Made by a program: the position numbers and the translations under genes. From Pelagomonas calceolata (taxonomy: Eukaryota), in contig CAKKNE010000005.1 of assembly GCA_918797485.1 (NCBI GenBank), forward strand, positions 3,968,001 to 4,032,000: a stretch of DNA of 64,000 bases, given 5' to 3'. The notes beneath the pieces are model-generated. The model was not told the DNA's origin, did not search any database, and saw nothing but the letters and a program-made list of their open reading frames with translations. Of this stretch, positions 1-64,000 are shown piece after piece; position 1 is the first letter of the stretch; the number at the start of each line of letters is the position of its first letter.

Positions 1-4
1 CAGT

Positions 5-569
5 ATGCCCGCCCCGCGCCAGCGGATCGGGCGCGAGGGCGGCCCCGAAGTGGGCGACGACGTAAAACTCTACGCCATACAGAAGCGGAGCATGCGGGGC
101 TCGAGAAACCGGGACTACCCCGACTTCGGCGATTTCGTGATGACGGAGTCGATGGGCAAGGTGATGTGGCACTACACGTCCACGGTCCACCAGTGCTTCA
201 AGGGCGTCGGCGTCTCCGGCGTCGTCAAAGAGATTTACAGCGCCAAAATCTTCTTTGGCGAGCCGTTCCTAGGAGGGACGGTCGACGATCAGGATGGTCG
301 ATTAGTGGCGGCCGTGCGTCGGGCTCGAGCTCGACGTCGACTACTCGCGCCGCGTCGACGACGACGAGATCGACCGCATGGAGACCTACATCAGGGCATT
401 CCACGACGCGGCTGACGAGGAGCCCGCGTCGCCGTGGCAGGTCGACCCGCTCCAGACCGACGCCGACCGCGCGCTGCGAGCCGAGCTGGTCGAGGGGTTC
501 AACCCGCAGTCGCTCCGCGAAGAGTACGTCGCCATGCGGGCGGCGACGAGAGCCATCCTAGAAGTGTAA
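5..569 (+). CDS. Hypothetical protein, possibly 5'-partial, probably with an intron ending at about 305
   Basis: GC3-rich ORF 5..415 and a second frame (WRPCVGLELDVDY...AILEV*) that opens right after 'ttag' at 302-305; donor not resolved. Confidence 0.4.
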
Positions 570-589
570 GTTAGTGCGCGCGCGACCGT

Positions 590-694
590 AGCCCAGTTCG
601 CCCAGTTCGCCCAGTTTACCCAGTTTCGAGATTCCAGTTTGACGAGTTCTCCGAGTTTCCAGTTTCCAGTTTCCAGTTTTCAGTTTCCAGTTTT
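590..694. repeat. Degenerate tandem repeat of (G/T/A)CCCAGTT(C/T) and TTTCCAG units
   Basis: gcccagttc gcccagttc gcccagttt acccagttt ... tttccag tttccag tttccag ttttcag tttccag. Confidence 0.8.
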
Positions 695-1320
695 GCGTGT
701 GGGTTTTGCCGCCCATAACAGTCTAGCGGCGCGAACGGCCAAGCGACGTCTCGCTCGGTGCAAGCCCGACTCTCGTACGTATTACAGAGAATCAGGCCCG
801 GAAAACGCGCAAGCGACGGCTCGGCGACGGCGCGCTCCGCGTCGAGTGTCGCGGCGGGTCTTTTTTGTTGCGCCCGGCGTCGTGCTCGACGGACGTCGTG
901 CTGGCGGTGCTCCGGGCGCTCTCGTCTGTGTAATGTGTTTACCTCCTAGTATCCATACGCGCGATCTACAAACCCAAAGAAGTCACGAAGGCCTCACGTT
1001 GGCTCGGTGGCTAGGCGGTCTAGCTCTCAACAAGGCAAAGAAAGTCCCGCGGGACAGGTAAATGAACTTCGCTCACATTCGGTTTTTTGGAATCCTGGAG
1101 ACGGTTGGAAGACGACCAGGACAGATTCAGATGCGTCCGGCGGCTTGAGCCGCCGCCAGCGAAGCAACTCGGCGCCTCTCCATGGTGTAAATCGGCGGCG
1201 TTTTTGACCGTGGAAATTGCACTTAGCTGTTGCCTTATAGCAGCCATTATCCGCATACTAATCACTGCGCTCGCGCTCTGCGCTGAATCACTGGTGCTCA
1301 AAGGACGCAGCAACAACAGG

Positions 1321-2897
1321 ATGGCTGCTATGATTAAAAGCCACCCTGGCTTAAAGCCCCTCGAGGAGGTCGACAGCGAGATGTCTGAGCTCATCGCCCA
1401 GGAGCAGCGGCGCCAGGCATGCGCACGGCGTCCGAAACCGAAAGAGAGAGGGGGGGAGCGCGCCGAGTCGGGACGCGTCGACGCGCCGTCTTCCCGGTGA
1501 CCACGTCTGCTCGATGGCGCGACGGCGCTCGGTCGGCGGCGCGTCCCAGCTTCCACGCCATCGCCGCGACCGCGTCTCTCAAAACACAGTTCACGTCCAT
1601 CGAGCTCATCGCGTCGGAGAACTTCGCCAGTAGAGCCATCATGGACTGCCTCGGTTCCTGCCTCACGAACAAGTACGCCGAGGGCCTCCCCGGCAAGCGC
1701 TATTATGGAGGCAACGAGGTCATCGACCAGATCGAGAACCTCTGCAAGAGCCGCGCGCTCGAGGCGTACCGATTGTCCCCGGACGAGTGGGGCGTCAACG
1801 TGCAGCCCTACTCCGGCTCGCCGGCGAACTTCGCCGTCTATACCGGATTATTGAGCCCGCACGCGCGCATCATGGGCCTCGACCTGCCGAGCGGCGGTCA
1901 TTTAACCCACGGCTTTTATACCCTCGACAAGAAGACCATGAGCCGCAAGCCCGTCTCTGCGACTTCCGTCTACTTTGAAAGCTTACCGTACCGCGTGCAC
2001 CCCGAGACGGGCCTCATCGACTTCGACGAGCTCGCGAAGACGGCGGGCGTCTTCAAGCCCGCGCTGATCGTCTGCGGCGGGTCGGCGTACCCTCGGGACT
2101 GGGACTATGCCAAATTCCGGGAAATCGCCGACGCGAACGGGTCGCTGCTGATGATGGACATGGCCCACATTAGTGGATTGGTGGCCGCCCAGGAGGCCGC
2201 GGACCCCTTCAAGTACTGCGACATCGTCACGACGACGACGCACAAATCATTGAGAGGCCCTCGGTCGGGCATCATCTTCTTCCGCAAGGACGCTAGGGGC
2301 TTCGAGGACAAGATCAACAACGCCGTCTTCCCGGCGCTGCAGGGCGGGCCCCACGAGCACCAGATCGCCGGCGTCGCGGTGCAGCTTCGCGAAACCACCA
2401 AACCTGAATTCAAGGGCTACATCCAGCAGGTCAAGGCGAACATCAAAGCTCTTGGAGCTAGATTAACTTCATATGGCTACAAGTTGGCGACAGGAGGTAC
2501 GGACAACCACCTCGTGTTGTGGGACCTCAAGCCCGAGGGCGTCACCGGCTCGAAGATCGAGAAGATCTGCGACGTCTGCCAGATCACGCTGAACAAGAAC
2601 GCCGTGCCGGGCGACGTTTCCGCGCTCTCGCCGGGCGGTGTTAGAATTGGTGCCCCCGCGATGACCACGCGAGGCCTCAAGGAAGCCGACTTCGAGGCCG
2701 TGGCCGACATGCTCCACGAGGCCGTCCAGCTCGCCAAAACCATCCAAGCATCCGCGCCGGACAAGAAGCTCGTCACGTTCTCCAAATTGTTGGACGGCCA
2801 CGCCGGTGTGGATTCATTACGCACGAAGGTCAAGGCCTTCGCGGCGTCGTACGGCATGCCGGGCAAGCCCTTCGGCAAGTACAACCCCGAGCCCTGA
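1321..2897 (+). CDS. SHMT: Serine hydroxymethyltransferase (exons 1321-1416, 1590-2897; GC-AG intron)
   Basis: [53 protein letters not shown] (PLP lysine), FPALQGGPH. Confidence 0.97.
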
Positions 2898-3076
2898 GCT
2901 TTGAACATACGGTTGGCCCCCGCCCGTGGTCGCGGCCGGGCGCCCCTCTGCACATTTAGTCCTCCTGGATATAGTAGTGGACCGTCTCCTAGTTTCTCTC
3001 GCCGCGGGGCGTGGGGGAATCAGCTGTCGTCGCGTCGACGGCGTGAAGGGTGAGACTTCAGACACTCATCATGATA

Positions 3077-3877
3077 TTACGACTTCTTCCCGCGGGGCGC
3101 CAGCACCTTGTTGCTCATGAAGCCCGTGTCGATGACCGTCGCGCCGGCCTCGACGTCCTTGGTCACCATGGCGCCGGTGCCGATGGTTGCGCCGTCGCCG
3201 ACGGTGATCGGTCCGAGCACGTTGGCGCCGTTGCCCAGCGTGCAGCCGCTGCCGACGTGCGGGTGCCGTCGGCCGTTCTTCGTTTTGCCCGTCGCTCTTA
3301 GGGTGACCCCGTGCAGAATGTAGCAGTCGTCGCCGACCGCGGCCTGCTCGCCGATGACGACGCCGGTAGCGTGGTCGATAAACACGCCGGAACCCACGGT
3401 CGCGCCGGGATGGATATCGACACCAGTCGCCGCCGACGCGGCGCCCTGCAGTAGCAGTGCGAGTTGCCCCGCGCCCGGGTCCTCGTTCCTGGACGACCAG
3501 AGACTGCTCGCGGCGCGGTGCGCCGCCAAGGCCAAAAATCCCTTGAAATGCAGGAACACCGTCAGCAACTCCGGCGCCGCGGGATCGCCCTCGACGACCG
3601 CATTCAGATCTCGCGCGAGCAAGGTCTCGTCGAGGCGGTCTTCGAGCACCAGCATGAGCTTCTCGCCATCGAGCGCGCCGCCGAGCCGCTCGGTGAGGAG
3701 CGCTGCCGTTGCCGGCGCCAGTGAAGCGTGCGAGCCAATGGCTTCATTGAGGTACGGCCGCAGCAGCGCCGACAACGGACTGGTTGCCGCGACCGACGCC
3801 TGCTGCTTGATGGAGTGCCATACCTCGTTGGGTTGCAATGCAGCCGCGGCGACGGCGTGCAGGAGGACAGCTCTCAT
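3077..3877 (-). CDS. cysE: Serine O-acetyltransferase with signal-peptide-like N-terminus
   Basis: DPAA..FLHFKGF, GVDIHPGA, FIDHATGVVIGE, RHPHVG, hexapeptide repeats. Confidence 0.92.
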   Translation of the reverse strand: MRAVLLHAVAAAALQPNEVWHSIKQQASVAATSPLSALLRPYLNEAIGSHASLAPATAALLTERLGGALDGEKLMLVLEDRLDETLLARDLNAVVEGDPAAPELLTVFLHFKGFLALAAHRAASSLWSSRNEDPGAGQLALLLQGAASAATGVDIHPGATVGSGVFIDHATGVVIGEQAAVGDDCYILHGVTLRATGKTKNGRRHPHVGSGCTLGNGANVLGPITVGDGATIGTGAMVTKDVEAGATVIDTGFMSNKVLAPRGKKS

Positions 3878-3983
3878 TATGCAATGCAGCGCGCTGATTT
3901 AATGCATTTTATGACAAAAACTGGACAAATGCGGGTGGGACAAAGGCTTGGCTCTCATACAAAGGGCAATGCTCTCTGGCATC

Positions 3984-4005
3984 CTAGTGTCTTACAGGCC
4001 GCTAG
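3984..4005 (-). promoter_or_regulatory. 22-bp CTAG-bounded promoter-region element
   Basis: CTAGTGTCTTACAGGCCGCTAG; exact reverse complement of 10067-10088. Confidence 0.7.
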
Positions 4006-4084
4006 CACGATTTTCCAGCGCTGGCCAGCCAGTTCGACGTCGAAGCGTTTGCTCAAGGTGAAGCCCATTGTCGGCCCTTCATTA

Positions 4085-4324
4085 ATGCAAGTTTTGTTGG
4101 GCCTCGAGTCGCGCGCGCGAGTTTCGAGCGGTCGGCGCGCGGACGACTCCTTCTGGAGTAACGCGGCGTTCTGTAGGAACGTCGTGGGCTGCCTCTACCG
4201 AGCCGACGTCGAAGCGTACGTGAGCGCCTGCCGGGCGCCGGCGTTGGGGACCTGCGCGGCCTTCCGTTCCGCCTGCGAGGTGCAGCTCGGGCGGCTCCGG
4301 GACGTGTGCGGGCTGGACGTTTGA
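4085..4324 (+). CDS. Possible small Cys-containing protein (79 aa)
   Basis: ATG 4085 to TGA 4324, GC3-rich, 80 bp downstream of a CTAG element. Confidence 0.35.
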   Translation: MQVLLGLESRARVSSGRRADDSFWSNAAFCRNVVGCLYRADVEAYVSACRAPALGTCAAFRSACEVQLGRLRDVCGLDV

Positions 4325-4406
4325 GCGCACGTCCCCCACCCCTCCCGGACGTAAATATTCACCTTCCTGTGAGGGACTCAGTGCAATGTCCTAGTATCCT
4401 TAGCAA

Positions 4407-6866
4407 CTAGCCCACCTCCATGGGATCCGCCGTCAGCTCCCTCAACATAAAATAGGCCTGCTGCGACCGCACCTCCATGTCCTTCAGTTTGTCGACGTCG
4501 CCCGCGATGTTCGCCAGCCGCGCCGTCCGAGCTTTATCTTCTTCCTCCGTACCCTCGCGCACCTCGCCGAAGACCACGTCTCGCAATTCCGGCGGCAACG
4601 TTAAATCCTGAGCGTCCATGCGCGGCACCTGTTGACCCAACTTCGCCTCGACGCCCTTCAGCAACTCGGGTTCGTCGTACCAGACGCAGTTGCCGCCCTT
4701 CTCAAATTCGCGCGTGTCTTTTTGCGGCGGCTTCTTGCCCCGCTGGCAGAACCAGACCTTCTCTTTTACGGTAGAGACGAGAGACACGGCCAATCCGACC
4801 TTGTCGGCTCGCCCAACTCGACCAATCCTATGAACATAATTCTCGGCAACATCAGGCAAAGTCACGTTGACCACGCAAGGCAATCCAACAACATCAATAC
4901 CCCTAGCTGCCACATCGGTCGCGATCAAAATCTTCACGTCTCCCGCCTTGAAGGCCTCGAGGTTCCTCCGCCGCTCGTGCATCGAGCGCATGCCAGCTAA
5001 CACGCAACACGCGTAGGGCGACTCTTTCCCCGACTCCTTCCTTCCTCTGAAACCACCACTACCGCCGATCTTGTTCAGGTACTTTTCAAATAGGTCGCAG
5101 TCGAGGTTCGTCCGACAGAACACCAAACACTGCTCCATCTTGAGGGAATCGAACAATTTGACAAACAAAGCCGGTTTGGCGAGCTTCACGACCTCTGATG
5201 AATCTTCTTGCGAGGTCTCCAACACGGCCTTGACGTCGCCCTTGAGCAGTGACGGCGCCTCAAATTTATCTAAATCACCCTTGCGGTGGACACTATCAGT
5301 AGTAACACGTTTGTCGTCATCTAGAGACTGCTTGGCTAGTTCTCGAATATCGAGGGACGACGGATCCACAGGTACCACTAAATGCTTCACAGAGTCAGGT
5401 AAGTGCTTCTCGCCCTTCAAATCGACCCACGTCGGGTTGTCGCAGACCTTTCTTGACAACTCCTTGATGGCTTCCGAGTGCAAAGTAGCGGAGAAGAAGG
5501 CCACCTGCAGCCGCCGGTCGCGCGCCGTCGCCGACGCGCCCTTCGGCAATTTCTCGAAGATCTTGAGGCACGTCGCGACGTCGTCCGTCTCGATGAACCG
5601 GTCCGCCTCGTCCAGCGTGAAGAAGCGGCAGGCGTCGACGTCCATGATGCCTCGCTTCACCAAGTCCCAGACCTTGAGAGGCGTGCCCGTCACGATATCC
5701 ACATCTCCATTCCTGAGAGCTTGTTCGGCTTCTTTTGTATTTATACCGCCGATCAGCAGCGCGCATTTGATGTGCGGGTCTTGCAAATAACGAGCATACG
5801 ACTCAATGCAGTCGTGGGTCTGCTCCGCCAGGTCCCGAGCCGGTTCGAGGATGATGGCCGATACCGACCGGCCACTTTTCTGGCGTTTTTTGGTTGACTC
5901 GTACTCGTTCTGGTCCTTACGAAGGCCCGCTTGCAGCTGGGGGCACGCCGCTACGGATACAAACCCTTCTTTCGGGAACTTCAGCTCCGAAAATGATACA
6001 GCCAGCTGCGCGTTCCGCATCGCGACCGCCGGGAAGAGAGCTACACCTTGTAAAGCTGGCGGTAACGGTGCGAAGGCATTGCCAAACGACTTCCCGTTGA
6101 CGTCGAAGCCGCAACTACCCCCTTCGACGTCGAGGTCGAGCCAGCACCTGCGCGGAGCAGCGGTCGCTCGACTCGGTCCGAATGGCCTCAAATTCGAAAA
6201 AGAAACCACCCACTTCATGGTGAGATGGACACGAGTCGCATCGATGGCGTGAAGGCGCCTCCACACGACGGGACGCCGAGATACGCACGTCACGACGTCG
6301 CCTTTGCCGTATTTCGTACCGTAGTCGTCGAACTGGCGGTTGTGACTTTTCTTGGCCGTCGCGCCGAAGCCCAGGCCGTTCTTGTCCGTGCCTAAGTCTA
6401 ACGAGGCCGCTTGGGTTGACCAGCCCGCCCTGCATAGTCCTTCGTCCTCCACACAGATCTCGAAGGCGTACTTGCCACTCTTGGCGGCAATTCCTTGCGA
6501 GCAGCGGCCGCCGGACCACCTTTCTGAACGCGACTGGCACCGGTCATTGTCTACGGCTAAAGTAGCGTCGCGGTCTTGTGTAGATAATGCAGGAGGGCCC
6601 GTCGGCGGCGGCGGCGCCTCTGGTGCCTCCTCGACCGCTGCGGGCGCCTCGGGCTCCTTGAGCTTCTCGTGCACCAGTTCTAAGATAGGTAACGAGAAGG
6701 CCGCCGTCTTGCCGCTGCCCGTCGGCGCGGCGACCATGACGTCGCCGCCGCCCAGGATCAGCGGGATGGCCTCGTCCTGGACTTCCGTCGGGAGCGTGTA
6801 GCCCACGTCATAAATGCCTCGCTGCAGCTCCGGGCTCAGGCCCATGGCCTCGAAGCCGCCGGACAT
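4407..6866 (-). CDS. DDX1: DEAD-box RNA helicase DDX1 with SPRY insertion; in-frame intron 6288-6148
   Basis: Q-motif, APTGSGKT, SPRY region (GLCRAGWS..LDLGTDK.G.GFG), DEAD, SAT, ARGID, HRIGRVGR; splicing restores GDVVT|CWLDLD. Confidence 0.95.
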   Translation of the reverse strand: MSGGFEAMGLSPELQRGIYDVGYTLPTEVQDEAIPLILGGGDVMVAAPTGSGKTAAFSLPILELVHEKLKEPEAPAAVEEAPEAPPPPTGPPALSTQDRDATLAVDNDRCQSRSERWSGGRCSQGIAAKSGKYAFEICVEDEGLCRAGWSTQAASLDLGTDKNGLGFGATAKKSHNRQFDDYGTKYGKGDVVTCVSRRPVVWRRLHAIDATRVHLTMKWVVSFSNLRPFGPSRATAAPRRCWLDLDVEGGSCGFDVNGKSFGNAFAPLPPALQGVALFPAVAMRNAQLAVSFSELKFPKEGFVSVAACPQLQAGLRKDQNEYESTKKRQKSGRSVSAIILEPARDLAEQTHDCIESYARYLQDPHIKCALLIGGINTKEAEQALRNGDVDIVTGTPLKVWDLVKRGIMDVDACRFFTLDEADRFIETDDVATCLKIFEKLPKGASATARDRRLQVAFFSATLHSEAIKELSRKVCDNPTWVDLKGEKHLPDSVKHLVVPVDPSSLDIRELAKQSLDDDKRVTTDSVHRKGDLDKFEAPSLLKGDVKAVLETSQEDSSEVVKLAKPALFVKLFDSLKMEQCLVFCRTNLDCDLFEKYLNKIGGSGGFRGRKESGKESPYACCVLAGMRSMHERRRNLEAFKAGDVKILIATDVAARGIDVVGLPCVVNVTLPDVAENYVHRIGRVGRADKVGLAVSLVSTVKEKVWFCQRGKKPPQKDTREFEKGGNCVWYDEPELLKGVEAKLGQQVPRMDAQDLTLPPELRDVVFGEVREGTEEEDKARTARLANIAGDVDKLKDMEVRSQQAYFMLRELTADPMEVG

Positions 6867-7048
6867 GGTCGCTCGGGAGCTTGTGCAGCTGTGCTCTCGC
6901 TCGCTCTAGGTGCACTGCGGCTCAGCGGCTGGCGGCGGCAGCGTGGTGTGGCAGTTCTTGTGAGTCACTAGCGCTGCTCAGCGAGTGTTCAACGACCACT
7001 GCGCACGAGTATCGAGGCTTCGCCGCTTGCTCGAGCTTCGAGTGATTC

Positions 7049-7070
7049 CTAGTGTGTCTATGAACGCTAG
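7049..7070 (-). promoter_or_regulatory. 22-bp CTAG-bounded element (variant) in divergent promoter
   Basis: CTAGTGTGTCTATGAACGCTAG. Confidence 0.6.
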
Positions 7071-7348
7071 CCGCTGCGTTTTGGCGTTGGCGTTGTCGCA
7101 AACGGCCCAAATTCCCGGTAAGAAGGGCAGTGCTCGCCGGCCTGACCACGTCGGGGACTGAACAGGCTCCCCACGCCATCGACGCGACGGCGTGCGGCTC
7201 CGAGGAGGGAGTGCGCTGCCTAGGCCATTAGGCTGCCCACACCATCCCACCTGCCGCTAGAGGCGGGGCTCCTCATTCATACCAGGGAGGGAGGTTTGCC
7301 GACGACAAGCCAGCCGACGCGGGGCAGCCCCAGAGACCAAACGCGACC

Positions 7349-9001
7349 ATGGCCGAGGTGCGCTGGGACGGCTACGAAGGCATCTACGCCGACCGCGCGG
7401 CGGACCCGCTCTTCAGCCCACGAATAATCGGCACGACGGCGGACCCCGACGACCGCGTGAAGGCGCCGCCCGGCTCATTACCGGCACAGCTCACCGTCGA
7501 CCCCCTCGCGTTCTACCGCGTCACACCATCTGTCAATGAGCCCCGGGAGGACGCCGTCTCCATTGATACTCATAGGAGGGATGAACTCGTCAACGACCCG
7601 GCGTTCTTCCGGCGCGGCATCTTCGCGAAACGAAGTCCTGTGAAAAAAACACCCGACGCCGCACTGATGCAGAAAGCCGTGGTCCTCCAGGCGCGCTGGC
7701 GCGGCGTGGCCTCCAGGCGCGCACTGGCGAATGAAGAGGACGCGAGCGTCGACCGGGCAATCCAAGAGCGCATTCTGAAGCTCATGCGTAATGATGAAGA
7801 CGCGAGCACGAATACGAACCAAACAGTGGAAGCGTTCATGCGCACGCCGGTGTCGACGTGGGTCGACGACAGCGACGCCGCGACGGTCGAGACGGCGACG
7901 GCTCGGACGGCCGAGCCGTCGGTCGACGATCCGTCGATCACGACCTCCCGGAAGGGCGAGATTTTGAGGAGGGCGCTCGTCACGGGTGAACCTATAAGTT
8001 GCGCGGGCCCGGTCCATCTCAATCTGGTGATAGCGTCGGGCAAGCGAAGGGGCCTCGTCGTCGACCATCGAGGCGGCGACGCGGTCACGCGGGAGTGCTG
8101 CTGCTTCCTGCCCTGGGTGCCGTGGCAGCCTTGGCTCCTCTGCGCGTGTTCGGATGTTGTTAGGGTGGGCGGCACCCGCACCTCATTCTTGTGCTGTAGC
8201 TACTCCGACGTCGTCAAGGCGAAGTACTACCCCTCCTCGAAGGCAATTAAAATAGAGGGCTGCCTGAGCTGCTGCGTCCCGCACCCGTTCGGCCAGCACC
8301 TCCACGTGCCCCGGGGCATTTATGGAGTGGACGCGCCGGTGGCGTCCTTTGGGTGCCTGTGCCCCGTGTTTAGGGGGAGGGAGCGCTTCGATCTTTATGA
8401 TGACGGCACGATCCGGCCGGCGCCGCGGCCGGATCTGGTCGTGGGGCGGCGGCACGTCGTCCGCGACAATAGATTATGTCTGGTACGGCATTCAGACGTC
8501 CACCGGCGCCTGGTCTTCAGCGACGTCCTGCGCCAGGCGAAGGCGGGAGGCGGGAAGTGCGTCTGCCCGCGGTGTCGTCGCAAGTGGTGCGGCTGCTGCC
8601 GGCGGTCTTCGTCGAAGCCCGTCGAGCCGGTGCGTGTCAGATTAAAACCTCTGGACGGCGTCTGCCGCTGCCACAAGGCCGCGCAGCGGTCACGTATGTG
8701 CCGGCGCGATGGCACGTGCGCGATCTGCGGCCGGCGGCGCGGCGCGAATAAAGTGAAGGCACCGACGGCGACGACGGCGGGCCAGGACACCTCCATCACC
8801 CCCGCAGAGCGTCAAAAAATAGAGCAGCAGAAGGAACGGGCCGCGCAGCTCGCGCGCCAGGAGGAGGCCCAGATCGACGCGTTCGTCCTTGGTGTTTTAG
8901 GGGAGAAGCGAGGTGCGGCGGCGCTGCGGCGAGAGAAGCTCAAGCCGAAGAACGAGGGGCTCCAGGGCAAGACGCCGGAGGCCGGTTGTGTCGTAATGTG
9001 A
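7349..9001 (+). CDS. Hypothetical protein with IQ-like motif, Cys-rich region and C-terminal CaaX
   Basis: 550-aa ORF; AVVLQARWRGVASRR; ends CVVM*. Confidence 0.7.
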   Translation: MAEVRWDGYEGIYADRAADPLFSPRIIGTTADPDDRVKAPPGSLPAQLTVDPLAFYRVTPSVNEPREDAVSIDTHRRDELVNDPAFFRRGIFAKRSPVKKTPDAALMQKAVVLQARWRGVASRRALANEEDASVDRAIQERILKLMRNDEDASTNTNQTVEAFMRTPVSTWVDDSDAATVETATARTAEPSVDDPSITTSRKGEILRRALVTGEPISCAGPVHLNLVIASGKRRGLVVDHRGGDAVTRECCCFLPWVPWQPWLLCACSDVVRVGGTRTSFLCCSYSDVVKAKYYPSSKAIKIEGCLSCCVPHPFGQHLHVPRGIYGVDAPVASFGCLCPVFRGRERFDLYDDGTIRPAPRPDLVVGRRHVVRDNRLCLVRHSDVHRRLVFSDVLRQAKAGGGKCVCPRCRRKWCGCCRRSSSKPVEPVRVRLKPLDGVCRCHKAAQRSRMCRRDGTCAICGRRRGANKVKAPTATTAGQDTSITPAERQKIEQQKERAAQLARQEEAQIDAFVLGVLGEKRGAAALRREKLKPKNEGLQGKTPEAGCVVM

Positions 9002-9227
9002 TTTTTGTCTATTTTTTCGACGCGGTGTCTCGCTTCTATCGCGTTTAGACCACGTCTCCCGAGCCGCTGACTTTGCGACGTATTCGGATTTACCCGGGTT
9101 TCTCGGCGGGGGTGTCTGTCGTGGTCTATACTCGAGAGGTCTCGCTCTAGAGTCTCTAGAGAACCTCCCGGCGACCCGCACCTCTGGTTTTAGTTGTTAT
9201 TACCCACAGACTCGTAAAGGACGGCCC

Positions 9228-9893
9228 TCACCACGCGTCGACCTCGCTCCCGCCGCCCGACTCGACGGCCGCCATCTCGGCGTCGGTGATGGGCGTCAGG
9301 CCGAAGCGCGGCGCGAGGTCCGCGAGCTCGACGGCGAGGCCCGACGGGACCGCCTCCACGGCCGGCGCCGCGGCGGCGGGCGTAGATACGGGCGCAGAAG
9401 CCTCCTTCTTGAGCAGCGACCGCTTGCCGAGGAATTTGATGAGCGGGACGTGACCGCGCTTCGGCGCCGGCTCGGGCGCCGCGGCGGGCGCCGCGGCCGG
9501 CTCCGGCGCGGCCGCGGGCGCGGCCGCGGGCGCGGCAACGGGCGCCGCGGCGCCGTCCGTGTCCAGCGTCATCATCTCGGCGCCGACCTGGACCTCGTCG
9601 TCGACCGCGACGGACAGACTCTGGACGACGCCCGCCGTGTCCGAGCGCACGTCCACGGACACCTTGTCCGTGTCTATCACTGCCACAATCTCATCCACCG
9701 CAACGGCGTCGCCGACCGCCTTCTCGACGGACGCGACCGTGCCCTCGGTGATCGAGTCGCCCATCGCGGGCACGTTCAGGACGTGCGTCGCGAGGGCGCG
9801 CGCGGCGGCCCGCCGCGGCGCCGCGGCCCGCGCGCCAGCGCTTCGCGGCGCCGCACGGGCGCGTTGGACCACTCGTCCGAGGGTCCGCAGCAT
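9228..9893 (-). CDS. Mitochondrial lipoyl-domain protein with Kgd4/MRPS36-like C-terminus
   Basis: Arg-rich presequence MLRTLGRVVQR; E2o-type lipoyl domain VPAMGDSITEG...DTDKVSVDV; Ala/Pro linker; HVPLIKFLGKR and ITDAEMAAVESGG motifs. Confidence 0.8.
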   Translation of the reverse strand: MLRTLGRVVQRARAAPRSAGARAAAPRRAAARALATHVLNVPAMGDSITEGTVASVEKAVGDAVAVDEIVAVIDTDKVSVDVRSDTAGVVQSLSVAVDDEVQVGAEMMTLDTDGAAAPVAAPAAAPAAAPEPAAAPAAAPEPAPKRGHVPLIKFLGKRSLLKKEASAPVSTPAAAAPAVEAVPSGLAVELADLAPRFGLTPITDAEMAAVESGGGSEVDAW

Positions 9894-10066
9894 GTCTTCT
9901 GTCTGGGGCTGTGCTCGCTTTTGCGCGGAGCGATGCGGTTTCCGCGCAGGGAGACTTGCTCTCCGATGCGTTCGGCGAGCGATGCGTCTGTGACAGGCTG
10001 CGATTTGCACGAGAACTGCTCAACCCGGCGTACTCCGGCCGCAAAGGAAAGGCTGCGCAGCCGGTG

Positions 10067-10088
10067 CTAGCGGCCTGTAAGACACTAG
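10067..10088 (+). promoter_or_regulatory. 22-bp CTAG-bounded element
   Basis: CTAGCGGCCTGTAAGACACTAG, about 175 bp upstream of ATG 9893. Confidence 0.7.
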
Positions 10089-10399
10089 CAAGCAGCGCGA
10101 ACGGCTCGCGTGGAACGTAGCCCCACGCCGAAGCCGTCGACGCTACCCCTAAAACGGAACACAGGGAGTCCCTTACCCCCCTACCACCGCGACGCGCGTC
10201 CGCGTCGCCGCGAAAAAACCTGTGGAGCAAAAGAAACGTGTGTGCGCCCGCACCACCCGCGCGCGCGGAAACGCAAGAACCGCCCGGGGGTCGGTGGCAG
10301 ACAACGGATGCTCTGCGCCGGCAGAACTGGAGCGGCGTCTACGGACGAAGACGAAGCTCCGAAAGGCCAGCGTAAATAAGAAGGACGCCGGTCCACACT

Positions 10400-11005
10400 T
10401 CAAGAAGGCGGCGCGAACCGCTCGGCCCGCGCCTTGAGCTTGGCCTCGTTCGCCTTGACGGCCGGGTCCTTGAACCGCTCGGCCCTTGCCGCTTTTTTGG
10501 CCGCCTCTTCTTTGGCTCTAGGGTCTTCAAATCTCTCCTTCCTAGCCTTCTTCTTCGCCTCGTCGGCGTCGGGGTCCGGCAACCCGAAGCGCTCGGCGCG
10601 CTTCTTTTTCTTCTTCTTGTCGTTTTGTTTCTTGTCCTTCGGCGCCACATACAATGGAATGCCGAAGCGCGCGGCGCGCGCGGCCTTCTTCTTCTCCAGT
10701 TCGCTCAGCTCCTCCGTTGCTGGAGGCGCGGGCTCGGCCGCGGGCTCGGCGGCCGCCGGTTCCGGCGCGGGCGGCGGCGCGGGGGCCGGCGCGGGCGGCT
10801 TTGCTGCCTTGGGCGACGGCGCCGGGGCCTTCTCGGGGCTCGGCGCCGGCGCGGCGGCCGCGGGCTCGTCGAGGCCGAACTCCTCCTCGTCGAGCGCGAG
10901 CTGGAGCCGGTCGACGAGGACGGCCTTGAGGCCGTCCGTGCTCAGGCCGCGCTCGGCGAGCGCCGCGCGGAGCTCCGCGACCTTCATCTTCTTGGGCTCG
11001 ACCAT
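10400..11005 (-). CDS. SARNP: SAP-domain ribonucleoprotein (SARNP/THO1/MOS11-like)
   Basis: N-terminal SAP (MKVAELRAALAERGLSTDGLKAVLVDRL) and repeated RAxRF motifs. Confidence 0.85.
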   Translation of the reverse strand: MVEPKKMKVAELRAALAERGLSTDGLKAVLVDRLQLALDEEEFGLDEPAAAAPAPSPEKAPAPSPKAAKPPAPAPAPPPAPEPAAAEPAAEPAPPATEELSELEKKKAARAARFGIPLYVAPKDKKQNDKKKKKKRAERFGLPDPDADEAKKKARKERFEDPRAKEEAAKKAARAERFKDPAVKANEAKLKARAERFAPPS

Positions 11006-11197
11006 GGTGGCTTGTGTTTGTTTGCGCGGCGCGCTCCTCTGGTGCTCAGCGGGCTACTGCGGCGGCGACGTCTGCGGGCGAACGTCTGCGCTGGGCTGCT
11101 GGCGGGCGGCGGAGGAAGTCAGAGATGTGTCTCTGTGCACCGGTCGTCCGCAATAGCGCGCGCGCGACGGCTGCCAAAGTTTCGCGGGCTCGACACG

Positions 11198-11219
11198 CTA
11201 GTGTGTTACACGACGCTAC
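11198..11219 (-). promoter_or_regulatory. CTAG element variant in divergent promoter
   Basis: CTAGTGTGTTACACGACGCTAC. Confidence 0.55.
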
Positions 11220-11470
11220 CTCCGTTTTTGTTCGCATCCCGCAAAATCAGCGCAAACGCGTGATTGGATCGATAGGTGTATCCGACGCAGCGCCTAGACG
11301 CTGCGGTGCTTGATTCTCGCGCGAGTTTTGACAGCTTTCGCACCCTACAGCCTCGCAGAGCATAGCACCTTATTTGCACGCGTTCTGCCACGCGCCACGC
11401 GAACACGCGAACGACAGTTCGGCATCGACACGTAAACACGAACTACAGTCCGGCATCTCGACAGTACGCG

Positions 11471-13170
11471 ATGAGGGCTGCCCTGCTGGCATTACTGTCG
11501 ACGACGCGTGCTGCATCGCACCGCATCAAGCACGTCGTGGTGCTCTACGAGGAGAACCGCGCCTTCGACCACCTCCTCGGTCATCAGAAGTCGTTGCATG
11601 TAGACGGGCTCAAGGGCGACGAGTCGAATCCCGTCGATCGCAGGGACCCGAGCAAGGGTTCGGTGGAGGTCTTCGACGGCGCGCCGTACGTCGCCGTCGA
11701 GCAGCCGCGGCACGGCTACGCGCCCTACCAGGTCAAGCTCGACGTCCAAGATAACGTCCCGCAGATGGACGGCTTCGTGGAATTTGAGAGGTCGGTGCAT
11801 AAGAAGAATACGAGTGTGGCGGACGCCGTGATGCAGGGCTTCTCGGACGGCGCATTACCGGTCTCCACGGCGCTGGCCTCTGAGTTCGCCGTCTTCGACC
11901 GCTGGTTCACGGCCTTCCCGGGCCCGAGCTGGCCGAACCACATGTTCTCGTACAGCGCGACGGCGAACGGAAATACGAACACCGGCGACGGCTACCTCTG
12001 CGAAAAAGATAGGCCCTACCCCCAGCGCACGATCTTCGACGCCCTGCTCGACGCGGGCCACGAGTACGTGCGGATCTACAACGACTCCAGTCTGTTGCTG
12101 TGTGGAATTCAAATTCGGGCGCCCCACGCCATCGACGCGATGTTGTCTCTGTGGAGTTCTCAGGCCATCGACGCGACGTTGTCGCCGTGACCGCATCGGT
12201 TATATGGCGTGGAGGTTCACGAAGGCCCGCGCAATATTTCTCAGGATAACCAATCTCACTGTTGGGTTTCCACACAGTAACGGACACGTTCATGGAGGCG
12301 TTCGGCTCGAAACAGACACGTTCACGGACGCACACCATGGACCGCTTCTTCGCCGACGCGGCCAAGGGCACGCTACCAGCTTTAACTTGGATCGACCCGC
12401 GCCAGGGTATTAATAAGACGCTCGGCGACCTCGGCGGGCCCAACTCCGACCACCCGTCGTGCTGCGACGTGGCGCTTGGGGAAAGATTGCGGAAGGACAT
12501 CTATGAGGCACTGAGGGCGGGTCCTGGCTGGAACCACACTGCATTCATCATGACCTGGGACGACCCCGGCGGGTTTTACGACCACGTGCCGCCGCCGATG
12601 GCCGCCCCGCCGCCGGACCACCAGCCCGCCTGCTTCTGCCTGAACGGCGAGAAGACGTGCGAGGGCTTCGGGCCCTACTCGCGGCTCGGGAGTAGAGTTC
12701 CCGTGCTCGTGGTCAGCCCCTGGGTCCCGAGGGGCTCTGTGGTGTCGGCGCCGCGCACGAAGCCGTCGCCGACCTCGCAGTTCGACGGGACCTCGATCGT
12801 AGCCACGGTCAAGCGATTGTTTGACCTGCCGACCTTCCTCACGCGCCGGGACGCCTGGGCGGCGCCCTTCGACTGGTTATTTGAAGATCTCGACGAGCCG
12901 CGCACGGACGCGCCAATGCACCTACCAAGCGCGCCTTTGCCGACGCCGCGGCCCGGCGGCCAGCCGTGGGGCACGGACTGCGACGATCCTACGAGGAGGA
13001 TGCGCCGATCCATCTTAGCGTTCGAAAAGCTGCTCGGCGTCGAGGCGCCGCCGCGTTTACACGCCTGCGCCCACGCCGAGCCGCACTGGGAGCACCGCTG
13101 CGCGGCGGGGACGATGGCCGAGGCGACGGCGTGGTTAACTGAGGCGACGGAGCGGTGGTTAGCTTCTTGA
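11471..13170 (+). CDS. Phosphoesterase / non-specific phospholipase C (exons 11471-12089, 12278-13170)
   Basis: Signal peptide; IKHVVVLYEENRAFDH, FDRWF..PGPSWPNH, SDHP, TWDDPGGFYDHVPPP, RLGSRVP. Confidence 0.9.
12090..12277 (+). mobile_element. Introner intron (188 nt, GT-AG)
   Basis: 8-nt lead GTCTGTTG, then CTGTGTGGAATTC...TTTCCACACAG; removal restores IYNDS|ITDTF. Confidence 0.8.
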
Positions 13171-13314
13171 CTTCTCTCCTTCTTTGTTTGTTGTTGATAA
13201 GTCTTCCGTTCAAAATCAGAGTCGATGTTACGGTGCTAGGACTAGTGGGCGGAGCCCCGGGGGGGAGACACCGCGCTTCGCCGATTCATCGGCGGCGGGC
13301 GTTCAAAATCCTTG

Positions 13315-13336
13315 CTAGCGGCTGGTAAGACACTAG
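13315..13336 (+). promoter_or_regulatory. 22-bp CTAG-bounded element
   Basis: CTAGCGGCTGGTAAGACACTAG, about 160 bp upstream of ATG 13498. Confidence 0.7.
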
Positions 13337-13497
13337 CAGGCAGGCAAGCTTGCTCTTGCCAGCCGATTGCGCCCTCACTCTGGTGTAAGAGTGGCCGTGG
13401 ATCTACACATTGCTGCTCTCATCGCTGCCTTGTGCTCGCTGCCAACTTTCAGCTCCTGCAACGGTCGGGAAGCCGCGAAACTATCCGCAGTGCTTAA

Positions 13498-14637
13498 ATG
13501 TCATCTGCTGCAAACGCGTTAGAGATCCCGGACAGCTCGGACGACGAGGCAGCGAGGCCCCAGTGGCAGCCGTTACGACTAAAACCAGGCGACACTGCGA
13601 CCGGTAAAGCCGATGCGCCGCTCCCGATCTCGGACTCGGACGACTCGCAGGACGACGAGCCCACCGCTCGCGCGCGGCAGAACCTGCAGAACGCCCTCAA
13701 ACAACCGACGCAGCAGGACGACGACGCGCCCGCCTCGAAGCGCCAGCGGACGGATGATGCTCCCGTCGACCTGACGCTGGACAGCGGCGACGACGAGGCC
13801 GCGCGGCCCGGGTCGCCGGACACGGACGGGTCGCCGACGGCGCGCGCGTTCTGGCCCAGAATTCCGGAGAAGGGCGACGCTCCAGCGCTCGCCGCGGGTA
13901 CCGTCGGCGGCCTGTACCACGTCGGCATGCGCCAGGGCTGCGGCGCGGACAAGACGGGCGCGCGGTCCCTGTCGGAGCGCGACTACGTGGAGACCCTGGG
14001 GCGGATCCGGGCCGAGGTCGCCTTCGACATGCGCCGCGGGACCTGGAAGAGCAAGTGCCAGAAGAAAAAGGGAGGGCCGTGCGGGGGCCACCCCGAGTGG
14101 AGCTGCAACTGCCCGAAGGACAGCCGGGTCGAGGCTGTCCACGCGCGGGCCGGCGTCGCGTACGAGTGGCTCGGCGGGCCGATCACGAAAAATGGCGGCC
14201 ACAACCTCGGCGGGAGCGAGGTGTCGGCGTATCCGGGTCGCGAGTACCCGTTCCTCAAGAACTCGCGCGAGATCATGCGCGCGATGTTCGACCCCCGCAA
14301 CACGGCCGGCCGCCCCTGCCTCGACGGGACCAAAAAGAAGACGGTGCGCGTGCGCTACGACCCCGACGCCCACGCGGCCCTGAAGCGCGTCGCCGCCGTC
14401 TCGAAGACGAAGCGCGTCGTCCTCATCTGCGTCGAAGACAATCTGTCGGACTGCCACGTCGAGACCCTCATCGAAGTCATGCTCGAGCAGAGGCTCATCG
14501 ACGCCGCGACGGCCCTCGAGCCGACGCTCATGCGGCCCGGCGCCGGCTGGACGACCTGCGCGTGCGCGCGCCACCTCGACTGGAACGCGGAGCTGCGGCG
14601 GGTCAAGGCCGCGCGCTACGCCACGAGAGGTAAGTAA
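13498..14637 (+). CDS. DUF488-like protein with acidic SIM-like N-terminal region
   Basis: LYHVG..RSL..AFDMRR..GVAYEWLG..LGG..VVLICVED...CH pattern; EIPDSSDDE, VDLTLDSGDDE. Confidence 0.6.
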   Translation: MSSAANALEIPDSSDDEAARPQWQPLRLKPGDTATGKADAPLPISDSDDSQDDEPTARARQNLQNALKQPTQQDDDAPASKRQRTDDAPVDLTLDSGDDEAARPGSPDTDGSPTARAFWPRIPEKGDAPALAAGTVGGLYHVGMRQGCGADKTGARSLSERDYVETLGRIRAEVAFDMRRGTWKSKCQKKKGGPCGGHPEWSCNCPKDSRVEAVHARAGVAYEWLGGPITKNGGHNLGGSEVSAYPGREYPFLKNSREIMRAMFDPRNTAGRPCLDGTKKKTVRVRYDPDAHAALKRVAAVSKTKRVVLICVEDNLSDCHVETLIEVMLEQRLIDAATALEPTLMRPGAGWTTCACARHLDWNAELRRVKAARYATRGK

Positions 14638-14643
14638 TTGTTG

Positions 14644-15861
14644 TTAACAGAGAAACTCGCTCGTCCGATCCACGGTATCCATCGCGAGCTGCGTCCTGCC
14701 ACCGACACGCGTCCACTGCCGCGCGTCCGGCGGCACGGCCAACGTTCTGCCTACAAGGAGCTCCGAGGAACCGCGCCTACCGGGAGACGTCGCCGCCGCG
14801 AGGCTTTGGTACGTGCCCCGCGGGTCTTCCGCTATCCTATCCCAGAGCCAAGGTAAAAATTCCGAAGCCACCTCGTTGCGCGCCCTCAGCCGATCCGTCG
14901 CGCGCGGCCCGAGGCCCGCTTTCACAAGAGCGTCTCGGACAGCGTCCTGCGCTTCGTGATCAACGTCGTCGACGGCGTCCAACCTCGATTGGACGTCGTG
15001 CTCGCCGAGGGCCAGCCGCACGTCGACCCAGGTCTCGACCCATCCAGACGCGGGGCCGCCCGTCTTCGGCGCGGCTTTTGGTTTGAGCCAGCGCGGGCCG
15101 TCCACAAGAGCACAAGCGCATCTGAAAACCAATTCGACATCCCCGTGGGGCTCGCGCAGCGCCCGGATCTCGTTGCGCCGCGTCATGTCTAGTTGTGGAG
15201 GCGGTTCCCTTTCATCCTTTACGATTGAGGTCTTCCGCGGCGTCGTGAATATCGACGGCGTTGCTCGCCTCGGCTTGTCTCGAGACGGCGGGATGCCCGA
15301 CCTGTTCACAACGTCGAAATATTGACCAGTGCCGCCGTCGACCTCTCTACTTCTTAACACGGGTGCCGCGTCGTCGTAGCAGGCCTCTAGGACGATCTTC
15401 GCGCAGTCCAGACTCAGCTTGAAGCGCTTCGCGCCCAACACATCACTACTCACGAGTGACTGCGAGTCGTCTCGAGTTACGCAAAGAGCCACGTTCTCGA
15501 CGTCCCACCTTCTCAACAGATCCAGGAGCTTCTGGCCCGTGCCCACGTCTCCATTATCATCACTACCTTCGCCGCCGTCCGCTAATCTAAAAGCGCAGGG
15601 ACTCACGCCTATTGCAACGCTCGTGTCGTTCATGAACGCAGCAACGTCCTCGTCAGACACGACGGGCACGGCGTGGCCCCGGAAGCGCATGCCCCTGAAC
15701 ACCACCGCTTCGGTTGATGTAATGGGCGGCGGGCCGTCTTCGTCCTCTTGAACCGCGTCGGCCGGCGTCGCCACAGACTGCTCGGGCGACGTCGACCAGT
15801 GGACCGGTGGCGCCGGGATGGTCGCGGGCGATGTGGGCAGGACGATGTCGACGGAGGGCAT
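14644..15861 (-). CDS. IMPACT/YigZ-domain protein
   Basis: SDDNGDVGTGQKLLDLL...ENVALCVTR...LGAKRFK; start taken as MPSVD. Confidence 0.7.
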   Translation of the reverse strand: MPSVDIVLPTSPATIPAPPVHWSTSPEQSVATPADAVQEDEDGPPPITSTEAVVFRGMRFRGHAVPVVSDEDVAAFMNDTSVAIGVSPCAFRLADGGEGSDDNGDVGTGQKLLDLLRRWDVENVALCVTRDDSQSLVSSDVLGAKRFKLSLDCAKIVLEACYDDAAPVLRSREVDGGTGQYFDVVNRSGIPPSRDKPRRATPSIFTTPRKTSIVKDEREPPPQLDMTRRNEIRALREPHGDVELVFRCACALVDGPRWLKPKAAPKTGGPASGWVETWVDVRLALGEHDVQSRLDAVDDVDHEAQDAVRDALVKAGLGPRATDRLRARNEVASEFLPWLWDRIAEDPRGTYQSLAAATSPGRRGSSELLVGRTLAVPPDARQWTRVGGRTQLAMDTVDRTSEFLC

Positions 15862-15956
15862 CCTGGCTTTGTTCGTCTTGCTTGGGGAGGCTGCCCGGAG
15901 CCGTTCTCCCTGAGCACGCCGGGCCAAGAAGGAGGCATCCAAGGCGCTGCACAAGG

Positions 15957-15978
15957 CTAGAGTGTGTCGCCACGCTAG
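15957..15978 (-). promoter_or_regulatory. 22-bp CTAG-bounded element (variant) in divergent promoter
   Basis: CTAGAGTGTGTCGCCACGCTAG. Confidence 0.5.
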
Positions 15979-16133
15979 CTCCTTCACAGAGCGCTGCCAA
16001 GGCGCAAACGCCGCGTCCGACCGACGCACCTCGCGCTTAGAAGCCCTGCGAGCTGGACACGGCGGTGGAAGCAGTCGCATCGCTCGCGCGCACCAGTGAT
16101 AGCCCAACAGGGGGCAGCCCCCCTGTGGAGAGG

Positions 16134-16652
16134 ATGGAGAGCAAGGGCGAGGGCAAGTACGACGACGACGACGACGACGCGAAGAGCGGCAGCACCCGCG
16201 ATGCCAAATCGGAAGCGAAAGACCAGGACGAACAAGATGATGCTTTACTGCGCCACGTCTTCGACTGGTACTACGAGGACGAGGACTTGGAAGCGGAGCT
16301 CCAGAAGTTCGCCTTCGACCACGCGAACGAGTTTGACGACGAGTGTTCGTCGACCGGAGAGTATTCGTTGGAGCACACGGAGTTGCATCGGGAATTCCGG
16401 AGCATTTTTGAGCGACGATTGGAGGAGTGCGTGGAGCGGCACGGGTCCTCCGTCCAACAATTCTATCGGCTGGTCGCTTCGGATCAAGCGCGGTCCACGG
16501 AGCTGTACTCGGGGCACACGTTCGCGGCCGTCATCAACAGCACGATGTCCTTCGAGTCGTTTTACGAATTGATGAGGGATGCGAAGCGCGGCGACTTCTA
16601 CTGGGGCGTGCCTTTACTGCAGGACATGGACACGCTGGAGTTCCTGTTCTAG
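16134..16652 (+). CDS. BART-domain (ARL2BP/CFAP36-like) protein
   Basis: F..DH..EF...EYSLEHTELH.EF..IFE..LE, ending SFESFYELM. Confidence 0.75.
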   Translation: MESKGEGKYDDDDDDAKSGSTRDAKSEAKDQDEQDDALLRHVFDWYYEDEDLEAELQKFAFDHANEFDDECSSTGEYSLEHTELHREFRSIFERRLEECVERHGSSVQQFYRLVASDQARSTELYSGHTFAAVINSTMSFESFYELMRDAKRGDFYWGVPLLQDMDTLEFLF

Positions 16653-17002
16653 CGTCCGCGTCCCGTGTTTTTTGAGGTGGGGGTATAATGTGTTTTAATC
16701 GTATGGAAGCTTTACTCGGAGGGGGTATAGCGTCCAAGCTATCGTTCTGGAGACCCATATGCGCACTTCAAGTTCGTGCTTGCGTGCGGGTTGTGCTCAA
16801 CACAAAAAAAAGTTTGCACGCGCACCGCTCCACACACAGAGTCGAAGCGATTGCAGGAAGCAGCTCACGCGAAGCACGTGTACACAGCTCGCCACTGCCG
16901 CAACCTCGACCGAAATTGATTCGCTACAGCCGCAGTTCTCGTGGTGACACCACTGACACTTGTTCTGCGCTTCGAAACCACTTGTTCTTGCGCTTCGAAA
17001 CC

Positions 17003-17911
17003 ATGACCATCACCAGGAAAACACCGCTCGCGCTGCTCCTCGCAAGCACAACAGCCCTGCGCCGCGTCGCCATCGTGACCGGCGGCACGCGCGGCGTCGG
17101 CCTCGGCATCTCGCAGGCGCTGGCCGAGAACGACTTTGATTTGCTCCTGACCTACAATTCTGACAGTGCCGCTGCTGAAAAGGCCGTCCTCGAGCTCAAG
17201 AACCAGTTCCCGATCTGCGCCATCGAGACGGTCGGCGGCGACGTCTCGCTCCCGGAGACGCGCAAGGCCATTTTTGACAAGTTCGACAGCGCGTACGCCA
17301 AGACGCACTGCCTGGGCGCCGTCGTGCACAACGCGGGCCAGTACGTGGGCGTGAGTTCCACGAACGCGGCCGGCATAAAGGCGACGGGGCCGCCGCCGGG
17401 CTTCGGCGACGGGAGCCTGCTGGGTGCGGACGGCGGCGTGGATTTTACGCAGATGCATTACTACCAGAAGATGTACGGCGACGCCTTCGTGGACCTGTGC
17501 GAGCGCGGCCTGGCGCGGTTCCCCGAAGACGGTGGTTCGTTAGTTGGTATCTCGAGCCCGGGCTGCACGCTGCAATTCAACCCGAATCTAGGGTACGACA
17601 TGCCCGGCAGCGGCAAGTGCGTCATGGAGTACTCCATGCGGTTGTTTGCCGTGCGCGCGGCGGCGAAGAAGGTCAACGCCAACGTCGTGATCCCGGGAGT
17701 GACGCCGGAGGGCGCCTGGGAGGCGCTCGGCGCCACGCGCGGCATGAGCGGCAAGGAGATGGCCGAGGGCGTCGCGAGCCGCCTCGCCCCGATGGGTCCG
17801 ACGCCCGCGAAGGTCGTGGGCGACGGCGTCGCCTTCCTCTGCTCGCCGGCGGGCCGCGCCGTGACGGGCGTCTCGCTCCCGGTGGACAACGGCGTGCACC
17901 TGAAGGCCTGA
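17003..17911 (+). CDS. Short-chain dehydrogenase/reductase, enoyl-ACP reductase (FabI/FabL)-like
   Basis: VTGGTRGVG, VHNAG, Y-x6-K site YDMPGSGK, VTGVSLPVDNG; hydrophobic N-terminus. Confidence 0.8.
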   Translation: MTITRKTPLALLLASTTALRRVAIVTGGTRGVGLGISQALAENDFDLLLTYNSDSAAAEKAVLELKNQFPICAIETVGGDVSLPETRKAIFDKFDSAYAKTHCLGAVVHNAGQYVGVSSTNAAGIKATGPPPGFGDGSLLGADGGVDFTQMHYYQKMYGDAFVDLCERGLARFPEDGGSLVGISSPGCTLQFNPNLGYDMPGSGKCVMEYSMRLFAVRAAAKKVNANVVIPGVTPEGAWEALGATRGMSGKEMAEGVASRLAPMGPTPAKVVGDGVAFLCSPAGRAVTGVSLPVDNGVHLKA

Positions 17912-17941
17912 CTTGTGAATGAGTAAACAATGTATACCTAA

Positions 17942-19802
17942 CTAACGTTTCCCGCCGCTCTCGTAAAGGTCCGCGAAGGCCCGGTGCGCCGTGGAAACCT
18001 CGCTCACATGCTCGGCGCCGACCGCCGACGCCGTCGTCCAGCCGTGCGCGCCGAAGCCACCCTCTAATGTATTCGCTCGTCTGGACGCCCAGCCCGCCGG
18101 GAGGTTTGTTGATCCTTGTTTTGGTGGCGGTTGAACGGGCGGCGGCGGCGGCGGGAGATCCGCATCATTCCGCAGCCCGCTCAACAAAACCCCCGCGACG
18201 TCCACTGATGAAGCTTCCTCGACCGAACACGCGCCGCGGCGCACCCTCAAAACATCCGTCGCCCACCCATCTAATCCCTGGAAGACGTGCGTCGCGTAGA
18301 GGCACGTCGCCGCGTCGCGCTTCAAAAATTCGAGCACCCTATGCCGCGCGAGCGCGTCGAGGTCGCGCGTGAGCTCGTCGAGGACGCGCACGTCGGCGCG
18401 CGGCGCGAGCTGGAGCACCAATTGCAAGCGCGTCTTCTGGCCCGACGAGCAGAGGCCCGTTCTCCAACTCTCCTCCACATGCAACAAGGCCATGAGGCGC
18501 TTTGCGCGCGTTTGAAACGCGTCGTCCTTGTACGCCGCGAGCGTCTCGCCGAAGGGCGTCGCTTTTGAGATCGCCGCGCAGGTCTCCAGCTGTTGTTTAA
18601 ACGCCGGGCCGAGGTAGGCGACGCGCGGCGTTGATGTTGGCGCGCGGAGGTTTTGTTGCGAGGGGTGCGCGCCGTGTATGGAGATGGATTGATCCATACC
18701 AAGGCGCGCGCCGGCAGCTAAAGCGAGCATCGTAGACTTGCCCGCGCCGTTCTCGCCAACAACGACAACGCGGCGGCCCGCTTTTATGGTGAACGAGCAA
18801 CCGTCGAGGGCCGGCCGCGCGCGCGGGTCGTAGCGGTACGTGACGCCCTCAAAGACGACCGCGTCGCCCGACAGAGTTGACTGTGTCTCTTCTTCCAGGG
18901 CGCGCGCCGCGGCCTCTTTCATATCAGCAGGCTCCGAGGCCTCGAGGCGCGCCTTCGCCGTCGCGAAGAGGGACCCCGGGCCCTTTGACTGCCAGACCTC
19001 GCAGGCCTCGACGCGGCCGCCTCGCACGTCGCAGATGTGCGTCGGCCAGTCGTCCAGTCCGTCGAAGACGTGCGTCGCGTAGAGGACCGTCGCTTCCGTG
19101 GCCCGGACGTACGTCAAGACGCGGTCCCTCACCAGCGCGTCGAGGTCGGCGCAGGCCTCATCCAACAAGATGACCTCGAGCTTCGGCGGCGCGAGGGCCA
19201 CGAACAGCTGCACGGCGCGGCGCTGGCCGTCCGACAGCGCGGACGTGTCGCGGTGCCGGAGCTTCCCGACGCCCGTCGCCGCCTCGAGCGCGTCGAGCGT
19301 CGCGTCGGCGCCGCCCTCCGTTGTCGACCGGTCGCGCGCGCCCTTGATGATGCTCGCGACGCTCAGCGAGGCGAGGCCGCTGCCCCAGCTCTCCTGTGTG
19401 TGACTTTTCTCTCGACGCGCGACCGCGTTTCTCTCTCTATCCGACGGCGTCGCGACGGTACGCCATCGACGCGTCCACCTCCACGCCATCGCGCAGACGA
19501 CAGGAACAGAATCGGACGCCGGAGCACGCGGCCGGGACGTAGGCGACGCGGCCGTTGAGCTTCGGGCTGCGGCACGGCTCGTCCAGGATGGACGCGACGC
19601 CGTTGTCCGGCGTGTGGCGGCCGGCCAGGAGCCGCAGGAGCGTCGACTTGCCCGCGCCGTTGGCCCCGAGCACGGCGCAGCGCCCGCCGCGCGGGATGCT
19701 GAGCGTGATGCCCTTGAGCGCCGGTATCGGCTCGGCGAGCGTCACGCCCCGCGAGACGTCGACGCGGTAGCTGAAGTCGACGTCGCGAGCGACGACGGCC
19801 AT
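17942..19802 (-). CDS. Soluble tandem ABC ATPase (CAF16/ABCI-like); intron about 19532-19394
   Basis: Two Walker A motifs (GANGAGKS, GENGAGKS), LSDGQ/CSSGQ signatures, LLDE/VLDE, YATH; no TM segments; acceptor fixed, donor uncertain by a few codons. Confidence 0.85.
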
Positions 19803-20554
19803 CCTGCGCGGGCTTTGATTCGAGCGCGTGCGCCGCCGCGGCGTGCGATTTGTGCGTTTGTGTCAGCGCTCGGAGAGAAGATTAGTTATCATGAATAGTT
19901 CGTCTCATGAGCGGAGCTCCGCGCGTTGCGGCGCGTGCTTGCTTCGGAAACGAGGAATAAAGGGGTCGTCAGTGCGCTGCTCTCGTCTTGGTCGGCTGTT
20001 TTGAGGCGCTGGGTAATTGCAGCGCTTTTTGTGCTGTTGGCGCTGTTGCAAAATGGTTATAGGTGGAGGTAGTCACCACGTAGCTGCCGTTCGCTGCGTC
20101 CGCGCCGCTGTGCCGCTGTTTGCAGTGCGGTGCGTTCAGCCTGCTGCACTCGCTTAGGGGTCGTCAGCGTTCGCTGGCGTTGGTGTGGCGACCGCTGCGG
20201 AGCTATGCGCTGCTCGTGCAGGCCCGCGCAACCCTACGCGCAACCCTATAAGCACGTCCGCGTCGTCGTTCGCCGCGGCACCGAGCTAGCGTACAAAAGC
20301 TCTAGGATTGGCCCAATTTTGGGCACCAAAAGCGCGTGCTCGCTTAGCTGGACACCAGTAGAGTTGCGCACGCCACTCGAGTTGCTGCTCGCTGCGACAT
20401 AACTGGTCCGCGAACCTCAAAGCGTTTACGCACGGTCCTCCAGCGATTGGCAGCGATATCCACTCTGGATCCAAGCACCCAATTCTAGGCGTCGCGTCCA
20501 ATTCTACCACTCGCTCACCAATCCTACCACTATTCCAAGGCTGAGATTCCAAGC

Positions 20555-21493
20555 ATGGCTCTGGCTCGCCTCGTCCTAGCTCTCGCTGCCACGGCGACGG
20601 CGTGGGCGCCGCTCCGCCGACCGCTGGCCCAGCGCACGACGCCTAAGCAGACCGTCCTTTCGGCGGCGACGAATGCCGATTGGCGCACGCGCTGCGACAC
20701 GGAAGGCGTCGTGAGCTACTACGACTTCGGCGTCCGCCTCGGCGGCGCCGCGCCGGCCGCCGCCGGAGATAGCAAAGCCGTGGCGACCTCGGGGTCGACG
20801 TCGTTCTCGCCCGTCTACGCCGCCAAAGAAACGATCAAGTACGTCGGCGCGACGGCCGTGCAGTACAAACTACTGATGCTCGCCCTCTCGGGCGTGGACA
20901 AAGTGGCCACGCTGCCCAAGCCCGCGGTGTGGCTGCTGTTCGCGTTCCTCTCGCTGCGATCGAGGGTCGTTTCGCTGCTCGACAACTCGCGGCCTAATCG
21001 TGAAGCTCAAAAAGGCAAGGCGACGCCGGTGGACGTCAAGCGGCCGTCCTGGACGCCGCCGGGCATCGCCTTCCCGTTCATCTGGCTCACGATCACGGCT
21101 CTTAGAGCTACGGCTGCACAGATGGCGTACGCCGGGTCTCTAAGAAACCCGGCGCTGGACGCGCTCGTGTTGCACCTCTGCATCGGCGACACCTGGAACT
21201 GCATCACGAACGTGGAACGCAGGCTGGGCGTGAGTGCTGTGGGCTGCTTTGCAGTGTGGGGGTCTGTGTTCCGGGCCGTGAAGGCCTTCGGGGCGTCGGC
21301 GGCGCCCAAGGCCGCGTACGTGCTCGCGCCGTCGCTCGCGTGGATCTCGGTGGCGTGCGTGCTCACGGCGTCGATCTGGAACCTGAACGGCAGGCCGCCG
21401 GTGTACCCGGCGGAGGGCGACGGCGACAGCGCGGACCTGCGCCTGAAGTACCTGTTCCAGATGGAGGCGACGAGCATCCGTGGCGGCAAATGA
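20555..21493 (+). CDS. TspO/MBR-family membrane protein with plastid-targeting-like N-terminus
   Basis: KRPSWTPPGIAFPFIW, LAPSLAWISVA..L..SIWNLN; signal ending ATA-WAP. Confidence 0.85.
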   Translation: MALARLVLALAATATAWAPLRRPLAQRTTPKQTVLSAATNADWRTRCDTEGVVSYYDFGVRLGGAAPAAAGDSKAVATSGSTSFSPVYAAKETIKYVGATAVQYKLLMLALSGVDKVATLPKPAVWLLFAFLSLRSRVVSLLDNSRPNREAQKGKATPVDVKRPSWTPPGIAFPFIWLTITALRATAAQMAYAGSLRNPALDALVLHLCIGDTWNCITNVERRLGVSAVGCFAVWGSVFRAVKAFGASAAPKAAYVLAPSLAWISVACVLTASIWNLNGRPPVYPAEGDGDSADLRLKYLFQMEATSIRGGK

Positions 21494-21544
21494 GATCAGG
21501 GGGCCGACGCGTAAACGACCACTAGCGTAATTAGAGCGTAATTG

Positions 21545-21566
21545 ATAGCGTAATGTAACACACTAG
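21545..21566 (+). promoter_or_regulatory. CTAG element variant preceded by tandem AGCGTAAT copies
   Basis: ATAGCGTAATGTAACACACTAG, about 50 bp upstream of TPI ATG. Confidence 0.55.
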
Positions 21567-21617
21567 CCACCTCGTCATAGGCCTCTCACAGCCTGTCGCG
21601 CATCCAGCCGTATAACA

Positions 21618-22800
<1,183 letters not shown>

Positions 22801-22872
22801 GTCATCCGCTCGCTAATTATCCCGTCGCTCTCCCCCACCGCCTAACGAGGCCTGTTCACTACAACACATCAC

Positions 22873-23679
22873 TTACTCGCCGTGACGGAGGAACACCCCT
22901 CGCACGCCCGGCACCGACCACGCGTCGCCGCCGAGCAGATCCACCGCCTCGGCTTCGACGTCCTGCTCGTCCTTCACGAAGACGACCGCGCCGCTCTTCA
23001 GCGTCGCCCAGAGCTCCCGCAGGAACGGCGTCCACCCACGATCGGGCACCTCCGAGAGCGTCCGCGACAGGAGCACGACGTCAAGTGTTGGCGCGAGGGC
23101 TCGCACTTCGTCATTTTCCGGCGCGTGCAGTCCCCGCGCCAGGTCGCACGCGCCGAACGGAATGGGCTCGTCCAGCGCTCGGGCGAGCGCCGCGACGTCG
23201 TCGCGCCAGGCATCGGCGTAGTCGTAGACCCACAGCCGTGAAGTCGCACTCCCGAACGCGATGCGCTCGAACACGCGGTAGCCGAGCACGCAACACCCGG
23301 GGCCTCCTCCGAGGGACGCGACGCGGGCGCCTCGTGCCAGCTTGACGCCAGCGCGGTGCGCGGCTCCGAACATCTCCGCTACCTGGAACGCTCTATCGTC
23401 ATATACTGTGCGAATGTAGCCTCGGCGCGCGACAGCGGTCAGGTCAGCTGGCGTCTGTGCTGCACGGTCCATTTTTTTGAGTAACGCCTTGCCGGCCGCC
23501 AGATCCTGCGTCTTGTTTGAGTTCTCCAGCAATGACGTCTTGATGTGGGGCGCGATGCGTGCGAATTCCCGCCCGGCATCTGCTCGATAGGTGTGTGCAG
23601 CAGCACTGCTGAGGAGAGGGTGTGGAGTGCGCAATGCGTGGGCGTTGCACAGCAGCAAAAGTGCTAGCATTCGACGCAT
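22873..23679 (-). CDS. Putative SAM-dependent methyltransferase-like protein with signal peptide
   Basis: VASLGGGPG motif I-like, DVVLLS, LKSGAVVFV. Confidence 0.6.
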   Translation of the reverse strand: MRRMLALLLLCNAHALRTPHPLLSSAAAHTYRADAGREFARIAPHIKTSLLENSNKTQDLAAGKALLKKMDRAAQTPADLTAVARRGYIRTVYDDRAFQVAEMFGAAHRAGVKLARGARVASLGGGPGCCVLGYRVFERIAFGSATSRLWVYDYADAWRDDVAALARALDEPIPFGACDLARGLHAPENDEVRALAPTLDVVLLSRTLSEVPDRGWTPFLRELWATLKSGAVVFVKDEQDVEAEAVDLLGGDAWSVPGVRGVFLRHGE

Positions 23680-23755
23680 ACTCTAATAATTGATCCCCGA
23701 CATGGTTTGTCTTGCAAAAAAACAAGTTGGCGGCTTGCGCGCGCATCGCAGCGAG

Positions 23756-23777
23756 CTAGCGGCATGTAAGACACTAG
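23756..23777 (+). promoter_or_regulatory. 22-bp CTAG-bounded element centred in a 162-bp divergent gap
   Basis: CTAGCGGCATGTAAGACACTAG; exact reverse complement of 46647 and 59511 copies. Confidence 0.75.
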
Positions 23778-23841
23778 TGTTGAAGATTAACAGAGCAAAA
23801 AACGTCACACCTGCATAACGCCGTCCGACTCTCAAACCAAG

Positions 23842-25230
23842 ATGATCGCGCGCACCTACGGCACGGCTGAGATTCAAAGCGGCACGCCGTCGCCCCTCAA
23901 GTCCCGCTTATCCCTGGCTGGCAAGGTGGCCCTGGGATTGATTGCCTGTGCCGTCATCATGGCCCCCGATACGCGTCAGGCGTCCGCCATTTCTCAACTG
24001 GAACAATGGCCCGCGCCCCTGAAAGGCAGTGCTCCGCTCAAAGACAAGATTCAGCAGCTCACAACCCGCGTCGCCGCCCTCGAAAACTACATCCAGGCCG
24101 CAAGCGATTCGAAGGGCGGTTCGTGCAGTTTGCTTGGAAGGGACGTTTGCACCACGTTGAAACAAATTGAAGACGCAGATCGCTCCGCCCGCGACGCGCA
24201 GCAGGACGGCAAGCCCACCGTCGCCGAGGCCATTGCAGACCTCCAGAATCGCGTCGTGGCCATGGAGCAGTACCTTCAGACCGGAAGCTCTAATGAATCC
24301 GCGCCCGTGACAAGCATGACGCTCAAGGATCAGGTTCAGGACCTCCAGAGCCGCGTCGGCGCCATCAGGAAGTACCTCGTGGACCAGGCCAAGCAATCGG
24401 GCGGTTCCGGCACTTCGCGTTTTCTCGACATGATAAAAAGTCAAATTGGCGTGCCCAAATTCGACGAAAAAATGGTCGGCTCGTTCGGCGAGTGGGCGGG
24501 CACGCCGGGCGCGCGTCTTCTAGACAAGGGCCAGGCGACGCCGGCCGAGAGCCGCGAGGTCGTGGAGGCGCTCAACGGGACGTCGGATGCCTTCAGTGTC
24601 CACGCCGGGCTACTCAATGACTCCGAGTGTGCCGCGCTGCGTGCGAGCTTAGATGCAGAGCATGCACGGGGCACGCTTGCGGGCGAGGCCGACCTCAAGC
24701 TGAACATCACGCTCAAGGAGTTGGAGTACATCGTCGGGACCGCGGCGGCCGACCGCCTCGTCGCCTTCTGCGGCGGGCACTTCGACACGATCATCATCCG
24801 GCGCTGCGAGCCCGGCGGCCAGATTATCAACTTCCACAAGGATGATCATTTGCGCACCATTCTCATTGCACTCGTAGACGACGAACAGTACGAGGGCGGC
24901 CGCCTCGTGTTTGCGACGCGCGACGGCCTCCGCGTGCCGCCGCGCCCGGCCGGCACGGCCACTGTGCACACGAGCGCCGTCGTCCACGGGGTCACGCGTC
25001 ACACGGCGGGCGTGCGCTACGGCCTCTTCTTCCTCCAGGGCATGGGCGGTGTCGGCACCTTGTCTGATTTGGGCTACGACCAGGACGACTCGGGCGCGAC
25101 CTACGTCGCCACGAATGGCACGAATGGCACGATGACCGAGGACAAACCATCGGCTGTGATCACGGGCATGGACGGCCTCTACCGCGTCGACTACGACCAG
25201 CTCGACGCGGACATGGTGAAGCTCGCCTGA
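23842..25230 (+). CDS. Membrane-anchored coiled-coil-repeat protein with 2OG-Fe(II) oxygenase domain
   Basis: TM near N-terminus; three L..RV.A...Y repeats; FHKD, YEGGRL, VHGVT, RYGL. Confidence 0.7.
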   Translation: MIARTYGTAEIQSGTPSPLKSRLSLAGKVALGLIACAVIMAPDTRQASAISQLEQWPAPLKGSAPLKDKIQQLTTRVAALENYIQAASDSKGGSCSLLGRDVCTTLKQIEDADRSARDAQQDGKPTVAEAIADLQNRVVAMEQYLQTGSSNESAPVTSMTLKDQVQDLQSRVGAIRKYLVDQAKQSGGSGTSRFLDMIKSQIGVPKFDEKMVGSFGEWAGTPGARLLDKGQATPAESREVVEALNGTSDAFSVHAGLLNDSECAALRASLDAEHARGTLAGEADLKLNITLKELEYIVGTAAADRLVAFCGGHFDTIIIRRCEPGGQIINFHKDDHLRTILIALVDDEQYEGGRLVFATRDGLRVPPRPAGTATVHTSAVVHGVTRHTAGVRYGLFFLQGMGGVGTLSDLGYDQDDSGATYVATNGTNGTMTEDKPSAVITGMDGLYRVDYDQLDADMVKLA

Positions 25231-25389
25231 GGCTCTCATCGTCACGCTGCCCGACGTCCGCGCCAAGCTTCTGTATATTCCCCGCTCCACGCCCCCTATT
25301 CGTGAGTAAATACCCCCTGACTGACCCGATAGACCCGATAGATAGTCGATGACTATTCGTGTGTGTGTCATCTTATCGCGCCCCCCCGC

Positions 25390-28300
25390 CTAGAGGTCCT
25401 CGTCGTCGTCCATGGGCCGGTCGTTGGGGTTCACCAGGCCCGGGACCGCCAGCCGCTGCGCTTCGGCCGCGGCGGCGGCCATCTGCTGCTGCTGCTGCTG
25501 CTCTTCGCTGTAGAGGTCCTGGTTGTTCTCGGCCGAGAACTCCTTGAGCTGGACGAGGAAGTCTCTCAAATGAGTTTTGAAGGACGGCAGGTCCATCCTC
25601 AGGTCGAAGCAGCCGACGACCTGCGCGGGATTGAAATGACCATGCGCCCGTCGCGCGCGTTTCGAGGACGCGGCCGACGCACGAAGTCGACGACCTGCTG
25701 GTGCGTGAGGTTGGGGAATGATGATTTGAGCAAATTCGCCACGTGTTCCCTCATGAACGCTTGGTTCGTCGGGTAGTTACCACCATCAAACAACGGCACG
25801 GTCACGTGCCCCGCCTCGACCAGGTGAAATAAATGGCGCAGCAACGTCGCGTGCATCTTGAATCCACTTTTATGTAATCGGTCGGTCATCACCGCGAGGA
25901 CATCCTGTATCAAAGGTAACACAAAGGCCCGGTAGAAGGGCTGTTTCGCCGCGTCGGGCACTTGCGACACATTCAGTAACAACTCGTGCAGGATCTCCAG
26001 GCCCGTCTCCGCGACCGTCCTTTCCGTGTGCTTGAACGCCCAGACTACCGAATCCACCACCAATTTATGATGCTCGGGCGGGATCGCAAACAAGGCCGCA
26101 AAACAATGGGTATTAGTAGCCTTGAGCAGCTTGAAGAAGGCCAGGCGGTGCTCCGGGAAGTCCTCGAAATTAGTAGTAATCATGCGAAGCGTCGGCTCGA
26201 AGACGGCTTCCAATACGCGCGGCACCTGCTCGCTCACGAGCTCTCGCAGTTTATCAATCGTGGTGGCCAGCAGCAGCAAAGCGTCGGAATCTCGAGCCGC
26301 GGGCACGGCCTGCGCGTAGTCCTCCAAAACCGGTTCGAGGAGTGGGGGCACGAAGGACTCCGCCACCAATCGGGGCGGCGCCTCCGGCTCGCCGCACTTC
26401 TCGACGAAGGTCGATAATAATCGGAGGATCTCGCGCTTCGCCGCGCGCATGCTCCGCACGTCCTGATGTCTCGTGGCCAGGTCGCCGTGCGCCGCGATCG
26501 CTTCACTAATGGACCGGGAGTAGGCGCGGTAGACCTGCGTCGGGCCGCGTCGACGGCGTCATGGTGAAAAGAAGAGACGCCGCTTCAAACGTTCAGCAGG
26601 TCCATGTAGATGCCCCCCAGCTGCGTGACATACAAAGGACCGCACGACGCGCAGACGCGCGCGTGCGTCCGCACGATTTTTGTGACATCTCTCACGGTCT
26701 CCGGTCTTGTGAGTGTCGAAGGGTCGCGCGCCGCGTCCGCCGTGACCCGAGCCCAGGCGTCGTTGGGCAGCGTCATCAAGCGTCGCAACAACTCGGGCCG
26801 CTGCTGCCCGACCGACGGATGGCCGCCCCGATCACTGAGTAACGTCGCCGTCGCCTCGTAGAACGCGTGCACTTGATGCGGCTCCAGGTCCGAAATGATC
26901 TGCGGGAGCTGCGCGACCAGATCCTGGACGAAGGGCCGCGGCTCCGCCGGTTGTTGGGTGACAAATTTCCGCTTGCACTTCTGGGCGATCTTGAGGAACG
27001 TGTCGCAGGCCATGTCCTGGACGCCCGGGTGCAGCTCGTGCATGAACTCAAATAACTTGTTGACCACGGTCTTCAGGAACTTCCAATGAGCACGTAAAAA
27101 ACGGGGATACTGCCCTACCACGTACATTATATTGGAAGCGATACAAGCCTTGTTCCCCTTGCCGCGCTTGACCTCACAGAGCCCCAGCAGGTCCTTAATC
27201 ACGGTAACTAAGAAGCGCTTCTCCTCGTCCTCGGACATGGCTCCCGAGATGGACCCAACGGCCCAGCAGAGGGTGTTCAAATTCGCCCAGGACCACTCCG
27301 TGCCGTCGACCTGTAGCGCGAGCTTGTCGAGCATGATCGACTCCGTGTCGTCGTAGTTCAAGTGTGTGAGATAAACTAACGTTTCCCGCATGGTCTTGTG
27401 CTGGACGATGGCCTCCGTGTCCTTGAACGTCTCCCGCACGATTTCGCCATTTTCATCCTCGACGACCAGTACCTCTTCCGGTTTTGCCATGCGTGAGATC
27501 ATGACGAGTCGCGCTTGACTGAGCAAGCCGCCGTGCTGGAAGAGCTGCTTGCGGGGGTCGGCCGGCGGCCAGCCCTCCGGGGCCCGGCCGCCGAATCTCG
27601 AGGCCACGCCGCCGGGGCCCTCTGACGTAACGGGCGGCTCGAAGGTGTCGTCGTTGCCGTAGCCGCCTGGTCTCGGAGCGGATCTTCCTGTTTCGGTCGC
27701 GTAGAGGTCCTGGGCGAAGGCGTGCCAGAAGTCCAGACAGATCTGGAAGACCTCGTTGTCGGGAACTGCGCTAATCCTCACTAAGTAGTTCAAACCATCT
27801 AACAACAACGGACCCTGCTCCCGCGTCTCGACCAACCGCAGGTGGGCCTTGAAGAAGCCCGAGAAAAATAAAGCTAATCGCCGGACGAAGGTCTGGTCGG
27901 CTTCCCTTCCAGTGGCCTCAAAAGCGGAAGCCAAAGATGCATTGGGCGGCACGACCTGCCCGAGCGCCTGCAACACGCCCACGTACAACTGGATTATTTT
28001 GGGATCGTACTTCGGCTCGAGGTCGGCCAGCGACGCAATTTCCGTGAGGCATTCCAATGCAGCATTTCTGAACTGTGCTGCGGCGAAGAAGCGCTCGATG
28101 AGCGTGCGTATTAAGTCCGTCTCGAAGAGATATCCTAAAGGAATCCAGGACAGGAAGGCCTTGAGCGTTCTTAATGTTGCACTGATTAATTGAGGTCTAC
28201 TCGATGCTCCTAGCACGAAGATACAGAGCTTGAAGATCTCCGCGAACTCGGTGTTGAGAGATTCTTTCAGGGTGCGGATCTTGGCCTGCGTTGGTTACGG

Positions 28301-29020
28301 TTGCGAACCGCGCCCTCTCGCGAGACGCGTCATCGATCGAGGCGGCGCGGCGTCGCGTCGACGCCGTCGCGGCGACAGCGCCACCGCTCTCGCGAGACGC
28401 GTAGACTCTCCGACGGCCGCGTCGACGCCATCGACGCGACGCGTATAGAATGAGACGCTGTTCAGTACAGTCGTCATCGAGTCCTTCGAGAAGTCAAAAA
28501 CTTCTTCCGACAATAACCGCAAAATGTGCATGTTGTTCTCGCATAGAATCTCGGAATTCTTCGACGCCCCACAAATATCCCCGATGAACGACGGCCAGTT
28601 GTGCGGCCACTCCTGCTTTAGTATCGAGACGAGTACCTTATTCATCTGGTGGATCATCGTCCGTTCTCTCATGCTGGATTCTTCATCCTTCGACAGGGAA
28701 ATAATCTTGTTGACGATGAAGTTCTTGATGCCCGTGCGCTGCCCTTCCGGCAGGATCTTCCACCGCGTGTTAATGGCGTCGTCGAGGGCCATGAGGCCAA
28801 AGTACCGGCCCTGGGGCAAACTCGACTTCTCGATGATCTGGTCGGCGGCCTGCCAGCAGCCCGGCTTCTCCCGGAGCTTCATGAGGATCTCGTTGGCCGT
28901 GGCCCGTTCCGGGTGCCTCGGTTCGTAGGCCGCCGCCACAATACCATCTAACACGGCGACGTCGAAGGGCTGGTCGTCCTGCAGTAAACGCTGGCCGGCC
29001 TCGGCGACGGAGGTCGTCAT
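25390..29020 (-). CDS. XPO1: Exportin-1/CRM1 (introns 28468-28286, 26590-26535, 25682-25621)
   Basis: [78 protein letters not shown]; three GT-AG introns restore the frame. Confidence 0.97.
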
Positions 29021-29226
29021 GGTTTGGTTGCGCTACGCGCGCGCGCCGCGCAATGTGATCGAAAGCGTTCCTCTGCTACTTCTCGGCGCTCGGCCCAATT
29101 CGTGCCGGCAAGAAGCTGCCAGCGCTTCAGCGCAGTTCAGCAGTGTTCTGGTGAGGCTTGGCAGCCCAGCGCGGACGCGCGGGGGGAAGTCCTCTTGTAC
29201 AAAAATGTCCGCGGCGGCCAAGGTCC

Positions 29227-29246
29227 CTAGTGTGTCGTTGCACTAG
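29227..29246 (-). promoter_or_regulatory. 20-bp CTAG-bounded variant in divergent promoter
   Basis: CTAGTGTGTCGTTGCACTAG. Confidence 0.45.
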
Positions 29247-29575
29247 CTCGCACGAACAGAAAGCTCGACAGACGCTTTTCCAGCGCCTCGCTGGCCGTAC
29301 GTACCCATCTGGACCCGTAGTGAAAGGCTTCGAGCGCTGCGCTTTTGCCATCAGCTGATGAGCAAAAGCCACTCGCGGTTGTCCGGCCAGCAAAGCTGGC
29401 AAGTAGGGGTCTCTCGGGCTTGCGTAGTTGCCACATTTGTCGCCGCAAACTCTTCGTGGCGCGAACGCATCGCTGTGGAGAGCTAAGCAGCATAAGCGAC
29501 TTTTGCTGCAGCACTGTCGACGCGCAAACGCCGACGTGACGCGCACGACACGCGAGACGACGGCAAAAGTAAAAA

Positions 29576-31604
29576 ATGCGCAGGCCGCCGCGCCACGTCG
29601 ACGAAGATAGAGAACGTACAATACCCCAACTCCCGGACGATGACGACGACGAAAATAAGTTAGACTGGTGCTCGCCGGAGCGGAGCTGGGTCTGGCTTTT
29701 ACCGCTCGGGTTCATCATTTTTTATTATGCCTATCAATCAGAACCGCCGTGGCCCGACCCGGTGGGGGATCCCTCGAGGCCGCGGACGTTAGCTGCATAC
29801 GATGGTCCGCCTCTACGCGTCTCGGAGGCCGTGAACAGATATGTCGCATCCTTAAAACCGGAAGAAGAACTGTGTAGTGAAGACATGTGGTTGAGGACGT
29901 TGTCAAAGAAGTGCGGCTCAAACATAAAAAAAGAAGAGCTCCAAGACACGTGTTGCGCCTTCAAGGAGCCGTTCCCGGAAGTAGCACTACTGACCGGAGC
30001 GCGGAAGAAGAACCTGATGGTGCCGAACGAGGAAAAACGCAAAGCAGTAGCAGCGAAACCGCTGTGGGGCTTTCGGCACGACCCGGGGAGTGACGCGGTC
30101 ATGGGCCTTGGTTTTTATCCTTCTGTGGCCCAGTTCCAGTACTTTGTGGGGAGTCTGAGGAAGACGGGGTTCCGGGGCGACATCGTCATGGCCGTCGGTC
30201 CTAGAAAAAAGCTCAAACGAAAAGTCGAGGAGTACCTCCGAAACCAACGAGTACTGTCATACCCTTTCGAATACAGTTGCTCCCAGAAGGGCATGAGCCG
30301 TCGAAGATTATTAGCGACGCCCGGTGGGTGCGTGCTCGATGATTGGTACGTCGAGGGCGATTCGCGGGGTCCGCGGCCGCTCGCTCTAGCTAGATACGAG
30401 ATGTACGAGACGTGGCTGCGCCAGTACTCTTCAACAAGTTATGCGTTGGTGTTGGATACCAGAGATACGTTCTTCCAGCGGGACCCGTTTTGTTGCAGTG
30501 TCCCCTTTTTTGGCCTTCCCACGCCATCGACGCGACGTTGTCCCCGTAGCTGTGTCTGCGCATGGCGTGGCGATTCCACCGTCGCCATCGACGCGACGTT
30601 GTCCCCGTGGTCTCGTCTGCTCGATGGCGTGGATTCCACGCCATCGACGCGACGTTGTCCCCGTGGCCGCGTCGGCTCGATGGCGTGGAGGCTCGCGGCG
30701 GTGGCGTTGCTGCCGCGGCGACGCGCCTCGCTCTCCACGCCGTCGCCGCGACCATCGCCGCGGCGCCACGCCATCGCAGAGACGCTCATGCACCCGCCGC
30801 GGCGACCACACATCGCGTCCCCGCAGGTTCGCCTGGCCCGACCTTAAGAGGAGAAGAAGAGACCCGGACCACGCCAAGGACCTCTACGTCTACGAGGAGA
30901 ACGGCCACAAGACGGTCGGTTCCTGTCGGTGGAACCGGGGCTGGCTCAAAGGGTGTTTTCCGAACCAGCCGAGCGACCCGTCGGCGCCGGTGCGGTGCTC
31001 CGGAAGCACGATGGGAAGCAGGGACGCCATGCTGACCTATGTGGACGCCATGCTTGCTGCTTCTGATGAGTTCATGTGCCACCGGAAGGGCATCCCGTCC
31101 GACCAGGGCTACCACAACTTTTTGATCCTGTCCGGGCGGCACGAGCAGAACGGGTTGAGAGTCGTGTCGAACAAGCGAGGCCACGGTGTGGTACATACCA
31201 TAGGAGCCTTGAACGGCGGGGACGTTCCGATGGCCGAGCTTGGGCCGTTAGATACAAAATGGAAGATCCGGGACCCCGTCAAAGGTTTTATTACCAATGA
31301 AGATGGCACCATGTCACCCGTAGTGCACCAGTGGGACCGCTGGGCGTCGGAGATGGGTCGCTGGTTGGACAGTGCGTTCGTCAGAGACAATTTCGTGCCG
31401 GGCGAGCGGGAATTATTTGATCGGCCGCCTGCCTTTGTGGACTATGATCCAGCTACCTGCACGGACATGCCCTGGAAGTCGGCGCATCGCTCGTCGTGTG
31501 CGGGGTTGCGCGCGGAGCACCATGACTGGGTGTCGTCGCCGCCCGAGCGGCGTCCTGCCAAAGAAGCGTGCTGCAAGTTCGGGGGCGGGATTAAGACTGG
31601 GTAG
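29576..31604 (+). CDS. Type II membrane glycosyltransferase-like protein (intron 30487-30826)
   Basis: N-terminal TM; LDTRDTFFQRDP|F, DQGYHN, VVHQWDR motifs typical of GT-A-like proteins. Confidence 0.7.
30487..30826 (+). repeat. 340-nt intron with tandem ~57-60-nt hairpin units of the introner core
   Basis: Three units CCACGCCATCGACGCGACGTTGTCCCCGT...ATGGCGTGG at about 30519, 30576, 30636. Confidence 0.8.
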
Positions 31605-31900
31605 GTTATGTTTTGCGGTCGCGTCGACGGCGTTGAGGAGGTTCTCGTCACAAGCAGGCGCTCGCAGCTAGCGTTAAAGGTGCTAAGCTGCTGATTCAGC
31701 CAACTTGACTGCCAGCCCGTTCTCCTGTCAGAATTGCAGAAACACGCAAGTTACGCAAGCAGACGACGCCTCGCACACCCGTCGCACTCTCAGTACCTTC
31801 TTTACGCTATCGAGCATCCTTACGAGCGCGAAAAGCTCTCGTAAAACGCCAGCCGCGCAAAAACACACTCAGCTAGCAGCACAAAACGTTGTCAGTCACA

Positions 31901-32941
31901 ATGCATGTCAACAAAGCACACGCAGCACTCATCCTGGCGTCCGCCAGCGCCCTCACGGGTTCCGGGAAGAAGCCGTTCCCCAAGCTGCGCCCGCTCAAGT
32001 CGGCGCTCGCCGCGAAACCGGACCTCTTCGGCATCAACGAGGAGGACGCGTTGCTGACTGCGAAGCGCGAAGGCCAGAATTCGTTCCGCGGCGCGTTCGA
32101 GAAGGCCGCATTCTTGAATGCTGACGTGTTTGGTTTCAAAGATGAAGCTCGAGTTCTATCGAACACGGCGGCGCGCCCCGGCCAGCAGAACTACATGTCT
32201 GTGTTGAAGGGTGCCCTGGGCTTCCCCGATACCATCAAAGGGAATGATGGTGCCTGCACCATCGACTATTCATCCCCTGATCTCCGCACGCCGATCCGCG
32301 ACGGCGGCTCCCCATCTGTGGTCGTGTCCTACGCGTCGGCCGACCTCCGCCCGGCTGCGTCCCAGGCCCTGCCGTTCCTCGACCGCCCGGAGGTGCTCGA
32401 TGAAGTTAGGCTGGCCGGTGATGCCGGTTTTGATCCGCTTGGTTTGGCCTCCGATGCTGAAAGTCTCATCCGGTACCGCGACGCGGAACTCAAGCACGCT
32501 CGCCTCGCGATGCTGGCCGCGGTGGGCTGGCCCCTCGGGGAACTCTTCCAGCCGGACCTGGCCGCGCAGTGGCACGCGCCCTCGCTGGTCTTCGCCCAGG
32601 GCGGCGAGAACCCGTCAGTTTTGAATGGTGGACTGCAAAATGTGCCCGTCGTGTTTTGGGCCGGGGCGCTCGCGGTCGCGGTCGCGGCGGAGCTCGCCGG
32701 CCTCCAGGCCGCGAATGACGGCAAGGCGCCGGGAGACCTCGGCTTGCGCGCGGGCCAGAAGGCGCTCGCGGCGGCGCTGGGCGGCTCCGAGGCCGCGGTG
32801 GCCGACGCCGAGCTGGCGAACGGCCGCGTGGCCATGCTGGCGATCGTGGCCTACGTCCTCCAGGAATTCGCGGCGACGAGCAGCGGTATCCCGGAGCCCG
32901 TCGTGTCGCTGAGCTACGGGCTCTTCCACCCGTTCGTGTGA
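31901..32941 (+). CDS. Light-harvesting complex (LHC/FCP-family) protein with long N-terminal extension
   Basis: GFDPLGL, AELKHARLAMLA, PGDLG, ELANGRVAMLA; signal peptide. Confidence 0.9.
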   Translation: MHVNKAHAALILASASALTGSGKKPFPKLRPLKSALAAKPDLFGINEEDALLTAKREGQNSFRGAFEKAAFLNADVFGFKDEARVLSNTAARPGQQNYMSVLKGALGFPDTIKGNDGACTIDYSSPDLRTPIRDGGSPSVVVSYASADLRPAASQALPFLDRPEVLDEVRLAGDAGFDPLGLASDAESLIRYRDAELKHARLAMLAAVGWPLGELFQPDLAAQWHAPSLVFAQGGENPSVLNGGLQNVPVVFWAGALAVAVAAELAGLQAANDGKAPGDLGLRAGQKALAAALGGSEAAVADAELANGRVAMLAIVAYVLQEFAATSSGIPEPVVSLSYGLFHPFV

Positions 32942-33069
32942 GCTGTATAGCACTTCCCCGCGGCGCGCGGCGGCGCGCACCATCCCTGTTGTAAAACTAG
33001 TCTACTACAAAATTAGGCTTCGCGAAGGGTTCCACCCCCACGCCGTCGCCGCGAGGAACAAAACAACAC

Positions 33070-33843
33070 TCAGAGCGCCACGACGGAATTCGGCGGCGGC
33101 TCGGACCGGAACCACGCGACCTCCCCGAAGAGCTGCGGTCTTCGTCCGGCCAAGTCATTGATGTGGTCCGCCAGCACCTGGTTGAACGCGTCGTCGCACA
33201 AGCGTAGAGGCACGCCGCATTTTGGCCCGCGGACCTCGAGCGACGCCGCGCAGAGCTCAAAAAGGACACTGTTGTCCAAATTGTTCTGGGCCCGGTCGCC
33301 CTGCTCCTCGGAGAAGCAGTAGACGCAGGGGTAGTCGAGCAGCCAGCCCCATAAAGCGGGCGGCGCCAGTCCGGTCAAAGCGTTCTCCACCGGCGCGTCC
33401 GTCGCATTCGTGGTCGCCGCCGTCTGCACGATGGTGGCCGCGTGATGCAACTTGGCGTGGTAGTCCTCCTCGGGCCGCGCCCAGCGCGGGCCCCTCGGAT
33501 CATCTAAAACCGCGAAGCGCGGCCGCCGGTTCCTCGCTATTGTACTCGGTTCGGTGAAGAGGAAGGGCGCGCCCGCGACAATGACGCAGGTCGCGCCGAG
33601 CTCGTGTGCTACTCTTTCACAGGCCGCGGCGCCGTTCTCTTGCGGATAATCCCACAACAACGTGTCTCGTAATCCTACTCGCAATGACGCCAGGTCGTTG
33701 CGCAGCTGGTCGCGGTGGTCTCTTCCTAATTGGGAGGCTTTTATGGCTTTCTCAATATCTAGACTTGCTTTGCCGTCGCCGTGGTGGAGCTGCTCGGCGT
33801 CGTAGGCGGCTCGTACGTGGTCGTAGTTCGTTTGCGAGGCCAT
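33070..33843 (-). CDS. Hypothetical protein, DUF4504/C1orf74-like
   Basis: GLRDTLLWDY and LWGWLLDYPCVY resemble that family. Confidence 0.5.
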   Translation of the reverse strand: MASQTNYDHVRAAYDAEQLHHGDGKASLDIEKAIKASQLGRDHRDQLRNDLASLRVGLRDTLLWDYPQENGAAACERVAHELGATCVIVAGAPFLFTEPSTIARNRRPRFAVLDDPRGPRWARPEEDYHAKLHHAATIVQTAATTNATDAPVENALTGLAPPALWGWLLDYPCVYCFSEEQGDRAQNNLDNSVLFELCAASLEVRGPKCGVPLRLCDDAFNQVLADHINDLAGRRPQLFGEVAWFRSEPPPNSVVAL

Positions 33844-34099
33844 GCTGCGCGTCGCGTTGCTGTCGCTGTGCTGGCCTTACCTCTGCTTGCTGGCGAGTCT
33901 CGGCTTGCTGTCGCGGCGACGCGGCGACGGCGTGCTGCTGGGCTAGCAGTATGCAGCGTGTCTATGCGCTATGGGCACCGCTTCGATCGCGGTTTTTGAT
34001 GTACTGCTCGAAGGAGTAGCTACGTGGGAGTGTCACCGCGCGTCGCACTGCTGACTGGCTGAATCTAATAGGCGTTTTTTGTGCCAAAAACCAGCCGAG

Positions 34100-34121
34100 C
34101 TAGCGGCCAGTAAGACACTAG
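34100..34121 (+). promoter_or_regulatory. 22-bp CTAG-bounded element in divergent promoter
   Basis: CTAGCGGCCAGTAAGACACTAG. Confidence 0.7.
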
Positions 34122-34390
34122 CAAGAGGACGTTTTGCAACGAACGACTCGAAATCCAACCAGAGACGTCTATAGGAGACACGAGCGATCTTACTGGGTGC
34201 CTCAGACACAATTAGTCCGGCCAAAAAAATAGCAGTTGTGTGGGACAGCGCTGCGAAATTTTGCAGGCGCTCGCAGCGTACGAGGGCTCTGCACCACCTT
34301 TGCGACCGGTTCGCAGTACCCCAGCTGCCCTCCACCAGGTGCACGCTCCGCAGCGCACGCCTGGGGCCTCTGGTAGAGTAGACCAGTACA

Positions 34391-37087
34391 ATGGCCAGCG
34401 CCGCGACGGTCCCGAGCCCGCCGCGCCAGCGCGTCCTCACCTTCGCCGAGCGCCAGCACCTCAGCGACCAGCGGCGCGCCGCCGTCCTCGCGCAGCGCCA
34501 AGCGGAACGCGCGAAGCGAAGGGAAGCCCAGGCGTCGCGGAGGACGGCGAACAGCGCGTCGCCGGGCTACGACCCGACGGCGTATGCGGCGCGCCGGGCC
34601 GCGGCCATCGCGGACGCGAAGCGCGCGGAGGCCGTAAGAAGGAGATCTTCGGGGCGCTTCGCCGACGGCGACGGGCCGCCGGCCCCCGTGCCGCCGCGAG
34701 GTTATTTTCCGACGACGCCCGTGACGCCGAGCTTCCCGACGTCCCCTGTCCAGCAGGCGTCGCCCTCGCCGCCGCCGTGGGAGCGCGCCGCAACTCCGCA
34801 AGCGGCCTACTACTTCTCGCCGCCGCCCCCCGTTGATCAAGATACGCCGCCGCCCGCTGGGAGGCCTACACCCCCGTCGCGACCGACGCCGTCTCCCTCA
34901 TCTTACGACCCCCGAACCTACGAACGGGAGACGTCGCCGCCGCCGCCACCCCACGAGGAGGAGGACGATTCCAATGCCGATTTGTTGTTCCGACGGCTGA
35001 TTGATCGAGAAGACGATTCTGGTGGATGGAATAATGATGTCGAGAGTGCCCAAATACCGGCTCTGCCGCGACGGAAGGCGCCGCCGCCCCCGAAGCGACT
35101 GAAAGTAAAACCGCCTCCAACGACCCAGCAGAAGCGCATGAATCTGTCCGGGAGCCCGCCTCGTTCGAAGAGCGCGTCGGAGAAGGCCGAACGACAAAGG
35201 CGGATCGCCATCCGCAAGCGGCGAGAGGCCGAGGCGCAAGCAAAGGAGAAGGAACGACCCATCGAGGACGCGCGTGTCTTAGCGCGGCGCCGCGAAGAGG
35301 CCCTGGCCCAAGAATTGCGACGGGCCGCTGAACAGGAGCGTCTCGCGAGGCGCGTGCCGTCGCCGCCGCCCGGAAAACCGCCGGAGCATAGGAGGCCGCA
35401 GCGCCGCGTCGAAGCGAGGGTGCATCCTACCACGACGCCCTTATGTGTGCAACGGGAACGACAGCAGCGCCGCATGAACCAGGCCCAAGCGTCGGAGCCC
35501 GACACTAGAAGGAACCTAGATAAGCGGACCGCGCGACTGAGGAATGCGAGGCACTTCGCGGCGGCCATTCAACAACATAGGGAGCACTACTGCTGCCCGT
35601 CGCCTCATGATAAAGAAAACTCGGAGTCGGACTTCGGGGCCGGTGCGAGGGTCGTGGTCCGAGTCCGGCCCTTGCTGCCCCACGAAGCAGCCAGAGGAGA
35701 CTTCTGCGCCGCGTCCACGGACCTACCCCCGCCAAACGAAGAACAGAGAAAAAAGTCGCACTGCTGGGTGACGGTGCACGAGTGCACGATGCATGCGGAT
35801 ATGGTCCGATTGCTCCACCGCTGCGCGAGGTTCCCGGCAGCCGCGACCATTGCCGCAGAGTCGTCCGAGGACAACGCCTTCGAGCGGGGGTGTCTACCTG
35901 GCTTAAGAGCGGCACTAGATGGAAGGGCTGCGGCATTATTCATGTTCGGCCAAACCGGAAGTGGGAAAACGCACACGATGCACACGTTCGAGAGAAATGT
36001 TGCTGAGAGTATACAAGGTAGAAGTGTGCGCGTGAGGTACTTCGAGGTGAAGGGCAAGCACGCCTTCGACTTGCTGCGGGATGGTGATTCCTATGACGAT
36101 TGCGATGATAGTCCATTGAGGGACGCGCCGAAGCCCGTCACGCTGGCCGACGAAGTGCGAGGGACCACCGTAGATGCGGTGTGTGAAGATATTCGGAGTC
36201 CTCACGAATTACTGGCTTTGCTGCGGCGAGGGAGGCGTAGACGAGCGACCGCGGCCACGGACGTTAACGGAGGTTCGAGTCGCAGCCACGCCGTGTGTCG
36301 GTTGGATTTCGACGAGGAGGGCGGCTCCTTGACGCTCGTTGATTGTGCGGGTTCGGAGCGGTCCCAGGACTCCTTATATCACGACAAGCAAAGGATAAAA
36401 GAGTCGGTGGAGATCAACGAGAGTTTGTATGCCCTCAAAAGATGTATACGAGCGTCGCGCGCTGTGCGACGGTGGAAAGCGAGAGGCGGGTTCTCGAACC
36501 CGGACAATCCCACGCCCGCGCCGCCGCCGTTCCGGGGCTCGGCTTTGACTCGTGTTCTGCGGGAGGCCTTCGTGAGTGCGGACGCGTGTCTGTCCGTGGT
36601 GGCTACGGTGTCGCCAAGTGCCACAGATGCGGAGCACACGGTGTCAACATTAAGAACGGTCTGTGAACTGGCAGGCACCAGTCGTGCGGCAGAGGCGGCC
36701 TCCGACCCCAAGCCTCGGACGGTGCCCAAACTGAGGCACGGCGAAGTCTCAAGACCTGGGCCTCGAAGTCTACCGGTTTCGCGGCACCCTCCTTCATCGC
36801 AAACGTCGTCGGCCTTGCCGCCGTTCCCGAACAAGTGGTCAAGTTCTAGACTCGCGGCTTTTTTAGCGACGCGGTGCCATCTATCGCAAGCCGCGGATCG
36901 TGCTCTGAAGTTGGATCTGGACGGACGACGCATCTCGCGCATGAGCGAGCAGGCCGTCGGCGCGGCGCTGCTGCAGGATTCCGCCAATGCCAAGTTGATC
37001 GTCGACAAACTGCGCACCGAAGCCGAGAAGTGCGCCGTACTACATAAGCGCGCGCGGGAGCAGCGGAGGCGGGAATTACGTGGCTAA
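34391..37087 (+). CDS. Kinesin motor protein (internal motor, kinesin-13-like) with C-terminal SAM-like region
   Basis: VVVRVRP, FGQTGSGKT, SSRSHA, LVDCAGSE, PFRGSALTRVLR. Confidence 0.9.
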   Translation: MASAATVPSPPRQRVLTFAERQHLSDQRRAAVLAQRQAERAKRREAQASRRTANSASPGYDPTAYAARRAAAIADAKRAEAVRRRSSGRFADGDGPPAPVPPRGYFPTTPVTPSFPTSPVQQASPSPPPWERAATPQAAYYFSPPPPVDQDTPPPAGRPTPPSRPTPSPSSYDPRTYERETSPPPPPHEEEDDSNADLLFRRLIDREDDSGGWNNDVESAQIPALPRRKAPPPPKRLKVKPPPTTQQKRMNLSGSPPRSKSASEKAERQRRIAIRKRREAEAQAKEKERPIEDARVLARRREEALAQELRRAAEQERLARRVPSPPPGKPPEHRRPQRRVEARVHPTTTPLCVQRERQQRRMNQAQASEPDTRRNLDKRTARLRNARHFAAAIQQHREHYCCPSPHDKENSESDFGAGARVVVRVRPLLPHEAARGDFCAASTDLPPPNEEQRKKSHCWVTVHECTMHADMVRLLHRCARFPAAATIAAESSEDNAFERGCLPGLRAALDGRAAALFMFGQTGSGKTHTMHTFERNVAESIQGRSVRVRYFEVKGKHAFDLLRDGDSYDDCDDSPLRDAPKPVTLADEVRGTTVDAVCEDIRSPHELLALLRRGRRRRATAATDVNGGSSRSHAVCRLDFDEEGGSLTLVDCAGSERSQDSLYHDKQRIKESVEINESLYALKRCIRASRAVRRWKARGGFSNPDNPTPAPPPFRGSALTRVLREAFVSADACLSVVATVSPSATDAEHTVSTLRTVCELAGTSRAAEAASDPKPRTVPKLRHGEVSRPGPRSLPVSRHPPSSQTSSALPPFPNKWSSSRLAAFLATRCHLSQAADRALKLDLDGRRISRMSEQAVGAALLQDSANAKLIVDKLRTEAEKCAVLHKRAREQRRRELRG

Positions 37088-37090
37088 ATT

Positions 37091-38119
37091 CTATTTATGC
37101 GACCTTTTGGGGGGATTCTTGCGGGACTTCTTGGGGGCTTCTCGCCGGTAGTAGAACTCGTGCGCCACGACCCCCCCCGGCTTCTCGACCTCCGCCGTGC
37201 ACTTGAGGAACTTGCCCAGCAGCTGCCAGGTCTGGACGATGCGCGCGCCCTTCGGGAGATTGGACGGCCTATCGGACGAGACGCGAATGCGCCCGTAGTC
37301 GTCCGACGTGCATGTAAATGGTGTTCTGGTCCCCCCAATGGTCGGGATATCACGAGTGCGCCCATCGACGATAAACACCTGCTTGTGCCTTCCGGTCACC
37401 GTGTCAAAGACCAGAGTTAAATCGTCGCCCTCATGCATAATGACCAGACCCTTCTTGCTGAAGAGTGTCCCGCGGAACAAGCCGTGCAAGGATGGTGGGA
37501 CGCCCACGGCTCTCAAATAGCGATCCAGGCCTCTACCAACATCTGTCAATTGTTTATTTCCATCTTTTGTGGACAGTAGCCAGACCCCCGAGATATTACT
37601 GGAGTCACCCTTGGCCTCGTCTGACGAGGACTCGCCTAACCTTTTGGCTCGGGCATGGTTCCGGTCCTCGTGGGCCATCAACACCATCTGCTCGACGAAG
37701 AACCGATACTCCGCGACATTTAGTATTGCTGGTAAAAACTCATCATCTAAGACACCAGAAGAACAAGCTCGTTGCACCATCGTGAACACGGCCGCGGGAT
37801 CCAACCCGTGGCACTGGCAGAAGGTCTCGAGCATGCTTTCTACTTTTTTGACATAGGTACTGTGGGCCTCGGTCCACTCCAATCGATGCTCGCCGTCGGG
37901 GTCCGCCTCCTCGAAGTCGTCACATCCACTATCAAAGAACGTGTCTAGTTCTTTGCGGAATTTTTGGGACACGACGTGGTGGCAGAACGCCTTCACCACC
38001 GGGTTTAACAAAGCGTCACCGTCGTCGTCGTCATCTTCTTTGCCACCTCCACCACTCAACCTCTTATTCGAGGCCCAGGCGGCCTTCTCATCTCCATCAT
38101 CATCGTCGTGCTTGCCCAT
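37091..38119 (-). CDS. BART-domain protein with C-terminal lipocalin/FABP-like domain
   Basis: EHRLEWTEAH..Y...VESMLE.F (BART); ISGVWLL...LDRYLRAVGV followed by beta-strand pattern. Confidence 0.6.
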   Translation of the reverse strand: MGKHDDDDGDEKAAWASNKRLSGGGGKEDDDDDGDALLNPVVKAFCHHVVSQKFRKELDTFFDSGCDDFEEADPDGEHRLEWTEAHSTYVKKVESMLETFCQCHGLDPAAVFTMVQRACSSGVLDDEFLPAILNVAEYRFFVEQMVLMAHEDRNHARAKRLGESSSDEAKGDSSNISGVWLLSTKDGNKQLTDVGRGLDRYLRAVGVPPSLHGLFRGTLFSKKGLVIMHEGDDLTLVFDTVTGRHKQVFIVDGRTRDIPTIGGTRTPFTCTSDDYGRIRVSSDRPSNLPKGARIVQTWQLLGKFLKCTAEVEKPGGVVAHEFYYRREAPKKSRKNPPKRSHK

Positions 38120-38499
38120 TGTTTGGGGCAGCCTCTCCCGCTTGCTGTGCGTGTAGCGCCTGGTAGAGGCTGGGTTGTGTTGGGCAGCTTGTGCGCCTCA
38201 GGCGATACGGATCGGTGCTCGCCGCCTGCCAAGGACGTCGATGAGCTCCCACTGGCTCCCAAGCGTGCGATCGCTTCGGTATCAGACCGTCCGCGAGCGT
38301 GCGACGCGATTGCGAGACGCTGTGCCGCCCACTAGGATGTCATGGTTCCTACTAGAGCCGCCAGCGCGACGGCGCCTCCGACGAGGTATACTCGCGCACA
38401 CGTAAGGGACGCCCCATGGAAATAGCAATAGACCGCCGGCGTCTCCGCGCGCACTCCGCTGTGGCGCGCGAAACGTGCGGCGCCCAACCCCTAGTAACA

Positions 38500-39482
38500 C
38501 TACCGCCGCGCCTTACCCACCTCGAGCGGCACGAATTTCGGGGGCCGCCCTGTGGCCTCGCCGCGGTAGGGCTGGAGTCTTCCCGTGATTGTGGAGACGG
38601 GCCGGCCGCGCGCCGCGTGGTCGCGCATGTGCGCATACACGTCGACGCCGGCGAGCAGGTCGCGGTCCTTGAACCGCGACCCTTCCGGCGCCTTGAAGGC
38701 GTCGCCGACTAAGGACTCCTCCCAGGGCGTCAGCGGCGCGGGCGCCGGCGCGGCCGAGCCGCCCAGGTCGTCGACGACGGAGGCCGTGATGTCTGCGGCC
38801 GCCTTCCGCGCCGCGGTGCCCGGGCGCGGTTCGCGCGGGGCCGCCTCCGGCACGGCGTCGACGCTGGGTACGGCGGGCTCCGCCTCGACCGGCGGCCGCT
38901 TCACCTTGAATTTGACACCGCACCACTCGAACGTGTCGGACGGCGGCCGCGCCGGCCGCCCGCGCCGCATCTCCGCGCCCGTCTTGCATTTGGACCGGTC
39001 GACCTTTGTCTGATGCCTCCCGGAACCCATGGTCTTCGGGAGCAGGCCGCGCCGGCACGCCAGGGGAGTGGACCCGTCGACGCCGCTCCGCGAAATGGCG
39101 AGGTGCTTCTTGAACTCGACGTGCTTCATTTTTGCGAAGTCCTTGGCGGTCATGGGCTTCTGGTCGACGCGCTCGGGCGGAGGCACGTCCTTGAAGTAGT
39201 TTCTGGGCGCCTGCGCGGGGTGACGCCGTCACGGAATTGCTCCACAGCACGCCATCGCCGCGCGCGTCCGGGACGCTGGGCGCGCACGCTCGACCGCCCG
39301 AAGTCGGCGCCGCCCCGCGTCGCATGGGGCTTGCGAAAGCGCTTCGAGAAGTCGTACGTTGGTGGTGGTTCGACGGGCGGGACCGGCGGCGCCGGGTAGC
39401 GCTGCTCCCGTCGTTCCCTGCGCTGCGCCGCCCGCGGGTCGACGAGGAGGTTCGCGCCCTTGACGGGGGACCACTGCGTCAT
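38500..39482 (-). CDS. Hypothetical basic protein (intron 39287-39211)
   Basis: GT-AG intron joins FGRSS|APRNYFKD in frame; GC3-rich. Confidence 0.6.
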
Positions 39483-40089
39483 CGTGCGTGCGTGCTTGTG
39501 GCGGTGCTTGCGGAGGCTGCCCCTGCGGTGCTACACTCTCGGTAGCTATGGGCTGCCCGCCCGCGTGTGTGCCGTGCTACGCGCTCGGTAGCGCTTTGAG
39601 GGCCTCGCGATGCTTGCGGAGGCTGTCTTTTGCGGTACTTACGCGCTTGCTACGAGCTTGTGACCGCTTGTTTTGCAAGAGAGCAGCAGGGCGCTGGGCT
39701 GCGCGTCGGGCTGCGCCGCGGCCGCGAACGCCCGACGCCACTCATCGACGGGTACGGGGTCATGCGTGCCTGCAGTCCAGACTGGTAGTAGTTTTGACTT
39801 TCGGTGCGGGTATTATTTTTGCTCGCTTGTGGCAAAAAGCGCGCGCGGGAGGCCTAGCACTGCCTCACCGGTGTGGCAAGTAGCCTCCATCGGTCTCTGA
39901 CCCAGCCAGCTCAACAGCGCGCAACGGGTCACGGCTGCCATAGCGCCAGCGGCGAGTTTAGCTTTTGCTTGAAAAAAGGGCCATCTCGCGCGCCGGCGCC
40001 CGCGCCGTCAGCGCACCCGCACCGTGGACCCGCAACAGCGAGCGAAAAACCGCGAAAGCGCGCAAAGAAGGCACCGACGCGCCAACGCG

Positions 40090-43017
40090 ATGCCGGCCGC
40101 GCAAGAGCCGAAAGGCGCCGCCGCCGACAAAAAGCCGTCCCAGCGGCGACGGCGCGGCGGCAAGAAGCACCCCAAGCCCGACGGCGACCAACGGAGGAGG
40201 GAGAAGCAGGAGGCTCCTACCGAAGAAGCTCCGCAAGAACCGGTCCAGAGGTCTCGAGGGAGAAGGAATCGCAATCCACAGAAGGAACCGGAGGCCAAAA
40301 AATTGGAAGAGGATTCTGACGTCCTATTAGCTTTTGGGGCATTACTGAAGACGAACGACCCCGCCGCTGCGGCGGCGCACGCGGCGTACGAGCGGCACGA
40401 GGACCAAGCTAGATTTATTGAGGACGCTCGTCGGTTATTGGCCATGTCGCCTTCCGAGCGCAAGGCCATGGTCCAGCGCGCGCCGCCCGGCATGGCGATG
40501 CCGCCACCGCCTCCTGGTATTGGGCGGAGCCCGCCCGGTTCGCCGCGACGCGTCGGCGCGCCGGCCGCGCCGCACCCTGGAAGCCCCAGAAGGAACGGGC
40601 CCCCGCCGGGCTTAGTACCGTCCGTAGACCACCTCCCACCTGGGCTAGCGGCGTTAGCTTTGGAAGTAGCAGCCGAAGGCAACCCGCCGCCCGGCATTAG
40701 TAGGTCCCCGCCAAAACCAACAGATGATGACGACGTCGCCGCGGCTTTATCAGCATTGATCAGCGGCAACACACCGGAAGAACCGCCCCCAAAGCCCAAA
40801 AAAAAGTGGGAGCCTCCCCGAGTCCATGTGAGGCGGGGCGGCAGGGTCTCGTTTACCGCTCCTGATGGGCAGAAGGGGCCCCTGCGGCCTCGAGCGAGGT
40901 TAGACGTCAGTTGGGAGCTGCGCGTCGACGAGGATGTGGAAGTAGGCTCGAGGAGGGACGTCTCCGTCGGTCTGTTCCGCGTCGGCGCGCCGACCAATGA
41001 CGCCGCGATAGTGGCCAAGCAGGGCAAGGGCACGGTCGAAGAAACGGGTCTGGCGCGGGGCGCCGTCGCCTTCTTCGCGCCGCGAGCCGCTGGTGCATTT
41101 GTTTTTAGATTACTCGATCCAGAACCCCCAGGTCAACAGCAAAAGCCCAAGTCAGAGCGGCCCAAAGCGTCTTCCAACGTCTACGCGACGTCTGATAAGT
41201 TGGACGTTGTGGTACGGACCCATGATGACTTACTAGATAGTCTGAAGGCGTCGCTGCAGCAGCTGGAAGAACCTGGGAGAAGTAGGTTGGGCGCCTTGCA
41301 ACAACTCGCGGTGGTCGCCGAGACCCTACCGGCGTCACTAGCACCGAAGCGACTCACGCACGTGGGCGGCCGAAGCGGGAGTAGTGCGGAGAAAAAATGT
41401 CGAGAGAAATTGCGAGCGTGCCTCGCCAGATGTTTAGATGAGCTCGCGAAGAACGTTCCCGGTCCTTTGACATTAGCGACGCGTCGCCGAGCCGACGAGC
41501 TGCCTTTTGACGTCGACGAGACGGAGGAGGACGCTTTGACTAGAGAACGGGCCTGGTCCGTGCTGAGCGAGGAGGACGAGGTGGCTGCGAGGGATGCTTT
41601 TGAACAGCAGCGCGTCGCGAAGATCAAGAAGCAGCGCAATGATGATAGACGAGCTAGGGATGTGCACGCCGCGTGTCGGAGGCTGTGTGCGGCCTTCAAC
41701 GGGAATTCAGCCTCTAGACAATGGTTAGAATCCGCAGCTCCGGAGCAGGCTCGACGCCTAGACGACGTTTCGACGCGATGGGACGCGCTGCTCGAGGAGT
41801 TCTGGCCCGGCGGGGCCGACGGCGTGGCGGCTCTCAGGAGACACTACGATCGAGCCGATTCCTTTTTTAGGCCGACGCACCAGCCGTCGGCGCAGCAGCA
41901 CGGCTTCGCCTGGCGGGCTCTGGATGACGCTTGTGCGCGCGTGTTGCCCCAGTTGTTCCCTTCCGAAAACTTTTTTAAGCGAAGGGAGGAAGTTAGAAGA
42001 AGGGTCGAGGCTTGTCTCAACAACGCTGACGTGTTGGGCAACGGTCGACGACTCGTGCTGCGAGTCTTTGGAAGCTCCGCGAACTTGTTCGGGGCCGAGG
42101 GCGCGGACCTGGACATGTGCGTCGTGCCCGCTGCTAGTGAAGAGGACACGGAACTCAGTTCGCCGGAGGTCTGTCGGCGCGTCGGCGAAGCTCTGGAAAG
42201 TGCGGGGGCCAAGAACGTGCAGGTGCGCGACACGGCGCGAGTACCTATTGTACTATTTGCGGACCCCCAAACTGGACTAGACTGCGACGTGTCGACGCAC
42301 AACCCGCTGGCGTTGCGGAACACGGAATTGCTCCGGGCGTACGCGAAGATCGACGGAAGGGTCAGAGGCATGGCCTACGTCATCAAGAAGTGGGCGAAGA
42401 TCCGCGGGATTAATTCCCCGTCAGATGGTACCCTGTCCAGTTACGGCTACATCCTTTGTGTATTGGCCTTCCTGCAGACCGTCCCGAACCCGCCGATACT
42501 ACCCTCCTTACAGAGATTGGACCTGGACTGGCCGAACCCGAAGAATCCCGACCGACCGCCGCCCGAACGCGTGCCGCACCCCTTCGACGCGTCAAGGGAC
42601 GTCTGTTTGTCGTTTCACGACCCAGATAAAACAGGTTCATTGGCGGACCTCCGGGAAATTGCTGGAAGAAACCGCCAGTCGCTTGGGGAGTTGCTCGCGC
42701 TATTTTTTAGACATTATGCGTGGGATGTTGATTATCGCAACCTCGTGGTCGCGCCGCGGACGGCCTGCGTGCTGCCCAAGGCCAACAAGGCCGAGCTCGA
42801 CTGCTGGCCGCAGAACCCCCATTTAGCGATCGAGGACCCCTTCGAGACGCACTACGACGTCGCCCACGTCCTGAAGTACCCGAAGCACCAGCTCGTGCGC
42901 AAGGAGTTCATGCGGGCCTCGAAGCTTATTGATGATGCCGCGGCGCAGCGCGTCGACCCGGACTTGGTGCTGGACTACATCTGCGAGCCGCTGCCCGTGC
43001 CCGACCAGGTTATGTGA
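40090..43017 (+). CDS. Cid1/TUTase-family non-canonical nucleotidyltransferase
   Basis: VFGSS...DLDMC, ARVPIV, DCDVS, LSSYGY, PAP-associated LAIEDPF. Confidence 0.9.
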   Translation: MPAAQEPKGAAADKKPSQRRRRGGKKHPKPDGDQRRREKQEAPTEEAPQEPVQRSRGRRNRNPQKEPEAKKLEEDSDVLLAFGALLKTNDPAAAAAHAAYERHEDQARFIEDARRLLAMSPSERKAMVQRAPPGMAMPPPPPGIGRSPPGSPRRVGAPAAPHPGSPRRNGPPPGLVPSVDHLPPGLAALALEVAAEGNPPPGISRSPPKPTDDDDVAAALSALISGNTPEEPPPKPKKKWEPPRVHVRRGGRVSFTAPDGQKGPLRPRARLDVSWELRVDEDVEVGSRRDVSVGLFRVGAPTNDAAIVAKQGKGTVEETGLARGAVAFFAPRAAGAFVFRLLDPEPPGQQQKPKSERPKASSNVYATSDKLDVVVRTHDDLLDSLKASLQQLEEPGRSRLGALQQLAVVAETLPASLAPKRLTHVGGRSGSSAEKKCREKLRACLARCLDELAKNVPGPLTLATRRRADELPFDVDETEEDALTRERAWSVLSEEDEVAARDAFEQQRVAKIKKQRNDDRRARDVHAACRRLCAAFNGNSASRQWLESAAPEQARRLDDVSTRWDALLEEFWPGGADGVAALRRHYDRADSFFRPTHQPSAQQHGFAWRALDDACARVLPQLFPSENFFKRREEVRRRVEACLNNADVLGNGRRLVLRVFGSSANLFGAEGADLDMCVVPAASEEDTELSSPEVCRRVGEALESAGAKNVQVRDTARVPIVLFADPQTGLDCDVSTHNPLALRNTELLRAYAKIDGRVRGMAYVIKKWAKIRGINSPSDGTLSSYGYILCVLAFLQTVPNPPILPSLQRLDLDWPNPKNPDRPPPERVPHPFDASRDVCLSFHDPDKTGSLADLREIAGRNRQSLGELLALFFRHYAWDVDYRNLVVAPRTACVLPKANKAELDCWPQNPHLAIEDPFETHYDVAHVLKYPKHQLVRKEFMRASKLIDDAAAQRVDPDLVLDYICEPLPVPDQVM

Positions 43018-43076
43018 GCGCGCGCATCCCAAAGTTGTGCGCTTTTTGGTTGGGGCTTTTTTAACTATCATGATAT

Positions 43077-46000
43077 TTAGAGGCCGCCACAGCCAATCGT
43101 ACCGCAGGCGATGTCGTCCGAGACCGCGATGTCGTCCTCGCCGAGCACGGTCGCGGTCCCGTTGACGCGCTCGAGGAACGCGGCCGCGGCGTCGTCGTGG
43201 CGCCTGAGCCACGCGTTCACCGCCTCGAGCCGCGCCTCGACGTCCGTCGCGTCGTCGATGGGCGGCCCCGGCAGGGCGTCCCGGTACACCGGGTGGTCTC
43301 TGGGCGGCAGGACCTCGGGCGCTTCGAAGAAGCGGTCGCGGTCGGCGAGATGAACCAGGGCGTCGCGCACGACGTCTCCGTCCCTCAGCGCGTCGACGGC
43401 GTTTCCGTCCCTCAGCGGCATCCTGCCCCGCGCCAAGCCGTGGAGATTCCGCGTAGCGTGCCGGCGGCGACACCTGTCCTGGTAGCGCTTCCACATGAGC
43501 AGGATGGGGATGCCGCCGATGACCGGCCAGAACCCTTTATTGGTGAAGTTAAACCACAATACGACAAGCTGGATGACCAGCGCGATAAACAGCGCGGTGT
43601 GGGTCTGGGCGACGCCGTCGAACCAGAGCGCGCCGCGCGTATCGAAGGGCATGGTCTCGAGGCAACACAGAGCATGCTTTCCGGCCTCGTACGCGGCCAC
43701 GAAGTAGAGGTAGCAGACGGCGCACGTGAACGGCGAGATGCAGGCGAAAGTCGCGCCCACCAGCAGCGCGAACGCCTCCCAACCGGCCGGCGCTCCGAGG
43801 TCAGCGTCCTCCGGCTCGAGCGATTCCGCCAAGCTCGCATCCGACGCGACCTTGGCCCGCTTCAGGAGCTCGTACTTGATGTATGGGACTACCCTGAGCG
43901 CGTCGGCCGCCATGTCGCCGAGCTGCATGAGGAAAATGGCGGCGAACGGCCACGCGTGGCGGGGCACCGCGCGGGCCATAAGCCGGAACGCGACGCTCGG
44001 GTTGAAGCTCGCAGCGTCGACGTCGGCGTCCTCGTCTTCATCCTCGGCGGCGTCGCACTCCCCCTCGCAGGACCAGGCCTCGTTCGAGATGTCGGCCCAG
44101 GTGACGGACAGCAGGTACGCGCCGAACGCGACGATCCAGAAGAAGATGGAATAGTCCCGCGCGACGCTCGCCTGCAGCGACGACTCGCTCCACAAACTGT
44201 TGAACATGCGGTTTGTGTTGTACAAGATGACCGCCACGTAGTCGAAGAGCCAGCCCTGAAAGAACGCCGGCACGAAGCCGGCGAGCAGGTCCCAGAGCAG
44301 CGCGGTGTCCGAGGGCCCACCGGCGTCGTCCTTGGCGTATTCCTTGCAGAGCGCCTCCCAGTTCACGGCAAACACCGCGACGATCGCCGAGTAGCCGAAC
44401 CAGACGCAAAGCTTGATGAGCCGCCCCGCGTTCATCCGGTCCGACTTCTCGCCGCGCTCCTGGTCGAGCGTCTCGAGCTCGCCCCAATCTATATCTCTCG
44501 GTTCCGGCAGCGGCGTCACCTCCATCGGCACGGGCTTGCTCTTGCGGCACCCGCAGCCCTGCAACCCCGTTAAGTAGTATCCCGCCGTCTCCAGCGTCAC
44601 GATCAAGCGGCTGCGCTTTTCCTGTTTCCGATACGGCTTGTCCTCGCGGTACGTCGGCTTCGAGACCTCCGTCGCCGCGTCCGGCGCCCCGAGGGGGCAG
44701 GTCGCGGCGGCCTCGGCGCTCTCGAGGCTCGAGAAGATGACGATCGCCGACCCGCCGTCCGGAGACGCCTCGGCCGCGTGGTCAGCGACAGCTTTCCTCG
44801 CCTCCTCGCAGCGGCGCCGCGCGTCCGCGGGCGACGCCGCCTGGTTCTGGATCTTGCGCCCGACGAACGAGCAGCAGCAGATGCACCCGTCGATGCACTT
44901 GGCGCAGCCCCGCTGGAACCGCTGCCGTTCCTTGCCCTCCCAGCGCTCGTGCAGCGCCTGCCGCCAATCGGCCCGCTCGACCTCCTTGAGGGCCTCGCGG
45001 AACGCCTGGACGCGGCCGCGCGCGCCGCCGTCGCCGCCGAAGAGGCCCTTGAGCGCGCGCGCGGCCTTGTCCTTCAGGGACTCGCGGCGCGCCTCGGCCT
45101 CCGCGACGGCCGCCGGCGCCGCGCCGGCGGCCTTGAGCTGCTCGACGTGCGCGGCGGCCGCGTCGGCGGCCTCCACCGCGTCGCGGGCGGCCGCTTCGGG
45201 CGCGGCGTCTCCCTCCGGCGGCGGCGGCGCGCCGCCCGCGAGGGCCTCCACCATGCGCGTGGCCGCGCTCAGGTGGCGGCACGGCACGACGCGCACGACG
45301 GCGCCGGGCCTCTCGAAGACGCCCTCGAAGAACGCCTCGAGCTCGGCCGGCTCCCGCAGATGCTCGGGCAGGCCCGTCGTCGCGACGGCGTAGTGGTGCG
45401 GCGGCGCGTCCTCCGCCGCGGCGCGGATGGTCTCGGTGGCCTCCTCGTCGTGCGCGTCGACGATTCTGTACGCCGCCCAGTGGCCGAGGTACAGCGCCAG
45501 AATCGCGAGCCAGAGCTGCCACGTCGCCGTGTTGCCCTCGCGGCATAAGACATTCTCGAGCGAGATGCGGTCGAACCCCGGCGACCGGGCCCGGCCCCAG
45601 CCCGCGCGCTTGACCGTGACCAGGCAGATGGGCTCGCATTCTTTGCCCGAGAGTTTCAGTTCCTGGCATTTATTATGGATAGAATCGAAATGACAAGCCG
45701 TAGCGGTCCAATCTGAAGCACACTGTGGAATCATAGTACTTTGATAATCGAACATCATACTCCAGTCGTTTGCATCATACTTTATACCCAGCATGTCGCA
45801 ACATGGCTCATAAGTGTCCCCATTTGGCTTCCCGGTCGTAATCGATCTTTGTCGACACTTCTGTTCCTCGCAGTTTGCCTCTATTAGCTCCTCATTCTCC
45901 ACCCACGCATTCGCACTACCACGCTCATTCCAACCGCAGCACGGGTTCTCGCCCGAGCAGGGCTCTTGCTCGACCCACGTCCGTTCGGGGAACCACCCGC

Positions 46001-46496
46001 ATTCCTTCGGATCCAGCGCGTAGACGCACGCCAGTGGCACTGCCAGCAACGCCCAGACTTGCAAACAGGCCAGCCGCATCCGGATCCGCCGGACGTGCAG
46101 CTCCGCGTCGACGCCGCCCCGTGCCCGCGCGCTCGCCGCGTCCAGCTCGAAGGCCTCGTGCGCCCAGGCGCGGAGGCCCGGCGCCGCGCCGACCTTGCCC
46201 TCGGGGTCCGCCGGCGCCACGACGGTGCCCGCGCCGGCGACGTAGCGCGCGAAGAGCAGCGCCATAATGCCCGTCTTAACAGTGACTTGGAAGACGACTG
46301 CGGCGAAGCCCACAATGTCGTCGGGCAGCACCTTCCCAAAGACCACGAGCCAGACGATGAGCCAGACGCACACCGCGACCAGCGCCACGGCAGCGAGGTA
46401 GAGCTTGTGGTGGCCGCGCAAGCCGGGCAGGCGGGCGGCCTGCTTTTCGCCCGGTGCCGGGGCAGCGGCGGCCGCTTCGCTGGGTGCAGCGCTCAT
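43077..46496 (-). CDS. OSCA/TMEM63/CSC1-family channel
   Basis: Multiple TMs, YAVATTGLP, AIVIFSS, PEPRDIDW, DTRGALW. Confidence 0.75.
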   Translation of the reverse strand: MSAAPSEAAAAAPAPGEKQAARLPGLRGHHKLYLAAVALVAVCVWLIVWLVVFGKVLPDDIVGFAAVVFQVTVKTGIMALLFARYVAGAGTVVAPADPEGKVGAAPGLRAWAHEAFELDAASARARGGVDAELHVRRIRMRLACLQVWALLAVPLACVYALDPKECGWFPERTWVEQEPCSGENPCCGWNERGSANAWVENEELIEANCEEQKCRQRSITTGKPNGDTYEPCCDMLGIKYDANDWSMMFDYQSTMIPQCASDWTATACHFDSIHNKCQELKLSGKECEPICLVTVKRAGWGRARSPGFDRISLENVLCREGNTATWQLWLAILALYLGHWAAYRIVDAHDEEATETIRAAAEDAPPHHYAVATTGLPEHLREPAELEAFFEGVFERPGAVVRVVPCRHLSAATRMVEALAGGAPPPPEGDAAPEAAARDAVEAADAAAAHVEQLKAAGAAPAAVAEAEARRESLKDKAARALKGLFGGDGGARGRVQAFREALKEVERADWRQALHERWEGKERQRFQRGCAKCIDGCICCCSFVGRKIQNQAASPADARRRCEEARKAVADHAAEASPDGGSAIVIFSSLESAEAAATCPLGAPDAATEVSKPTYREDKPYRKQEKRSRLIVTLETAGYYLTGLQGCGCRKSKPVPMEVTPLPEPRDIDWGELETLDQERGEKSDRMNAGRLIKLCVWFGYSAIVAVFAVNWEALCKEYAKDDAGGPSDTALLWDLLAGFVPAFFQGWLFDYVAVILYNTNRMFNSLWSESSLQASVARDYSIFFWIVAFGAYLLSVTWADISNEAWSCEGECDAAEDEDEDADVDAASFNPSVAFRLMARAVPRHAWPFAAIFLMQLGDMAADALRVVPYIKYELLKRAKVASDASLAESLEPEDADLGAPAGWEAFALLVGATFACISPFTCAVCYLYFVAAYEAGKHALCCLETMPFDTRGALWFDGVAQTHTALFIALVIQLVVLWFNFTNKGFWPVIGGIPILLMWKRYQDRCRRRHATRNLHGLARGRMPLRDGNAVDALRDGDVVRDALVHLADRDRFFEAPEVLPPRDHPVYRDALPGPPIDDATDVEARLEAVNAWLRRHDDAAAAFLERVNGTATVLGEDDIAVSDDIACGTIGCGGL

Positions 46497-46646
46497 CCTT
46501 CACGCGACCTTTCGTTGTCCTTGGGCTGCCTCTTTCTGTTGTTCTCGGACTTCGCTTGCAATCTCACCTGTCCGTAGTTTGCTGCTAGTGTGTGTGTTGT
46601 TACAGCATAACCCCCTCGCCCGCTAAGAAGGGTTTTGCGAAAGACG

Positions 46647-46668
46647 CTAGTGTCTTACATGCCGCTAG
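46647..46668 (-). promoter_or_regulatory. 22-bp CTAG-bounded element in divergent promoter
   Basis: CTAGTGTCTTACATGCCGCTAG. Confidence 0.75.
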
Positions 46669-46910
46669 CCTGGCGCGGCGCGGCCATTCGAGTCTGGGAG
46701 AGTGAGGACCCAGCAGTTTGGTGCAACGTGTTGCTGGTTACCGCTGCTCGCCAGCGCTTAAGTCTCACAAACCATAGCTGTGGCCAAAAATGCGCTGTGT
46801 CCTCACACTGATTGATGCGAGATTGGTACGTATTTGTCGTCGAACAGAATACAGCAATATAGGGATGCCTGCAGTGCAGCTGCTGTAGTGCTGCAGCAGG
46901 ACGCGTAGCC

Positions 46911-47822
46911 ATGGTGGAGAACGAGACCCTGCGCACGGTCATCAGCGGCACCGCCGGCGGCATCGCTTCGATCCTCGCTGTGCACCCCCTCGACACGGTC
47001 CGCACGCGGCTGCAGGCGGCGCCGGCGGGCGCGTACCGCGGCGCCTGGCACTGCGCGCGCGTCACAGTAAGACGGGAGGGGCCGCTCGCGCTCTACAAGG
47101 GCCTCGCCTGGCCCCTCGCGGCCCAGGGGCTCTACAAGGCCGTCATGTTCGGCGTCTACGGCGCCGCGTCCCGCGCGCTCCGGGGCGGCGACCCGGCGCG
47201 GCCGCTCGCGGCGCACGAGGTCTTCGCGGCCGGCGGCGTCGCCGGCGGCGCCAACGCCCTCGTGCTGGCGCCCGTCGAGCTGGTCCGGAACCGCTTCCAG
47301 GTCGCGGCGGGGCGGACGACGCTACGCGCCGTCCTGCGCGAGGCGGCGGCGGCGGGCGGCGTCTACCGCGGCCTCGGGGCCACGCTTCTGCGGGACGTGC
47401 CGGGCGTCGGCGCCTACTACGCGGCCTTCGAGGCCATGCGGCGGCGCGCGGTGGCGCTCCGGGGCTCGCCGAAGCTGGAGCTCGCTGCGGTGCATCAATC
47501 GAATTGTGCGGCGATGAATCGACGCGACGCCCCTGATTGATTGGCGCACAGGCTCGCCGAGCTCGCCGTCGCCGGCGCGGGCGGCGGCGTGGCGTTCTGG
47601 ACCGTGGCGCTGCCGCTGGACTTCGCGAAGACGCGCCTGCAGGTCGGCGCCGAGGCGGGCTCGGCGTCGGTCGCGGGGGTGCTCCTGGACGCGGTGCGCG
47701 CGGGCGGGCTCCGGCGGGTATACGTCGGCTACGCGTCCGCGCTCGCGCGCGGCGTGCCGGGCGCGGCGGTCGTCTTTAGCGTGTACGGGGCCGTCCACGA
47801 GCGGCTCGGTGGTGGTTCGTGA
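46911..47822 (+). CDS. Mitochondrial carrier (SLC25, carnitine/basic amino acid carrier-like); GC-AG intron about 47480-47551
   Basis: Three PxD/ExxK/R motifs: PLDTVRTR, PVELVRNR, PLDFAKTR; RDVPG. Confidence 0.9.
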
Positions 47823-47992
47823 ATAAGTTTGTCTTACATACTCTTGCCAGTGGATTCGTTGATATGGTGATGGGGATCAGTGCGCTCACCCGGCAGAGCG
47901 TTTTCAAACTATGACGCCGAAAGCAGGTTCGGGCGAGACGGCAGGCGCAGGGCCCTTCTTAGTGATGGTGCTAGACTTGACTTCCCATCCAG

Positions 47993-48012
47993 CTAGCGGC
48001 GTAAGACACTAG
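47993..48012 (+). promoter_or_regulatory. 20-bp CTAG-bounded element
   Basis: CTAGCGGCGTAAGACACTAG. Confidence 0.65.
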
Positions 48013-48176
48013 TCTAGCAAGCCTGCCGGCACAAAACTCGGGCCGTCTTGTCTGTCTCGGCGTCCAATTTAAGGGCTGAGCCCAGTGTACGCTGCCGTCG
48101 CAGTCAATCGATACCTGCGGCGCCGGTCGCCGCCTCCCGCAGCGGAAGCCCAAAAGCCGTCCGGGCCGTCGACGCG

Positions 48177-48851
48177 ATGACCATCCTCTACAGCCTCGTC
48201 GCGCGGGGCAAGACCGTGCTGAGCGAGTTCACGTTCACGAGCGGCAACTTCCCGACGATCACGCGACTCTTATTGGCGAAGATCGATTGTGGTAGAGACG
48301 GCAAGGTGTCGTACGTCTACGACCAGTACGTCTTCCACTACCTCTGCGACGACGGGATACTGTACCTCTGCATGTGCGACGACGACCAGCACCAGAAGAG
48401 GCGGATTCCCTTCGCGTTTTTAGATGACATCAAGCAAAGATTTCTGGACGCGCACGGCGACGAGCGCCACACGGCCATCGCCTTCGCGATGAACCACGAA
48501 TTTTCTCGAGTTCTGAGGCGGCAGATGGACGTCTTCAACGGGCCCATGGCCACGGAGTCGCAGTTTTCCGATGTCAGAGGCAAGCTCGACGACGTCAAAG
48601 ACGTCATGGTCAAGAACATCGAGATGGTCTTGGAGCGGGGCGAGAAGCTGGAGTTGCTCGTGGACAAGACCGATAGATTGAACGCGACGGCCTTTACCTT
48701 CGAGCGGTCCTCGCGCCGGTTGAAGGAGCAGATGTTCTGGAAGAAGGTGAAGTTATATTTGACCTTCTTATCCTTGGCGGGCTTCGTCATTTTCATACTC
48801 GTGTGGATCGCGTGCGGCGCGGACTTCGGCAAGTGCCGGAAAGAGAAGTGA
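48177..48851 (+). CDS. VAMP7: Longin R-SNARE VAMP7
   Basis: ILYSLVARG, RIPFAFL, NIEMVLERGEKLELLVDKT, C-terminal TM. Confidence 0.93.
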   Translation: MTILYSLVARGKTVLSEFTFTSGNFPTITRLLLAKIDCGRDGKVSYVYDQYVFHYLCDDGILYLCMCDDDQHQKRRIPFAFLDDIKQRFLDAHGDERHTAIAFAMNHEFSRVLRRQMDVFNGPMATESQFSDVRGKLDDVKDVMVKNIEMVLERGEKLELLVDKTDRLNATAFTFERSSRRLKEQMFWKKVKLYLTFLSLAGFVIFILVWIACGADFGKCRKEK

Positions 48852-48972
48852 GTGAGCGGCGATGATAGACGCTCCCACGAGGCATCGCTGTGCGGGCTAA
48901 TTATGTATGTAAATCCACTAGTAGAAACGCCCCTTTCTGCACTCCAAGAGCCAGGGAAGACTACTAGTACAG

Positions 48973-50350
48973 TTACTCATACAACGCTGCCAGCCGCCGG
49001 ATCGCCGCCGCCGCGGGCGCGCCGAGGTCCCGCGGGCAACAGAGCCGCTCGTCGAGGTCGCGTGCCATTGTGGCCGCGTCCTCGTCTAGAGCGAGTACGT
49101 GGGCTTCATCTATGAGCCCGGCGACGACGCCGCGCAGACCGGCCTCGATGGTGTCGGCGTCACCTACTCCGCGGCGCACCGCGTCGTCCCGAATGGCATC
49201 CCTTCGCCTTAATATGGTCGCGGCCGCCTCCTCGTCGGGGCTCGGCGCGACCCAGGGCCGATCGGCCGCGTACGCCGCCCACGTCTCGGCCCCGCGTGCC
49301 GAGGCGGCGGCATCGCTCGCCGCCGTCCTGTCGTCGGGATTCGTCTCGGGCACGCTCCCGCCGTTCCCAAACCCGGTCTGCGACAGGACCTTGGCCCAGG
49401 ACGCCGCGTTGCCGCGCACCCGACAGCCATATGCAGGTATCGTAGACCTGTGTGGAAATCAACCGGTGAGTTAGGTTATCGAAGCTCCACGCCATCGAGC
49501 TGCTGCAGCCACGGGGACGACGTCGCGTCGATGGCGTAGAATCCCCACGCCATCGAGCAGATGCACAGTTACGGGGACGACGTCGCGTCGATGATTTCCA
49601 CGCAGTCGTGGACTCCATCGCGTCGTACCAGCGGCTCAGATTAGGATAGCGCGTCGTGTCGCGCGGCCTTAGGCCGTCGTGCAAAAGCGGCAGCTGCGCC
49701 GCGTATCGTTCTAGGAAGGGCGCCCAGCACACGTCCGGTGCGGTGGGGCTCGCGCCGGCGAAGAACGGTCCGCCGCGCTCGCCAAGTAACGCATCCGTCT
49801 TCTCGAGCGTCGCCTCGAAATCGCGGCGCGCCACGGGCTGGCCGGAGCTGCGGAAGAGGAACGCAGCACGCGAGGATGGCCGCGTCATCCGCGGGAAGAT
49901 CTCTTTGAACGCGCCGATGAGGGCCGCCGAGTGCTCGTCGAAGAGCGGCGGCTCCGACGGATAGCGCTCGTCCAAATCTTTGAGGATGTCGAGCGACTCG
50001 CCCTGGTCCGTGCCGTCGGCCCAGCGAATCCTTGGTGTGGTGCTTTCGAACCAGCTCGGCCGCGCGCCGCCCGTGTTGTCGATCAGGACCGTTTCGTACG
50101 CCACGTTTTTTGTCTCGAGCCCGAGCCACACGCGTTCGGAGTAGGGACACCACCCATTGCGCTCTCGATATAAAACCACGGTGTCTTCAGAAAGCGGCGG
50201 CCGCTTTTGCCGGTGATTTACCGCGTCAATGATCGTTGGTTCGTCCCTGGCAGCTGAGGGTAGAGTCTTGGAGAGGGCGGACCAGGATGGAGGCTGCAGT
50301 GCTGCGGCGTGAGCCAGCAGCAGCAGTACTGCACAGGGCTTGCAAGCCAT
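48973..50350 (-). CDS. Glutathione S-transferase-like protein (intron 49613-49448)
   Basis: LYRERNGWCPYSERVW, GESLDI, GPFFAG..PTAPD..WAPFLER; splice gives DAME|STIPAYGCRVRG. Confidence 0.85.
49448..49613 (-). mobile_element. Introner intron (166 nt)
   Basis: TSD GTCCACGA/GTCTACGA; TIRs CTGCGTGGAAATCA / TGATTTCCACACAG. Confidence 0.9.
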
Positions 50351-50473
50351 GCTTGCACTGCAGTGCCCAGTAGTGCGAGACTGCAGCGATGCTTGTAGCA
50401 GTGCAGTGTGCTAGTGCGAGACCCGCAGCGCGCTTCAATGCCTCTCCATGTCTGGCAGGGTGCTTCCCAGGGG

Positions 50474-50495
50474 CTAGTGTCTTACAGGACGCTAG
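50474..50495 (-). promoter_or_regulatory. 22-bp CTAG-bounded element in divergent promoter
   Basis: CTAGTGTCTTACAGGACGCTAG. Confidence 0.7.
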
Positions 50496-50666
50496 GCTCG
50501 ACTTTTGTGAGTAGTGAGATTAAGGGACCCCCGTGAGCCCGCGGAACGGTATCAGACTCGTCCGGTAATCTGATCCGTCGGATCCGGCACCAGAGCTGAC
50601 GCATTTCAGGAGGGATTGAGGCTTCATAGGCCAAAAACCTCGAATTGCTCAAGTGGTTGAAGGATC

Positions 50667-51623
50667 ATGCTGCTGCGCGCCGTTGGTCGAAAGTTCTCTC
50701 TCTCTGGTCGAATCGGCCGCCGCCGGCTTTGTACGTCACAGCCCGGTGTGGTGGCCGCCGCGGCCTGGGCCGAGCTCCAGGACGAAGCGCGCGCGGCGCT
50801 GTCGACGCCCGCGTACGCTCGCTTCGGCATGGATCGCTTCCTCTTCGGCGAGGTACTCACGCACGGGTCGCTCGCCGAGGCGCTCGCGCACGAGCTCGGC
50901 TCGAAGTTCACGGCGAACGACACGGACAAGCAGGTCCGCTTCGAGGAGCTGCTCCTCCACGCGTTTACCGAGGACCCGACGCTCGCGGACGCGGCGGCGG
51001 CAGATATGAGGCGCTTCGTCGAGGTCGACCCGGCGTCCGACGGCATCCTCGACGTCCTGCTCTTCTTCAAGGGCTTCCAGGCGGTGCAGTGCGCGCGCGC
51101 CGCGAACTATTACTGGCGCGAGGCGAACGGCGAGGGCCGGGCGATCGCGAAGCTCCTGCAGAGCGAGATGGCGGACGTCTTCGGCGTCGACATCCACCCG
51201 GGCGCCGTGTTCGGCCGCGGCGTCACCATCGACCACGCGACGGGCGTGGTCATCGGTGTGGAAATCAAAAGTTTTACGGCGCGTTCGTCGACCTCCACAC
51301 CATCGACGCGACGCCTGCTCGATGGCACACAGGTCGTCATCGGCGAGACGGCGGTGATCGGCGACAACGTCTCGATCATGCACGACGTCACGCTGGGCGC
51401 GACCGGCACATCGCCGGACCACGACCGGCACCCGAAGGTCGGGAACGACGTGCTCATCTGCGCGGGCTCCAAGGTGCTCGGGAACATCGAGATCAGCGAC
51501 GGCGCCGTCGTGGCCGCGTCCGCGGTCGTCAACAAGCCGGTCGCCGCGGGGCACACGGCCGTCGGCATCCCGGCGAGGCACCTCCCGCCGCGGGCCAAGA
51601 AGGTCCGAAAGCAGGAGCTCTAG
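50667..51623 (+). CDS. cysE: Serine O-acetyltransferase paralogue with mitochondrial-type presequence (intron 51246-51332)
   Basis: DPAS..LLFFKGFQA, GVDIHPGA, DHATG|VVIGETA, VTLGATG, DRHPKVG. Confidence 0.93.
   Translation: MLLRAVGRKFSLSGRIGRRRLCTSQPGVVAAAAWAELQDEARAALSTPAYARFGMDRFLFGEVLTHGSLAEALAHELGSKFTANDTDKQVRFEELLLHAFTEDPTLADAAAADMRRFVEVDPASDGILDVLLFFKGFQAVQCARAANYYWREANGEGRAIAKLLQSEMADVFGVDIHPGAVFGRGVTIDHATGVVIGVEIKSFTARSSTSTPSTRRLLDGTQVVIGETAVIGDNVSIMHDVTLGATGTSPDHDRHPKVGNDVLICAGSKVLGNIEISDGAVVAASAVVNKPVAAGHTAVGIPARHLPPRAKKVRKQEL
51246..51332 (+). mobile_element. Introner intron (87 nt, in frame, no stop)
   Basis: TSD GTGGTCAT/GTCGTCAT; CGGTGTGGAAATC...CACACAG. Confidence 0.85.
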
Positions 51624-51647
51624 AATCTAGGTAAACTTAGCACATCT

Positions 51648-53198
51648 TCACACAGAAGAAGACTCGACCGCCGCGTAGTCGCGGCGACGATTGCGGCGCC
51701 ACCGAAGGTACGCGCCCAGCGGCAGACATACGAGAGCGGCGACGACGGCCCACCGCGAACCGAGGACCTCGAAGCGCGACCCGGCGGGCACCCCGCAACC
51801 GTCCGCGTCGCAGCCCCGGATCGGCGCGAAGCCCACCCGCGGAGACGCGCCCATGTCGTGGGCCACGTAGTAGCTCTCGAAGAGCGACTGGCCGAGGATG
51901 ACGTTGCGGCCCTCCTCGATGGGGCCGACGGAGAAGAAGTAGGCGTCCTCCTTGCGCGGCGGCGCCTCCGCGGCGCAATAGCTCGTCTTCGGGACGCGGT
52001 TGACGTAGCGACACGCCGGCATCGTCAGCACGACATCATCTCCCTCCGTCGCCAGGGACACTGTCAGCTCTGGCAGAGATGATAGGTCCAGCTTCGACGC
52101 ATCCACGCAGGCCTCGCCCTTCCAGAACGCACGCGGCACGTCCGGCGCCGCCGCAGATAACGTCGCGACGGCCGCGTCGAAGGCCCGCTTCGGCAGGACC
52201 AGGCCGGAAGTGCCGGAATCCACTATAGACTGGTCCGTCCCGTCGGCGTACGCGTCGATCGCGGCGACGTCGGCCGGCAGCACGTCGGCGGCGCCGAACC
52301 GGATGGACGTCGCGCGCACGGCCCAGTAGGGCCGTTTGGTGATAGGCACCCACTGGATGGCGCCGTAGAAGCGCCTTGCATCAAAGCCGCCGACGTCGAG
52401 CGCGCCGCCGCCGCCGCGGCCCCGGTCGAAGCCGCAGCACCTGTGTGGAAATCAAAATTTTACGGCGCGTTCGTGCTGAATCATCGCGTCGTCCTCCACG
52501 CCATCGACGCGACGCCTCCTCGATGGCGTGGCGATGCCGGTTCCTCGCCGCTCGACCGAGCCAGGACGGCCGCGTCATTGCCGCGAAATGACTTAGTGAA
52601 GAATTGTTGCACCCGACGCACTTGTTGATTTCCACACAGCGCAGCACTGCAGGCCGAACACGGGGTCCACGTCCGCGTGCGTCGCGAAGAGCACGTCGAG
52701 CAACGGCGGCGAGCCCGCGGTGAGCCCGACCTCGCCGGCCGTGAGGCCGACGATGCCCTGCATGTAGTTGTGCGGCTGCGTCATGTGGCGCGGCGACGTC
52801 GCGTCCTCCTCGGGCGTGCGCTCGCAGGTCGTCATGGCCTTTTGTTTTTGGTAGGCGCCGAACTTGTAATTCGTGACGTTGTACGCGCCGAGCGTCACCG
52901 TCGCCTCGCACACAACGCCGGACCAAAATCCGCTGCCGTAGACGACCTTGATAGGTCCGCCGTCGCAGGCCGACGAGTCGTAAAAGAGGTCGCAACCAAT
53001 GGTTTCGTTGCCCGCGACGCCGACGAGCGCGCTGCCCGTGTCCACGTTCAAGCTGAACGGTCCTTGGCCGTCAATATAAACAGGTGTAGTATAATCGTCC
53101 GCGTTGTCGCCTTTGAGCGGCGTCGTCGACAGCGCCGACGCGTGGCGGTGCTTGCGCAGCTGAAGCGAGGTTGCGGGTGGCAAGATCGATGGCGTCAT
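51648..53198 (-). CDS. A1-family aspartic protease with C-terminal TM (BACE-like); intron 52647-52441; start uncertain
   Basis: VDTGS and IVDSGT catalytic motifs, YGSG flap, ILG, VGFA. Confidence 0.85.
52441..52647 (-). mobile_element. Introner intron (207 nt)
   Basis: Perfect TSD GTGCTGCG; TIRs CTGTGTGGAAATCAA at both ends. Confidence 0.93.
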
Positions 53199-53543
53199 TG
53201 CGGAGTCTTGGTCGTCACACCGCGGCGAGCTTGCTGCAGCGATGTGTGGTGTGGCACAGCTGCTGTCTCCGCTGCCTCTATTAGTGCGCCCGCTACGCAG
53301 CGCGCTGTGTGAGGCGTTGTCGCAGTACCCTGGAGCGACGTTTTGACAAGTTTCGGCAGATCCTGCGCGAAAGCCGTCACTGTGATGATTTTGCTCTGCC
53401 AAAATAGCAAATGGCTCTCAGCCCCACGAGCCCAACCTAGCCACCAGATCGACGAAACAATGCTGCGGTGACGATTCTAATGGAACCAACGCCGTGAGAC
53501 CAGCGCTGAGATAGTTAAGGCCGGCACGCCAGCGTTCAGGCTC

Positions 53544-54020
53544 ATGGCAGCAACAACACTTTTGCATCGATTTCTCCTCATATGCGCGGCCACGGCTTTC
53601 AACAGGCCACATGATCATTGGTCTCACCGCCTGCTACATTTACGCGCAGCGCTGAGCCCTACCGAGGCCCACGAAAACATACAAACGGTCTACGACGGCG
53701 TCATCGACGTGCGCATGAGCGCCGAACACCGCCTGGAGGGGCGCATCGTCGACAGTATTTGTATACCGGCGCAGCTCTGGGAACACGGCATGTACCTGCC
53801 GAGGCATGCGTTCGTGCCCGACGTATTGGAGCAATTCGAGACCGACTGCTGCCTCCTGTGCGTCTGCGGCGACGGCCGGAGATCGGAGCTCGCGGCGCAA
53901 CAGCTCGCGGCCGCCGGATTTTCGGTAGACTACATCGACGGCGGTCTCAACGCCTGGGCCGAGCAGTCCCTCGAACTAGAGATTGAGGACGACGGCGGAT
54001 TGGTTGGGAGCTATGTGTAA
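53544..54020 (+). CDS. Single-domain rhodanese, plastid-targeting-like N-terminus
   Basis: VIDVR, CVCGDGRRS active-site loop, IDGGLNAW; signal ending ATA-F. Confidence 0.85.
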   Translation: MAATTLLHRFLLICAATAFNRPHDHWSHRLLHLRAALSPTEAHENIQTVYDGVIDVRMSAEHRLEGRIVDSICIPAQLWEHGMYLPRHAFVPDVLEQFETDCCLLCVCGDGRRSELAAQQLAAAGFSVDYIDGGLNAWAEQSLELEIEDDGGLVGSYV

Positions 54021-54035
54021 ACAATTAACCAAAAT

Positions 54036-54968
54036 TTACTCCTCGATGCCCTCGTCGACGAGGGGCTCGTCGAAGGTCCATCGCTCGAAGTCGAGCGACC
54101 GGAGGACGCCTTTCTTCGACTTCGAAGGCCACTTGAAAATGAACTCGCCCGCGTCCTCGGTATACGTGCCCTCGATCCGTGACGGGCCGTCCACGTACGT
54201 GAACTTGGCGTCGCCCACCAGCGTCAATTGACAAGCACCACAGGAGAACACGCGCCGCGGCAGGTACAAATAGAGAGATATGCCGCCGACGACCTCGCGC
54301 CGGTCCGGGGCCCAGCCAGGCACGGCGAAGGTGTAGGCGACGACGGTGACGTTCCGCAGCGCGGCGAGCCGCGGCGCGATCGTTTTCAGACCGGACGGCA
54401 CGAGGTAGAGGAAGATCTTCGTGGCGCGGTCCAGCGGCTCGGCGAGCGCGTCTCCCTGAATGATGCGGGCCCCGGCGAGGCCCGCCACGGCCTCCGTCGC
54501 GCGTTTCGCGAGCGCGGCGTCGAGCTCGACGCCGACCGCCTCGGCGCCGCGCCGCGCCGCCGCAACCACAAAACGCCCGTCGCCGCAGCCGACGTCGTAG
54601 ACCACGTCCCCTTCCCCAACATCCAGCAGCTCCAGCGCTTTGGCGACGGCGGCTTCTGGCGTCGGGTTGAACGGCGCGAGCTCGTTCCGCGACGCGCTCG
54701 GCGTCGCCGCCGGCGCCTTGCGTCGATCGACTCTCCCGCGCAGCAGCGCCTGGAAGGCCGTCGCGCGTTTGACGTCGGCTCGGATGACGGCGTCGAGCCT
54801 TTGAACGCTCGCGTCGTCGAGGACGTCGGCGCCCTGAGCTTCCCGGTCCCAGAGCTCGCGCGCGGCGAGCGGCGTCAGCACGCTCGTCGTGCCGGGCGGC
54901 CCGACGGCGGCGCCCTTGGAGGCGACCCAGGCGTCGAAGGTCGTTTGGGCTGCTACTTGGGCGCTCAT
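54036..54968 (-). CDS. Class I SAM-dependent methyltransferase (FAM173-like)
   Basis: APFNPTP, VYDVGCGDGR, GVELD, IFLYL, YTFAVPGW. Confidence 0.8.
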   Translation of the reverse strand: MSAQVAAQTTFDAWVASKGAAVGPPGTTSVLTPLAARELWDREAQGADVLDDASVQRLDAVIRADVKRATAFQALLRGRVDRRKAPAATPSASRNELAPFNPTPEAAVAKALELLDVGEGDVVYDVGCGDGRFVVAAARRGAEAVGVELDAALAKRATEAVAGLAGARIIQGDALAEPLDRATKIFLYLVPSGLKTIAPRLAALRNVTVVAYTFAVPGWAPDRREVVGGISLYLYLPRRVFSCGACQLTLVGDAKFTYVDGPSRIEGTYTEDAGEFIFKWPSKSKKGVLRSLDFERWTFDEPLVDEGIEE

Positions 54969-55180
54969 TCGGCTCGGTCTCTTGCACCGGTCCGCGGTTG
55001 TGCGGCTGTGGATCTGCTGTGGCGCCTGGGGTGCTTATGGATAACTTCGATATGGCTTTGCCTAGAGTATGGCTGCCTGGACGTGCCTGCGCTTGCAACG
55101 ATGTGGCTTTGCCTTTACGTGCCTGTGCTGCAATTAAGCTATGCGGTGTGGTGCTGCAAAAAAGCGGCAAAACGCCGGTG

Positions 55181-55202
55181 CTAGCGTACACAGACACACT
55201 AG
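55181..55202 (+). promoter_or_regulatory. 22-bp CTAG-bounded element (variant)
   Basis: CTAGCGTACACAGACACACTAG. Confidence 0.6.
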
Positions 55203-55266
55203 GAAAAACAACAAAGCGCTGTGCCGTCGGGCTGCCCCCGCCCCATCAGCAGTCGCCCAGAGAAGG

Positions 55267-55875
55267 ATGGGCAACGACGTCGCCAAGAACTGCGCGAACC
55301 GCATGGCCATCGGCGCCATGTCCAACGTGACGGACCTGGAGCGGCCGGTCATCCAGCGCATGTCCGAGAAGCTGGCCGATATTGCTAAAAGAGAGGGTTC
55401 CAAAGATCTCGTGACGAAGGAGGAGTTCGGGGAGGCCCTGAACGGTTTGGAGATCACGCAGAGCGACCGGGACATCCTGGATCGCATCTTCGTCATGCTC
55501 GACCGCACGGGCGAAGACAGGATCAACCACAAGGAGTTCATCGTCGGCATCGTGCCCTTCGCGCTGGGCAAGACGGAAGAACTGATCCAGATGGCCTTCG
55601 AGCTGTTTACGAACAACGCGTCGGATCGCGTGACGCCGATGGATTTGAGATTTATATTGATGACGCTGAACACGGTGGCGTCGTATTTTGGGGATCCGGT
55701 CATGACCGTGGCGCAGGTCGACAAGGTCGTGGACGACGCGGCGGACAAGCTCGACCCGCCGCCCAAATCGGGCGAGCTGCTCATGGCCGAGCTGTCGCCG
55801 TACGTAGCCGACCACGAGTTCGTCCACGAGTTCGTCGAGGGCAAGGGGACCTCGCGCTACGGGAATAAGTTGTAG
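55267..55875 (+). CDS. EF-hand calcium sensor (calcineurin B/NCS-like), possibly myristoylated
   Basis: MGN start; IFVMLDRTGEDRINHKEF; MAFELF. Confidence 0.75.
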   Translation: MGNDVAKNCANRMAIGAMSNVTDLERPVIQRMSEKLADIAKREGSKDLVTKEEFGEALNGLEITQSDRDILDRIFVMLDRTGEDRINHKEFIVGIVPFALGKTEELIQMAFELFTNNASDRVTPMDLRFILMTLNTVASYFGDPVMTVAQVDKVVDDAADKLDPPPKSGELLMAELSPYVADHEFVHEFVEGKGTSRYGNKL

Positions 55876-55965
55876 TCCACAGGCTCCTGGCTAGGCTGGT
55901 GGTATCTCCCGCGAACTTGAAGAGATCCGCGAAGCCCGCCGGGAAATTACTAGTACAAGACAAGT

Positions 55966-58900
55966 CTACTCGTGCGGGAAGAGCGACTCGACCACGCCTT
56001 CGACCACGACGGCGCACGCGTTCACGGCCGCGAAGAAGCACAGCGTCAGGCCGAAGATGCAGTTCATCGCGGCGCCGCGCTTGCGGATGGGCTCGAGCAG
56101 CTCGGTCGCGCAGACGTCTGGCGCGTCGCCGTGCGCGAAGGGCCCGTCTAATCTAAACAACGGCGCGTGCGCCTGGCCGAAGGCGCAGGCGAGCGCCACG
56201 GCCGGCCTTTCCAAGATCCATCGCGCGAGGTTTGGCGCCGCGCCGATCTCCCGCGCGAGCGAGAACATGTACAGGCCGTAGTCGACCTGTGTGTGGAAAT
56301 CAACAACGCCGTAAATTTTGATTTGCACACAGGTGTCGATACGCCGTAGCTCAGGCGGCAATTCGTCAGTTTGTAGGGCGCCGACGGCACGCGCGGCCCC
56401 GTCGCGCGGCCCTGGAGCTTCGCCACCCACCACATGGCCTGCAACTCGCTCATCGGCGGGATGGCGCCGACGTTCGGTCGCGCGAAGCCGAAGAACGCGA
56501 GGTCACCTTCCTCCGGGTCGCAGATGAAATGCTCAGTCGGCAGCGCATCGTCCTGGCCTGTGTGGAAATCAACCAGTGAGTTGGGTTATTCGCCGCGTCG
56601 ATGGCGTGGGGCGCCTGAAATTTGATTTCCACACAGGCCTCGGCCGTCCGACGCCCTCTTCAGAAAAGGGAACGTCTGCCTGTAGCCCGTCGCCAGGACG
56701 ACGACGTCCGCGGCCACTTCCACGTCGTGACGGTCGTCGGCCCGCGTCGACCGGAAGCGCACCGCCCGCCCGCCAAAGCTAGCTGCCTCGTAGTGGTCGA
56801 GCAGGTCCACACCTGTTCATAAATCAAATTATCGCGGCGCGTCGACACATGACCTCCACGCCATCGACGCGAACCCACCGACTCACTGTTTGATTTGCGC
56901 ACAGGTTCACGCCGACGGCCACGTCCGCCTGCGCTTTATCCAACCAGCGCCACGGCCGCGCCCACCACGCCTCCTTGGGGCCGCGGTTGATGAGGGGCAT
57001 GCACCTGTGTGGAAATCAAACAAGTGAGTCGTGGAGGTCGACGAAGGTGCATTGAAACTATCTCTGCACAGGGTATGACTTCGTGGCCTTGTTCACGATG
57101 TGTTTCCGCCCTTCCGCCCAGTCCATCGCGTCGGCGCGGCCGCGCCATTGGTTCCATCCGGCTGACGAGCCGCTCACGCAGAGCATCCCAAGCCGCTGGA
57201 ATTTCGTCGTGATGAACCAATGAAAACCAACACGCCGCGACCTGTGCGCAAATCAAATAGTGAATCGTGATTGCGCCGCGAGAATTTGATTTATTCACAG
57301 GCCGCAACCAGCTCGACTCCCAGCAGTGCGTGCCGGCGTTCGCAATTAAACAATCCAAAGGCGCGAAGTCCTCGCCAAACGACGCCGGCACCTGTGTGGA
57401 AATCAAATTGTCGTGGCGCGTCTCCGCCAGTGCTGAATCATGACCTTACGCCATCGACGCGACGCCACCTCGATGGCGTGGCGGCGTCGCGTCGATGTCG
57501 TGGCGGTGTGGGCCTTACACGACTCGATTCAGTCCTCAGGGCAGCGTCGTCGCCGAGAAATGACTTGGTGAAGATTACACCCGACACACTGGTTGATTTT
57601 CCACACAGGCCGGCACGCTCACGAAGCCTCGCCGCGTCGCCAGCGTGACGTGGGCTGCATTGTTTGCGGCGGCTGCGTGCGCGACGTCGAACGCTGTCTC
57701 GCCGCAGCCGACGACGACCTGTGTGGAAATCAAATTTCGGGCGCCCCACGCCATCAACGCGTCTCCGTATCCCTAAATAGCTGCATCTGCTCGATGGCGT
57801 GGTCCCAGGCCATCGACGCGACGTTTCCCCGTGACCGCGTCGGTTCCATGGTGTGGAGGTTAACGAAGGTCCACGCAATACCTAACTCACTGGTTTATTT
57901 CCACACAGATGACGACGACGCGCTTGTTTTTGAATATCGAGGACTCCTTATAGTCCTGCGAGTGAATCACAAGACCCTTGAAGGCGCCGGGGATGTCCGG
58001 GACCTTCGGCTCTTGGTGCAGACCTGAGCAGACTGCCACGCGATCAAAGGGCTCCACGGTCCTGTGACTCCCGTCGAGCAGTGTCGCTCGGTAGCCACGT
58101 CTCGTTTTGTCGAGGACCTCGACCGTGGCGTGCCGCATGTACCGCATGAGGTCGTGCTCGACCGCGCTGTGTGTGGAAATCAACCAGTGAGTGAGATTAT
58201 TGCGGAGACCTTCGTGAACCTCCACGCCATCAAGCAAATGCAGTTGCGGGGACGACGTCGCGTCGATGGCGTGGGGCGCCTGAAATTTGATTTCCACACA
58301 GGTCGACTACTAGGTATGGAGGTACGCGACGTAGTCGTCGAGGCTCTGGTGCGACTCGACCTCCGGACCTAACCTCAAGTCGGAGAAGGGTGTGATGTAC
58401 TTGCTCGAGACCTGGTGCGCGCCCTCGTAGGCGTCGGCGAAGACGCCGCCGATCTGGCCCGTCTTCTCGACGATCACCACCTCGGCGCCGTTCTCCAGCA
58501 GCGTCTTCGCCGCGGCGAGCCCCGACGCGCCGGCCCCGATGACGAGGACGCGACCGAGCGGCTTAGCCTCGGCGGGCGCTTCGTAGGCGTCGCGCGCCGC
58601 CGCGGCTCGCAGCGCCAGGAAGAACGCAAAAGCAGCTCCGGGCGAGAATACGAGGGACGCCACACAGAATACCGCCGCCGTCGTCGGCCCGCGGTCGCGG
58701 CGGACGGCGTCCGCCGAAATCACGGCGCACGCGACGAGGTCCACGAAGATCGATTTTTGGCAGTCCGTCGCCGGCCAGCACGCGACGCGGTCTCGTCTCC
58801 AGGCTATAAGGACGCCGAGCACCGCGTAGACGCCGGCCTCGTCGAAGGACCGCCCGAACGACGGCAGCCAGCGCGGCGCGACGAGCAGGAGGTGCAGCGC

Positions 58901-59389
58901 CTTGAGGACAACACCGAAGGTGACCGCGTCGGTCACGGCGAGCTGGGGCAGCCTCTGGACCGCGAGCAGCGCTAGGACCGAGCAGACGACGTAGGCGAGC
59001 GGCACGCGCGTCGAGCGCTTCTGAAAGCTCGGCGGCGTCAGCGCGAAGGCGGCGCTCATCGCGCCCAGCATGCCCGTCCAGAGGAGCTCCGCGGGCTCGT
59101 GCCGGCACCAGAGCGCCGCGACGACGACCCACGTGAGCAATTGGCACGAGTTACGATCGTGCGGCGCCTGGAGCACGTCGGCGTAGGCGTCGTCGAAGAG
59201 ATTGTCGCCGCCCCGGGCCTTGTAGGCCGTCGTGTAGCGTAAGATGTAATACCAGGTGACGGCGACGAGCGCCGCAGCGATGCTCGCTTGTTTGGCAGAG
59301 GTGCGTGTCAGCTGCTTGCGCAGCGCCCAGGTGAGCACTGCAAAGTAGCACCATACTTGCCAGTCGTAGAGCAGGTCTTGCACTGGCAT
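55966..59389 (-). CDS. Flavin-containing monooxygenase fused to an N-terminal multi-TM domain; 9 exons
   Basis: VIGAGASG, IHSQDYK, VVVGCGETA, LATGY, FFGFARPNVGAIPPMSELQAMW; frame restored by removing introns 58310-58167, 57916-57719, 57616-57392, 57308-57242, 57079-57005, 56912-56813, 56644-56558, 56342-56287. Confidence 0.85.
56287..58310 (-). mobile_element. Cluster of eight introner introns (56-225 nt)
   Basis: Each is bounded by CTGTG...CAG TIR-like ends after an 8-10-nt lead that resembles the next exon (e.g. perfect GTGCCGGC at 57616). Confidence 0.9.
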
Positions 59390-59510
59390 TTTGGTCGCCG
59401 CAAGATGTTGACGCTTGCGGAGCGTTGCAAAACTAATCGTGCCGTACAAAAATGCGACCAATTCGCATTGATGTGCGCATGCGCGGCCTGTTTTCCGCGG
59501 GTGAAGCTTG

Positions 59511-59532
59511 CTAGTGTCTTACATGCCGCTAG
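59511..59532 (-). promoter_or_regulatory. 22-bp CTAG-bounded element in divergent promoter
   Basis: CTAGTGTCTTACATGCCGCTAG. Confidence 0.75.
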
Positions 59533-59598
59533 CCCGCTCCCAGACTCAAAGACCTTACTCAAATGTTCGCAGCGTCCCTAGGGTGCTAGTTGCGCTAG

Positions 59599-60976
59599 AT
59601 GATGGACAACTTGCTTCGCGTTGTTGCGCTGGCATCACTTGCGCCACTCTCTGCGGCGGAGAAGGCTGATCTCTACGGCGCGGCGGCGCCGGCGACTTTG
59701 CTCCCGCGCCACCGACGCGACTGGGATTACTGCACGGCGAATTTGTGCGGGGGCGCGGAGCGGCTCGGCGCGCTGCTTGACGCCGGTGACCTGCGGGAGC
59801 TGGGGCCGGAGGGCGCTGACAGGATTAACGATGCCGTCCGAGCCTATGGCGTGGTCGTCATCAAGGGGCAGAATCTGACGCGCGCGGAGCAAGTCAAGTT
59901 CACTCGGCTTCTCGGCGAGCCGGTCGCGCTGGCGAAATCCTTTTACGGGAAAGACCCGGAGCCCAATCAGCCGTCGATCTTACGCGTCACCAATTTCTGG
60001 GCGAATGGCACTTGGAAGGGCACGAGTCACAAATTCGGCGACTACTGGCACCAGGACGGCCAGTTTTGGGACGCGCCGAAACCTGTGTGGAAATCAACCA
60101 GTGAGTCGGGTGCACGGGGCCGTGCTGGCTCCGTCGAGCGGCAAGGAACCGGCATCGCCACGCCATCGAGCAGGCGCCGCGTCGATGGCGTGGAGGACGA
60201 CGCGATGATTCGAACGCGCCGTAAAATTTTGATTTTCACACAGGCCGAAACACAACATGCTGTCGATCGTGCACGCCCAGCAGGTGCCGCCGCGGGGCGG
60301 GGAGACGGGATTTGTGGATATGCGGGCCGCGCGGGCGACGCTGTCCGCGCCGCTTCTGAAACGCGCCGCCAAGGCGGCGATCCACGCGTCGGTTCGAGAG
60401 ATCAAAGACTTCCGAGGCGGCGACGAGGAAGACTTCGCCATGTTCCCGAAAGTGGCCGTCCACCCCCTGCTGGCCAATCACTACGTGGACTCCGGCCCGC
60501 TGCTGTACGTGGGGTCGCCGCACATGAAGGTACACGGCTGCGTGGAAATCAAAATTTTATGACGTGTTCGCTGAATCGACGCGTCGACCTCCACGCCATC
60601 GACGCGACGCCTGCTCGATGGCGTGACGATGCCGGTTTCTCACCGCTTGACGGGGCCAGCACGGCCCGCGGCGTCATCGCCGAGATATGACTTGGTGAAG
60701 AATTATCGGGTGCACCCGACACACTGGTTGATTTCCACACAGGTACACGGCCTCGAAACGCCCGAGGCCGGCAAGCGGCTCCTCAACATGTTGCTCGCGC
60801 ACGCGACGTCGCCGGCCTTCCAGTATTTCCACGCCTGGGAGGCGGGCGACGTCGTCGTCTGGGACAACTCGCAGACGCTGCACCAGTCCATGCCCTACGA
60901 CAACGACGGTCACGCCCGGCGGGAGTACTACCGGTCGCAGGCTCGGATAAGGCCGCCGGCGGTGGCGGAACTCTGA
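59599..60976 (+). CDS. TauD/TfdA-family 2OG-dependent dioxygenase (introns 60075-60243, 60530-60742)
   Basis: YGVVVIKGQ, WHQDG, GGETGFVDM, HPL, HAWEAGDVVVWDN..TLH. Confidence 0.9.
60075..60243 (+). mobile_element. Introner intron (169 nt, GC-AG)
   Basis: Perfect TSD GCCGAAAC; TIRs. Confidence 0.92.
60530..60742 (+). mobile_element. Introner intron (213 nt, GT-AG)
   Basis: Perfect TSD GTACACGG; TIRs. Confidence 0.93.
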
Positions 60977-61029
60977 TCGTGCATATTCTCTGTGTATTAG
61001 CTTGTAAATATTGTTCACATACCACAAAA

Positions 61030-62895
61030 TTACTCGTCCACAGAGAACGTAGGCGCGACGCTCCCCAGAGACTCGTACGCGAGCCGCTTGACGAAGTCGT
61101 CGTACGGGTCGTCGCCGCGCCGCTGCAGCAGGTACTCCACCTGGAGCTCGACTTGCGTGCGCACGGCGCCGTAGAGCGCGTCGCAGGCGTCCGCGTTCGC
61201 CGGGTCGACGGCCGTCGTGTGGAAGGGCCGCCCGAAGAGGTAGTAGTTGCGGCGCGGCGCCGCGTTCGGGGCCATGAGCGGTGGGACGAACGTGTCTCCA
61301 TCTACTAGGCTCACCAAGGACTCGGTACGATTCCGCAGGAACTCGCCTGCGTGGAAATCGACGCGTCGACGGCGTCGGACGCCTTAAGATGATCCCTACG
61401 CGGGCCGCTCGCCGACGCGGTTGTCCATCGTCAACAAATCGTCGGTATCCAAGGCATAAGCCTCGTTCCCGAAGAACTCGTCGCCGCCCACGCCCGCGAA
61501 AGGTATGATGGTGGCGTTGAACTTGGCGGCGATGCGCACGAGCGCCGACGAGTCCGAGGGCCACCGCAACGTATAAGCCTCGCCCTTGCGCTTGAAGACC
61601 TCCCGCGCGCCGCCGGGGAACACGAGCGCCTTGGCGCCACGCTTCAACGCCGCTATAAGGGTCTTCGCGCCCGCCGGCTCTCCTCCGAACCGCCGCAGCA
61701 TCGCCGCGGACCCGGGTAATGGATAAGGCAGCGGCGCGAGCGGGCTCTCATCTGCTAAAAGTGGAGGGTACACCAGCGGCGTCAGGGCGAGCCGCCTTTC
61801 TCGTAGAAACTCTTCCACAATATGAACGCCGTCCAAACCAAAAAGCTGGTGGTTGCCCACGAAGAGCACCGGTCCCTCGCTCGGGACGTTGAAGAGGCCG
61901 TCCTCGACGGAGCCATCTGCCGCGGTCGAGAAGAATCGCGGCGACACGAGGCGCCGCGCGGCGAGCATCGACCGCTCGATGGGCGTCGTGGCCGTGACGC
62001 CATTTGAAGCCCGGCGCGGCGCGCTCGGGAGGAGGCCGTTATCAGCAAAAACGTCCAGCAGGTTCGCCGCGTCAAACAAGACGTGCGGCGCGCCGCGCTC
62101 GATGCGGACCGTCGCGCCCGGGATTAATTGCGCGAGCCTTCGCGCCTCGCGCACGGACGGCAGCACCGCGTCATTCTCCGAGGCCACGAGCACGCAATTA
62201 GAGGCCCAGCGCGGCGGCGCCTTGAGCCGCTTGAGCGCGTCGTTGACGGACGCCGCGCCGTTCCGCAACAGAGCTCTCTCGCGGTGCGTGAGCGTCTCGC
62301 GGGGCAACGCCGCGGCCAGGCCCTCGCCCAGCGCCGCCGTCCAGCCGGGCCGGCCCATGATCGGCGTCACGACCGGCGCCAGCGTCTCGTAGACCCGCGT
62401 CGGCAGCCTCGGCAACAACCCGGTGATGCGCGAGACCGGCGCGCGCGCGTACGACGACGCGCTGTTGCACAGCACGAGCGACGCGACGCGCTCGGGGCGC
62501 GCGAGCGCCAGACCTAAAGCCGCCAGCGCGCCCATCGACTCCGCCACGATGTGCACTTGACCGTCCGGCGCCGCCGCCGCCGCCGAGGCCGCGAGCCGTA
62601 CGAGGTCGCCGTGCGACGACCGGTCCGACGGGTCCAGTACGAGCGCGCGCACGTCGAACCATTCGCCTAAGCGCTTCCAGTTCCGTGCGCCGACGCGCGG
62701 CGAGCCGTCGAGGCCGCCGAGGGCCAGGAGCACCGGCTTATCGTCCGTGCATTCGGGATCGACGCGGACGAAGCGCGCCGTATCGAGCGCTTCCGGCACT
62801 TCCGTGAACTGGCGGCGCGTCAGTGGCGTGAGTTTGTGTGCTTGAGGTGCGAATGCACCGGTGCACGCTACGAGCAGCGTCGCACGAGTCAGCAT
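61030..62895 (-). CDS. Alpha/beta-hydrolase plus acyltransferase (phytyl ester synthase/ELT-like); GC-AG intron 61412-61347
   Basis: Signal TGA-FAP; GGLDG, AESMG, PVLFVGNHQL, FPGGARE..KRKGEAY.L.W. Confidence 0.85.
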
Positions 62896-63048
62896 GTTTC
62901 AAGGTGATTTAGTCAGCGGGTGCAAAAGTGACGGAGAAGCTGCAAGGAAGTCGTAAGATTGAACGCAGATAATTATATCGTTGCTCGTCGCAGCGCCTCT
63001 GGAACTCTCCTAGGCTGGACAAAAGCAAGAGGTTGGCAAAAAAACGAG

Positions 63049-63070
63049 TTAGCGGTCTGTAACACACTAT
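63049..63070 (+). promoter_or_regulatory. 22-bp element variant centred in divergent gap
   Basis: TTAGCGGTCTGTAACACACTAT. Confidence 0.5.
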
Positions 63071-63219
63071 GCCTAGGGAGTCTATTGCGCTATTAGTGAG
63101 GGGGTTAGGCTATAACAACACACACACTAGTAATTTACACGTCGTCGTGGTTTGTGGAGCGTTTGTGAGTCAATAAATCGTTTCAGACGAGCAGGAATCA
63201 CAGACAGAACGCCTTAGCC

Positions 63220-64000
63220 ATGCCGTCACTCATCAAAGACCTGGCCGGCTACTTCCTAGGCAGTGTACCTGAGGCAAGCAAAGCAAGGCCACCTGCCACG
63301 ACGCCGGCGCAGCGCGACGACAAAACGGACGCAAAAACCTGGTGGTGGGAGACCCGCGAAACAGATAGAGACGCCTTCGCGAGCAGCCGGCACCGCGCGC
63401 ACCTGCCGCGCTGCAAGCGGACGGGCCGCCCGCTCAAAATCCTCGCGCTGCACGGCCGCGGGAGCAACAACGACATCACGGCGATTCAGCTTTCCTCATT
63501 AGAAGTCCCGACGCGCTGCGTCGCCGACCTGCTCTCCGCGCCGCGTGACTCGAGCCCGCAGAGCGACGTGTTTCATATGTTGTCGAACCGGCCCTTTCAC
63601 GAGTGGGGCCATGATGAAAAGGCCTTAAAAGGCGTCCTGGCCTACATTGAGCGGTACGGTCCCTACGACGGGCTCTACGGCTTCAGCCAAGGCGCCGCCG
63701 TCGTCACCGCGCTGTCAAAGCCGGGCGTCGCCGAGGGCTTCGGCTCGAAGCGGACGTGGCGCTTCGTCATATGCGCCTGTGGAGTGCCGCCGCCGGGCGA
63801 CGGGACGGTAGATCTGCCGTCGCTACAAATTTCGGGCAGGCGGGACCCGTTTCTCTCAGCATCGCGCGCGCTGGCCGACGTCTACGAGGCTCCCGTGCTC
63901 CTGGAGCACGCGGGTGGCCACGAGCTGCCCCTGAAATTGCGCCACGACGCGCGGTTCAAGGACGCGCTCGACGCGTTCTTCGACCGCGTGCTCGAGCTCT
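63220..64000 (+). CDS. FSH1/OVCA2-family serine hydrolase (3'-partial)
   Basis: ILALHGRGSN, GPYDGLYGFSQGA, DPF, HAGGH; open to window end. Confidence 0.85.
   Translation, partial: MPSLIKDLAGYFLGSVPEASKARPPATTPAQRDDKTDAKTWWWETRETDRDAFASSRHRAHLPRCKRTGRPLKILALHGRGSNNDITAIQLSSLEVPTRCVADLLSAPRDSSPQSDVFHMLSNRPFHEWGHDEKALKGVLAYIERYGPYDGLYGFSQGAAVVTALSKPGVAEGFGSKRTWRFVICACGVPPPGDGTVDLPSLQISGRRDPFLSASRALADVYEAPVLLEHAGGHELPLKLRHDARFKDALDAFFDRVLEL

What the first reader, a model, noticed from the sequence alone, without database searches (positions are those of the whole stretch)
3984..63070. A 20-22-bp CTAG-bounded element marks most promoters, once each
Seen: consensus CTAGCGGC(A/C)TGTAAGACACTAG, in either orientation, at 3984, 10067, 13315, 23756, 34100, 46647, 47993, 50474 and 59511. 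Copies 23756, 46647 and 59511 are identical, as are 3984 and 10067. Variants lie at 7049, 11198, 15957, 20286, 21545, 29227, 55181 and 63049. Every copy is about 50-260 bp from the nearest start codon, mostly a single copy within a head-to-head gap; I saw none in CDS or tail-to-tail gaps. Inference: this is long and invariant for an ordinary TF site. It could be a core or bidirectional promoter organiser, a nucleosome-phasing or origin signal, or a domesticated mini-transposon/footprint whose CTAG ends are a target duplication. I know of no description of it.
Basis: partly seen in the sequence, partly recalled or inferred. Interest (0 to 1): 0.88.

Follow-up and report, generated by a model that had tools for sequence, protein, structure and literature searches.

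The report
Two-way promoter element of Pelagomonas
In this stretch of a small marine alga's genome, 17 of 23 gaps that hold gene starts carry one copy of a 20-22-letter DNA tag, RNA 5' ends pile up about 25 letters beyond either of its edges, and it is likely the landing site of a still unknown protein that sets where genes start in both directions.

Summary
Real. All 17 copies are at the stated places. A matrix trained only on 127 metagenomic copies recovers 15 above any null score; 20286 and 29227 score at noise level. The alga is a pelagophyte, very likely Pelagomonas calceolata. Copies occupy 13 of 15 head-to-head, 4 of 8 tandem and 0 of 15 tail-to-tail gaps, none in coding DNA. The full unit is AG-CTAGCG-N(2-4)-GTAA(G/C)ACACTAG-CAAGC, a pseudo-palindrome with a variable middle. 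All 7 listed RNA 5'-end pile-ups in element-bearing gaps lie 19-47 bp outward from an edge (6 at 23-32 bp), on either side. Arms are kept while the spacer changes, and no pool of decayed copies is seen. Oriented flanks outside both CTAGs argue against a target-site duplication. Best reading: the binding site of an unidentified general factor at the centre of short two-way promoters, working like yeast Abf1/Reb1/Rap1 sites (0.68). A transposon origin is not excluded. I found no description in 10 literature searches. This scan already found the same element in two other windows of this genome.

The parts
3984..4005 (-). Element, 22 bp, upstream of serine acetyltransferase (ATG 3877, minus strand) and a small ORF at 4085 (plus)
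   Evidence: 39.8 bits; RNA 5' pile-up at 3952, 32 bp out
7049..7070 (-). Variant element, 22 bp, between a DEAD-box helicase (6866-) and an ORF (7349+)
   Evidence: 20.1 bits
10067..10088 (+). Element, 22 bp, tandem gap, 174 bp upstream of a lipoyl-domain gene (9893-) and about 90 bp past the RNA 3' end (10178) of the SAP/Tho1 gene
   Evidence: 44.1 bits
11198..11219 (-). Variant element, 22 bp, between SAP/Tho1 (11005-) and a phosphoesterase (11471+)
   Evidence: 32.0 bits; RNA 5' pile-up at 11171 in all 4 runs (27 bp out) and at 11179
13315..13336 (+). Element, 22 bp, tandem gap before ORF 13498+
   Evidence: 38.2 bits
15957..15978 (-). Variant element, 22 bp, between ORF 15861- and a BART-domain gene (16134+)
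   Evidence: 17.1 bits; RNA 5' pile-ups at 15910 (-, 47 bp out) and 16001/2 (+, 23-24 bp out)
20286..20305 (+). Weak 20-bp variant, head-to-head gap (19802- / TspO 20555+)
   Evidence: both arms present, but 9.0 bits is noise level
21545..21566 (+). Variant element, 22 bp, tandem gap before triosephosphate isomerase
   Evidence: 32.6 bits
23756..23777 (+). Element, 22 bp, head-to-head gap (23679- / 23842+)
29227..29246 (-). Weak 20-bp variant, head-to-head gap (exportin-1 29020- / 29576+)
   Evidence: 9.3 bits is noise level
34100..34121 (+). Element, 22 bp, head-to-head gap (33843- / kinesin 34391+)
46647..46668 (-). Element, 22 bp, head-to-head gap (RSN1_7TM 46496- / mitochondrial carrier 46911+)
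   Evidence: RNA 5' pile-up at 46695 (+, 27 bp out) in 2 of 2 runs
47993..48012 (+). Element, 20 bp, tandem gap before VAMP7 (48177+); its right TA is followed by GTC-TA-GCAAGC
   Evidence: (29.5 bits)
50474..50495 (-). Element, 22 bp, head-to-head gap (GST 50350- / serine acetyltransferase 50667+)
55181..55202 (+). Variant element, 22 bp, centred between two divergent RNA 5' ends only 71 bp apart
   Evidence: 20.9 bits; pile-ups at 55154 (-, 27 bp out) and 55225/6 (+, 23-24 bp out)
59511..59532 (-). Element, 22 bp, head-to-head gap (59389- / TauD 59599+)
   Evidence: 43.7 bits
63049..63070 (+). Variant element, 22 bp, head-to-head gap (62895- / FSH1 63220+)
   Evidence: 24.7 bits

Best explanation
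The element is a pseudo-palindromic DNA site (arms CTAGCG and CACTAG, a spacer of variable length, weak oriented flanks) that sits once in most promoter gaps with RNA 5' ends 19-47 bp beyond either edge, and it is likely bound by one abundant, unidentified sequence-specific protein that would keep a short gap open and fix transcription start on both sides. Shown here: the sequence and its make-up, its promoter-only placement, RNA 5' ends just outside either edge, and arms kept while the spacer varies. Inferred: a two-contact or dimeric protein binder with a flexible spacer (lengths 20-23 bp are tolerated); a role as a general regulatory factor site that acts as a barrier for +1 nucleosomes and/or recruits the initiation machinery; and selection for one site per promoter, so that one site serves two head-to-head genes in a genome with about 11% intergenic DNA.
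For: Placement: 17 of 23 promoter gaps, 0 of 15 tail-to-tail gaps, none in CDS. Independent metagenomic copies: flanking genes point away on 45 of 61 and 42 of 57 callable sides. Of 39 sites with both sides called, 20 are away/away and 3 toward/toward, against 95 and 133 of 459 random positions. RNA: all 7 listed 5'-type pile-ups that fall in element-bearing gaps lie 19-47 bp from an edge, 6 of them at 23-32 bp, off both the CACTAG end and the CTAGCG end. Selection-like pattern: anchoring on the 8-bp core alone gives 14 window hits; 12 have both arms intact or nearly so, and about 2 are expected by chance (my estimate). Substitutions concentrate at spacer positions 7-10 with biased letters, while unforced position 11 is 97% G. 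Linkage between variable positions is weak: 4 of 66 pairs at p < 0.01. In likely orthologous pairs the element stays while the flanks align poorly: L021/L048 (82-87% coding identity) with spacer changes, and L063/L110 as 22 vs 21 bp. A CG-poor band lies 130-169 bp out on sides with a gene running away (p 9e-5 and 9e-8 for predicted ATG beyond 175 bp, n = 55), not on 'toward' sides (n = 36).
Against: No binding protein was identified and no chromatin data were seen. The RNA ends come from poly(A) Illumina reads of one sample, not capped-end mapping. 8 and 9 rows of the two tables were not shown, and several other pile-ups are internal to genes. One promoter with a clear RNA 5' end (53425) has no element, and 6 of 23 promoter gaps lack it. 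L035 is 92% identical to the 46496 gene but has no element in the 235 bp upstream, where the window has one at 151 bp. No significant nucleosome-length periodicity: WW and GC% peaks at 180-184 bp were matched by 16 and 13 of 60 controls. The CG bands were chosen after seeing the pooled profile. No initiator bias 13-46 bp out. The orthologous pairs were picked for having the element on both sides, so they cannot show loss.
Confidence: 0.68

Rival explanations
1. The element is a tiny TA-duplicating mobile unit or a fixed transposon scar (TA-[GCGKC...GACAC]-TA) that lands near transcription starts because the DNA is open there. It marks promoters but does not make them.
For: The inner ends form a 4-of-5 inverted repeat inside two TAs, and length varies in the middle. 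TA-flanked short inserts do occur at these promoters and at the element's own TAs: 6 of 143 right arms, one internal case (L024), four TA-GC-TA on the left. In L045/L092 the element lies in opposite orientation at what looks like the same place. L035 lacks it. 30-70-bp modules are shared between unrelated promoters.
Against: Information outside both CTAGs is asymmetric and turns with the element: A at -2 is 52%, A at +2 and +3 is 69% and 66%, and CAAGC flips with the unit in L092. There is no decayed pool, mostly one copy per gap, and weak haplotype structure. Variation is mostly substitution at four positions, while the CG in the left arm is kept in 16 of 17 window copies. Only 27 blast pairs arose among 272 flanks, so most copies share no longer repeat.
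Confidence: 0.12
2. The element began as a transposon end or MITE, spread, and was then kept because a transposase-derived factor binds it and drives transcription, as with CERP2/CELE2 and HIM-17 in Caenorhabditis. In function this equals the best explanation; the origin differs.
For: It is long for a factor site, has terminal inverted arms inside TA, and is found only in Pelagomonas-like DNA in the collections scanned. There is a precedent (10.1101/2022.01.21.477252, passages).
Against: No larger parent element or shared flanks for most copies. No non-promoter reservoir in the window, whereas Caenorhabditis has thousands of non-promoter m1m2 pairs. No transposase was found in the window.
Confidence: 0.12
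3. The element is a replication-origin or chromatin-boundary signal that shares promoter gaps only because they are the main open DNA.
For: It is orientation-free and occurs about once per 4 kb. Absence from tail-to-tail gaps is not significant by length (P = 0.11).
Against: The tight 23-32-bp offset to RNA 5' ends on both sides. One copy per 4 kb is far denser than known eukaryotic origins (own knowledge).
Confidence: 0.05
4. The element works as a single-stranded hairpin or a small structured RNA.
For: The arms can pair on one strand, with a G-T wobble.
Against: 0 of 5 folds beat shuffles (z from -1.35 to +0.86). No Rfam match in the window. The element lies upstream of the RNA 5' ends.
Confidence: 0.03

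Closest known systems
Yeast general regulatory factor sites (Abf1, Reb1, Rap1, Cbf1); PMC2897762, passages read
   Same: One site in many unrelated promoters, at open promoter DNA, and lineage-specific with turnover between species. Abf1's site is bipartite with a spacer (recalled).
   Different: This site is longer (about 29 bp with flanks), has a 2-4-nt spacer of variable length, covers 74% of promoter gaps in this window, and lies only about 25 bp from RNA 5' ends on both sides. Its protein and its effect on nucleosomes are untested.
MITE-derived m1m2 promoters (CERP2/CELE2) bound by the THAP protein HIM-17 in Caenorhabditis; 10.1101/2022.01.21.477252, abstract and passages
   Same: A paired motif with variable spacing in many promoters, and a possible transposon ancestry.
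   Different: No parent MITE, no non-promoter reservoir and no binder were found here. The element is at general promoters, not tissue-specific ones.
Oomycete core promoter elements INR, FPR and DPEP of Phytophthora infestans; PMC3599244, abstract and section 12
   Same: Stramenopile, TATA-less, a long lineage-specific motif next to the start site.
   Different: Those motifs are directional and lie at or downstream of the start (INR+FPR in about 13% of genes). This one lies upstream, works in either orientation and sits between divergent starts.
Animal housekeeping and bidirectional promoter motifs: ZNF143/SBS-ACTACA, DRE-DREF, Ohler motif 1 bound by M1BP (all recalled; no call)
   Same: Long motifs near the starts of TATA-less, often divergent housekeeping genes. 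Motif 1 ends in CACACTR, like the right arm here (a lead only).
   Different: No test of homology was possible. These factors are animal-specific and the resemblance is probably chance.

Membership tests
General regulatory factor (GRF) site | One motif recurring in many functionally unrelated promoters and depleted elsewhere | tested here: met
   17 of 23 promoter gaps, none in CDS, beside genes of unrelated Pfam families
General regulatory factor (GRF) site | Fixed position relative to transcription starts, independent of orientation | tested here: met
   7 of 7 listed pile-ups in element-bearing gaps at 19-47 bp, off both ends; not capped-end data
General regulatory factor (GRF) site | Lies in a nucleosome-depleted region and phases flanking nucleosomes | tested here: inconclusive
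   AT-richer for 80 bp and a CG-poor band at 130-169 bp; periodicity not significant; no MNase data
General regulatory factor (GRF) site | Bound by an abundant sequence-specific protein whose loss closes the gap | not testable with these tools
   needs pull-down and depletion
TA-duplicating transposon, MITE or footprint | Target-site duplication bounding the unit, with flanks unrelated to its orientation | tested here: not met
   oriented AG and CAAGC flanks outside both CTAGs
TA-duplicating transposon, MITE or footprint | Empty alleles at orthologous sites | tested here: inconclusive
   one unascertained comparison (L035 vs 46647): element absent, but the DNA does not align
TA-duplicating transposon, MITE or footprint | Neutrally decayed copies and subfamily structure | tested here: not met
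   12 of 14 core hits intact, the rest at chance level; weak linkage
TA-duplicating transposon, MITE or footprint | An autonomous partner with matching ends | not testable with these tools
   no whole genome held
Core promoter element read by general transcription factors (TATA-like) | Position about 25-35 bp upstream of the true start | tested here: inconclusive
   element centre is 33.5-42.5 bp from 6 of 7 pile-ups; true capped ends unknown
Core promoter element read by general transcription factors (TATA-like) | Directly bound by TBP/TFIIB or a substitute | not testable with these tools
   needs biochemistry
Structured RNA or DNA hairpin | Stable fold beyond shuffles, or a family match | tested here: not met

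The most novel reading that the evidence does not exclude
The element is itself the core promoter: one pseudo-palindromic 22-bp site sits where TBP, TFIIA and TFIIB normally bind and is read in either direction. One site then launches two divergent genes whose starts are only 71-91 bp apart, too close for two separate initiation complexes. Most genes of one of the ocean's most abundant eukaryotes would start from a single TATA-replacing, two-way element, possibly bound by a transposase-derived protein.
Probability: 0.22. Interest if true: 0.85.

Novelty: new variant of a known kind. Interest (0 to 1): 0.58.

Why it matters
Promoter grammar in photosynthetic stramenopiles is almost undescribed. 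A single long element at half to three quarters of promoter gaps would give a direct bait to identify the factor. It would also give a compact two-way promoter part for pelagophyte genetics, and a simple marker for gene starts in Pelagomonas genomes and metagenomes. It makes a standing question testable: whether one central site, not two back-to-back core promoters, can drive divergent transcription in a very compact eukaryote.

Tried and rejected
Whole-genome scan: no genome is held, so copy number is extrapolated.

Viruses: 4 exact matches in IMG/VR. They lie in viral loci of 44-49% GC with no sign of pelagophyte DNA and are read as chance.

Prokaryotes: 13 matches in GTDB. 7 (L130, L131, L133-L136, L141) look like Pelagomonas-type fragments joined into marine MAG contigs; 6 look like chance.

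Rows dropped before counting: L001-L004, the bacterial-looking L031, L073 and L111, and the duplicate L015, leaving 127 of 136 matches.

Hairpin or RNA role: rejected.

A longer repeat carrying the element: a module shared by 46585 and 63095 looked like one. An exact-type search found it in 0 of 129 loci, and blast found one looser copy at another distance (L013). Rejected as a general explanation.

Helitron 3' end (hairpin + CTAG) was considered for the module at 13230-13305 and not pursued.

Nucleosome periodicity: not significant. Initiator motif: none seen.

Literature: 10 searches. The motif strings hit only a yeast primer. The P. calceolata genome preprint has 0 occurrences of 'motif' and 'promoter' in its main text; its supplements were closed and may bear on this. 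Subscription papers on pelagophyte genomes and on Aureococcus chromatin are outside the library.

Other pelagophyte genera could not be examined. Both read-laying runs went to RNA, so strain-level presence/absence in DNA was not tested.

Full report
**Observation.** All 17 coordinates carry the stated sequences. The 22-bp consensus gives 8 matches at up to 3 mismatches, against 0.00 expected from 100 shuffles. I trained a two-block matrix with a free spacer on metagenomic copies only. It scores 15 of the 17 window sites at 17-44 bits, while 8 Markov nulls gave nothing at 14 bits. 20286 and 29227 (about 9 bits) are in the noise range, as are two other hits, 45537 and 59578 (the null was trained on the unmasked window).

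**Organism.** The window is eukaryotic, about 63% GC and intron-bearing. The best species-named relative of its VAMP7 is from the pelagophyte Chrysophaeum (72%). Proteins from 4 of 10 ORFs tested in element-bearing loci cluster with proteins named Pelagomonas calceolata. GC content and introner-like introns match the P. calceolata genome preprint (10.1101/2021.10.25.465678, passages). The species is thus inferred, not given.

**Placement.** I annotated genes by hand from ORFs, Pfam (35 proteins) and stranded RNA. The element occupies 13 of 15 head-to-head gaps, 4 of 8 tandem gaps and 0 of 15 tail-to-tail gaps, and never coding DNA. Promoter gaps are 14% of the window, so P = 4e-15. The tail-to-tail zero alone is not significant (P = 0.11). 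The head-to-head status of 3984 rests on a small ORF whose RNA reads differ from the window. One part in 64 of the metagenome collection gave 126 stretches, about 10,000 estimated in all. I dropped 4 viral loci, 3 bacterial-looking loci and 1 duplicate, leaving 127 of 136 matches. A codon-score classifier (right on 13 of 15 window tail gaps) found genes running away on 45 of 61 and 42 of 57 callable sides. Of 39 sites callable on both sides, 20 were away/away and 3 toward/toward, against 95 and 133 of 459 random positions. If the window is typical, a genome of about 32 Mb (size recalled) holds some 7,000-8,500 copies. The scan's earlier notes on other windows say about half of promoter gaps.

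**Anatomy.** The 127 copies give AG-CTAGCG-(G/T)C(C/A)T-GTAA(G/C)ACACTAG-CAAGC, with lengths 22 (86), 21 (34) and 20 (7); these lengths and 16 positions were forced by my pattern. Unforced flank searches add 23-bp forms. The arms are a near-palindrome, CTAG(C/T)G. Information continues outside both CTAGs and is oriented: G at -1 80%, A at -2 52%, C at +1 77%, A at +2 69%, A at +3 66%; it fades to background by +7. Variation concentrates in spacer positions 7-10, with weak linkage (4 of 66 pairs at p < 0.01). Anchoring on the 8-bp core alone gives 14 window hits; 12 have both arms intact or nearly so, and the other 2 match my chance estimate of about 2. So there is no pool of decayed copies. 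No stable hairpin forms (0 of 5 folds) and Rfam finds nothing.

**Transcription starts.** Raw stranded poly(A) reads of one sample were laid on 3000-16500 (4 runs) and 44500-64000 (2 runs). Among the listed 5'-type pile-ups, eight distinct ones fall in promoter gaps. Seven are in element-bearing gaps: 3952 (32 bp from the edge), 11171 (27; a minor one at 11179, 19), 15910 (47), 16001/2 (23-24), 46695 (27), 55154 (27) and 55225/6 (23-24). They lie off both the CACTAG end and the CTAGCG end. Two elements sit between divergent ends only 71 and 91 bp apart. The eighth, 53425, has no element. Other listed pile-ups are internal to genes, and 8 and 9 rows were not shown. These are fragment ends, not capped ends; true starts may lie some bases closer to the element (own knowledge). 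No initiator bias shows 13-46 bp out.

**Evolution.** Four likely orthologous comparisons exist. L021/L048 (82-87% coding identity) keep the element with spacer substitutions. L063/L110 keep it as 22 and 21 bp. L045/L092 have it inverted, with CAAGC inverted too. L035, 92% identical to the window gene at 46496, lacks it in 235 bp of unalignable upstream DNA. The first three pairs were ascertained on both sides. Most flanks are unique (27 blast pairs among 272 flanks), although short modules are shared between some promoters. TA-flanked inserts land on the element's own TAs, in line with earlier finding e1-10420781. Viral and prokaryotic collections give only chance hits or chimeric contigs.

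**Chromatin hint.** DNA is AT-richer for 80 bp on both sides. CG drops at 130-169 bp on each side separately (p 0.003 against the inner band, 1e-4 or less against the outer band; the GpC control is mostly flat). The band is sharp where the predicted ATG lies beyond 175 bp (n = 55), absent on 'toward' sides (n = 36), and not reproduced as a trough when anchoring on ATG. The bands were chosen after seeing the pooled data, and a periodogram gave no significant nucleosome-length period. Linker CG methylation by DNMT5 is reported for the pelagophyte Aureococcus (PMC9998398, passage), which makes phasing plausible. It is not shown here.

**Mechanism.** Most likely (0.68) one abundant protein contacts both arms across a flexible spacer, holds a short gap open and sets starts about 25 bp out on either side. 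It would do so as a barrier for +1 nucleosomes, by recruiting the initiation machinery, or both. Rivals: a promoter-seeking TA-duplicating scar with no function (0.12); a domesticated transposon end with a transposase-derived binder (0.12); an origin or boundary signal (0.05); a hairpin (0.03). The element works like yeast GRF sites (PMC2897762, passages), but membership needs the binder and nucleosome data. It fails two tests for a transposon footprint. It differs from the directional oomycete INR/FPR/DPEP elements (PMC3599244, abstract and section 12), and lacks the parent MITE and reservoir of the Caenorhabditis case.

**Novelty and verdict.** Ten searches of the open library found no description. 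The only motif-string hit is a yeast primer. Preprint supplements and subscription papers were not seen. This scan already reported the element from two other windows of the same genome (e1-10738571, e1-10738598). My reading was recorded before I saw them, and their agreement is not independent evidence. Verdict: a real, apparently undescribed two-way promoter element, a new variant of a known kind, interest 0.58. The boldest reading left open is a single TATA-replacing core element read in both directions (0.22).

Noticed in passing
window 48009-48022; L023, L068, L070, L108, L024, L037, L061, L100, L116: Short TA-flanked inserts sit on the element's own TA dinucleotides: TA-GTC-TA, TA-GGCATCC(C)-TA and a near reverse form, TA-CAGG-TA inside the core, and TA-GC-TA four times on the left. 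They look like footprints of a TA-targeting transposon that hits these open sites.
   Followed up: partly
window 46585-46620 and 63095-63131; L013: A 35-bp module (TG-rich, CTAG-ended, with a telomere-like AACCCCCT) lies beside the element at two unrelated window promoters at the same distance, and in one metagenomic locus further away.
   Followed up: partly
window 13230-13305; L057, L078, L082: A 70-bp module with a small palindrome is shared between unrelated promoters. Minus-strand RNA reads fit it and then run on unlike the window at 13300, so a transcribed copy lies elsewhere or the sequenced strain differs here.
   Followed up: partly
window 1417-1589, 12089-12278, 30480-30826, 49440-49610, 52440-52640, 56280-58300, 60080-60742: Many related introner-like introns (CCACGCCATCGACGCGAC core; TGTGGAAAT and TTCCACACAG ends); the gene at 59389- holds about ten. 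Introner elements are already reported for P. calceolata.
   Followed up: no
window 10217-10397: An intron in the 3' part of the SAP/Tho1 gene, shown by 21-43 spliced reads per run; the RNA 3' end is at 10178.
   Followed up: yes
window 4158-4334 and 9039-9071: RNA reads carry dense fixed differences and loose ends here, so the sequenced strain or a paralogue differs from the window in these gaps.
   Followed up: no
window 53198-53544, 39482-40090, 570-1321, 16652-17003, 31604-31901, 38119-38500: Six promoter gaps lack the element. 53425 is a clear RNA 5' end without one. Lone CTAG and GCTAG half-sites are 3-5 times denser in promoter gaps than elsewhere even with the elements masked.
   Followed up: partly
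L130, L131, L133-L136, L141: Seven GTDB marine MAG contigs appear to carry Pelagomonas-type fragments with the element, that is, chimeric assemblies. The motif could serve as a contamination flag.
   Followed up: partly
L005, L008, L014, L032, L039, L067, L088: A multi-copy gene family at 70-78% nucleotide identity turns up in 7 of the loci sampled. The L039 copy encodes a 352-aa protein that looks by eye like RING-CH plus TPR repeats; not scanned against Pfam.
   Followed up: no
130-169 bp outward from the element (pooled loci): A CG-poor, CA/AG-rich band on transcribed sides, anchored on the element and not on the predicted ATG; its meaning is unexplained.
   Followed up: partly

What the first reader, a model, noticed from the sequence alone, without database searches (positions are those of the whole stretch)
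9228..9893. Lipoyl domain fused to a Kgd4/MRPS36-like adaptor, with no E2 catalytic core
Seen: mitochondrial-type presequence, E2o-type lipoyl domain with intact DK lysine, Ala/Pro linker, then HVPLIKFLGKR and terminal ITDAEMAAVESGG; the ORF stops with no acyltransferase domain. Established: fungal/animal Kgd4/MRPS36 is a small E3-recruiting adaptor of 2-oxoglutarate dehydrogenase with PxIKF-like and ExExIxxGG-like motifs and no lipoyl domain. Inference: an intermediate linking Kgd4 to a truncated E2 paralogue, possibly a lipoylated E3BP-like subunit of stramenopile OGDH.
Basis: partly seen in the sequence, partly recalled or inferred. Interest (0 to 1): 0.75.

Follow-up and report, generated by a model that had tools for sequence, protein, structure and literature searches.

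The report
Lipoyl-armed Kgd4 adaptor in stramenopiles
This algal gene encodes a Kgd4/MRPS36-family protein, the small adaptor that in yeast and animals ties the E3 enzyme to a key citric-acid-cycle complex, but here it carries an extra lipoyl "swinging arm" domain and no catalytic part, so it likely acts as a lipoylated fourth subunit of that complex in algae and water moulds.

Summary
The 221-aa ORF has an Arg-rich presequence, an intact lipoyl domain (Pfam 57.5 bits), an Ala/Pro linker and both Kgd4 motifs, then stops. Kgd4 kinship is well supported: PF10937 is just above its cut-off, a profile of the C-terminal part retrieves a chytrid Kgd4 (E 1.7e-10), and a reverse profile scores this protein 50 bits against at most 10.8 for shuffles. 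It is not a broken E2: transcript evidence crosses the stop with no splice joint seen (at low depth), 0 of 80 loci and 0 of 150 representatives join Kgd4 motifs to an E2 core, and the organism expresses a separate E2o. The architecture recurs in oomycetes, a diatom, a pelagophyte, a chrysophyte and a xanthophyte. The lipoyl domain groups with eukaryotic E2o. Lipoyl-less Kgd4 also occurs in stramenopiles (Aureoumbra), and the same domain is fused to E1o in two other loci, so 'evolutionary intermediate' is unproven; secondary fusion fits as well. The Kgd4 part shows no likeness to the PSBD, so this is at most an analogue of E3BP. Binding and lipoylation were not tested. Ten literature searches showed no description. 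New variant of a known kind.

The parts
9228..9893 (-). Single-exon ORF, 221 aa: lipoyl domain + Kgd4/MRPS36 adaptor
   Evidence: colinear orthologue with the same start and stop in syntenic locus L001
9789..9893 (-). Residues 1-35, mitochondrial-type presequence (inferred from composition)
   Evidence: 9 Arg, no acidic residue; disordered in the model; no targeting predictor run
9558..9788 (-). Residues 36-112, E2o-type lipoyl domain; lipoyl-acceptor K77 at 9663-9665
   Evidence: PF00364 57.5 bits; beta-sandwich, pLDDT above 90, matches solved lipoyl domains; groups with eukaryotic E2o domains, SH-aLRT 99; dN/dS 0.22 against L001
9453..9557 (-). Residues 113-147, Ala/Pro flexible linker
   Evidence: sequence; low pLDDT
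9411..9452 (-). Residues 148-161, Kgd4 N-motif HVPLIKFLGKRSLL; predicted E3-binding module by homology
   Evidence: P, I, F, G invariant in 19 of 19 aligned homologues; aligns with chytrid P0186 and animal-type P0196; E3 binding shown only for the yeast N-terminal half (PMC4214781)
9348..9410 (-). Residues 162-182, second Ala/Pro linker
   Evidence: variable among homologues
9249..9347 (-). Residues 183-215, Kgd4 C-motif ending ITDAEMAAVESGG; predicted E1o-E2o core-binding module by homology
   Evidence: PF10937 best stretch 171-214; E206 invariant; helix 204-211 in the model; core binding shown only for the yeast C-terminal half (PMC4214781)
9184..9227 (-). 3' untranslated region, contiguous with the stop codon
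   Evidence: contig 9184-9505 of run X1 without differences or gaps; poly-A reads of X21 at depth 4-9 over 9170-9340

Best explanation
The gene encodes a Kgd4/MRPS36-family protein fused behind an intact E2o-type lipoyl domain, and it likely works as a lipoylated fourth subunit of mitochondrial 2-oxoglutarate dehydrogenase. Shown: the domain layout, Kgd4 homology, E2o affinity of the lipoyl domain, its conservation, transcription, and a separate E2o transcript in the same organism. Inferred: (1) import into mitochondria; (2) the PLIKFLGKR motif binds the E3 dimer and the C-terminal helix binds the E1o-E2o core, as the two halves of yeast Kgd4 do; (3) K77 is lipoylated; (4) the extra arm, held next to E3, takes part in succinyl/electron shuttling as an accessory carrier that is useful but dispensable. 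It thus parallels E3BP of pyruvate dehydrogenase without being related to it beyond the lipoyl domain. My odds: Kgd4-type OGDH adaptor about 0.85; lipoylated about 0.8; all steps together about 0.6.
For: Kgd4 homology in both directions. Lipoyl domain closest to E2o among eukaryote-type solved chains: E2o 58.8-70.8 bits against E2p 22-25, protein X 15-31, branched-chain E2 22. All 27 fused domains and 15 eukaryote-type E2o domains form one group against 60 other, mostly bacterial, domains, SH-aLRT 99. Acceptor Lys, acid at -3 and +4 and Gly at +11 kept in 64 of 64 stored fused proteins, many of them near-copies; dN/dS 0.22 in the domain. Named carriers: Aphanomyces (2 species), Saprolegnia, Achlya, Pythium brassicae, a Phyca11 model, Pelagophyceae CCMP2097, Thalassiosira exigua, Pedospumella, Tribonema. 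Organism A's poly-A reads cover an E2o core and a second lipoyl domain that differs from this gene at 18 of 28 listed sites. The eukaryote-type E2o proteins in alignment A3 lack the PSBD insert seen in the two bacterial rows, the gap that MRPS36 is proposed to fill (PMC9974300, sections 2.2-2.3).
Against: The direct Pfam hit is marginal (23.1 against 22 bits) and 3 of 19 aligned homologues miss PF10937 even at E 1. Of the best 150 representatives about 38 have a presequence-like start directly on the Kgd4 motif, among them a named pelagophyte, Aureoumbra, so the arm is not required. In mammals the adaptor's weight is disputed: little KGD4 was seen in pig-heart OGDHc (PMC11436768, passage) and co-expressed MRPS36 did not raise activity in HEK cells (PMC8146983, passage). 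The lipoyl-domain tree held no eukaryotic E2p, E2b or E3BP rows, and its rows were gathered by likeness to the query. No single RNA record bridges the two halves of this gene (gap 9506-9553 in the repetitive linker).
Confidence: 0.6

Rival explanations
1. It is a Kgd4 adaptor of OGDH, but the lipoyl domain is not a working acyl carrier: it serves as an extra docking or anchoring module, or as a lipoate store or relay.
For: The domain is absent from many close relatives. A structural anchor role for unloaded lipoyl domains has been proposed for OGDHc (PMC10203282, passage).
Against: The acceptor Lys and the flanking residues are kept in 64 of 64 fused proteins, and the domain stays 46-59% identical to E2o and other fused domains. 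A pure docking role would not obviously need the whole site, though a relay role would.
Confidence: 0.2
2. The protein recruits E3 to another or to several 2-oxoacid complexes (branched-chain, 2-oxoadipate or pyruvate dehydrogenase), not specifically OGDH.
For: E3 is shared among these complexes (PMC4214781). Automatic names for homologues include E2p and branched-chain E2. Lipoyl-bearing and lipoyl-less forms might be paralogues with different partners; co-occurrence in one genome could not be checked.
Against: The lipoyl domain scores far higher with E2o than with eukaryote-type E2p or E2b; all tested Kgd4 proteins belong to OGDH in the papers read; the automatic names come from the lipoyl domain alone and disagree with one another.
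Confidence: 0.12
3. Gene-model artefact, chimera of two neighbouring genes, or decaying truncated E2o copy.
For: Raw-read depth is zero over 9398-9511 and no RNA record joins the halves.
Against: One open frame without intron; same layout in a syntenic orthologue at 77% amino-acid identity with overall dN/dS 0.28; complete transcript-derived ORFs with the layout (P0125, P0136); 10 of 80 independent loci and 38 of 150 cluster representatives; 0 join Kgd4 motifs to a core.
Confidence: 0.03

Closest known systems
Kgd4/Ymr31 (yeast), MRPS36/KGD4 (mammals), E3BPo (Chaetomium); Pfam PF10937
   Same: Both conserved terminal motifs, flexible middle, no catalytic domain, presequence-type N-terminus; profile matches in both directions.
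   Different: An intact E2o-type lipoyl domain and linker lie between presequence and adaptor (221 aa against 82-125 aa for the fungal/animal-type sequences seen); found in stramenopiles, whereas PMC4214781 reports fungi and animals and PMC9974300 'eukaryotes' (its sequence list could not be seen).
E3-binding protein (E3BP/Pdx1/protein X) of pyruvate dehydrogenase
   Same: Non-catalytic, lipoyl-bearing, E3-recruiting subunit (layout from PMC4059968 and PMC10156792, passages); here inferred.
   Different: E3BP uses a PSBD and a core-binding domain and is an E2p paralogue; this protein has neither and its lipoyl domain is E2o-type. Analogue, not member.
Mitochondrial E2o (DLST/Kgd2)
   Same: Presequence, lipoyl domain (58% identical to that of E2o in L014) and Ala/Pro linker.
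   Different: No succinyltransferase core; Kgd4 motifs stand in its place; a separate E2o is expressed.
Lipoyl domains fused to non-E2 subunits (lipoyl-E3 chains such as PDB 5u25 and 1gjx; lipoyl-E1o in L008 and L020)
   Same: A lipoyl domain relocated onto another subunit of a 2-oxoacid complex.
   Different: Here the carrier is the small adaptor rather than an enzyme.

Membership tests
Kgd4/MRPS36 (PF10937) | Pfam profile score at or above the gathering cut-off | tested here: met
   23.1 bits against 22, marginal; 16 of 19 aligned homologues match at E up to 1, best 5.9e-7
Kgd4/MRPS36 (PF10937) | Conserved N-terminal and C-terminal motifs alignable with fungal/animal members | tested here: met
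   Profile A2 finds Blyttiomyces P0186 (E 1.7e-10; itself PF10937 41.7 bits) and animal-type P0196 (E 9.8e-3); reverse profile 50.0 bits against 10.8 for shuffles. Only P0186 is named; the other fungal/animal labels are my reading of the sequences.
Kgd4/MRPS36 (PF10937) | No catalytic domain; largely flexible | tested here: met
Kgd4/MRPS36 (PF10937) | Mitochondrial matrix location | tested here: inconclusive
   Presequence-like composition only
Kgd4/MRPS36 (PF10937) | N-part binds E3, C-part binds the E1o-E2o core | not tested
E3BP/Pdx1 | Lipoyl domain | tested here: met
   but of E2o type
E3BP/Pdx1 | PSBD for E3 binding | tested here: not met
   No PF02817 hit; hhalign of A2 against 21 bacterial PSBD stretches, probability 0.2%
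E3BP/Pdx1 | Inactive E2-like core or core-binding domain | tested here: not met
   No PF00198 hit; no core profile hit in the window
E2o (dihydrolipoyl succinyltransferase) | E2o-type lipoyl domain with acceptor lysine | tested here: met
E2o (dihydrolipoyl succinyltransferase) | C-terminal acyltransferase core | tested here: not met
E2o (dihydrolipoyl succinyltransferase) | Lysine actually lipoylated | not testable with these tools
   needs proteomics or an in vitro assay

The most novel reading that the evidence does not exclude
The lipoyl-bearing form is the ancestral Kgd4: an early eukaryote duplicated the E2o front end onto, or into, a new E3 adaptor, giving OGDH its own E3BP-like lipoylated subunit independently of pyruvate dehydrogenase; fungi, animals and many stramenopile lineages later lost the arm. 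It would be a further class of mitochondrial lipoylated protein, spread across stramenopiles and perhaps green algae and haptophytes (ESM Atlas look-alike clusters, unverified).
Probability: 0.3. Interest if true: 0.72.

Novelty: new variant of a known kind. Interest (0 to 1): 0.52.

Why it matters
How eukaryotic OGDH recruits E3 after losing the PSBD is known only from yeast, a mould and mammals, and the origin of Kgd4/MRPS36 is unexplained in the papers read. This finding extends the family, by named records, to diatoms, pelagophytes, chrysophytes, xanthophytes and oomycetes, and shows a version with a lipoyl arm that parallels E3BP. It predicts an extra lipoylated mitochondrial protein of about 20 kDa in major marine primary producers and makes the adaptor's origin testable by phylogenomics. 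It also corrects database entries that call these proteins E2o, E2p or branched-chain E2. The architecture is already latent in precomputed Pfam calls, and the function is an extension of a known one, which caps the surprise.

Tried and rejected
Own genome: none held, so copy number, a lipoyl-less paralogue and E3BP presence in this organism were not checked. Complex prediction of the Kgd4 part with an E2o core trimer: tool not available, nothing folded, no verdict. PSBD ancestry of the C-motif (suggested by a GR-x-IT-x-E look-alike): rejected, hhalign 0.2%. Solved structure of a Kgd4 relative: none, 2 chance hits at E 1 and 6.1. ESM Atlas on residues 140-221: no usable hit; on the whole protein it gave clusters with commonest taxa Bacillariophyta and Chlorophyta (score 0.96) and Haptophyta (0.86-0.87), leads only. 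Attempts to name non-stramenopile carriers failed: 8 of 10 proteins carried no name, and named no non-stramenopile fused protein. Single origin of the fused lipoyl domains: free tree needs 6-7 changes, but one clade is not rejected (AU p 0.128, 36 rows); undecided. Direction of gain or loss: tree of 52 motif columns unresolved. The careful tree did not finish; the quick tree is reported. Earlier scan findings: none. Supplement of PMC9974300 unreadable. PMC12354856 (diatom lipoylation), PMC7050145 and PMC13311838: passages read, nothing on this protein. Expression levels of this gene and E2o were not compared, because identity thresholds and GC dropout differ.

Full report
Observation. The stretch 9228-9893 is a 221-codon ORF on the minus strand. 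It reads: Arg-rich, acid-free residues 1-35; a lipoyl domain (PF00364, 57.5 bits, residues 38-110) with DTDK77V; an Ala/Pro linker; HVPLIKFLGKR; a second linker; and ITDAEMAAVESGG seven residues before the stop. PF10937 (Kgd4-YMR31) scores 23.1 bits against a cut-off of 22. An AlphaFold2 model from a 19-row alignment has a confident beta-sandwich (pLDDT above 90 over about 41-110), one helix at 204-211 and is otherwise low-confidence; Foldseek matches solved lipoyl and biotinyl domains. The organism is not given; it is a GC-rich eukaryote whose named relatives here are stramenopiles, and I take it for a pelagophyte-like alga by inference only.

Is the tail really Kgd4? The direct hit is marginal, so I tested it both ways. 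Of 19 aligned full-length homologues, 16 match PF10937 at E up to 1, best 5.9e-7. A profile of 20 C-terminal stretches, all from fused proteins (A2), found 47 short proteins among 7998 candidates, including an 82-aa lipoyl-less protein of the chytrid Blyttiomyces helicus (E 1.7e-10), which itself scores 41.7 bits on PF10937, and an animal-looking one at E 9.8e-3. Against 1.84 billion representatives A2 gave 781 hits at E up to 0.001, with fungal- and animal-looking sequences among the best 150 (only P0186 is named, the other labels are my reading). A profile of 11 such sequences scores the window protein 50.0 bits; the best of 1000 shuffles reached 10.8. Those 11 were found with A2, so the test is not wholly independent. 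A likeness to the PSBD was rejected (hhalign 0.2%, 21 stretches), and no solved relative exists for this part.

Is it a broken E2? No core is encoded in the window. A contig of run X1 (RNA by guess) matches 9184-9505 without differences, crossing the stop; two more cover 9554-9807 and 9801-10057; poly-A reads of X21 cover 9170-9340 at depth 4-9 in the direction expected for a minus-strand RNA; no joint was listed in 4 of 4 runs. Limits: depth is low, the three raw-read runs are one sample and have no coverage at 9398-9511, and no record bridges 9506-9553. Among 80 loci picked for this type of lipoyl domain, 66 continue into an E2 core, 10 into Kgd4 motifs (three of them weak, 16-20 bits), 0 into both and 4 into neither. 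None of the best 150 representatives has a core. Laid on the E2o gene of L014 at 80% likeness, reads of X21 cover the core and a lipoyl domain that differs from the window gene at 18 of 28 listed sites, so a separate E2o is expressed. A syntenic orthologue (L001) has the same start and stop, 77% identity, and dN/dS 0.22 in the lipoyl domain, 0.28 overall (one pair, GC-rich codons).

Source of the lipoyl domain. Among solved chains, eukaryote-type E2o scores 58.8-70.8 bits, against 22-25 for eukaryote-type E2p, 15-31 for protein X and 22 for branched-chain E2; the two top totals are multi-domain bacterial PDH E2 chains whose best single stretches score 46.7 and 52.7 (matches include linker). 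In a quick tree of 102 domains, 27 fused and 15 eukaryote-type E2o domains form one group against 60 others, SH-aLRT 99; eukaryotic E2p, E2b and E3BP were not in it. Fused domains are mixed with E2o domains, but one clade is not rejected (AU p 0.128, 36 rows after dropping near-copies and most outgroups). The acceptor Lys with acids at -3 and +4 and Gly at +11 is kept in 64 of 64 stored fused proteins, a redundant set; that these flanking positions matter for lipoylation is recalled, not from a call.

Distribution. Named carriers of the fusion are Aphanomyces cochlioides and A. euteiches, Saprolegnia parasitica, Achlya hypogyna, Pythium brassicae, a Phyca11 gene model, Pelagophyceae CCMP2097, Thalassiosira exigua, Pedospumella encystans and Tribonema minus. 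Of the best 150 representatives, 38 have a full lipoyl domain, 6 a part, 33 look like fragments with its last strand, 38 have a presequence-like start directly on the first motif and 35 are unclear (rule-based sorting). One lipoyl-less form is from the pelagophyte Aureoumbra lagunensis. On a tree of 52 motif columns (56 lipoyl-bearing, 35 lipoyl-less, 11 fungal/animal-type rows; fragments, most unclear rows and three doubtful 'presequence' rows left out) the lipoyl label changes 20 times against a shuffled mean of 33.8, but well-supported branches force only one change. The arm thus seems to come and go, direction unknown. ESM Atlas look-alike clusters point to green algae and haptophytes, which I could not confirm by name. 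The same domain is fused to E1o in L008 and L020, showing that it moves among OGDH subunits.

Mechanism. In yeast the N-terminal half of Kgd4 binds E3 and the C-terminal half the E1-E2 core (PMC4214781, parts 1-3 of 5 of the text read); in mammals MRPS36 is modelled between E3 and E2o and proposed to replace the lost PSBD (PMC9974300, outline, passages, sections 2.2 and 2.3). Both motifs are conserved here, so I infer the same adaptor role, with an added lipoylated arm next to E3 acting as an accessory carrier (0.6 for the whole chain). Rivals are a non-carrier role for the domain (0.2), another 2-oxoacid complex (0.12) and artefact (0.03). Against a central role even for plain KGD4: little was found in pig-heart OGDHc (PMC11436768, passage), and it did not raise activity in a HEK assay (PMC8146983, passage). 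No binding prediction could be run.

Comparison and novelty. It is filed under Kgd4/MRPS36 on sequence criteria, with binding untested; it is not E3BP (no PSBD, no core) and not E2o. It would work like E3BP, which carries a lipoyl domain and recruits E3 (PMC4059968, PMC10156792, passages). Ten full-text searches (listings and abstract starts only, two of them too loose to be informative, and 40 of 45 'Kgd4' papers listed) and the passages read in PMC10203282, PMC7050145, PMC13311838 and PMC12354856 showed no account of a lipoyl-Kgd4 fusion. The library lacks most subscription papers, and the supplement of PMC9974300 with its 304 homologues could not be seen. Precomputed Pfam calls already show both domains on some records. 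Interest 0.52.

Noticed in passing
L008:113-3457 and L020:9-1346: The same E2o-type lipoyl domain fused to the N-terminus of 2-oxoglutarate dehydrogenase E1 in two eukaryote-like contigs (Pfam: Biotin_lipoyl + 2-oxogl_dehyd_N, and in L008 all E1o domains). Taxon unknown; literature not searched.
   Followed up: partly
P0025; L005:133-1863: A Kgd4-type protein with two tandem lipoyl domains (347 aa) and a eukaryote-like E2o with two lipoyl domains.
   Followed up: no
P0281 (Aureoumbra lagunensis), P0176, P0183 and others: Lipoyl-less Kgd4 with a presequence directly on the first motif in stramenopile-type sequences; plain Kgd4 outside fungi and animals.
   Followed up: partly
P0027: Lipoyl domain joined almost directly to the C-motif, lacking the PLIKF motif; may be an assembly collapse or a splice form.
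   Followed up: no
window 10400-11005 (-): SAP + Tho1/MOS11_C protein; reads break at 10219 and continue with sequence from about 10400, which points to an intron of about 180 nt just behind the stop codon.
   Followed up: partly
window 4407-6866 (-): DEAD-box helicase with a SPRY insertion, DDX1-like by recall.
   Followed up: no
window 7349-9001 (+): 550-aa Cys/Arg-rich ORF with no Pfam match, transcribed, converging on the gene studied and partly conserved in L001 at about 72% DNA identity.
   Followed up: no
window 9039-9071 and 10066-10095: Short stretches that attract many reads or contigs with loose ends, likely short repeats shared with other loci.
   Followed up: no
L001 against window 4777-14546: Gene order is conserved over the whole 8.7-kb locus at 72-84% DNA identity.
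   Followed up: partly
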